DNA from: Oscillospiraceae bacterium
GTDB lineage: Bacteria; Bacillota; Clostridia; Oscillospirales; Oscillospiraceae
Assembly (NCBI GenBank): GCA_963642815.1
Contig: CAVIIB010000011.1
Coordinates: 21,934-36,178, forward strand
Direction: 5' to 3'
DNA length: 14,245 nt
In this document: in pieces, positions 1 to 14,245 of the stretch
Layout of the letters: each line of letters starts with the position of its first letter
How positions within the stretch are numbered: the first letter of the stretch is position 1
Position numbers and translations under genes: made by a program
Notes under the pieces: model-generated
Seen by the model: the letters and a program-made list of their open reading frames with translations, nothing else
Told to the model about the DNA's origin: nothing
Databases searched by the model: none

Positions 1-1
1 G

Positions 2-442
2 CACAGGGCAAAGGAGACGGCGGTATCCGAAAAAACGGGACGCTTCAAGCGAAAAAAGCGCTCCGCAAAATCCATAGCGAACAAAGCACCGGCGGCACTG
101 ATAGAGATTTTACGGCTAAAGTGCGTATCGCTTGGACTTCCCGGCGTTGAGGAAGTACCGACCTCCGTTCGGGCCAGTCAGTATAACCACCAATCCGGCG
201 AATATGTGAAGAAATCACTGTCCCAGCGGTGGAATGATATGCCGGATGGACAGCGTATCCAGCGCGACCTCTACTCGGCGTTCCTCTTGCAGCACTATGA
301 CCCGGAAACCAAGAATTTTGACCTCGCCTCCCTCCAACGTGATTATCCGCAATTTGTCCAGCACCATCACCAGACGATCCAATATATATCCGCCATACCC
401 AAGACGCCCTCCAGCATGGGGGTACACCAAAGTATTCGATAG
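2..442 (+). CDS. TnpB / IS605-OrfB-like RuvC-fold nuclease, C-terminal part (5' end outside window)
   Basis: Frame 2 is open from nt 2 to TAG 440-442; the track lists it only from GTG 206. The translation ...GRFKRKKRSAKSIANKAPAALIEILRLKCVSLGLPGVEEVPTSVRASQYNHQSGEYVKKSLSQRWNDMPDGQRIQRDLYSAFLLQ... follows the C-terminal layout of TnpB/OrfB proteins, recognised from memory: KSIxD/N-like, VxV..TSQ-like, LSxR, and an xRDxNAA-like RuvC-III motif. The four Zn-ribbon Cys positions are not Cys. Confidence 0.45.
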   Translation, partial: HRAKETAVSEKTGRFKRKKRSAKSIANKAPAALIEILRLKCVSLGLPGVEEVPTSVRASQYNHQSGEYVKKSLSQRWNDMPDGQRIQRDLYSAFLLQHYDPETKNFDLASLQRDYPQFVQHHHQTIQYISAIPKTPSSMGVHQSIR

Positions 443-665
443 TGCGAAGTCCAAGATAACAGAAAAACACGGTGCGGTTCGCACCAGAAAAACCGGTCGA
501 TTGTCCGTCCGAGGCTACCGCTAATGGCAATATTGCTTGCCTTGGTAGCAGAAGAGCACGGGAAAATGGTTAGCGCGTAGCACGTTTTACGAGGCTACGA
601 AAAGCCATCTACCGACTCACAGCACATCCCACAAATATGCGTGCTGCGCTATGTGCATTTTTGCT

Positions 666-833
666 GACGCAATCCGCACGGGACGCGCTGAGGCAAAGAT
701 TTCTAAACCTCCTATCTTTCGGTGTAATAAGCGACGCAATCCGCACGGGACGCGCTGAGGCAAAGAACCTTTTCCCTTTCTTGTTTTTTGGTGCGGTTAG
801 GACGCAATCCGCACGGGACACATCGAGACAAAG
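666..833 (+). CRISPR. Orphan mini-CRISPR array: three 33-nt repeats, two spacers (34 and 35 nt)
   Basis: The repeat GACGCAATCCGCACGGGACGCGCTGAGGCAAAG occurs at 666-698 and 733-765 (identical) and at 801-833 with 5 mismatches, all in the 3' third. That degenerate terminal repeat implies a leader on the left and + strand transcription. Spacers 699-732 and 766-800 are unrelated to each other. The repeat resembles type I-C repeats (GTCGCGCCCCGCACGGGCGCGTGGATTGAAAC type, from memory) and keeps a bulged stem CGCaaTCC/GGAcGCG. No cas genes are in the window. Confidence 0.7.
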
Positions 834-980
834 TGGGGCAGACCGCAACGCTGATCGGCTGACCTTGCAGCAGCGGGAAAGGCGGTAAACAAGCGCCGCA
901 TTGACGCAAAAATGTCGGGTGCAGGGAAGAGTGTCAATCTAGTGCAATGGAAAAACGCGAATTTGGACAAAATCTGGCGG

Positions 981-989
981 CATATAGTA
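981..989 (+). promoter_or_regulatory. Candidate mother-cell (sigmaE/sigmaK-type) -10 element upstream of sigK
   Basis: CATATAGTA fits the CATAnnnTA pattern of sigmaK-type -10 boxes. It lies only about 22 nt before the ATG and I see no convincing -35, so this is weak. Confidence 0.2.
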
Positions 990-1010
990 GGGGCAAAGGG
1001 GGTCTGCTAT

Positions 1011-1451
1011 ATGCTCTCCACGACGTTTATGCTCCTCGTCTCCGGCGCATTTCTCATGCTGCGCTTGGGCGAGACTGCCGGCTCGTTTCCGCGTCCGCTC
1101 CCGGCCAAGGAGGAGCGCCGCTGCGTCGAGGCGTGGCTGGCGGGGGACACGCAGGCGCGGAACAAGCTCATCGAGCATAACCTGCGGCTGGTCGTACATA
1201 TCGTCAAGAAATACTACGCCGCCTCCGCCGACGCGGAGGATCTCATCTCCATCGGCACCGTCGGTCTCATCAAGGGCGTATCGAGCTACCGCCCCGAAAA
1301 AAACGTCCGCCTCGCCACCTATGCGTCGAGGTGTATAGAAAATGCTATACTATCGAAACGGAAGAATCGGCGGCTGAGGTGGTGGAACGGGTGTCTTTTG
1401 AGGCAAAATGGCGCCTGCTGGCGAGAGTGGGAGTCCGCTGCTATATTCTGA
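1011..1451 (+). CDS. sigK: RNA polymerase sporulation sigma factor SigK, 5' segment only (spoIVCB-like); interrupted after codon 111
   Basis: ATG 1011 is preceded by AAGGGGG (996-1002). [111 protein letters not shown] matches B. subtilis pro-SigK along its length (..[67 protein letters not shown]..). After N111 (nt 1341-1343) the frame reads [19 protein letters not shown]... to a stop at 1449-1451, with no sigma regions 3/4. The track start at 912 is an upstream extension without an RBS. Confidence 0.85.
1333..1350. repeat. attL-like inverted repeat at the sigK break point
   Basis: GTATAG (1333-1338) and CTATAC (1345-1350) form a perfect 6-bp inverted repeat around AAAATG (1339-1344). SigK similarity ends at 1343/1344, inside the central spacer. 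Confidence 0.5.
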
Positions 1452-1687
1452 TTTCCAATGTATCGGGTGCGGTAAAAGCAGCTCCTCTCCAAATTCTTCA
1501 ATTTCCGGTGATACTGCCGCACAAGCTTCAGGAAGCGGAAAAGTTCAATTTGCAGTTCTCGGACTTTGCGGAAATCACCGAAACGGCGGACACGCTAGGT
1601 GTCAGTCTTGGCAGTCTCAAGCAGTGGGAACAAAACCGCAAGCAGATATTCAAATCCACGTGGGAGAAGTATTTCAAGCAGGCATAA
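1391..1687 (+). CDS. Small helix-turn-helix (XRE-like) DNA-binding protein; start uncertain
   Basis: The C-terminal part [30 protein letters not shown] has the FAxxLGVSxxTLxxWEQGRR HTH pattern. GTG 1391 has GAGGTG (1376-1381) 9 nt upstream. The track start at 1331 lies in the host sigK part and is unlikely. Alternative starts are GTG 1508 and TTG 1550. A terminator follows immediately. Confidence 0.45.
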
Positions 1688-1694
1688 CCATAGC

Positions 1695-1735
1695 AAACGG
1701 GCAGACCAGCCTTAAAAGCCGGTCTGCCCGTTTTT
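1695..1735. terminator. Rho-independent terminator shared by convergent genes
   Basis: A 13-bp stem AAACGGGCAGACC (1695-1707) / GGTCTGCCCGTTT (1721-1733) is followed by TT(TTT) on the + strand. The stop codon of the minus-strand 68-aa ORF lies inside the hairpin. Confidence 0.75.
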
Positions 1736-1918
1736 CGTATGTATCACTTGCCCCTTCAGATGCCTTGCCGCCGCGTCCACCAGCTCCAGCTTCTGCTCCG
1801 TGGAGCAGGGCAGCTTCTGGACATTTTTCAGCACCTGCTCGGACTGGAACTTCGCCAGCTCCTGTGCAAGCTCCTGCTTTGCCTGCCGGGACTTGGGGAA
1901 AATCAAAAATACTTCCAT
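1712..1918 (-). CDS. Hypothetical small protein (68 aa), coiled-coil-like and Lys/Glu/Gln-rich
   Basis: There is a strong SD: the minus strand reads GGAAAGGAGGGCAGCG-ATG, with AAGGAGG 6 nt from the ATG. The ORF ends in the shared terminator. No family recognised. Confidence 0.55.
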   Translation of the reverse strand: MEVFLIFPKSRQAKQELAQELAKFQSEQVLKNVQKLPCSTEQKLELVDAAARHLKGQVIHTKNGQTGF

Positions 1919-2034
1919 CGCTGCCCTCCTTTCCAGAGCATTTGCTGTTTCAATCTATGTCTGATTTGTAGAGTATATGTAAAGTTGCCTCTTTCTGATG
2001 GGGGTTATAGGGGGCAAACGCCCCCTCAAATTTG

Positions 2035-2052
2035 AATTGGGATATCCCAATT
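2035..2052. repeat. Perfect 18-bp palindrome AATTGGGATATCCCAATT (candidate operator)
   Basis: Read directly from the sequence. It is flanked by a GC hairpin AGGGGGC-aaac-GCCCCCT (2009-2026) and an imperfect palindrome AAGGTAACGG-tg-CCGTTTCCTT (2062-2083). It lies 90-165 nt upstream of the minus-strand 68-aa gene. Confidence 0.5.
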
Positions 2053-2220
2053 TGTTGCTTGAAGGTAACGGTGCCGTTTCCTTTCCTGTCCTGCGTCTCA
2101 CTCCGCAGAGTTTTTCCACTTCGGCCACATCATCGTTGGTACTGCACAGCGGCCAGCAGAAGCAGGAGATGCGCCGAATCGTCGGGCATGAGATGGTGGT
2201 TGACATAATACATGGCGGAG

Positions 2221-2253
2221 GAAAAACAAAGAGGCCCCACACCGGAGCCTCTT
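2221..2253 (-). terminator. Minus-strand rho-independent terminator-like hairpin with no obvious upstream gene
   Basis: The stem AAGAGGC (2229-2235) / GCCTCTT (2247-2253) is followed on the minus strand by TTGTTTTTC (complement of 2221-2228). Confidence 0.4.
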
Positions 2254-2365
2254 GGCGTTTAATATTTACGATGTATATGGCTTCTGCGCGGGCACCGGCT
2301 ACGGCACTATAGACAAGGCATGGGTAGGAAGATAGGCAGAGGTACTTTTCCTGCTTCCTGAGTAT

Positions 2366-2400
2366 AAATCCCTTAATACAGGCATAATAGTAAGGGATTT
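2366..2400. repeat. 10-bp perfect inverted repeat AAATCCCTTA / TAAGGGATTT with a 15-nt loop
   Basis: Read directly from the sequence. It sits just upstream of the fic promoter. A related TCCCTTA/TAAGGGA pair brackets the -10 region (2421-2450). Confidence 0.45.
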
Positions 2401-2413
2401 ATGGCACAGCCCA

Positions 2414-2442
2414 TTGACTATTCCCTTATTTTATATTATTAT
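2414..2442 (+). promoter_or_regulatory. SigmaA-type promoter for fic
   Basis: TTGACT (2414-2419), a 17-nt spacer, then TATTAT (2437-2442). The RBS GGAGGTG (2458-2464) lies 6 nt before ATG 2471. Confidence 0.5.
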
Positions 2443-2470
2443 TTAAGGGAAAACGAATGGAGGTGAGGGA

Positions 2471-3517
2471 ATGAGAACCTTCAATTACTCCGCAATCAAG
2501 GAACAAAAGTGGGACGCGGATATTCTTGGTCTGATTGCAGCCATATACAAGGAAGCCGGCAAGCAGGAACTGTATTTGAAGCAGCGCCCGGAGGAACTTG
2601 AAAAGCTCGTGGAGATTGCCAAGATACAGAGCACCGAGGCATCGAATGCCATCGAGGGCATCGTCACCACGAGTACCCGAATCCGGCAGCTCGTCGAGGA
2701 GAAAACCACGCCGAGAAACCGTGACGAGCAGGAAATTGCCGGATATCGCGATGTGCTGAGTATCATTCACGAGAGCTTTGACGCGATACCAATTACGCAG
2801 AACTACATTCTGCAGCTTCACAAAATCCTGTACAGCCACATGAACAACCCACTTGCGGGCCGCACCAAAGCTACGCAGAATTATATCACTGCCACCTACC
2901 CGGACGGTCATGTGGAAACGCTGTTCACCCCGCTTGCCCCTTATGAAACGCCGGAAGCGCTGGAGAGAATCTGCGAGGAATACAATCGAGTGATTGGCAA
3001 CATGGAACTGGAGCCGTTGATTGCGATCCCGGTTTTCATCCATGACTTTTTGTGCATCCACCCCTTCAATGACGGAAACGGAAGAATGAGTAGATTGCTC
3101 ACGACGCTGCTTCTGTACCGAAATGGTTTTTATGTTGGAAAGTACATCTCCCTTGAAGCTAAAATCGCCAAAAACAAGGATCTGTACTACGACGCACTTG
3201 CACAGGCGCAAACCGGCTGGCACGAAGGCACAGAAGATGTAGTGCCATTCATCAAGTACCTGCTCGGGACGATCCTTGCGGCATATAAGGACTTCGAGGA
3301 TCGTGTAGCGCTTGTGGAAACCAAGCTGCCCGCACTGGAAATGGTGCGCAGAGCAAGCAAAAACAGAATCGGGCGGTTCAACAAACAGGATATCCGAGAG
3401 CTTTGCCCGACGCTCAGTGACAGTTCCATTGAGGGGGCCCTCCGCAAACTGGTCGCAGCCGGTGAACTGAAGAAAGAAGGAAGAGGGAAAAATACCCGTT
3501 ACTTCAGGCTAAATTAA
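2471..3517 (+). CDS. fic: Fic family protein (class II, N-terminal inhibitory helix, C-terminal winged-helix-like domain)
   Basis: The Fic motif HPFNDGNGRMSR (nt 3059-3094) fits HxFx(D/E)GNGRxxR. The inhibitory motif SNAIEG (nt 2642-2659) fits (S/T)xxxE(G/N). The gene has a strong RBS and its own promoter and terminator. Confidence 0.9.
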   Translation: MRTFNYSAIKEQKWDADILGLIAAIYKEAGKQELYLKQRPEELEKLVEIAKIQSTEASNAIEGIVTTSTRIRQLVEEKTTPRNRDEQEIAGYRDVLSIIHESFDAIPITQNYILQLHKILYSHMNNPLAGRTKATQNYITATYPDGHVETLFTPLAPYETPEALERICEEYNRVIGNMELEPLIAIPVFIHDFLCIHPFNDGNGRMSRLLTTLLLYRNGFYVGKYISLEAKIAKNKDLYYDALAQAQTGWHEGTEDVVPFIKYLLGTILAAYKDFEDRVALVETKLPALEMVRRASKNRIGRFNKQDIRELCPTLSDSSIEGALRKLVAAGELKKEGRGKNTRYFRLN

Positions 3518-3545
3518 GAGCGCGACAAAGAGCAAAAAATAGCAG

Positions 3546-3917
3546 TCATTCAATATCAGAACGTGGCGGAATATCCGCGAAACCTTGCATGACAAAACCG
3601 TCGCCCCGACCGAAAATCGGGGCGGCGGTTTTATGCAGGGGAGAAAAGGGTCGCATTTGAGGCATGACAAGTAAGATGGGTTGCCGCTGGATAATCATTG
3701 TCTGCGGGTGTTTTTCCGGGATGGCGCGGTAAATTTCGTTGTCGGTGTAATTTTTATCTCTGAAGCTGTGGGTAACAAGCAGTCCCGTATCTGCCATGTA
3801 GCATTTTTGCGTGGTATTGTTCCGTTGTGAGAGCAATATGCGCCTGTATTCAACTTTGTAATATTGTCGGTGCGTTATTTCAATTTTACAAGTACGCGGC
3901 TGAATGATATTCTTTTG
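3546..3917 (-). pseudogene. Possible remnant of an AAA+ ATPase (DUF4143-type) gene
   Basis: The minus frame is open from 3917 to 3546. The upstream part ...YKVEYRRILLSQRNNTTQKCYMADTGLLVTHSF... resembles the KxYxxDTGLL segment of DUF4143 ATPases (from memory). There is no N-terminal ATPase domain and no RBS, and the frame runs through the fic terminator. Confidence 0.25.
3597..3632. terminator. Rho-independent terminator after fic (bidirectional-looking)
   Basis: A 13-bp stem ACCGTCGCCCCGA (3597-3609) / TCGGGGCGGCGGT (3617-3629, one G-T pair) is followed by TTT on the + strand. AAAA precedes it, which gives a T-run on the minus strand. Confidence 0.75.
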
Positions 3918-3935
3918 TCATAGATAATGACAAAA
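3913..3935. promoter_or_regulatory. Inverted repeat TTTTGTCAT-agata-ATGACAAAA, candidate operator upstream of the LysR gene
   Basis: Perfect 9-bp arms sit in the AT-rich 3837-4035 intergenic region, about 100 nt upstream of ATG 4036. The dyad is compatible with LTTR-type T-N11-A sites. Confidence 0.35.
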
Positions 3936-4035
3936 TGCACAAATGGAATAAAAAAGAATCTAAAATTCTTGTTGAAAACACCGTGTTGCTTGTTGTATTG
4001 TGTGTAGGACAAGACAATAAGAAAGGTGTGTAGTC

Positions 4036-4911
4036 ATGACTTTCAATCAGCTGAATTACTTCATTACAGTTGCAAGAAATCTGAGCTTCTCCCGTGCGGC
4101 TGAATTACTTTTTGTAACACAGTCCACGCTGAGCCGCAGCATCGCATCTATGGAAAGCGAATTGGGGGTCACATTATTCGACCGTGTTTATCACAATCTG
4201 AAGCTGACACCGGCAGGCGAGCTTATGCTTCGAGATGGCGTAAAGATCATGGATAGTATGAATTCCTTAATCGGGAGGATGCAGTCCATGGAGGAAAGTA
4301 AAAAGAAGCGCCTGACCATTGGCATTCTGGACGGGCAAAAGGTCGAAACAAGGGTTTTGCTTGCCGTCAAGCGAATATTGGAGGATATTCCGGAGTTTGG
4401 CATTGATATACGCCGGATGGACTATGAAACGGCTATACAGGGCGTTTCGGAGTCAAAGCTGGATGTCGTGCAAACCCTGATGTCCGCAGACACGGTGCTA
4501 GAGGACAGCGTTGACCAAATTCTTATAGAAGATGAGAGCTACTATTTGGTAGCCAGCAACGACGATCCGATCTGGCAGGAGTGGAACCAATCATCGCTGT
4601 CTGTGCTGGATAAGAAAGTGCTGCTGATGTCCCATGCGTATCCGGGGAATGACGACCTTCTTAAAAAGCTTTCCGACGCGGGAATCCTCTCAAGAGTAAA
4701 GGTCGTGCCCGACATGGAGACGCTTTCCCTTTGGCTCGAAGCAGGTATGGGCGTTTCTATATGCAATGCCAGCCATGTTACGTGCAGCTCTGGCGTAAAA
4801 AGATCCGTGCGGGCAGAGTGTCTGGACACACTTCCCAAAGCTCCAGTGGCCTTGCTTTGGAATAAAAACAATCTGTCTTCGCTGTTGGAGCTGTTCCTGT
4901 CATATATGTAA
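4036..4911 (+). CDS. LysR-family transcriptional regulator
   Basis: The N-terminal HTH MTFNQLNYFITVARNLSFSRAAELLFVTQSTLSRSIASMESELGVTLFDR is canonical for LTTRs. At 291 aa, the rest is a C-terminal substrate-binding-type domain. Confidence 0.9.
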   Translation: MTFNQLNYFITVARNLSFSRAAELLFVTQSTLSRSIASMESELGVTLFDRVYHNLKLTPAGELMLRDGVKIMDSMNSLIGRMQSMEESKKKRLTIGILDGQKVETRVLLAVKRILEDIPEFGIDIRRMDYETAIQGVSESKLDVVQTLMSADTVLEDSVDQILIEDESYYLVASNDDPIWQEWNQSSLSVLDKKVLLMSHAYPGNDDLLKKLSDAGILSRVKVVPDMETLSLWLEAGMGVSICNASHVTCSSGVKRSVRAECLDTLPKAPVALLWNKNNLSSLLELFLSYM

Positions 4912-4925
4912 GAAGCGAGATCTGC

Positions 4926-4954
4926 TTGCAAACCGGCACAGCACATAGGATTAT
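4926..4954 (+). promoter_or_regulatory. Candidate promoter of the oxidoreductase/ABC operon
   Basis: TTGCAA (4926-4931), a 17-nt spacer, then GATTAT (4949-4954), in the 80-nt gap between the LysR gene and the flavoprotein gene. Confidence 0.3.
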
Positions 4955-5006
4955 TGGTGGCAGGATGCCATTGATGATAAATAAACGATAGTTGGAGGTA
5001 AAGGCA

Positions 5007-6791
5007 TTGGACAAAGTAATCAAGGCTGATGTGCTGGTTATCGGCGGCGGTCAAGCCGGGTGGTTCGCGGCCATGAAGGCCCAGGAGCACGGTGCGAAGG
5101 TCGTCCTTGCGGATAAGGGCTATGCCGGAAAATCCGGTCAGTCACAGAACATCACCTGCATGGTGTATTTTGACCCGGAAAAGAACGATCTGAACAAATG
5201 GATTGAAGAGGGTGCCATCGCGGATGAGTGGCTCGAAAACCGCGACTGGGTTGAAACGGTCTATCTGGAAAGCAAGGCACGCTGGGACGACATGGCTCGC
5301 TGGGGAATGGTGTCCTGGCGCTACGATAAGAACGGCGATGCGTATCAAGCGCCGATCAACGGCTCTGACGATGAGCGCTGCCCCGGAGACCCTGAGGAGG
5401 ATCGTATTACAAATTACCTCATTGACAACCGCTATCACTACAAGCTGCGTCCTGTGTTCGAGAAGATCGGCGGCACGATCATCGACCGAATCATGATCAC
5501 CGACCTCATCAAGCAGGATGGGCGTATTGCGGGTGCCATCGGCTTCCGGGCGGACGAGGAGGACACTACATACATCTTCCATGTACCCGCCGTTGTGCTG
5601 GCTTGCGGCGCTGGTGGCATGAAGACGGCGGGCATCCGCACCACGACTACCACGGGCGACGCGCAGGCCATGGCTTACCGCATTGGCTGTGCAGTCACCG
5701 GTAAGGAATTTTCCGACCAGCACGGCGCTCGCGGCGATTTCCCGGCCTATCCATGGACGGGCAACGACCGCAACCCCTATTATCCGAAATACGATGAGAC
5801 CGTAAAGACGCTGGCGGAGCATCTGCCTCTTTACAACATCTATGAGCAGAAGGTCGACTGCAACCGTCCTAATCTGGAGCACCAGCACATTCTGCCTTTC
5901 AACGCGCTGGCGATGGCATGGGAAGCGCACTGCGGACGTGGCCCTGTGTTCTATAAGGTGGACGGCAATCCCGACACAGCGCCCATCAACCACAATCCGA
6001 GCGACAAGCCACGGGAAGAGGTCGATGAGGAATTCATGAAAAAGGGCATGGTTCGTATGTCCATCGGACGCGCCCTTGGTCAGTCCTATACCTTGGCCGA
6101 CGGCGTCTGGTCGGACGGACTGGAGTGCGAGACACAGGTTCCCGGCCTGTACGCCACCGGCGACTGCCTTGGTGCAAGGACAGGCTATCCCATGGCCGGG
6201 TTTGCAGCAGCCTTCACGGCTGTGTCCGGCTCTCGCGCCGGTATCAACGCCGCAGAATATGCGCAGAAATCCGGCGATTATGAACTCGATTCTAACGAGG
6301 TGGAGCGGCTAAAGAATACACTCTGGGCACCCATGAATCGGATCGGTGGCTTTACGCCCCGCTGGGCGATCCAGGTGATCCAAGACGCCTATCTTCCGTA
6401 CTGGATCTCCCTATATAAGAATGAGGAGCGGCTACAGGCAGCTCTGACAAATCTTCTATTCATCAGGGATAACATCATCCCCCAGCTCAAGGTCTACAAC
6501 AACCATGATCTGCGGCTGGCGCACGAGGCTCGGAACATCATTCTCCATATGGAGATGAAGATCCGTGCGGCTCTGATGCGCAAGGAAAGCCGCTGGTATC
6601 ACTACCGAGAGGATTACCCCCTGCGTGACGACGAAAACTGGCTTTGCTGGATAAAGATTCAGGATGTGAACGGCGAAATGACCTTTACTAAGATTCCGGT
6701 GCCTGAGAAGTGGCACCCCGATCACTCCCTGCCCTACAAGGAGCGCTATCCGATCCAGTTCCCCAATGAACCGGCTGTCCTGCCGAACTAA
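5007..6791 (+). CDS. FAD-dependent oxidoreductase, succinate dehydrogenase / fumarate reductase / APS reductase (AprA)-like flavoprotein
   Basis: It has an N-terminal Rossmann motif DVLVIGGGQAGWFAAMKAQEHGAKVVLADKG, a distal FAD motif YATGDCLGARTG, and a C-terminal RKESRWYHYREDYPLRDDENW typical of the FrdA/SdhA/NadB/AprA capping region. The likely start is TTG 5007, with GGAGG at 4994-4998 (8 nt upstream); the track start TTG 4992 overlaps that RBS. Confidence 0.85.
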   Translation: MDKVIKADVLVIGGGQAGWFAAMKAQEHGAKVVLADKGYAGKSGQSQNITCMVYFDPEKNDLNKWIEEGAIADEWLENRDWVETVYLESKARWDDMARWGMVSWRYDKNGDAYQAPINGSDDERCPGDPEEDRITNYLIDNRYHYKLRPVFEKIGGTIIDRIMITDLIKQDGRIAGAIGFRADEEDTTYIFHVPAVVLACGAGGMKTAGIRTTTTTGDAQAMAYRIGCAVTGKEFSDQHGARGDFPAYPWTGNDRNPYYPKYDETVKTLAEHLPLYNIYEQKVDCNRPNLEHQHILPFNALAMAWEAHCGRGPVFYKVDGNPDTAPINHNPSDKPREEVDEEFMKKGMVRMSIGRALGQSYTLADGVWSDGLECETQVPGLYATGDCLGARTGYPMAGFAAAFTAVSGSRAGINAAEYAQKSGDYELDSNEVERLKNTLWAPMNRIGGFTPRWAIQVIQDAYLPYWISLYKNEERLQAALTNLLFIRDNIIPQLKVYNNHDLRLAHEARNIILHMEMKIRAALMRKESRWYHYREDYPLRDDENWLCWIKIQDVNGEMTFTKIPVPEKWHPDHSLPYKERYPIQFPNEPAVLPN

Positions 6792-6805
6792 AGAGAGGTG
6801 TAAAC

Positions 6806-7024
6806 ATGGCTATTGAGAGAATCGACCTTGGGAAATGTGTGGGCTGCGGCACCTGCCGAAATGTTTGCAGCTGTGATGTTATCCGGCTCGACGACAAGGG
6901 TATGCCCTATATCAAATATAAGGACGAGTGCTGTGTGTGCCTGTACTGCATGGAGGATTGCCCCACGGGCGCGATCTATGTAGCGCCGGAGAAATATCTG
7001 AAGCAGAAAAACGCCTGGGGCTGA
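6806..7024 (+). CDS. 2x[4Fe-4S] ferredoxin (72 aa)
   Basis: Two cluster motifs are present: CVGCGTCRNVC and CVCLYCMEDCP. The RBS AGAGGTG lies 5 nt upstream, and the gene starts 14 nt after the flavoprotein stop. Confidence 0.85.
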   Translation: MAIERIDLGKCVGCGTCRNVCSCDVIRLDDKGMPYIKYKDECCVCLYCMEDCPTGAIYVAPEKYLKQKNAWG

Positions 7025-7071
7025 CATAAGCGCAGGATGTGACCCATACCCCACCATGATAACGAAAAAAT

Positions 7072-7096
7072 GGTGTCCACCGGGATGCTGGACACC
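7072..7096. other. Intra-operon stem-loop GGTGTCCA-ccgggatgc-TGGACACC
   Basis: An 8-bp stem sits between the ferredoxin and SBP genes, flanked by A-runs on the + strand, so it is not a + strand terminator. It may be an mRNA processing or stability element. Confidence 0.35.
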
Positions 7097-7126
7097 AAAA
7101 ATAAAACAGAAAGTTGAGGTATTGCA

Positions 7127-8743
7127 ATGAAAAAGACCCTATCGCTCCTTCTGGCTCTTGTGCTTTGCCTTGGTATGCTGACCGCCTGTGGCAGCAGTGA
7201 GCCAGTGGAAGAAGACAGCGCAGCGGTGACCGAAGCGGTCAAGGAGGAAACCGTCTTGGAGGTGGAGGCTGCCGCAGTTCCCGAAGGCAAGACAGACCTT
7301 GTTGTGGGCGGCTTTACGGACACCACATCCTTTGATCCCTTGTCGGAGACCAATGACACGAGCATCATGATCGGCCTCTGTGTGTTCGACAACCTCTTCA
7401 CCCTGAACGACGACGGAAGTTTTAATTACCAGCTTGCCGAAAATGCGGAGTGGGTCGAGAATGACGGCGCATGGTCCGTTGTGATCACGCTGAAACCGGG
7501 GATCAAGTTCCATTCTGGGGACGAGCTTTCCTGTGAGGATGTGCTTTTTACCTTGCAGCGTATGTCCGACAACTTCATGTACAGCAGCCGCGTCTCAGCT
7601 GCCAACTTTGATGAGGCGGTCATCGACGGAAACACGCTCACCATTCCCATGCATCGGTATGATGCTCGCTTCCTGCCTAATCTGACCAGTGAGCTCGGCT
7701 ATATTCTGAACAAGAGCTACGTTGAGGAGGTCGGCGATGAGAAGGCCTTCCAGCAGCCCGACGGCACCGGCCCGTATGTCTTTACGAAGTGGGTCACCAA
7801 CGAATCCGTCACGCTCACCCGCAACGAGGAATACTGGGGCGATGCCGGAGCGTTTGAGACGATCGTCTACAAATTCTTCTCCGATGACAACACGAGAGTT
7901 CTGGAGTTTGAGGCCGGCAATCTGGACATCTGCGCCGTGGAATCCGGCGAAAATCTGGACAGCCTCGCGGCTGGTGATTATGAGGGCTGCGGCCTGTATA
8001 CATGGCTGACAAACAAGATGGGTATGCTGTTCTTCAACAACAGCACGGAGAGTTCGCCTTTCTATGAGAACCCCGCACTGCGCAAGGCAGTGGCCGCAGC
8101 CATTGACCTGGAAGCAATCGTTGAGTCCATGGGCGGCTCCACTACGGTCGCTGCGACCTCCTCGTTGCCCACCAGCGCTGCCGCCTATGCGGAGCATCTG
8201 AATGTCTATGACCCTGAGCTTGCCAAGCAGTATCTGGAGGAAGCGGGCTATCCGAACGGCTTCTCTTTCACCTTTATGGTCGCTTCCGATCAGGGCTCCA
8301 ACCTAAAAATGGCGGAGGCTATCCAGGCATATCTGAGCCAGGTTGGCATCGAAATGACGATCGAACCGCTGGATCTCGGCACGCTCATGGGCTATCAGAT
8401 GAGCGGCGAACAGGTCTGCGGCATCGTGGATAACACCATCCGCGGCGATGACTATGAGATGTATCAGAACCAGGAGCTCGGCTCCGGCAACAAGCTTACG
8501 GAGATCCACAATGATGATTATCAGGCTCTGCTCAGCAGCATCCTCTCCGAGCGGGATCATGATACTCGTATCAAGCTGTTCCAGGAGATTCAGGACACGG
8601 TCTATGACCAGTGCTACTTTGTGCCGCTGTATCAGAACCGTGGCGCGTGGGCCTATCAGGACTATGTGACCGGTCTAGATGAAAACGGCGTTCTCACAGC
8701 GGAGAAAATCGTGGACTTTGCTGCGCTCGGCTTTGTCAAGTAA
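7127..8743 (+). CDS. ABC transporter substrate-binding lipoprotein, family 5 (Opp/Dpp/Nik type)
   Basis: The signal peptide carries the lipobox MKKTLSLLLALVLCLGMLTA-C. Family-5 hallmarks are present (..LAENAEWVENDGAWSVVITLKPGIKFHSGDELSCEDVLFTLQRM..). The RBS GAGGT lies 6 nt upstream. Confidence 0.9.
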   Translation: MKKTLSLLLALVLCLGMLTACGSSEPVEEDSAAVTEAVKEETVLEVEAAAVPEGKTDLVVGGFTDTTSFDPLSETNDTSIMIGLCVFDNLFTLNDDGSFNYQLAENAEWVENDGAWSVVITLKPGIKFHSGDELSCEDVLFTLQRMSDNFMYSSRVSAANFDEAVIDGNTLTIPMHRYDARFLPNLTSELGYILNKSYVEEVGDEKAFQQPDGTGPYVFTKWVTNESVTLTRNEEYWGDAGAFETIVYKFFSDDNTRVLEFEAGNLDICAVESGENLDSLAAGDYEGCGLYTWLTNKMGMLFFNNSTESSPFYENPALRKAVAAAIDLEAIVESMGGSTTVAATSSLPTSAAAYAEHLNVYDPELAKQYLEEAGYPNGFSFTFMVASDQGSNLKMAEAIQAYLSQVGIEMTIEPLDLGTLMGYQMSGEQVCGIVDNTIRGDDYEMYQNQELGSGNKLTEIHNDDYQALLSSILSERDHDTRIKLFQEIQDTVYDQCYFVPLYQNRGAWAYQDYVTGLDENGVLTAEKIVDFAALGFVK

Positions 8744-8756
8744 TTTACACCGCAAC

Positions 8757-8782
8757 CAAGGGGCGTTTTACGACGCCCCTTG
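8757..8782 (+). terminator. Stem-loop after the SBP gene (attenuator/stabiliser; no T-tract)
   Basis: A 10-bp stem CAAGGGGCGT / ACGCCCCTTG with loop TTTACG lies 14 nt after the stop. The lack of a U-run suggests partial termination or 3' end protection, as is common after SBP genes. Confidence 0.4.
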
Positions 8783-8841
8783 CCTTGCATGGTGTCCTCA
8801 TCCTGTTACGGCGTTTTTGTGAACAGACAAGGAGATTCTCG

Positions 8842-9900
8842 ATGATCAAATACACAATAAAACGGCTTCTGCTGATGATCCCTATACTGCTTGGGGTAAT
8901 TCTTGTCGTTTTCACCATCAATTATTTTTCCACCGGCTCACCGGCTATGGCGCTGCTGGGCAGCGCGGCGACACCGGAGAACATCGCGTCGGTCGAACAT
9001 GAGCTGGGTCTGGATCGTCCCTATTTTGTCCAGCTGGGAGAGTATTTGTGGAATATTATCACCAAGTTCGATCTTGGAAACTCCTATGCGTATAAGCGGC
9101 CAGTGATCGAAATGATCGGCGAGGTGGTCGGAAAAACCGTCGCGCTGGGTCTTTTGGGGACGGCTTTATGTATATTGATCGGCGTACCGCTGGGCATATT
9201 TGCGGCAACAAAGCAATACTCCGTCATTGACTATATCTCCACGATCTTCGCGACACTTCTGGCGGCGCTTCCCAGCTTTTGGCTTGCGCTTATGCTTATG
9301 CTCTTGTTCTCGGTAAAGCTGGGATGGCTACCGATATCGGGTCTGGACGGGCCGCTGAGCTATATTCTGCCGGTGCTGTCGATCGGTGCGTTCCCAGTGG
9401 CGATGATCACCCGCATGACCCGTTCGTCCATGCTAGAGGTCATCCGTCAGGACTACATCGTGACGGCGAAAGCCAAGGGACTGCCATCTTCCGTCGTTAT
9501 TTTCCGCCATGCCATGAGAAACGGCATGATCCCGGTCGTGACCATGATCGGTGTGAGCGCCGGCCTCGCTATGACCGGCACTATCATCATCGAGACGATC
9601 TTCAACATACCGGGCATGGGTATGCTGATGAACTCCGCCATCAATAAATACGACTATCTTCTCACACAGGGTGTCGTCCTCATCTGCGCCATCATCATCT
9701 GTGGGACAAATCTCCTGACTGATCTGGTGTATGCGCTCATTGACCCAAGGATCCGGGAGCAGTATGCGAATTCCGCCCGCCATGCCGGAGGGCGTCTGGC
9801 GGCAAAGAAAAAGAAGCGTGAGATCCAAGAAGAAGCCGCAGAGGCTGTATCACGGCAGCCCTTACAGAGCGATGAGGCGGGAGGGGAAAACGATGGCTAA
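8842..9900 (+). CDS. ABC transporter permease (DppB/OppB type) with a hydrophilic C-terminal tail
   Basis: ATG 8842 (MIKYTIKRLLLMIPILLGV...) has GGAG 7 nt upstream; the track start 8785 is an extension. The protein has the usual ..DPRIR ending, followed by a 47-aa charged tail. Confidence 0.9.
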   Translation: MIKYTIKRLLLMIPILLGVILVVFTINYFSTGSPAMALLGSAATPENIASVEHELGLDRPYFVQLGEYLWNIITKFDLGNSYAYKRPVIEMIGEVVGKTVALGLLGTALCILIGVPLGIFAATKQYSVIDYISTIFATLLAALPSFWLALMLMLLFSVKLGWLPISGLDGPLSYILPVLSIGAFPVAMITRMTRSSMLEVIRQDYIVTAKAKGLPSSVVIFRHAMRNGMIPVVTMIGVSAGLAMTGTIIIETIFNIPGMGMLMNSAINKYDYLLTQGVVLICAIIICGTNLLTDLVYALIDPRIREQYANSARHAGGRLAAKKKKREIQEEAAEAVSRQPLQSDEAGGENDG

Positions 9901-10792
9901 GACCAAGCAAGAAAGCTGCGCCCTTGTAAAACAGGAGGCGAGCGATACCAAGAAGCGCTCCCAGGCAGAGGAGACATGGCGTGGACTGAAAAAGAACAAG
10001 CTTGCCATGGTGTCGCTGGCGTTTATCATTGTTTTGGTGCTTTCCTGCGCCTGTGCCGACTGGCTGGCGCCATACGATTATGATAAGATCGATCTCTCCG
10101 CCCGTATGCAGCTTCCCAGCTGGGAGCATTTGATGGGTACGGATGATTTTGGACGGGATATTTTCTCCCGCATACTTTACGGAGGCAGGGTCTCTCTGCT
10201 GGTGGCTCTGTGTACGGTCGCAGCCAGCATTGTGATCTCCACTATTCTGGGTGCGACTGCCGGTTATTTTGGCGGCTGGTATGATAACCTTGTCATGCGG
10301 CTGACCGATGTATTTATGGCGATCCCCGGTATGCTCCTTTCTATTTCCGTCTGCGCGGCTCTTGGCTCCGGCATTGTGAATACCGGCATCGCCATGACCG
10401 TCTGCAATATTCCGAGCCTGACCCGTGTGGTGCGCTCCTCAACGCTGCTGCTCCGCGATCAGGAATACATCGAGGCGGCTACTTCCTTCGGCGCAGGGCG
10501 GTGGCATATTATCAAACGCCACATCATCCCCAATATTCTGGCGCCTATCATCGTGCAGTCGTCTCTGAAACTCGGTGATGCCATTCTGTCTATCGCGGGA
10601 CTGAGCTTCATCGGTTTGGGGATACAGCCGCCGACACCGGAATGGGGCTCCATGCTCAATAGCGGCAGGGAGTTCATCCGTTCCTTCTGGCCGCTCATTA
10701 CCTTCCCCGGTATCATGATCGCGCTCACCATGCTTGCCTTTAACCTACTGGGAGACGGACTGCGGGATGCCATGGATCCCCGGCTCAAGTGA
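9893..10792 (+). CDS. ABC transporter permease (DppC/OppC type)
   Basis: ATG 9893 (MAKTKQES...) has GGAGGGG upstream and overlaps the upstream stop (ATGGCTAA). The C-terminus ..LLGDGLRDAMDPRLK is typical. The track start 9731 overlaps the previous gene by 170 nt and is unlikely. Confidence 0.9.
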   Translation: MAKTKQESCALVKQEASDTKKRSQAEETWRGLKKNKLAMVSLAFIIVLVLSCACADWLAPYDYDKIDLSARMQLPSWEHLMGTDDFGRDIFSRILYGGRVSLLVALCTVAASIVISTILGATAGYFGGWYDNLVMRLTDVFMAIPGMLLSISVCAALGSGIVNTGIAMTVCNIPSLTRVVRSSTLLLRDQEYIEAATSFGAGRWHIIKRHIIPNILAPIIVQSSLKLGDAILSIAGLSFIGLGIQPPTPEWGSMLNSGREFIRSFWPLITFPGIMIALTMLAFNLLGDGLRDAMDPRLK

Positions 10793-10804
10793 GGAGGGAC
10801 GAAG

Positions 10805-11782
10805 ATGAATAAGCTGCTGGAAGTCAAAAATCTAGTCGTTGAATACAAGACCGATGAGAGCATAATACACGCGGTCAACGGTGTGAGCTTTGCTGTTGAG
10901 GAGGGTAAGGTTTTGGGCATTGTCGGCGAGACAGGTGCCGGAAAGACTACGACCTGCAAAAGCATACTGAGGCTCATATCGGAGATCAACGGAAAGATCA
11001 AAGAGGGCGAGATCCTTTATAGAGGCATGGACATTCTCAAAATGTCCGATGTCGAGATGGGAAAGATCCGGGGCGGAGAGATATCCATGATTTTTCAGGA
11101 TCCGATGACAGCGCTGAATCCGATCATGACCGTGGGAAAACAGATCGGAGAGATCATACGCCGCCATCAAAAGTGCTCGCGGGCGGAGACAGAGCTCCGG
11201 GTCGCGGAGATGCTGGAGCGCGTGGGTATCAGCCGGGAGAGAGCCTCGGACTATCCCCACCAGTTCTCCGGCGGCATGAAGCAGCGTGTGGTGATTGCGA
11301 TGGCGCTTGCGTGCAATCCATCCCTGCTGCTGGCGGACGAGCCGACGACGGCGCTGGATGTCACCATTCAGGCACAAATGCTTGAGATGATAAAACGTCT
11401 TCAGGAGGAATATCATACAGCTATGATCCTTATTACCCATGATTTGGGGATCGTGGCAGAGACCTGTGATTATGTGGGGATCATGTACGCTGGCGAGATC
11501 GTGGAGTTCGGCTCTGCCCAGCACATTTTCGAGAATGCGCGACATCCCTACACGCAAGGATTATTTAACGCTATTCCAAGCATTGACAAGCGCGTGAAGC
11601 GTCTGGCGGTCATTCCGGGGCTTGTGCCGGATCCGTCAGACCTGCCGGAGGGGTGCAGGTTTAGCCCCCGCTGCGGCTGCCATACCGGCGTATGCAGCGA
11701 GTGCTGCCCCAGCTATGAAGAGGTGGAGCAGGGACATTTGGTGAAATGCTTCCATGCTTGGAAAGGAAAGGACGGAGAATGA
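10805..11782 (+). CDS. ABC transporter ATP-binding protein (OppD/DppD type)
   Basis: It has Walker [10 protein letters not shown], signature FSGGMKQR, Walker [14 protein letters not shown]-loop ITHDL, and an oligopeptide-type C-terminal domain with a Cys cluster. The RBS GGAGGG lies upstream. Confidence 0.9.
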
Positions 11783-12729
11783 CCATGAGCTCGATTTTGA
11801 CTGTAAAGCATCTAAAGAAACACTTCAATTCAGCTCACGGTATCATTCACGCAGTTGAAGATATTTCCTTTGATGTAGAGGAGCGCACAACGCTGGGAGT
11901 TGTGGGAGAATCCGGCTGCGGAAAATCCACGCTCGGCAGAATGATCGTCGGACTTTCAGAACCTACCGATGGCGAGGTGAGCTTTGACGGCGTGAATATC
12001 ACTAGTCTGAAAAAGAGGGAGCGCAGCGAATTTCGCAGGAAAATGCAGATGGTATTCCAGGACCCGTCCTCCAGCCTTGATCCCCGTATGTCCGTTCACG
12101 ACCTTATTGAGGAACCGCTGGTGGTAGCTAAGACCTGCCGGACGTCGGCGGAGAGAACGGCCAGAGTGCGGCAGATGATGGACACGGTGGGGCTGGCCTC
12201 GCGATTTGAGTACTCATATTCTCATGAGCTGGACGGTGGCCGGCGGCAGCGCATCGGTATTGCGCGGGCACTGGTGCTCAATCCGCAGTTTATCGTCTGC
12301 GACGAGCCGGTTTCGGCGCTGGATGTGTCCATTCAAGCACAGATCCTGAATCTTTTACAGGATCTGCAGGATGAGCTTGGCCTTACCTATCTGTTTATCA
12401 CCCACGATCTGGCGGTGGTGAATCATATCTCCGACTCCATTCTGGTCATGTATATGGGAGCGGCGGTGGAAATGGCCCCGGTGGACGAGCTTTTCAAGAA
12501 CCCGAAGCACCCGTATACGCACGGTTTGCTTTCAGCCATTCCCATTCCCAAGCTGCGGCCTGAGCGCAAACGCTTTTTGCTGCAAGGGGAAGTCACGAAG
12601 CCGGATGGGAAGCCCGGATGCAAATTCGCCCCGCGCTGTCCCAAGGCGTCAGAGGAATGCTTCTCCGTGACACCACAGCTGCAAAGCGTGGGCGAGCAGC
12701 ACCGCGTGGCCTGCCACCACATCGAGTAA
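11779..12729 (+). CDS. ABC transporter ATP-binding protein (OppF/DppF type)
   Basis: It has Walker A GESGCGKST, Walker B FIVCDEPVSALD and H-loop ITHDL; the signature reads LDGGRRQR (atypical). ATG 11779 overlaps the upstream TGA (ATGA). ATG 11785, with GGAG 7 nt upstream, is an equally good start. Confidence 0.9.
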   Translation: MTMSSILTVKHLKKHFNSAHGIIHAVEDISFDVEERTTLGVVGESGCGKSTLGRMIVGLSEPTDGEVSFDGVNITSLKKRERSEFRRKMQMVFQDPSSSLDPRMSVHDLIEEPLVVAKTCRTSAERTARVRQMMDTVGLASRFEYSYSHELDGGRRQRIGIARALVLNPQFIVCDEPVSALDVSIQAQILNLLQDLQDELGLTYLFITHDLAVVNHISDSILVMYMGAAVEMAPVDELFKNPKHPYTHGLLSAIPIPKLRPERKRFLLQGEVTKPDGKPGCKFAPRCPKASEECFSVTPQLQSVGEQHRVACHHIE

Positions 12730-12782
12730 ACGCGAGTTTATTTGCATGAGCGCTGCGCTCAAAAATGTATCATTTGGGGCAC

Positions 12783-12876
12783 AAAGCCTCTGCTTTTTCC
12801 TCTCCGACCGCCGCAAGTAGGCGGGGTTGGTGTTTTCCAATGGAACACACCTGTGAGGCAAAGCAGAGGCTTTTTT
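12783..12876 (+). terminator. Compound terminator / three-way structured element after the ABC operon
   Basis: A perfect 14-bp outer stem AAAGCCTCTGCTTT (12783-12796) / AAAGCAGAGGCTTT (12860-12873) is followed by TTT. It encloses two inner hairpins: CCGACCGCC..GGCGGGGTTGG and the near-palindrome GGTGTTTTCCAATGGAACACACC. Confidence 0.6.
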
Positions 12877-12955
12877 CGTGGAAACCAACATTTTTCAAAA
12901 GCAAAAAAAGAGAACGCTTTTCTCGGAAATATTTTCGGATTCTTCCCTTGACACC

Positions 12956-12984
12956 TTTTCAAATGGATTCCAAACCGTTATAAT
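12956..12984 (+). promoter_or_regulatory. Candidate promoter of the recombinase gene
   Basis: A perfect TATAAT (12979-12984) has a weak -35 TTTTCA 17 nt upstream (12956-12961). A perfect TTGACA at 12948-12953 is 25 nt away, which is too far. Confidence 0.3.
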
Positions 12985-13021
12985 ATATCTACCAACCTAA
13001 CAAATAACGCGAGGTGTCGCT

Positions 13022-14245
13022 ATGAAAACGAAAGACAAGCCGCAGGCGAAGCAATACGTCATTTATTCCCGCAAATCCAAATTTACCGGCAAGGGCGAGA
13101 GTATTGAAAACCAGATCGAGCTTTGCCGCCAGTATATTGCCATGCACTTTGGCGAGGACGCGGCGGAAAACGCGCTGGTGTATGAGGACGAGGGCTTTTC
13201 CGGCGGCAATCTGGAGCGCCCGCAGTTCAAGAAAATGATGAAGGACTCGCAGAAGATCGAATTTGCGGCCATCGTGGTCTACCGTCTCGACCGTATCAGC
13301 CGCAACATCGGTGACTTTGTAAAGCTCATTGAAGACTTGGGCGACCGGCATATTGACTTCATTTCCGTCCGGGAGCAATTCGATACGTCCTCTCCCATGG
13401 GGCGGGCGATGATGTATATTGCATCGGTGTTCTCCCAGCTGGAGCGGGAGACCATTGCCGAGCGCATCCGGGACAACATGCACGAGCTGTCCAAGACCGG
13501 GCGCTGGCTTGGTGGCACGACGCCCACGGGCTACGCCTCGGAAAGCCTGTCCAGCGTGACAGTGGACGGCAAGGTGAAGAAGGCTTGCAAGCTCAAGCCC
13601 ATTCCGGAGGAAATTCAGCTTGTCAAGATGATTTTCTCTGTATTTATGGAGACCGGCTCTCTCAGCAAGACCGATCAGTACCTGTTGGAGCACCGCTGCG
13701 TCACGAAGCGCGGCAAGCAGTTCACGCGATTTGCCATCCGGGGCATTCTGACCAATCCGGTCTACATGATTGCCGACGAGACGGCGTATCAGTATTTGAA
13801 AGAAAACAATGTTGACCTGTCTGCCGAACGCTCGGAGTTTGACGGCGAACACGGCATTATGGCATATAATCGTACCCTCCAGCGCCCCGGAAAGGCGAAC
13901 CAGATCCGTCCGATGGAGGAATGGATCGTGGCGGTGGGCAAGCATCCCGGCATCATCGCTGGCAGCGACTGGGTGCAGGTGCAGGCCATGCTGGATGTAA
14001 ACAAATCCAAGAGCTACCGCAGACCGCGCAGCAATGTGGCGCTGCTGTCCGGCCTGCTGCGGTGCGGCGAATGCGGCGATTATATGCGCCCGAAGCTGAC
14101 CAACCGCCGCACGGCGGACGGCGAACTGATCTACACCTACATGTGCTCCACCAAGGAGCGCAGCCACAGCACGGTCTGCGGCATGAAAAACTGCAACGGC
14201 AACACGCTGGACGCCAAGATCATCGAGGAGATCCGCAAGCTGTCC
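13022..14245 (+). CDS. Large serine recombinase (SpoIVCA/TndX-like), N-terminal 408 codons; 3' end outside window
   Basis: I translated this frame by hand: ATG 13022 (GAGGTG 5 nt upstream) stays open through 14245 with no stop, so it is absent from the track. Resolvase-domain motifs are present: YVIYSRKSKF (catalytic Ser), VVYRLDRISRN, and SVREQFDTSSPMGRAMMYIASVFSQLERETIAERIRD. These are followed by a recombinase domain (GRWLGGTTPTGY) and a zinc ribbon (LLRCGECGDYM...YMCSTKERSHSTVCG). Confidence 0.9.
   Translation, partial: MKTKDKPQAKQYVIYSRKSKFTGKGESIENQIELCRQYIAMHFGEDAAENALVYEDEGFSGGNLERPQFKKMMKDSQKIEFAAIVVYRLDRISRNIGDFVKLIEDLGDRHIDFISVREQFDTSSPMGRAMMYIASVFSQLERETIAERIRDNMHELSKTGRWLGGTTPTGYASESLSSVTVDGKVKKACKLKPIPEEIQLVKMIFSVFMETGSLSKTDQYLLEHRCVTKRGKQFTRFAIRGILTNPVYMIADETAYQYLKENNVDLSAERSEFDGEHGIMAYNRTLQRPGKANQIRPMEEWIVAVGKHPGIIAGSDWVQVQAMLDVNKSKSYRRPRSNVALLSGLLRCGECGDYMRPKLTNRRTADGELIYTYMCSTKERSHSTVCGMKNCNGNTLDAKIIEEIRKLS

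Follow-up and report, generated by a model that had tools for sequence, protein, structure and literature searches.

A skin-type element splits the sporulation gene sigK in an Oscillospiraceae bacterium

The 14,245-nucleotide stretch of Oscillospiraceae DNA analysed here (the window) carries a real skin-type element that splits the sporulation sigma factor gene sigK and is another member of the known skin arrangement. The best explanation of the window as a whole, to which we give a probability of about 0.75, is a sigK-intervening island that is excised in the mother cell by a recombinase together with a small open reading frame (ORF). A preliminary description had proposed a skin-type interruption, and the large serine recombinase gene that we found at the far edge of the insert bears this out. 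The window contains the following features, given with the evidence for each.

945-1010, + strand: sigK promoter region, with the conserved block CGCGAATTTGGACAAAA (956-972), a -10-like element CATATAGT (981-988) and a ribosome-binding site (cross-locus alignment)
1011-1343, + strand: sigK 5' half, the spoIVCB equivalent, pro-SigK codons 1-111 with pro-sequence and region 2 (translation, Pfam, tblastn, NCBIfam, orthologues)
1322-1361, + strand: attL, with host arm ...GTGTATAGAA, core AATG (1341-1344) and element arm GCTATACTATCGAAACGG (alignment with the intact gene)
1344-1451, + strand: read-through tail of the cut sigK ORF (AILSKRK...AAIF, stop TGA 1449-1451; element sequence, tails vary among variants)
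1391-1687, + strand: short XRE-type helix-turn-helix (HTH) gene, conserved left-end module (alignment, Pfam on the L002 homologue, frame analysis)
1712-1918, - strand: conserved small ORF, candidate recombination directionality factor (RDF) (co-occurrence, HMM, promoter motif)
1952-1978, - strand: sigma-E-type promoter motif ATATA-N14-CATAGATT, upstream of the small ORF (motif scan)
2471-3517, + strand: Fic-domain protein, SoFic-like (Pfam Fic; PADLOC SoFic, E = 9.5e-40, nearly full length)
4036-4911, + strand: LysR regulator (Pfam, NCBIfam)
5007-6791, + strand: FrdA/SdhA-like FAD flavoprotein, an oxidoreductase (Pfam, NCBIfam)
6806-7024, + strand: 2x[4Fe-4S] ferredoxin (Pfam, NCBIfam)
7127-8743, + strand: family-5 binding protein of an Opp/Dpp/Nik-type ABC importer (Pfam, NCBIfam)
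8842-9900 and 9893-10792, + strand: permeases of an Opp/Dpp/Nik-type ABC importer (Pfam, NCBIfam)
10805-11782 and 11779-12729, + strand: ATPases of an Opp/Dpp/Nik-type ABC importer (Pfam, NCBIfam)
12956-12984, + strand: sigma-A-type recombinase promoter TTTTCA-17 nt-TATAAT (scan)
13022-14245, + strand: large serine recombinase, first 408 of about 571 codons, running off the window (translation)

The ORF at 1011-1451 encodes 146 amino acids, and its sole Pfam domain is Sigma70_r2 (residues 53-121). Residues 1-111 are matched best by SigK models (NCBIfam TIGR02846 and NF004471; 132.5 bits versus 107.7 for SigE), and full-length homologues are named SigK at NCBI; the N-terminal half misses the curated SigK cut-off only because half of the protein is absent. 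When B. subtilis SigK was compared with the window by tblastn, residues 27-116 aligned to nucleotides 1083-1352 with 62% identity. No other credible SigK match was found in any frame of the window, and sigma regions 3 and 4 are thus absent from all six frames, as had been claimed. The break falls in codon 111 (AAT, 1341-1343), and the match to the uninterrupted gene stops at G1344. Translation, Pfam, NCBIfam and orthologue alignment agree with the earlier account in which pro-SigK is followed to Asn111 (nucleotide 1343) and foreign sequence is then read to the stop at 1449-1451. That account had also considered that SigK orthologues might naturally continue as the window does; the intact ones (P0001, P0002 and P0009) instead run on as ...CIEN-EILMHFR. 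Judged by its variation among variants, the read-through tail is element sequence with no conserved peptide. The block upstream of sigK is common to the window, to loci L217 and L002 and to the uninterrupted gene in L006, and GGACAAA inside CGCGAATTTGGACAAAA is presumably a SpoIIID-box-like element. A CATAnnnT -10 is of the mother-cell sigma-E/sigma-K type (PMC3789822).

The far side of the element can be read in the metagenome contig NODE_2094 (loci L217 and L001), which matches the window at 97.7% identity along 12.1 kb and holds, on one strand, the sigK 5' half, the same cargo, a 571-amino-acid recombinase and then the resumption of sigK. Its right joint (...GAT AGC GAA TGA AAT ACT CAT G...) reads N-EILMHFRAMRKSAQDVSLSDALDTD, and the stop codon of the recombinase overlaps the restart of sigK (…N|EILMHFRAMRK…). 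Left and right joints lie ~13.36 kb apart, giving an element of ~13.4 kb. When ...RCIEN was joined in silico to EILMHFRAMRK..., the product was in frame and matched intact orthologues over the 136 residues available; its identity to P0001 is 90% at 100% coverage over those residues, which take in the proximal part of the 3' half as read in the relative. The EILM fragment that the preliminary description had looked for, to be joined to nucleotide 1343, is therefore present in this relative, on the same contig and strand as the 5' half and beginning exactly at the stop codon of the recombinase.

Alignment with the intact gene also defined the attachment sites. The attL joint is repeated in 10 further left ends, with G1344 common to the element arm GCTATACTATCGAAACGG and the AATG core. 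The attP site is symmetric (ATAGC-GAAT-GCTAT) with longer imperfect arms (CCGT...ACGG), and its identity to attB is restricted to AATG; short sites with imperfect dyad symmetry and few shared central bases are those of a large serine recombinase. From the symmetry of attP and the flipped centre in three inverted elements, we infer that crossover most likely takes place at the AA dinucleotide of the Asn111 codon (1341-1342). The attP partner CCGTCGGGAGAGGATAGC-GAAT-GCTATACTATCGAAACGG would have recombined with attB inside sigK codons 108-116, and the rejoined attB would read …TGTATAGAAAATGAAATACTCATG…. On the basis of L001, attR is expected ~490 nucleotides past the end of the window (~14,736), where ...GGATAGCGAATGAAATACTCATG... 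would be followed by the open sigK 3' half. The attP joint itself occurs in nature: in four metagenome contigs (L116, L186, L106 and L192) the 3' end of the recombinase gene runs into GCTATAC..., followed by the small ORF. We kept only those scan matches that adjoin a recombinase gene; of the 120 metagenome matches most, and of the viral matches all (7/7), proved to be terminators or palindromes arising by chance. Overlapping ends, which would prove circularity, were found in no attP contig, the L192 site sits within a 52.7-kb contig, and these contigs may come from transfer intermediates or other replicons and not from mother cells.

The full-length relative of the recombinase in L001 (571 amino acids) has the Resolvase, Recombinase and Zn_ribbon_recom domains (Pfam) of a large serine recombinase and aligns to SpoIVCA over its whole length. 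It stands at the very edge of its element, where its stop codon overlaps attR. The promoter of the gene is kept in 29 related loci, as TATAAT or extended TGnTATAAT. Since the stop TGA comes from host sequence, excision lengthens the recombinase ORF by at least 16 codons. The frame is open through attP into the HTH gene in four cases: the window, L002, L004 and, as a 777-amino-acid ORF, the attP contig L186. A conserved recombinase-HTH fusion across attP was considered and rejected: the frame stops after 16-17 codons in L116, L106, L069 and L083, the HTH gene has its own GAGGTG and GTG/ATG start ~50 nucleotides in, and ~18 codons open by chance suffice.

At the left end, the start of the HTH gene is uncertain (GTG at 1391, after GAGGTG), and the gene is without the internal segment of the two-HTH, 173-amino-acid version in L002. 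The small ORF beside it has 68 codons in the window and 58 in most relatives, the window version having a C-terminal extension of 10 amino acids. It is found at all 11 visible left ends and also in complete elements and attP contigs, and an HMM matched 17 copies among the window and the first 87 loci, and 6 more in attP-scan contigs. The family comprises 755 protein clusters, none of them named, and has no match in Pfam (E up to 10), NCBIfam or PADLOC. AlphaFold predicts a two-helix hairpin (pLDDT 83) that has no PDB match below E = 4.7. The small ORF is therefore without similarity to known RDFs in sequence or to solved structures; RDFs, to our knowledge, have no fold in common, which makes this neutral and not negative. 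We scanned for promoters with a sigma-E consensus (PMC3789822). ATAT-N15-CATAnnnT has a single match in the window, where 0.06 is expected; ATA-N15-17-CATAnnnT lies upstream of 8 of 13 distinct small-ORF homologues against a background of 0.27%, and CATAnnnT alone precedes 11 of the 13 against 5.5%. On the strength of its co-occurrence and promoter motif, we propose the ORF at 1712-1918 as the directionality factor.

The genes between the two ends make the island a cargo carrier and no prophage. No phage structural, lysis or replication genes were found in the window (Pfam, NCBIfam), and for 112 cargo proteins taken from 27 related elements the top 25 Pfam families likewise include none of phage; the prophage-like content of classical skin elements is thus missing from the sigK island. 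The 90% cluster of the Fic protein has 15,736 members. Rfam detected no RNA families in the window.

The site specificity of the recombinase lineage is visible across species genomes, in which a scan found 549 relatives. Among the best 80 of these, 61 show the junction ...GGATAGCrAAy|GArATyCTsATG... into SigK residues 112 to the end, and the attL and attR sequences recur across dozens of isolate genomes and metagenome-assembled genomes (MAGs). Three elements (L053, L054 and L074) are inverted at the same sigK position. What the elements have in common is only the recombinase, ~100-300 nucleotides upstream of it and the left-end module; their cargo is unrelated. Recombinases of 93-97% identity were found in different genera, so the insertions look recent, and the dN/dS values of the sigK 3' halves (0.19-0.50 in 13 of 14 pairs, the 14th being saturated) therefore mostly reflect selection before insertion. 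Wherever the stretch past attR is present, the sigK 3' sequence has an open frame that can be aligned as far as residue 204 of 232 or beyond. Host sigK thus looks maintained, as judged from its conserved mother-cell-type promoter, the open 3' halves and dN/dS. Cultured candidates among the carriers are Anaeromassilibacillus senegalensis An867, Ruminococcaceae bacterium D5, Clostridiales bacterium CCNA10 and Pseudoflavonifractor phocaeensis An901. Family members also occur in genomes named Faecalibacterium prausnitzii and Oscillibacter valericigenes, both regarded as non-spore-formers, and the most diverged sigK 3' half in a tblastn search of the related loci with SigK (41%) is that of F. prausnitzii. 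In these carriers the insertion may simply be tolerated; O. valericigenes has been termed non-spore-forming (bioRxiv 10.1101/2022.02.25.481979).

The mechanism that we propose would begin with integration of the ~13.4-kb island by its large serine recombinase (attP x attB). In vegetative cells and the forespore, sigK would be split and inactive, and the recombinase, expressed from a housekeeping-type promoter, would on its own carry out integration only. In the mother cell, the sigma-E-type promoter would turn on the small ORF of 58-68 amino acids at the left end; recombinase and small ORF would then join attL to attR, freeing the island as a circle. The rebuilt sigK would be in frame and its product would still require processing of the pro-sequence. 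The promoter motifs, and analogy with known elements, suggest when in sporulation excision would take place, that it would depend on sigma-E and what the small ORF would do.

Could the split be trivial? An assembly chimera joining sigK to unrelated DNA has a negligible probability: we found no support for it, the same joint is present in P0004 (an NCBI genome contig) and in L217, L218 and L219 (independent ENA/Logan assemblies), and the attL and attR sequences are repeated in the isolate genomes and MAGs mentioned above. The same or a near-identical truncated SigK is also found in P0241 and P0242; this recurrence in independent assemblies rules out a single-assembly artefact, and every sampled allele of this host's sigK N-terminal half is interrupted. 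It is also highly improbable that the window holds a decayed sigK paralogue or fragment and that the working gene is an intact copy at another place in the genome. With its closest intact counterpart (P0001) the 5' half shares 90% identity, with no frameshift or stop ahead of the joint, it retains the conserved sigK promoter, and its matching 3' half lies in frame 13.4 kb downstream in the near-identical contig. Extra SigK matches from tblastn in related loci were weak (45% in L057, 28% in L051), and we read them as other sigma factors.

A more substantial alternative, which we nonetheless consider unlikely, is a dead-end or tolerated insertion, in which sigK has been knocked out in a host that sporulates poorly or has no more need to, and in which any excision serves horizontal transfer alone and is independent of development. 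The housekeeping type of the recombinase promoter would suit such an element, as would the frequent recent transfer implied by near-identical recombinases in many genera, the carriers named F. prausnitzii and O. valericigenes, and defence and metabolic cargo typical of ordinary genomic islands; the attP joints from metagenomes are compatible with transfer intermediates. However, 8 of 13 diverged lineages have the sigma-E-type motif ahead of the small ORF, far above background, the sigK promoter and both halves of the gene are intact, and integration keeps strictly to a single position in a gene used only in the mother cell (61 of 80 genomes). Moreover, excision is tied to the mother cell in each of the precedents skinBs, skinCd, SPbeta and gin (PMC5025042, PMC4191935, PMC5595907). 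We therefore prefer an intervening island with mother-cell excision.

A broader reading goes further, and we hold it tentatively, at a little short of even odds. The window would belong to a very large family, not described before, of cargo islands that lack phage genes and are found in gut Oscillospirales, in which one recombinase lineage targets the Asn111 codon of sigK with the orientation set by the central dinucleotide, and excision in the mother cell depends on a new 58-amino-acid helical-hairpin RDF under a sigma-E-type promoter. The sigK gene would then be a multi-site landing pad, with a second hot spot behind ...SRSYVSR, at which another, unrelated large serine recombinase acts, giving a three-piece sigK in some genomes. 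If this is true, defence and metabolic genes are carried at a site without cost to the germ line.

Taken by itself, the window is one more skin element. A split sigK is routinely mis-annotated as a pseudogene or a 'sigma-70 family' fragment, such that a genome may look sporulation-deficient; the joint signatures …GAAAAT|GCTATAC… and …GGATAGCGAAT|GARAT… permit correct scoring of sporulation capacity in gut Oscillospiraceae, across hundreds of genomes and MAGs. The family is a natural series, with one integrase and attachment site and interchangeable cargo. It offers a candidate new directionality factor and a natural reversal of orientation through the central dinucleotide, is a possible source of new sets of integrase, attP/attB and RDF, and is useful for asking why mother-cell genes attract mobile DNA.

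Known systems resemble the island to different degrees. The NCBIfam model for XisF gives the longest alignment to the window-family recombinase (E = 1.1e-37), with a score that falls far short of the family cut-off. The fdxN element of Anabaena is, as proposed here, developmentally excised by a large serine recombinase, but it belongs to cyanobacterial heterocyst development, has another target and is similar at the superfamily level only. The gin element in gerE of Bacillus cereus ATCC 10987 is excised by the serine recombinase GirC and the small RDF GirX (PMC5595907); like our island it interrupts a sporulation gene of the mother cell and is no prophage, but its target gene differs, it is much smaller, its recombinase is sporulation-specific and it has no cargo.

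The skin element of B. subtilis 168 (skinBs) interrupts the same CIENEILM motif of region 2.4, in a SigK that likewise has a pro-sequence. The preliminary description had suggested a shared target site. We derived the skinBs joint from the genome loci; the two joints are separated by two codons, which forces the attB sites to overlap, and to this extent the suggestion stands, but the crossovers differ, that of skinBs lying several nucleotides downstream. ARCIEN does end at residue 113 of B. subtilis SigK, as counted; the spoIVCB/spoIIIC junction is not located there, since spoIVCB follows SigK through Ile115 (...CIENEI|VITKGG). skinBs is prophage-like and measures 48 kb, in contrast to ~13.4 kb of non-phage DNA here. 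SpoIVCA is only 26% identical to the window-family recombinase and lies in the opposite orientation, abutting the 5' half, whereas the window recombinase is at the 3' edge, co-oriented with sigK. SpoIVCA is itself under sigma-E control (PMC4191935).

In the arrangement of its genes, the island resembles skinCd of Clostridioides difficile 630 (14.6 kb versus ~13.4 kb), in which the recombinase is also the last gene, co-oriented with sigK and directly upstream of the 3' half, and in which a sigma-A-type promoter on the recombinase is likewise combined with a sigma-E-type promoter on a small accessory gene (PMC5025042). Experiments have shown that the skinCd recombinase CD1231 is constitutive and the RDF CD1234 sigma-E dependent (PMC5025042); the likeness to CD1231 and CD1234 is by description, and skinCd is prophage-like whereas the island has no phage genes. 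skinCd has been reported to share its sigK location with phiS63, with the 10-nucleotide core GTAATGAAAT at nucleotide 427 (PMC3442830); this site corresponds to the EGNEI codons, ~30 codons downstream of that used here. The pro-sequence is absent from C. difficile SigK and present in SigK of this host.

Skin elements have only the recombinase gene in common, and the class has already been widened to elements of any content (Galperin et al. 2022). That study lists 15 split sigK genes (Table S7) and gives no account of the joint sequence, of the conserved small ORF and its promoter, or of how large the family is. Among the 15 is that of Caproiciproducens sp. NJN-50, an Oscillospirales host whose skin element has 12.1 kb, 11 ORFs and an N-terminal half of 114 amino acids. 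As in the window family, its 562-amino-acid recombinase is encoded directly upstream of spoIIIC, and from this description it probably belongs to the same lineage as that of the window.

The window contains only the 5′ half of sigK. Open reading frame (ORF) 1011-1451 encodes 146 residues, in which sigma-70 region 2 (residues 53-121) was the sole Pfam match, and SigK models ranked highest for residues 1-111 (132.5 bits versus 107.7 for SigE; NCBIfam). The closest full-length homologues, the intact SigK orthologues P0001 (90%), P0002 and P0009, read ...CIEN-EILMHFR..., and the window sequence diverges from them at this point, up to the TGA at 1449-1451. The break lies at codon 111 (AAT, 1341-1343), and identity to the uninterrupted gene in a related locus, L006, stops at G1344. 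Searching the window by tblastn with B. subtilis SigK (a query confirmed as 100% identical over residues 1-113) aligned residues 27-116 to nt 1083-1352 at 62% identity and gave no further credible match; regions 3 and 4 are therefore missing in all six frames. The sigK promoter at 956-988, with CATATAGT as its -10, is conserved with uninterrupted genes. The preliminary description had reported a pro-SigK match up to N111, unrelated sequence to the stop and the absence of regions 3 and 4; these observations stand, the split is real, and its interpretation as a skin-type interruption is essentially right.

Further upstream, an ORF open from nt 1 (plus strand) to a TAG at 443-445 ends in ...ASQYNHQSGEYVKKSLSQRWNDMPDGQRIQRDLYSAFLL and by eye resembles a TnpB/Cas12-like C terminus without the zinc-finger cysteines; ORF 1-442 had no Pfam or PADLOC match. 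About 220 nt past it are three 34-nt direct repeats (666-699, identical to 733-766, and 801-834 at 82%), 67-68 nt apart and like a CRISPR mini-array. At this place the related loci L217 and L002 carry an asparaginase gene instead, ~130 nt upstream of sigK, so it is only in the window's genome that the sigK promoter has this block of ORF and repeats just ahead of it.

The 3′ half was found in an ENA metagenome contig, NODE_2094 (23,363 nt; loci L217 and L001), which is 97.7% identical to window 2126-14245 and has the same truncated sigK (P0241). Its recombinase, in L001, is 571 aa long, has the domains Resolvase, Recombinase and Zn_ribbon_recom, and ends in the codons ...GAT AGC GAA TGA; an overlapping frame reads AAT GAA ATA CTC ATG CAC..., that is N-EILMHFRAMRKSAQDVSLSDALDTD, right before the contig end. 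Joined to window nt 1343, this 3′ half gives ...RCIENEILMHFRAMRK..., as in intact SigK, which bears out the predicted 3′ fragment and in silico join, with the 3′ half taken from NODE_2094. The two joints are ~13.36 kb apart in that contig, and the window's own attR is therefore predicted ~490 nt past its end. The attachment sites (a slash marks the joint) are as follows.

attL: GTGTATAGAAAATG / CTATACTATCGAAACGG
attR: CCGTCGGGAGAGGATAGCGAATG / AAATACTCATGCAC
attB, deduced: GTGTATAGAAAATGAAATACTCATG
attP, deduced: CCGTCGGGAGAGGATAGC-GAAT-GCTATACTATCGAAACGG

AATG is the sole identity between attB and attP, and in attP a perfect inverted repeat, ATAGC/GCTAT, flanks GAAT, with imperfect longer arms. 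Judged from this symmetry, crossover is expected at the dinucleotide AA in codon Asn111 (1341-1342). Host bases supply the TGA that ends the recombinase, and its ORF would therefore extend by at least 16 codons in the excised form.

Downstream of the break, the window carries the following genes.

~1391-1687, short XRE-type HTH gene
1712-1918, minus strand, small ORF
2471-3517, Fic protein (PADLOC SoFic model, E = 9.5e-40, nearly full length)
3546-3836, minus strand, remnant ORF of 96 aa with a faint DUF4143 signal
4036-4911, LysR regulator
5007-6791, FrdA-like flavoprotein
6806-7024, ferredoxin
7127-12729, Opp/Dpp-type ABC importer, five genes
from 13022, large serine recombinase, continuing past the window end

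Phage genes are absent. SoFic is an anti-phage defence model in PADLOC, and the 90%-identity cluster of the Fic protein holds 15,736 sequences, so this cargo gene has spread very widely. The 96-aa remnant is the window's only counterpart of a ~595-aa AAA_14-domain ATPase found in L008 (8001-9788), with homologues in L014, L015, L017, L025, L028, L035 and L045; the ATPase is 75-91% identical across elements and is often encoded no more than a few kb ahead of the recombinase, in several loci directly upstream.

The interest of the element lies mainly in its family's size, modularity and regulatory signature. A scan with the L001 recombinase, one genome per species, returned 549 relatives; the best 80 of these (58-97% identity) come from many Oscillospirales, with named hosts including Ruminococcaceae bacterium D5, Anaeromassilibacillus, Pseudoflavonifractor, Dysosmobacter, Oscillibacter, Intestinimonas, Flavonifractor, Flintibacter and Faecalibacterium. 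A recombinase end ...GGATAGCrAAy is joined directly to GArATyCTsATG (SigK residues 112 onward) in 61 of the best 80; most of the others have a contig edge at the recombinase end, and in L013, L023 and L062 it meets other sequence. The recombinase arm in three loci (L053, L054 and L074) is joined at the same position to the sigK 5′ half, on the opposite strand, and the central bases relative to that arm are ATT, not AAT. Family members are thus inserted there in reverse orientation. The central dinucleotide is known to set polarity; these loci fit that rule and look like a natural case of orientation being controlled by it. We found no paper on this Oscillospiraceae family of sigK elements in a literature search.

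Only L001 has the window's cargo; what all other loci have in common with it is limited to the recombinase and the ~100-300 nt preceding that gene. At left ends from a related species (L002-L005) the same joint is followed by ~250 nt of conserved sequence and by the HTH gene and the small ORF, beyond which lie sortases, a zeta toxin and a pilin, and the complete elements L083 (4.8 kb) and L069 (7.0 kb) carry different transporters and enzymes. The 112 cargo proteins surveyed in 27 elements included BREX BrxL, type I restriction-modification, AIPR and methylases, as well as glycyl-radical enzymes, acyl-CoA dehydrogenases, SDRs, peptidases and ABC transporters; the top 25 families held no phage structural or conjugation families.

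Some related genomes show further rearrangement. In six loci (L020, L019, L022, L009, L017 and L021) the sigK 3′ half is broken again in region 4.2, after ...ISRSYVSR, and sigK is thus in three pieces. The tail IEK(K/R)ALEKL resumes 8.5-8.75 kb further on (L020 12020-20769; tail at 20497 in L019 and at 20624 in L022) and is beyond view in L009, L017 and L021; in L049 and L072, where the alignment ends at SigK residue 213, a second break is only suspected. The resumed tail is preceded by a large serine recombinase of 548 aa that is unrelated to the window's family (21% identity), and its two 99%-identical copies in L020 suggest tandem elements. In other, metagenomic contigs (L128, L132, L143, L153, L161 and L166, also L097 and L163) the recombinase-side arm GGATAGCGAAT abuts the arm of another recombinase from this family, which is convergent with the first and, in the first six contigs, 51-54% identical; two family members therefore stand back to back, one having presumably used the other's hybrid att site for its integration.

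We also scanned metagenomes with the predicted attP core. Most matches were chance palindromes. In four contigs (L116, L186, L106 and L192) the recombinase 3′ end is joined to GCTATAC... or GCTATCC..., followed by the left-end module with its small ORF and without sigK. The L116 joint, …CCGTTGGGAGAGGATAGCGAAT / GCTATACTATCGCAGCGG…, is the one predicted from the window left end and the L001 right end. None of the four contigs has terminal overlaps, and L192 sits within a 52.7-kb contig. They show that an excised or unintegrated configuration exists; the timing of its formation is outside what they show.

Apart from the recombinase, only the small ORF recurs at all visible left ends and in all complete elements and attP contigs. 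Its HMM matched 17 times in the first 87 loci plus the window and 6 more times in attP-scan contigs; relatives fall into 755 protein clusters, all unnamed, and Pfam, NCBIfam and PADLOC gave no match. The predicted structure is a two-helix hairpin (pLDDT 83), for which no PDB relative was found. The window copy has lost the usual stop codon, which makes it 68 aa long where most relatives have 58 aa, its 10 extra codons running into the bidirectional terminator that it shares with the HTH gene. CATAnnnT occurs within 70 nt upstream of the small ORF start in 11 of 13 distinct lineages (background 5.5%), and ATA-N15-17-CATAnnnT lies upstream in 8 of the 13 (background 0.27%). In the window this motif, ATATACTCTACAAATCAGACATAGATT at 1952-1978, occurs once in 14 kb, where 0.06 matches are expected. 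For sigma-E promoters of C. difficile the -35 is ATA and the -10 is the one also used by sigma-K promoters, whose box is quoted as CATATAAT (PMC3789822), and our sigma-E-type label rests on that consensus. Ahead of the recombinase gene, TTTTCA-17-TATAAT (12956-12984) is kept in 29 related loci, so this promoter is of the housekeeping type.

We propose that a recombinase that is always present would keep the island integrated. The later steps are what we infer from these patterns: in the mother cell, the small ORF would be switched on from its sigma-E-type promoter, and its product, as a candidate directionality factor, would permit attL × attR recombination and so rebuild sigK. The product would still require processing because the pro-sequence is present. 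The main rival is plain insertional inactivation of sigK, tolerated in poorly sporulating lineages, as its evidently recent transfer would suggest, together with the presence of the element in genomes that bear the names F. prausnitzii and O. valericigenes. The promoter motif and the intactness of both sigK halves speak against this rival; the dN/dS of 0.19-0.50 carries little weight, given how young the insertions are.

The preliminary description had also proposed the target site of the B. subtilis skin element. The same CIENEI stretch is indeed used, but spoIVCB products read ...CIENEI/VITKGG (P0121 and P0123), which puts the joint in B. subtilis two codons further downstream than in the window (attL DNA GAAAATGAGATT / GTAATTAC; intact relative GAGAACGAAATCCTCATG). 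N-halves from other Bacilli end at CIENEI, CIENEIL or CIENEILM. SpoIVCA of skinBs, unlike the window's recombinase, is encoded on the opposite strand adjoining the sigK 5′ half, and is 26% identical to it. The elements skinCd and skinCt and phage phiS63 occupy a similar place in sigK, unlike skinBs, and the phiS63 core GTAATGAAAT is at nt 427 (PMC3442830), which we placed at the EGNEI codons; the break in Parageobacillus P0165 also falls after EGNEI. The two skin hot spots, sigK codons 112-115 (ENEI) and ~141-144 (GNEI) in B. subtilis numbering, have nearly one octamer: AATGAxAT is spelled by the B. subtilis ENEI codons (AATGAGAT or AACGAAAT in that group) and by the phiS63 core at GNEI, and the window's deduced attB has AATGAAAT at ENEI. 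By our own observation of these sequences, this near-identity may be why related serine integrases have captured sigK repeatedly.

Galperin et al. listed 15 cases of sigK split by elements of 2.6-48 kb, in which the recombinase was the sole gene in common and mostly lay directly upstream of spoIIIC; one of them, in Caproiciproducens sp. NJN-50, measures 12.1 kb and has a 562-aa recombinase. An intervening element that is not a prophage is known as well, gin in gerE (PMC5595907). The scheme proposed for the window, a constitutive recombinase with a sigma-E-type small gene, would follow the same logic as that demonstrated for skinCd, in which CD1231 is constitutive and the directionality factor CD1234 is sigma-E-dependent (PMC5025042).

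Follow-up and report, generated by a model that had tools for sequence, protein, structure and literature searches.

The 14,245-nt stretch of DNA analysed here (the window, in whose positions all coordinates are given) carries a sigK gene that breaks off after its 5′ half. Whether the DNA behind the break is a developmentally excised skin-type element, a prophage or ordinary chromosome is the question that this locus raises. The ORFs of the window were scanned with Pfam, NCBIfam and PHROGs. The sigK 5′ half (spoIVCB-like, nt 1011–1344, plus strand) matches Pfam Sigma70_r2, and its best NCBIfam model is TIGR02846 spore_sigmaK, with the match confined to profile positions 2–119 of 227. It holds the N-terminal 111 codons of pro-sigma-K, with no stop or frameshift ahead of the junction, and the ORF continues into element DNA to nt 1451.

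The coding sequence is interrupted at nt 1344/1345, within an imperfect palindrome and inside the codons for CIEN/EIL, an interruption of sigK being what marks an element as skin-type. The attL site (nt 1333–1361), which reads GTATAGAAAATG up to the break and CTATAC TATCGAAACGG after it, was compared with attL, attR and attB of related loci. The sigK-derived sequence ends in the crossover core AATG (nt 1341–1344), showing that the start coordinate of 1344 in a first-pass annotation of this DNA was exact, and the element-derived arm begins at nt 1345. This arm imitates the sigK codons, AIL replacing EIL, and agrees with the family consensus. The AATG core is common to attL, to attR of the relatives and to attB of the intact sigK in L065 (L numbers denote related loci), and attL and attR together rebuild C-I-E-N-E-I-L-M. 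The attL site is the sole attP-like match in the window (0 matches in 200 shuffles), and no second att-like site was found there.

The DNA from nt 1345 to the window end is probably most of a sigK-intervening (skin-type) element of about 13.4 kb, which is not a prophage and would be excised during development. No ORF of nt 1345–14245 matched a capsid, tail, terminase, portal or lysis family in Pfam or PHROGs, and Pfam gave no relaxase, oriT accessory protein, coupling protein or T4SS gene in the window. The first-pass description of a sigK-splitting element free of phage and conjugation genes thus holds. Of the PHROG matches only the one to an integrase carries an assigned phage function; the rest hit families without an assigned function or are marginal or partial matches (E 0.0097 and 9e-6). 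A prophage or defective prophage was rejected because structural and lysis genes are absent. The backbone forms a minimal unit for site-specific recombination, consisting of attL, a small gene on the opposite strand at the left (small68) and a recombinase at the right.

The gene at nt 13022–14245 (plus strand) encodes a large serine recombinase of SpoIVCA-like role, recognised by its Pfam domains Resolvase, Recombinase and Zn_ribbon_recom. The window end cuts the gene, leaving the first 408 of an expected 570–572 residues; these 408 codons are intact and show 96–98% amino acid identity to full-length relatives. The best NCBIfam match is CcrB, under the cut-off of that model. A promoter scan placed a sigma-70-like promoter, TTTTCA-17-TATAAT, at nt 12956–12984, and a repeat search found hairpins and a long inverted repeat at nt 12761–12895. 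Both lie in conserved backbone (nt 12742–13021, plus strand) with 80–92% DNA identity in related loci.

The relatives show how the right end is built. Of 80 recombinase-related loci, 57 have the sigK 3′ half behind the recombinase and on its strand, and in all of these except L037 (56/57) the 3′ half begins at the first residue past the break. The final recombinase codons double as the attP/attR arm, with sigK contributing the stop codon. This TGA stop lies within the attR core in 12 of 12 loci checked, and the sigK 3′ half begins 7 nt after it. In most loci the 3′ half starts about 500 bp past the part matching the window end. Because the recombinase stop of the relatives is formed at the sigK 3′ junction, the window element should continue for about 500 bp past the window end, which would make its full length about 13.4 kb. 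By this homology a phage or ICE module to the right of the recombinase would be excluded, which answers the earlier concern that the window might hold just the edge of a large prophage or ICE. Since the window stops short of the right end (attR and the sigK 3′ half), and a contig with the same cargo was not found among those searched, completeness is judged by homology alone.

At the left end, nt 1345–1990 are common to L014, L015 and L083, where they lie 3–9 kb upstream of the same recombinase. A shortened XRE-like gene (nt 1424–1687, plus strand) was detected by BLASTP against L083:922-1476 (E 3e-27 and 2e-12) and by tblastn. It aligns to the N-terminal 61 and C-terminal 33 residues of HTH_3/HTH_19/HTH_31 proteins of 180–196 residues, which occupy the equivalent position in relatives; the window copy carries an internal deletion of about 85 residues and has no Pfam match. 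Its start codon is uncertain, the frame being open from nt 1331. The XRE-like gene and small68 converge on a hairpin (nt 1695–1733; inverted repeat I9 with 19-nt arms, 89% complementary), likely a bidirectional terminator.

Small68 (nt 1712–1918, minus strand) encodes a 68-residue protein of an unnamed family of 58–68 residues, with homologues in L015, L083, L063, L064, L105 and L108–L127. It stands at the left end in each of the six elements for which that end is visible (five of them complete), as well as in L108–L127, and in every element with a visible left end it co-occurs with the recombinase. The family comprises 894 protein clusters; the 120 clusters listed include none with a Pfam domain or a name. 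Small68 itself gave no Pfam domain and no structural (fold) match, and its predicted structure is a helical hairpin. An identical small68 sequence is found in at least three different host contexts. Both small68 (dN/dS 0.10–0.15) and the recombinase (dN/dS about 0.03) are under purifying selection.

A candidate sigma-E-like promoter of small68 (nt 1952–1980, minus strand) consists of ACATATA, a 14-nt spacer and CATAGATT, and begins 62 nt upstream of the start codon. The same two-part motif, positioned between −58 and −62, was found in 13 of the 17 homologous upstream regions compared (about six distinct sequences). The spacers are unrelated, and the background rate is 0.0045 per 150 nt; the motif is missing from the three L020-type copies and from L064. 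With the sigma factor assigned by published consensus, it is a candidate promoter of the CATA mother-cell type and not of the sigma-A type. From its co-occurrence with the recombinase, size, position and promoter, small68 may be guessed to be a recombination directionality factor.

A scheme of excision can be drawn by analogy with C. difficile skinCd and B. subtilis skin and from the promoter motifs. The recombinase would be expressed from a sigma-A-type promoter, while small68 would be made in the mother cell only, via its sigma-E-like promoter, and would serve as the directionality factor. Recombination between attL and attR would then restore sigK in the mother cell, and the forespore would retain the element. 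We infer from this analogy that excision may take place in the mother cell during sporulation, for which the promoter motif ahead of small68 and the strong purifying selection on the recombination genes offer indirect support. If excision is confined to the mother cell, the Fic gene and the operon described below would be ordinary vegetative genes, inherited by the spore and lost only from the terminal mother-cell chromosome.

Pfam and NCBIfam agree with the first-pass annotation on the cargo, a Fic gene and a co-directional LysR/flavoprotein/ferredoxin/ABC operon of about 8.7 kb. The Fic-domain protein is encoded at nt 2471–3517 (plus strand; Pfam Fic E 8e-17, phrog_5978 E 5e-82), and a promoter scan found a sigma-70-like promoter at nt 2414–2442. 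Other elements of the family contain Fic genes unrelated to this one.

The operon, with closely spaced genes, occupies nt 4036–12729 (8.69 kb, about 65% of the element), all on the plus strand. It starts with a LysR-family regulator (nt 4036–4911; Pfam HTH_1 and LysR_substrate), followed by a flavoprotein of the SdhA/FrdA/AprA superfamily (nt 4992–6791; Pfam FAD_binding_2/Succ_DH_flav_C) and a 72-residue 2x[4Fe-4S] ferredoxin (nt 6806–7024; Pfam). PDB relatives of the flavoprotein are alpha subunits of the SdhA, APS reductase and PAPS reductase type. All NCBIfam matches of the flavoprotein and the ferredoxin fall under the curated cut-offs (best 168 bits, cut-off 587), and the flavoprotein is assignable to the superfamily only. 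A fumarate reductase/succinate dehydrogenase or APS reductase proper, which would call for a score over the cut-off of a specific equivalog and for SdhB/FrdB, or AprB with its C-terminal tail, as partner, was rejected, the score being below cut-off and the partner a bare 72-residue ferredoxin.

The remaining five genes, assigned by Pfam and NCBIfam, encode an SBP_bac_5 binding lipoprotein (nt 7127–8743), two Opp/Dpp-type permeases (nt 8842–9900 and 9893–10792) and two ATPases with an oligo_HPY domain (nt 10805–11782 and 11779–12729). An Opp/Dpp-type importer was defined by a family-5 binding protein, two BPD_transp_1 permeases (OppB, OppC) and two oligo_HPY ATPases; here all five components are full length and the importer is complete. 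Its PDB relatives bind peptides, nickel, opines or glutathione, and judged from the type of binding protein the solute may be peptide-, opine- or metal-chelate-like.

Outside the window element the operon was met only as a diverged module (47–87% amino acid identity) with no sigK or recombinase nearby; the 8-gene order is identical in L094, and L095 has a related arrangement. DNA homology to a stand-alone module in L091 starts at nt 4035, exactly at the LysR start codon. Between the Fic gene and the operon lie two ancestral backbone remnants (nt 3534–3734; blastn 77–92% identity, blastx to cluster 1). The first (nt 3534–3636) matches DNA that relatives carry about 350 bp upstream of their recombinase gene, and the second (nt 3673–3734) is a 60-bp piece of an HTH_17/DUF2442 gene, which in 11 loci stands before the recombinase. 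From these remnants we infer that an older element of the family gained the 8-gene module between the Fic gene and the recombinase, and that this insertion destroyed the HTH_17/DUF2442 backbone gene. The window copy, with that gene as a remnant only and without the 67-residue ORF, RepA_N and NikA/MobC of the relatives, looks reduced compared with them. If the HTH_17/DUF2442 protein were the true directionality factor, the window element could be locked in.

The relatives form a large, previously uncharacterised family of sigK-splitting elements, widespread in gut Oscillospirales (Clostridia). The comparison with related sigK loci that the first-pass annotation had proposed turned up other cargos and, in L065, the attB of an intact sigK. 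Elements visible in full, from one sigK half to the other (L015, L028/L105, L063 and L064), measure 5.8–10.2 kb. The family conserves only the recombinase, the att arms and the 58–68-residue protein, and cargo is exchanged freely. Non-phage cargo is the rule and includes defence systems and mobilisation genes; in one element the cargo is solely an acyl-CoA dehydrogenase/ETF operon. In 170 of 171 pairs of loci the recombinases are more alike (median identity 93.5%) than the SigK C-terminal halves next to them (median 53%), which suggests spread between hosts.

The element might instead be a decayed, locked-in insertion, a fixed island that splits sigK permanently in a host that does not sporulate or uses another sigK copy. 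The internally deleted XRE-like gene, the HTH_17/DUF2442 remnant and the loss of RepA_N and MobC relative to the relatives would fit such decay. Loci with the recombinase and the sigK 3′ half were also found in genomes labelled Faecalibacterium prausnitzii (L009), a species regarded as non-sporulating, and in L065 an intact sigK is present alongside a recombinase and a sigK 3′ piece. However, the visible recombinase codons and small68 are intact and constrained, the small68 promoter motif is present, the sigK 5′ half reads cleanly to the junction and the attL arm fits the family consensus. We therefore hold decay to be unlikely. It is quite improbable, too, that the element is mainly an integrative mobilisable one, excised in vegetative cells for transfer, with sigK a landing pad and the link to sporulation incidental. 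Such a life would suit a recombinase far more conserved than host sigK across genera, the RepA_N, NikA/MobC, primase and RecD-type genes of the relatives (no relaxase was found in the stretches seen), the change of cargo at one host locus (L108 versus L111) and the arrays of elements that occur. Yet replication and mobilisation genes are absent from the window copy, and the conserved small68 promoter is of the candidate CATA mother-cell type. Transfer is moreover compatible with developmental excision, as SP-beta combines both (PMC4191935).

The first-pass annotation had also considered that the recombinase might belong to a separate element, a prophage or ICE edge running rightward from about nt 12900, with nt 1345–12900 as ordinary chromosome. 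Taken alone, the start of homology upstream of the recombinase (nt 12742 in six loci, about nt 12931 in most) resembles a boundary. But the relatives' recombinase stop lies in attR with the sigK 3′ half directly after it, which places the body of the element to the left of the recombinase and not to its right. In about 60 related loci the recombinase forms the right border of an element that interrupts sigK. The shared left-end backbone and the remnants at nt 3534–3734 also speak against a separate element, and nt 1345–12900 are not syntenic core genome, this region being carried by no related locus. The present sequence data already contradict a separate element, to which we attach next to no probability.

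The preferred reading, a developmentally excised sigK element, has known counterparts. Skin of B. subtilis (spoIVCB/spoIVCA/skr/spoIIIC) likewise splits sigK and carries a large serine recombinase at its edge. Its sigK N-terminal fragment is presumably of similar length, and the insertion site may be the same. Skin is 48 kb and prophage-derived, whereas the window element has no phage genes. Its recombinase gene adjoins the 5′ half on the opposite strand and is sigma-E dependent, in contrast to the right-edge position in the present family; skr overlaps the 5′ end of spoIVCA, whereas no such ORF overlaps the recombinase 5′ end in the window. Skin requires the directionality factor Skr, of about 60 residues (64 aa; PMC6957869), and contains a regulated ars operon (PMC12607644).

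In skinCd of C. difficile, the recombinase CD1231 has a sigma-A-type promoter and CD1234, a separate small protein that acts as directionality factor, is under sigma-E/SpoIIID (PMC5025042), the regulatory layout proposed for the window element. At 14.6 kb skinCd is similarly compact; it differs in being prophage-like, at another sigK position and in the opposite orientation. C. difficile sigma-K lacks a pro-sequence, whereas the window sigK half encodes pro-sigma-K. Compared by size alone, CD1234 (about 15 kDa, PMC5025042) is larger than the small68 family.

In Bacillus cereus ATCC 10987 the non-phage gin element interrupts gerE, which is likewise a sporulation gene of the mother cell. A serine recombinase and a small factor (GirC/GirX) excise it, its cargo is of the defence type (restriction-modification), and it shows signs of horizontal spread (PMC5595907). 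The gin element differs in its target gene, in having three recombinase genes and in that no metabolic operon is reported. Galperin et al. catalogued small skin elements, such as that of Caproiciproducens sp. NJN-50: 12.1 kb with 11 ORFs, sigK halves of 114 aa each and a 562-aa recombinase encoded just ahead of the sigK 3′ half and in the same direction (bioRxiv 10.1101/2022.02.25.481979, Table S7). By this description it probably belongs to the same family; cargo, att sites, the small protein and inter-genus spread were outside the scope of that catalogue. The first-pass statement that known skin elements are prophage-like was thus overstated, since small non-phage ones had been catalogued, and these, gin and the skin ars operon lower the novelty of the window element. 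The first-pass view that a metabolic module would be unusual in this position is weakened by the ars operon in skin and the acyl-CoA dehydrogenase/ETF element.

Beyond sporulation genes, the family resembles the SCC elements (Ccr) of staphylococci, which are also serine-recombinase cassettes at one conserved site with interchangeable non-phage cargo and arrays or composites. SCC elements differ in inserting at the orfX/rlmH 3′ end without inactivation, in usually having two recombinases and in having no developmental role.

The window begins with an unassigned region upstream of sigK (1–1010) that holds three 34-nt repeats, followed by the sigK 5′ half (1011–1344, plus strand) and a short left-end module of the element (1345 to ~1990). 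Further genes on the plus strand encode a Fic protein (2471–3517), a LysR regulator (4036–4911), a flavoprotein of the SdhA/AprA superfamily (4992–6791), a 72-residue 2x[4Fe-4S] ferredoxin (6806–7024), a complete Opp/Dpp-type ABC importer (7127–12729), and a large serine recombinase, whose gene begins at 13022 and is truncated by the window end after 408 codons. Gene calls and profile scans agree with the gene content of the first-pass annotation, including its 8.7-kb co-directional block. In the window, PHROGs profiles detect no structural, packaging or lysis families, and the sole assigned phage function is the integrase. Rfam and tRNA scans of the window are empty, so no RNA element hints at the substrate. 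The direct repeats (GACGCAATCCGCACGGGACGCGCTGAGGCAAAGA) lie at 666–834, just upstream of the sigK 5′ half, with a period of 67–68 nt; two are identical, the third is 82% identical, and they have no Rfam match. In layout they are reminiscent of a very small CRISPR-like or REP-like array.

When one genome per species was scanned, 186 relatives of the recombinase were recovered; 80 loci from many Oscillospirales genera, with 73–98% amino acid identity to its visible part, were retained. None of the 80 carries the window's cargo. Upstream of the recombinase, DNA similarity reaches back to 12742 in six loci and otherwise ends at about 12931. By itself this stop could suggest a separate element beginning near 12900. 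The downstream sequences decide for a single element. In 57 of the 80 loci the recombinase is followed, on its own strand, by the sigK 3′ half, which begins at the first residue past the break in all but one of these 57 and in most starts ~500 bp past the stretch matching the window end. All 12 loci checked encode a recombinase of 570–572 residues that ends in PLGEDSE, with the TGA stop lying across the attR core (GAA TGA G). Thus the recombinase gene reaches into the right att arm and the rest of the element lies to its left, with the gene as part of the sigK element and not of another one starting near 12900. The earlier observation of a non-phage sigK element carrying a redox/transport operon and a Fic gene is confirmed, and its interpretation is supported. 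The left-end DNA of the window (1334–1959) also occurs in L014, L015 and L083, 3–9 kb upstream of the same recombinase. Elements seen in full, with the two halves of sigK, measure 7.9 kb (L015), 10.2 kb (L028/L105), 6.1 kb (L063) and 5.8 kb (L064).

At the left junction the sigK frame reads TGT ATA GAA AAT G/CT ATA CTA TCG in the window (the slash marks the break). The intact sigK of L065 provides attB, ...GAAAATGAAATTCTTATG, and the attR of relatives is ...GGATAGCGAATG/AGATCCTGATG. The sequence common to attL, attR and attB is AATG alone (1341–1344); therefore the element starts at 1345, and the boundary of 1344 first proposed is exact, being the last base of this core. Because the right end lies outside the window, we infer by homology that the element should end near 14740, for a total of ~13.4 kb. 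The reconstructed attP, CCGTTGGGAGAGGATAGCGAATGCTATACTATCGAAACGG, is an imperfect palindrome centered in or beside the AATG core, as expected of serine-recombinase sites, and the attP of the predicted excised circle would contain ...GGATAGCGAATGCTATAC.... Apart from attL, the window has no attP-like sequence (0 in 200 shuffles). A tandem or composite element within the window is ruled out, since no internal att-like site is present. The frame past the crossover stays open for 114 codons in the window (1343–1684). A C-terminal extension of the recombinase across attP in the excised circle was rejected as a conserved feature, because the read-through tails of relatives are unrelated and of low complexity, and because a separate XRE-like gene accounts for the conserved part of the frame.

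Two arrangements at related loci were also seen. L065, a contig of a metagenome-assembled genome, has an intact, uninterrupted sigK and, ~8 kb away, a recombinase followed by a sigK 3′ fragment; the two regions span 990–3003 and 11068–11658. In L060, L061 and L070, whose recombinases are ~74% identical, the recombinase adjoins the sigK 5′ half in convergent orientation, like spoIVCA of B. subtilis. Their junction is the same as attL of the window (GAAAATG/CTATAC...), showing that elements of this family occur in both orientations.

Every element whose left end was visible encodes, on the opposite strand to sigK, a 58–68-residue protein; its gene lies between a few tens of bp and ~370 bp from attL (1918–1712 in the window, small68). 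Homologs are found in L015, L083, L063, L064, L105 and L108–L127, and the family comprises 894 protein clusters in a large database; the 120 clusters listed have neither a Pfam domain nor a source name. A dN/dS of 0.10–0.15 indicates purifying selection. The protein is predicted to form a two-helix hairpin (mean pLDDT 73), for which Foldseek found nothing in the PDB below E = 3. At −58 to −62 from its start codon lies a two-part motif, (A/G)CATAnn-N14/15-CATAGAkT, present in 13 of 17 homologous upstream regions (~6 distinct sequences) with unrelated spacers between the halves; the relaxed motif has a background of 0.0045 per 150 nt across loci. L064 lacks it, as do the L020-type copies (L020, L027, L023), whose position is immediately upstream of the recombinase gene. 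The motif resembles the published mother-cell sigma-E consensus, with an ATA-type −35 and a CATA-type −10. By promoter scan, the recombinase has a sigma-70-like promoter, TTTTCA-17-TATAAT, within its conserved upstream segment. This predicted layout of promoter and motif corresponds to that of C. difficile CD1231/CD1234, where a constitutive recombinase and a small factor under mother-cell control were shown experimentally (PMC5025042). The directionality factor of B. subtilis, Skr, has 64 residues (PMC6957869). On account of the CD1231/CD1234 arrangement and the size of Skr, small68 is proposed as a candidate directionality factor, the weakest link of the model. A Skr-like ORF overlapping the 5′ end of the recombinase gene was looked for and none was found. 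The conserved segment upstream of the recombinase promoter also holds a 36-nt imperfect inverted repeat (12761–12895; 72% complementary, arms 63 nt apart) and two hairpins; these may insulate the recombinase from cargo transcription or form a regulatory site.

We infer that the element undergoes developmental excision in which the small protein has a role. Many relatives carry, beside attL, an XRE-type gene of 180–196 residues and a 67-residue ORF, and the window retains only a shortened XRE-like gene that misses ~85 internal residues. Because several backbone genes are missing from the window's element, the main rival to developmental excision is a locked-in, decayed copy, which we consider improbable. 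Compared with its relatives, the recombinase gives a dS of 0.34–0.47 and a dN/dS of ~0.03, the latter showing that the gene is functional and strongly constrained.

The cargo operon has its own history. Between the Fic and LysR genes, nt 3534–3636 match DNA normally located ~350 bp upstream of the recombinase, and nt 3673–3734 are a 60-bp fragment of the HTH_17/DUF2442 gene, which in 11 loci is the immediate upstream neighbor of the recombinase. The conserved backbone restarts at 12742, 12 bp past the stop codon of the last ATPase gene. Judged from these remnants, the module is inserted into an older element and replaces most of one backbone gene. The nearest stand-alone module, in L091 (flavoprotein 87% identical), becomes homologous to the window at 4035, at the LysR start codon, and this flavoprotein, the closest one found, lies on a 9-kb contig without sigK. 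The eight-gene order recurs in L094 (47–73% amino acid identity), with a related arrangement in L095; neither contig contains sigK or a recombinase. The occurrence of the module without these genes, together with the homology edge at the LysR start, indicates an independent functional unit. Exact searches of the assembly index with the Fic and ATPase proteins of the window gave no match, and a metagenome scan with the binding protein returned nothing above 58%. The flavoprotein scores far below every curated NCBIfam cut-off. At superfamily level only, its solved relatives in the PDB are SdhA and the alpha subunits of APS reductase and PAPS reductase, and the ligands of the binding protein's relatives are peptides, nickel, haem, glutathione or opines. 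In L092/L093 (1253–12018), a chromosomal cluster beside the pst/phoU operon combines two paralogous flavoprotein-ferredoxin pairs with an Oxidored_FMN/Pyr_redox_2 enzyme and a LysR regulator, and points to LysR-linked reductases as a paralog-rich family in this group of bacteria.

Upstream of the recombinase, the stretches of the 80 loci together contain 446 ORFs in 325 clusters, 275 of them singletons, though wherever more than 10 kb separates the sigK 5′ half from the recombinase some of the counted genes may lie outside the element. Defence cargo includes restriction-modification systems, AIPR, AbiEii, SIR2, Wadjet and DUF3427 nuclease-helicases. Other genes encode Fic- and HipA-like proteins, RepA_N, NikA/MobC, primase, RecD-type helicase, YqaJ, TetR regulators and several oxidoreductases. 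Of 121 Pfam families found there, the 25 most frequent include none for phage structure. Two complete elements are metabolic. The L028/L105 type, seen in 23 contigs, has between small68 and the recombinase only LysR, a transporter, acyl-CoA dehydrogenase, ETF alpha/beta, CoA-transferase and MaoC dehydratase, and L063 carries a GH39 glycosidase and a metallo-beta-lactamase-fold protein. L108/L109 and L111 share the host locus, small68 and the recombinase, yet differ in cargo. Their cargo is either a single 1589-residue protein lacking any Pfam domain or a pair of proteins with 624 and 427 residues. L113 has a tandem array, with a second element (recombinase, HTH_17/DUF2442, primase, RecD, YqaJ) directly after small68.

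The recombinase is more conserved (median 93.5% identity) than the adjacent C-terminal half of SigK (median 53%) in 170 of 171 locus pairs, and an identical small68 sequence occurs in at least three different host contexts. The transfers are not very recent, yet much younger than the divergence of the hosts. Faecalibacterium prausnitzii is regarded as non-sporulating. In a genome labeled as strain APC923/61-1 of this species (L009), the recombinase shares 97% identity with the one in L002, and the sigK 3′ half behind it shares only 39% with that of Oscillibacter.

Developmentally programmed DNA excision in bacteria has its textbook example in skin elements, which are usually called dead prophages. 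In the present elements this device is pared to its recombination unit and carries host-useful genes, complete regulated catabolic operons included, in abundant spore-forming gut commensals. A non-phage intervening element is known, gin in gerE (PMC5595907). Catalogued skin elements range from 2.6 to 48 kb with the recombinase as their only common gene (bioRxiv 10.1101/2022.02.25.481979); that of Caproiciproducens sp. NJN-50, with 114-residue halves, a 562-residue recombinase adjoining the 3′ half and a size of 12.1 kb (Table S7 therein), is probably a member of the present family. The skin of B. subtilis holds an ArsR-regulated ars operon (PMC12607644), so a regulated accessory operon in a skin element is not new in principle. 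An element without phage genes, with one catabolic operon making up ~65% of its length, appears to be new. Also apparently new are a large family in gut Oscillospirales with cross-genus spread, a two-gene recombination unit, defined att sites and freely swapped cargo, and, from sequence features, a small conserved protein, the candidate directionality factor, whose gene has a promoter motif of mother-cell type. A full-text search of the open-access literature found no papers describing this family.

A broader reading, which we hold only tentatively as a whole, is that the recombinase and the 58–68-residue protein form a cargo platform of gut Oscillospirales, using the CIEN/EIL codons of sigK as a universal landing pad, crossing genera and swapping defence islands and catabolic operons. 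If the element is cut from the mother-cell chromosome, its cargo would also gain a germ-line/soma split. The importer and oxidoreductase would then be removed, or be left on an excised circle, in the terminal cell as sigma-K turns on, and a nutrient-use trait would be tied to spore-borne transmission between hosts. Confirmed excision would provide a defined, widespread family for studying how serine-recombinase units gain and swap cargo, a new family of candidate directionality factors (894 clusters without annotation) with defined att sites, possibly useful for recombinase tools, and a testable connection between transmission through sporulation and the way in which accessory metabolism and defence are inherited in the gut microbiome.

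Other forms of the recombinase were observed at the right junction. In L081/L083 (~11700–13300; proteins P0009 and P0010) its ORF continues past GEDSE into a perfectly palindromic junction, GGATAGCGAATGCTATCC, and a second recombinase in inverted orientation comes next. These inverted pairs could be real head-to-head arrays or assembly fold-backs; the 667-residue form of this type is indexed in 44 blocks from several sources. Two clusters of 1180 and 231 near-identical recombinases (P0004 and P0017) read WKMNVIFNG... after GEDSE with no stop, which suggests integration beside a different, non-sigK sequence.

Follow-up and report, generated by a model that had tools for sequence, protein, structure and literature searches.

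The window analyzed here (the whole 14,245-nucleotide stretch of Oscillospiraceae DNA) carries the 5′ half of the sporulation sigma factor gene sigK near its left end and, at its right edge, a recombinase gene that runs off the last base. Between the two lie the remnant of an XRE-type helix-turn-helix (HTH) gene, a small opposite-strand open reading frame (ORF), and a long block of metabolic and transport genes (Table 1).

Table 1. Features of the window, with positions counted from its first base
Feature	Position	Strand	Basis or remarks
sigK 5′ half (pro-sigma-K N-terminus through region 2 to first two bases of CIEN Asn codon)	1011-1342	+	NCBIfam SigK
attL	1320-1365	+	Host arm ...TGTATAGAA; crossover AA at 1341-1342; element arm TGCTATACTATCG
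XRE-type HTH gene remnant, left element end	1391-1687	+	GTG start; homology to 195-aa gene of locus L017
Hairpin, 19-nt arms, 89% complementary	1695-1733		Inverted repeat I9, between convergent XRE remnant and small ORF
Conserved small ORF, 68 aa, pI 9.3	1712-1918	-	GGAGG ribosome-binding site; homologues in related loci
Sigma-E-like motif, ATA-N16-CATAGATT	1952-1978	-	Upstream of small ORF
Element-specific cargo	1982-12741	+	Pfam assignments; no DNA similarity to 80 related loci
Fic	2471-3517		Pfam
LysR	4036-4911		Pfam
FAD flavoprotein	4992-6791		Pfam
Opp-type binding protein	7127-8743		Pfam
Permeases of five-gene Opp-type ABC transporter	8785-9900 and 9731-10792		Pfam
ATPases of five-gene Opp-type ABC transporter	10805-11782 and 11746-12729		Pfam
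Conserved right-end leader	12742-13021	+	DNA similarity to relatives begins at 12742
Antisense shadow ORF of the recombinase gene, not a gene	12989-14167	-	No family match; substitution pattern
Large serine recombinase, first 408 of ca. 571 codons	13022-14245	+	Cut by window end

The plus-strand frame that opens with the ATG at 13022 contains no stop in translation and is open to the final base of the window; it is missing from the list of ORFs made for this DNA because that list leaves out ORFs which run off the window end. The preliminary description had read this frame as a large serine recombinase (LSR) and had proposed searches with resolvase, recombinase, and zinc-ribbon recombinase models, all three of which matched. 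In order along the protein, Pfam identified Resolvase (PF00239; residues 13 to 162, E = 6e-34), Recombinase (PF07508; residues 195 to 325, E = 1e-18), and Zn_ribbon_recom (PF13408; residues 341 to 405, E = 2e-12), all well above cut-off, and PHROG 95 (“integrase”) matched with an E value of 1e-95. The closest solved structure by sequence was the catalytic domain of the TP901-1 integrase, to whose nucleophile (which we take to be numbered Ser12) Ser19 of the LSR was aligned; the R/D/SG and LDRxSR motifs of the catalytic domain also were found in the alignment. The protein therefore has the makeup of an LSR, with a catalytic domain bearing a serine nucleophile followed by the Recombinase domain and then a zinc beta-ribbon. 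Full-length relatives (92 to 98% identical) comprise 569 to 571 aa and contain a heptad-like stretch after residue 408; judging from these, the last ca. 163 codons would lie beyond base 14245.

On the opposite strand, the same DNA is covered by a 392-aa ORF, which had been taken for an antisense shadow, a view that our comparisons uphold. The product of this minus ORF is rich in L, A, V, R, and G, and neither Pfam nor NCBIfam returned a match to it. In alignments with 10 relatives, 1192 of 1430 nucleotide differences (83%) fell on position 3 of the plus-strand codons; protein identity was 92 to 98% in the plus frame versus 57 to 82% in the minus frame, which was interrupted by one to three stops in 6 of these 10 relatives. 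The substitution bias and the stops, together with the lack of family matches, rule out a real gene on the minus strand; given the lower minus-frame identity as well, the ORF is the antisense shadow of a gene whose GC3 is 78%. At the level of these alignments, the LSR gene is shown to be conserved and under purifying selection in the plus frame.

Judged by sequence, none of the named recombinases XisF, CcrB, and SprA is closely homologous to the LSR, and the nearest LSRs of phages and plasmids are 40 to 47% identical. The best named NCBIfam LSR models were CcrB (131 bits against a cut-off of 900) and XisF (123 against 375), and the other Ccr models scored 104 against 900 (CcrC) and 68 against 700 (CcrA). 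As these scores are far under the curated cut-offs, the LSR does not belong to the XisF or Ccr equivalogs. CcrB is the recombinase of SCCmec; XisF, of the Anabaena fdxN element, likewise carries out a developmental excision. The best matches in the phage and plasmid collections were Clostridium phage HM T (40%) and a Ruminococcus albus plasmid (47%), respectively, and no transfer vehicle was identified in these collections.

At the other end of the window, the ORF at 912 to 1451 matches NCBIfam SigK models at positions 2 to 119 of 227 and 4 to 121 of 235. This similarity stops at ...RCIEN, from where the frame continues into element DNA as far as a stop at 1451 and yields a product of 146 aa (P0241). 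The sigK coding sequence is, in other words, interrupted at the Asn codon of CIEN/EILM (the slash marks the junction here and below) with its 5′ half left in place, as in a sigK-intervening (skin-type) element. The break in the sigK gene of B. subtilis presumably also lies near CIENEILM. Since the sigK 3′ half of the source genome would be located beyond the window, its presence is surmised from relatives, and we built composites by joining halves at the AA, two of them from relatives with both halves in one genome (L030 and L066) and a third pairing the 5′ half of the window with the 3′ half of L003. Precise joining restored an in-frame, full-length sigK, with a single SigK match over positions 2 to 226 of 227. 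The composites scored 254 to 291 bits, which is higher than for SigE and passes the NF004471 cut-off of 252; against the TIGR02846 equivalog they scored 248 to 280, slightly under its cut-off of 298.65. All of the best 120 homologues of the sigK 5′ half are truncated to region 2, so any spore-former in this clade would need excision.

Relatives of the LSR are abundant, with thousands of near-identical sequences in gut metagenomes. For comparison, one genome per species was scanned, which gave 80 loci with full-length LSR identities of 64 to 98%. Their hosts are Oscillibacter, Dysosmobacter, Flintibacter, Pseudoflavonifractor, Intestinimonas, Flavonifractor, and many metagenome-assembled genomes, as well as Ruthenibacterium, Anaeromassilibacillus, and Faecalibacterium. 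Carrier isolates include Oscillibacter sp. MSJ-31, Dysosmobacter segnis BX15, and Flintibacter faecis BX5. Among the 74 loci with enough flank, 65 continue from the LSR straight into the sigK 3′ half, always at the Asn codon of CIEN/EILM; cultured isolates and one complete genome are among these. In 3 others the flank is the sigK 5′ half, inversely oriented, and 6 have non-sigK flanks. The earlier proposal that the LSR is a candidate for the sigK-reconstituting enzyme is borne out by these flanks, by the 5′ half in the window, and by the full-length composite. Where both ends are visible, the order is sigK 5′ half, XRE HTH gene, opposite-strand small ORF, variable cargo, leader plus LSR, and sigK 3′ half. 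The layout of the window recurs with different cargo in L017, L168 to L175, and L176 to L178. Across the relatives, cargo includes MobC/RepA_N/Cys_rich_VLP modules, NikA, defense-like genes (AAA_14, AIPR, and AbiEii), sortase/pilin clusters, and, in L168 to L175, an M20 peptidase with a symporter. DNA similarity of the window to the 80 loci is limited to two blocks (1334 to 1981 and 12742 to 14245), and the cargo genes between them have no close relatives in these loci; for the second ATPase, the best relative on a metagenome contig is 59% identical. Among 16 loci, the median identity of the LSR was 95.6%, versus 51.8% for the adjacent sigK 3′ halves. That the LSR is so much more conserved than the gene it interrupts argues for an active unit that moves horizontally. 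Family elements also stack in tandem and are found together with an unrelated LSR element that breaks sigK a second time, after ISRSYVSR.

The left junction of the window reads TGTATAGAAAA/TGCTATACTATCG, and its attL pattern (...GAAAA followed by TGCTAT(A/T)CT) recurs in L017, L030, L065, and L066 and at the secondary site of L016. Two variants delimit the crossover to the AA dinucleotide, namely, GAA/CGAAATT in L014, which reads this way because its sigK encodes the Asn by AAC, and GAAT/TT at the non-sigK site of L010. As reconstructed, attP is GATAGCGAATGCTATAC, with an inverted repeat (ATAGC-GAAT-GCTAT) centered on the AA, and the predicted attB is TGTATAGAAAATGARATYCTSATG. In relatives, the right junction is invariant (GAGGATAGCGAA/TGAR-ATY-CTS-ATG); there, the final four LSR codons (E-D-S-E) are the element-side arm of attR, and the TGA stop of the LSR comes from sigK bases (aaT GAr). 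The LSR ORF extends to 600 to 667 aa at other sites or ahead of another element. We also considered an LSR C terminus that depends on the excised state, with the ORF reading across attP into the XRE ORF. Past attP, the LSR frame stays open in three cases, the window, L016, and L017 (114 to 203 aa). It terminates after 28 to 39 aa in L030, L065, and L066, while L168 and L169 are out of frame; we judged the read-through to be incidental. With its right end placed from relatives, the element would span roughly 1343 to 14735 (ca. 13.4 kb).

The XRE gene at the left end of the element is reduced to a remnant in the window. The 195-aa homologue of the XRE remnant in L017 matches HTH_31 and HTH_3, while Pfam gave no match to the window copy, which has an internal deletion of ca. 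257 nt (window positions 949 to 1596 and 1586 to 1681 align to L176 across a 257-nt gap); a further ca. 350 nt is missing relative to L176. The hairpin that follows looks like a bidirectional terminator. In L017, L065, L066, and L168 to L178, a homologue of the small ORF occupies the sigK-5′ end of the element; in L022 to L029, it is found elsewhere in the element. The ORF is present in divergent members of the family and absent from the non-sigK copy L016; its family amounts to 597 homologous clusters, one of them found on at least 1000 contigs, and has no Pfam or PHROG match. On either strand of the whole window, ATA-N15-17-CATAnAnT is matched strictly just once, by the sigma-E-like motif upstream of this ORF. 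The window, L017, and L168 share the ACATA and CATAGATT boxes of the motif, with a 14-nt spacer between them that is fixed in length and variable in sequence. From its conservation, position, and size, the promoter motif, and an arrangement like that of C. difficile, we propose the 68-aa ORF as a candidate recombination directionality factor (RDF).

Upstream of the LSR, a different picture emerged. A mother-cell promoter or SpoIIID box had been suggested between 12880 and 13020; none was found, and the conserved promoter there is sigma-A-like (TTTTCA-17-TATAAT at 12956 to 12984). The motif scan of 12742 to 13021 returned no sigma-E-like, sigma-K-like, or SpoIIID-like (WWRRACARNY) match, and a GACA in the window leader is not kept in relatives. 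On consensus match, then, the LSR promoter looks sigma-A-like and not of the mother-cell type. About 90 nt 5′ of the LSR is conserved in 30 loci, and the ribosome-binding site (GAGGTG at 13011 to 13016, 5 nt 5′ of the ATG) is kept in 30 relatives. Farther upstream, positions 12783 to 12876 of the leader fold into a terminator-like three-way hairpin (-49.9 kcal/mol, z = -4.15); Rfam returned three sub-threshold chance matches, none of them on this structured region.

We consider it likely, with a probability of roughly 0.8, that the ORF at the right edge encodes the LSR of a sigK-intervening, skin-like integrative element that begins at 1343. In the mechanism that we envisage, an LSR dimer would bind each of attL and attR, and the two would synapse into a tetramer that cuts at the AA, rotates its subunits, and religates the ends. 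Excision would thereby release a ca. 13.4-kb circle carrying attP (GAGGATAGCGAATGCTATACTATCG) and leave an intact sigK; the reverse reaction, between attP and attB, would insert the element. With control modeled on C. difficile, the LSR would be made from its sigma-A-like promoter and excision would be gated by the product of the 68-aa ORF, expressed in the mother cell from the sigma-E-like promoter. If excision is confined to the mother cell in this way, the spore genome would retain the element and its cargo.

Of the other explanations, the one that survives best, and that we nevertheless regard as unlikely, is that the LSR merely serves as integrase to an integrative or mobilizable element that spreads horizontally and lands in sigK, often inactivating it, and that excision has no link to sporulation. 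A sigma-A-like LSR promoter would suit such an element, as would the MobC/NikA, RepA_N, and Cys_rich_VLP genes and pilus/sortase cargo of relatives, the conservation of the LSR well above that of host sigK, the secondary non-sigK sites of L010, L016, and L023, and the occurrence of the element in an isolate of Faecalibacterium prausnitzii (L011). Faecalibacterium is, to our knowledge, not known to sporulate; given such carriers and the six non-sigK flanks, not every copy of the LSR need act in development. However, insertion always leaves a seamlessly rejoinable sigK, the closest sigK 5′ homologues are truncated without exception among the best 120, and the small ORF with its sigma-E-like promoter accompanies sigK-inserted elements and is absent from L016. 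Moreover, the two explanations are not exclusive, since the integrase of a mobile element can double as a developmental excisase.

Less probable still is that the window copy is a decayed or immobilized relic, with an LSR that is disrupted beyond the window or has no partner and a sigK that is permanently split. The deletions at the left end relative to L176 and the position of the right end beyond the window leave some room for this, and in at least one relative (L001; P0074) the LSR has lost part of its C terminus and is fused in frame to sigK, its N terminus missing in the gene call. In the window itself, by contrast, the 408 visible codons are intact, as are attL, the small ORF, the promoter, and the ribosome-binding site; the codons are 97 to 98% identical to full-length relatives, the differences being overwhelmingly synonymous. 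Finally, we think it very improbable that the LSR belongs to a separate element starting at ca. 12742, with 1982 to 12741 being ordinary chromosome and the sigK 5′ fragment plus 640-bp left end an unrelated remnant or assembly join: the two-block similarity and a metabolic cargo lacking mobile-element hallmarks except Fic would agree with this, but a conserved left module, variable cargo, and a conserved LSR module are the standard plan of the family, L168 to L175 have metabolic cargo too, GC content is even across the junctions, and there is no second att-like site near 12742.

The skin-like element that we favor has its closest parallel in skinCd of C. difficile, a 14.6-kb LSR element that splits sigK; its LSR, CD1231, has a sigma-A-type promoter and integrates alone, while excision is gated by CD1234, a 72-aa RDF whose expression depends on sigma-E plus SpoIIID (PMC5025042). 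The present element is of similar size, also lies in sigK, and also has an LSR promoter that looks sigma-A-like, with gating by a small factor being a prediction here. CD1234 is acidic, whereas the candidate factor is basic (pI 9.3), and no similarity of the latter to CD1234, Skr, or any family was detected; also unlike skinCd, the present element carries metabolic cargo and would take the stop codon of its LSR from the host. skinBs of B. subtilis, which occupies a different site in sigK than skinCd (PMC6957869), is a 48-kb defective prophage served by SpoIVCA and Skr, a 64-aa protein (PMC6957869, citing Stragier 1989, Sato 1990), whose genes overlap and are cotranscribed from one sigma-E promoter (PMC6957869). 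Here, too, the LSR would lie at one edge of an element that intervenes in sigK, its excision would bring spoIVCB-like and spoIIIC-like halves back together, and a small RDF is a candidate participant. The arrangement differs from skinBs in that the LSR and the candidate RDF lie at opposite ends and on opposite strands, and the LSR promoter looks vegetative. In SPbeta, an LSR (SprA) and a small RDF (SprB) carry out a developmentally timed excision that rebuilds the mother-cell gene spsM (PMC5499854). SprA is 25% identical to our LSR, the match to PDB entry 9dxh is limited to residues 60 to 249, and SPbeta, unlike the present element, is an active phage with a different target gene.

It is established that skin-type elements have an LSR at their edge adjoining spoIIIC (PMC5025042, PMC6957869, and bioRxiv 10.1101/2022.02.25.481979). 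A catalogue of 15 such elements across the Firmicutes, ranging from 2.6 to 48 kb, found no other shared genes and placed spoIVCA always at the element edge, usually immediately upstream of spoIIIC (bioRxiv 10.1101/2022.02.25.481979). In contrast to those scattered cases, we see one LSR family (64 to 98% identity) occupying a single sigK codon across no fewer than 65 species-level genomes of Oscillospiraceae and allies, and a conserved two-ended backbone distinguishes this family from the catalogued 15. In the literature that we searched, there was no paper on the present LSR family or on a doubly split sigK. What appears to go beyond that literature, on genome comparison, is the occupation of one sigK codon across many genera by a two-ended backbone with swappable cargo, along with the host-encoded LSR stop, tandem stacking, the second split of sigK, and the truncation of the best 120 sigK 5′ homologues.

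For annotation, these results mean that the recombinase is a real gene, that the minus ORF of 392 aa is to be removed, and that the short “sigma-70 family” ORF represents one half of sigK rather than a pseudogene. The window exemplifies a very common skin-type family of gut Oscillospiraceae that is undescribed as far as we searched and for which a crossover dinucleotide, a candidate RDF, and predicted att sites are now at hand; should the family prove active, its LSR and att sites might serve as a compact tool for site-specific integration. One broader idea, which we advance tentatively, is that the Asn codon of CIEN/EILM is a lineage-wide docking port for exchanged cassettes in gut Oscillospiraceae and their allies, that the split is near-universal, and that sporulation needs independent, developmentally gated excisions, from one to several in number. 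Each cassette would consist of attL, the XRE gene, and the small factor at one end and the promoter, LSR, and attR at the other, with metabolic operons, defense genes, and pili freely swapped between them. Were this so, the cargo would be kept in the spore genome and lost from the mother cell. An active family would bear both on the control of sporulation in gut anaerobes and on the movement of metabolic and defense cargo between them.

In relatives of the window's sigK-splitting, skin-type element, we found that the 3′ part of sigK is itself interrupted, between ISRSYVSR and IEKRAL in region 4.2, so that the gene lies in three pieces in these genomes. The element responsible for this second split is ca. 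8.5 kb long and encodes its own large serine recombinase (LSR; 525 aa in L020, one of the related loci that carry the family of the first LSR), which shares only about 22% identity with the first LSR at the right edge of the window element. The core CTATGTRTCSCGC was found at both of its junctions. In the literature searched, we found no earlier description of a doubly split sigK. In Dysosmobacter sp. Sow4_B12 (L014), the region upstream of the first LSR holds both the second LSR and the last sigK piece, on the opposite strand, an arrangement that suggests an inversion between the first and second sigK elements.

In L061, L062, and L071, where the first LSR is approximately 66% identical, the recombinase is followed, within about 300 nt of its end, by the 5′ half of sigK on the opposite strand; the element is inserted there in sigK in inverse orientation. 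In Bacillus subtilis, spoIVCA likewise lies in inverse orientation relative to spoIVCB. In Faecalibacterium prausnitzii APC923/61-1 (L011), a species that is not known to sporulate, a 97%-identical LSR adjoins a divergent sigK-like 3′ fragment (45% identity, NELRMHF...). This fragment may be a relic sigK that has been retained solely as a docking site.

Some members of the first-LSR family are longer, with ORFs of 600 to 667 aa, and the right end of these extended ORFs adjoins not sigK but a P′-like (element-side) arm of another element (GAA|TGCTATCCTC or TGCTATGCTAAC), which indicates that related LSR elements are stacked in tandem. TnpV, BlaR1/BlaI-like, and MobA genes were also present in one such case, and in L163 the extended LSR is followed by a degenerate, inverted LSR copy. 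When the excised circle was reconstructed, the LSR frame would run through attP, the circle junction, into the XRE ORF (helix-turn-helix type) at the left end of the element, gaining 114 to 203 residues. This read-through was open in three close elements (those of the window, L016, and L017) but was not seen in L030, L065, L066, L168, or L169, and we judged it to be incidental.

Between the final cargo gene and the LSR promoter of the window element, the sequence folds into a hairpin with a three-way junction, and a U-run comes directly after it. This structure is common to six relatives (L003, L004, L009, L012, L023, and L028), had no match in Rfam, and is probably an insulating terminator. 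An 11-bp inverted repeat, GCATCGCTCAT-N25-ATGAGCGATGC, is also present in most relatives, ca. 200 nt before the LSR start. In the window this repeat is interrupted by the cargo junction at 12742, and only its right arm is left. The cargo itself, whose content is unusual for a skin-type element, is a metabolic island: a complete Opp-type peptide/nickel ABC transporter is encoded there along with a LysR regulator and a flavoprotein resembling fumarate reductase. The Fic protein of the cargo matched PHROG 5978 (E 5e-82). The second ATPase had no close relative in metagenome contigs (best, ≤59%). Outside the element, just upstream of the 5′ half of sigK, a 34-nt unit occurs three times as a direct repeat within an unannotated ORF (two copies identical and one 82%, spaced 67 to 68 nt apart); these copies were not reported by Tandem Repeats Finder.

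Coordinates of features in the window and in related loci
Feature	Location	Remark
Second sigK-splitting element	L020 11994-20530; L022 12000-20660; L024 12000-20800	
Second sigK-splitting element	L008, L014, L017, L025, L078, L079	left junction only
Last sigK piece, second LSR, and first LSR	L014 3124-4747 and 10001-12014	
LSR and sigK-like 3′ fragment	L011 10001-12050	
Extended LSR ORF	L163 9696-11318	product P0008, 667 aa
Extended LSR ORFs	L169, L170, L175 6186-8412	
LSR-XRE read-through	window 1343-1687; L016 142-570; L017 3827-4440	
Hairpin	window 12783-12876	fold energy -49.9 kcal/mol, z -4.15
Region of the 11-bp inverted repeat	window 12742-12765	
Cargo	window 1982-12741	
Second ATPase	window 11746-12729	
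34-nt direct repeats	window 666-834	
Unannotated ORF	window 637-888	
sigK 5′ half	window 1011-1342	

Among the best 120 listed homologues of the 5′ half of sigK (54 to 100% identity, 109 to 187 aa), none was a full-length SigK, and Sigma70_r2 was the only domain in all 120. In this clade, a split sigK seems to be the usual state rather than a strain-level variant.
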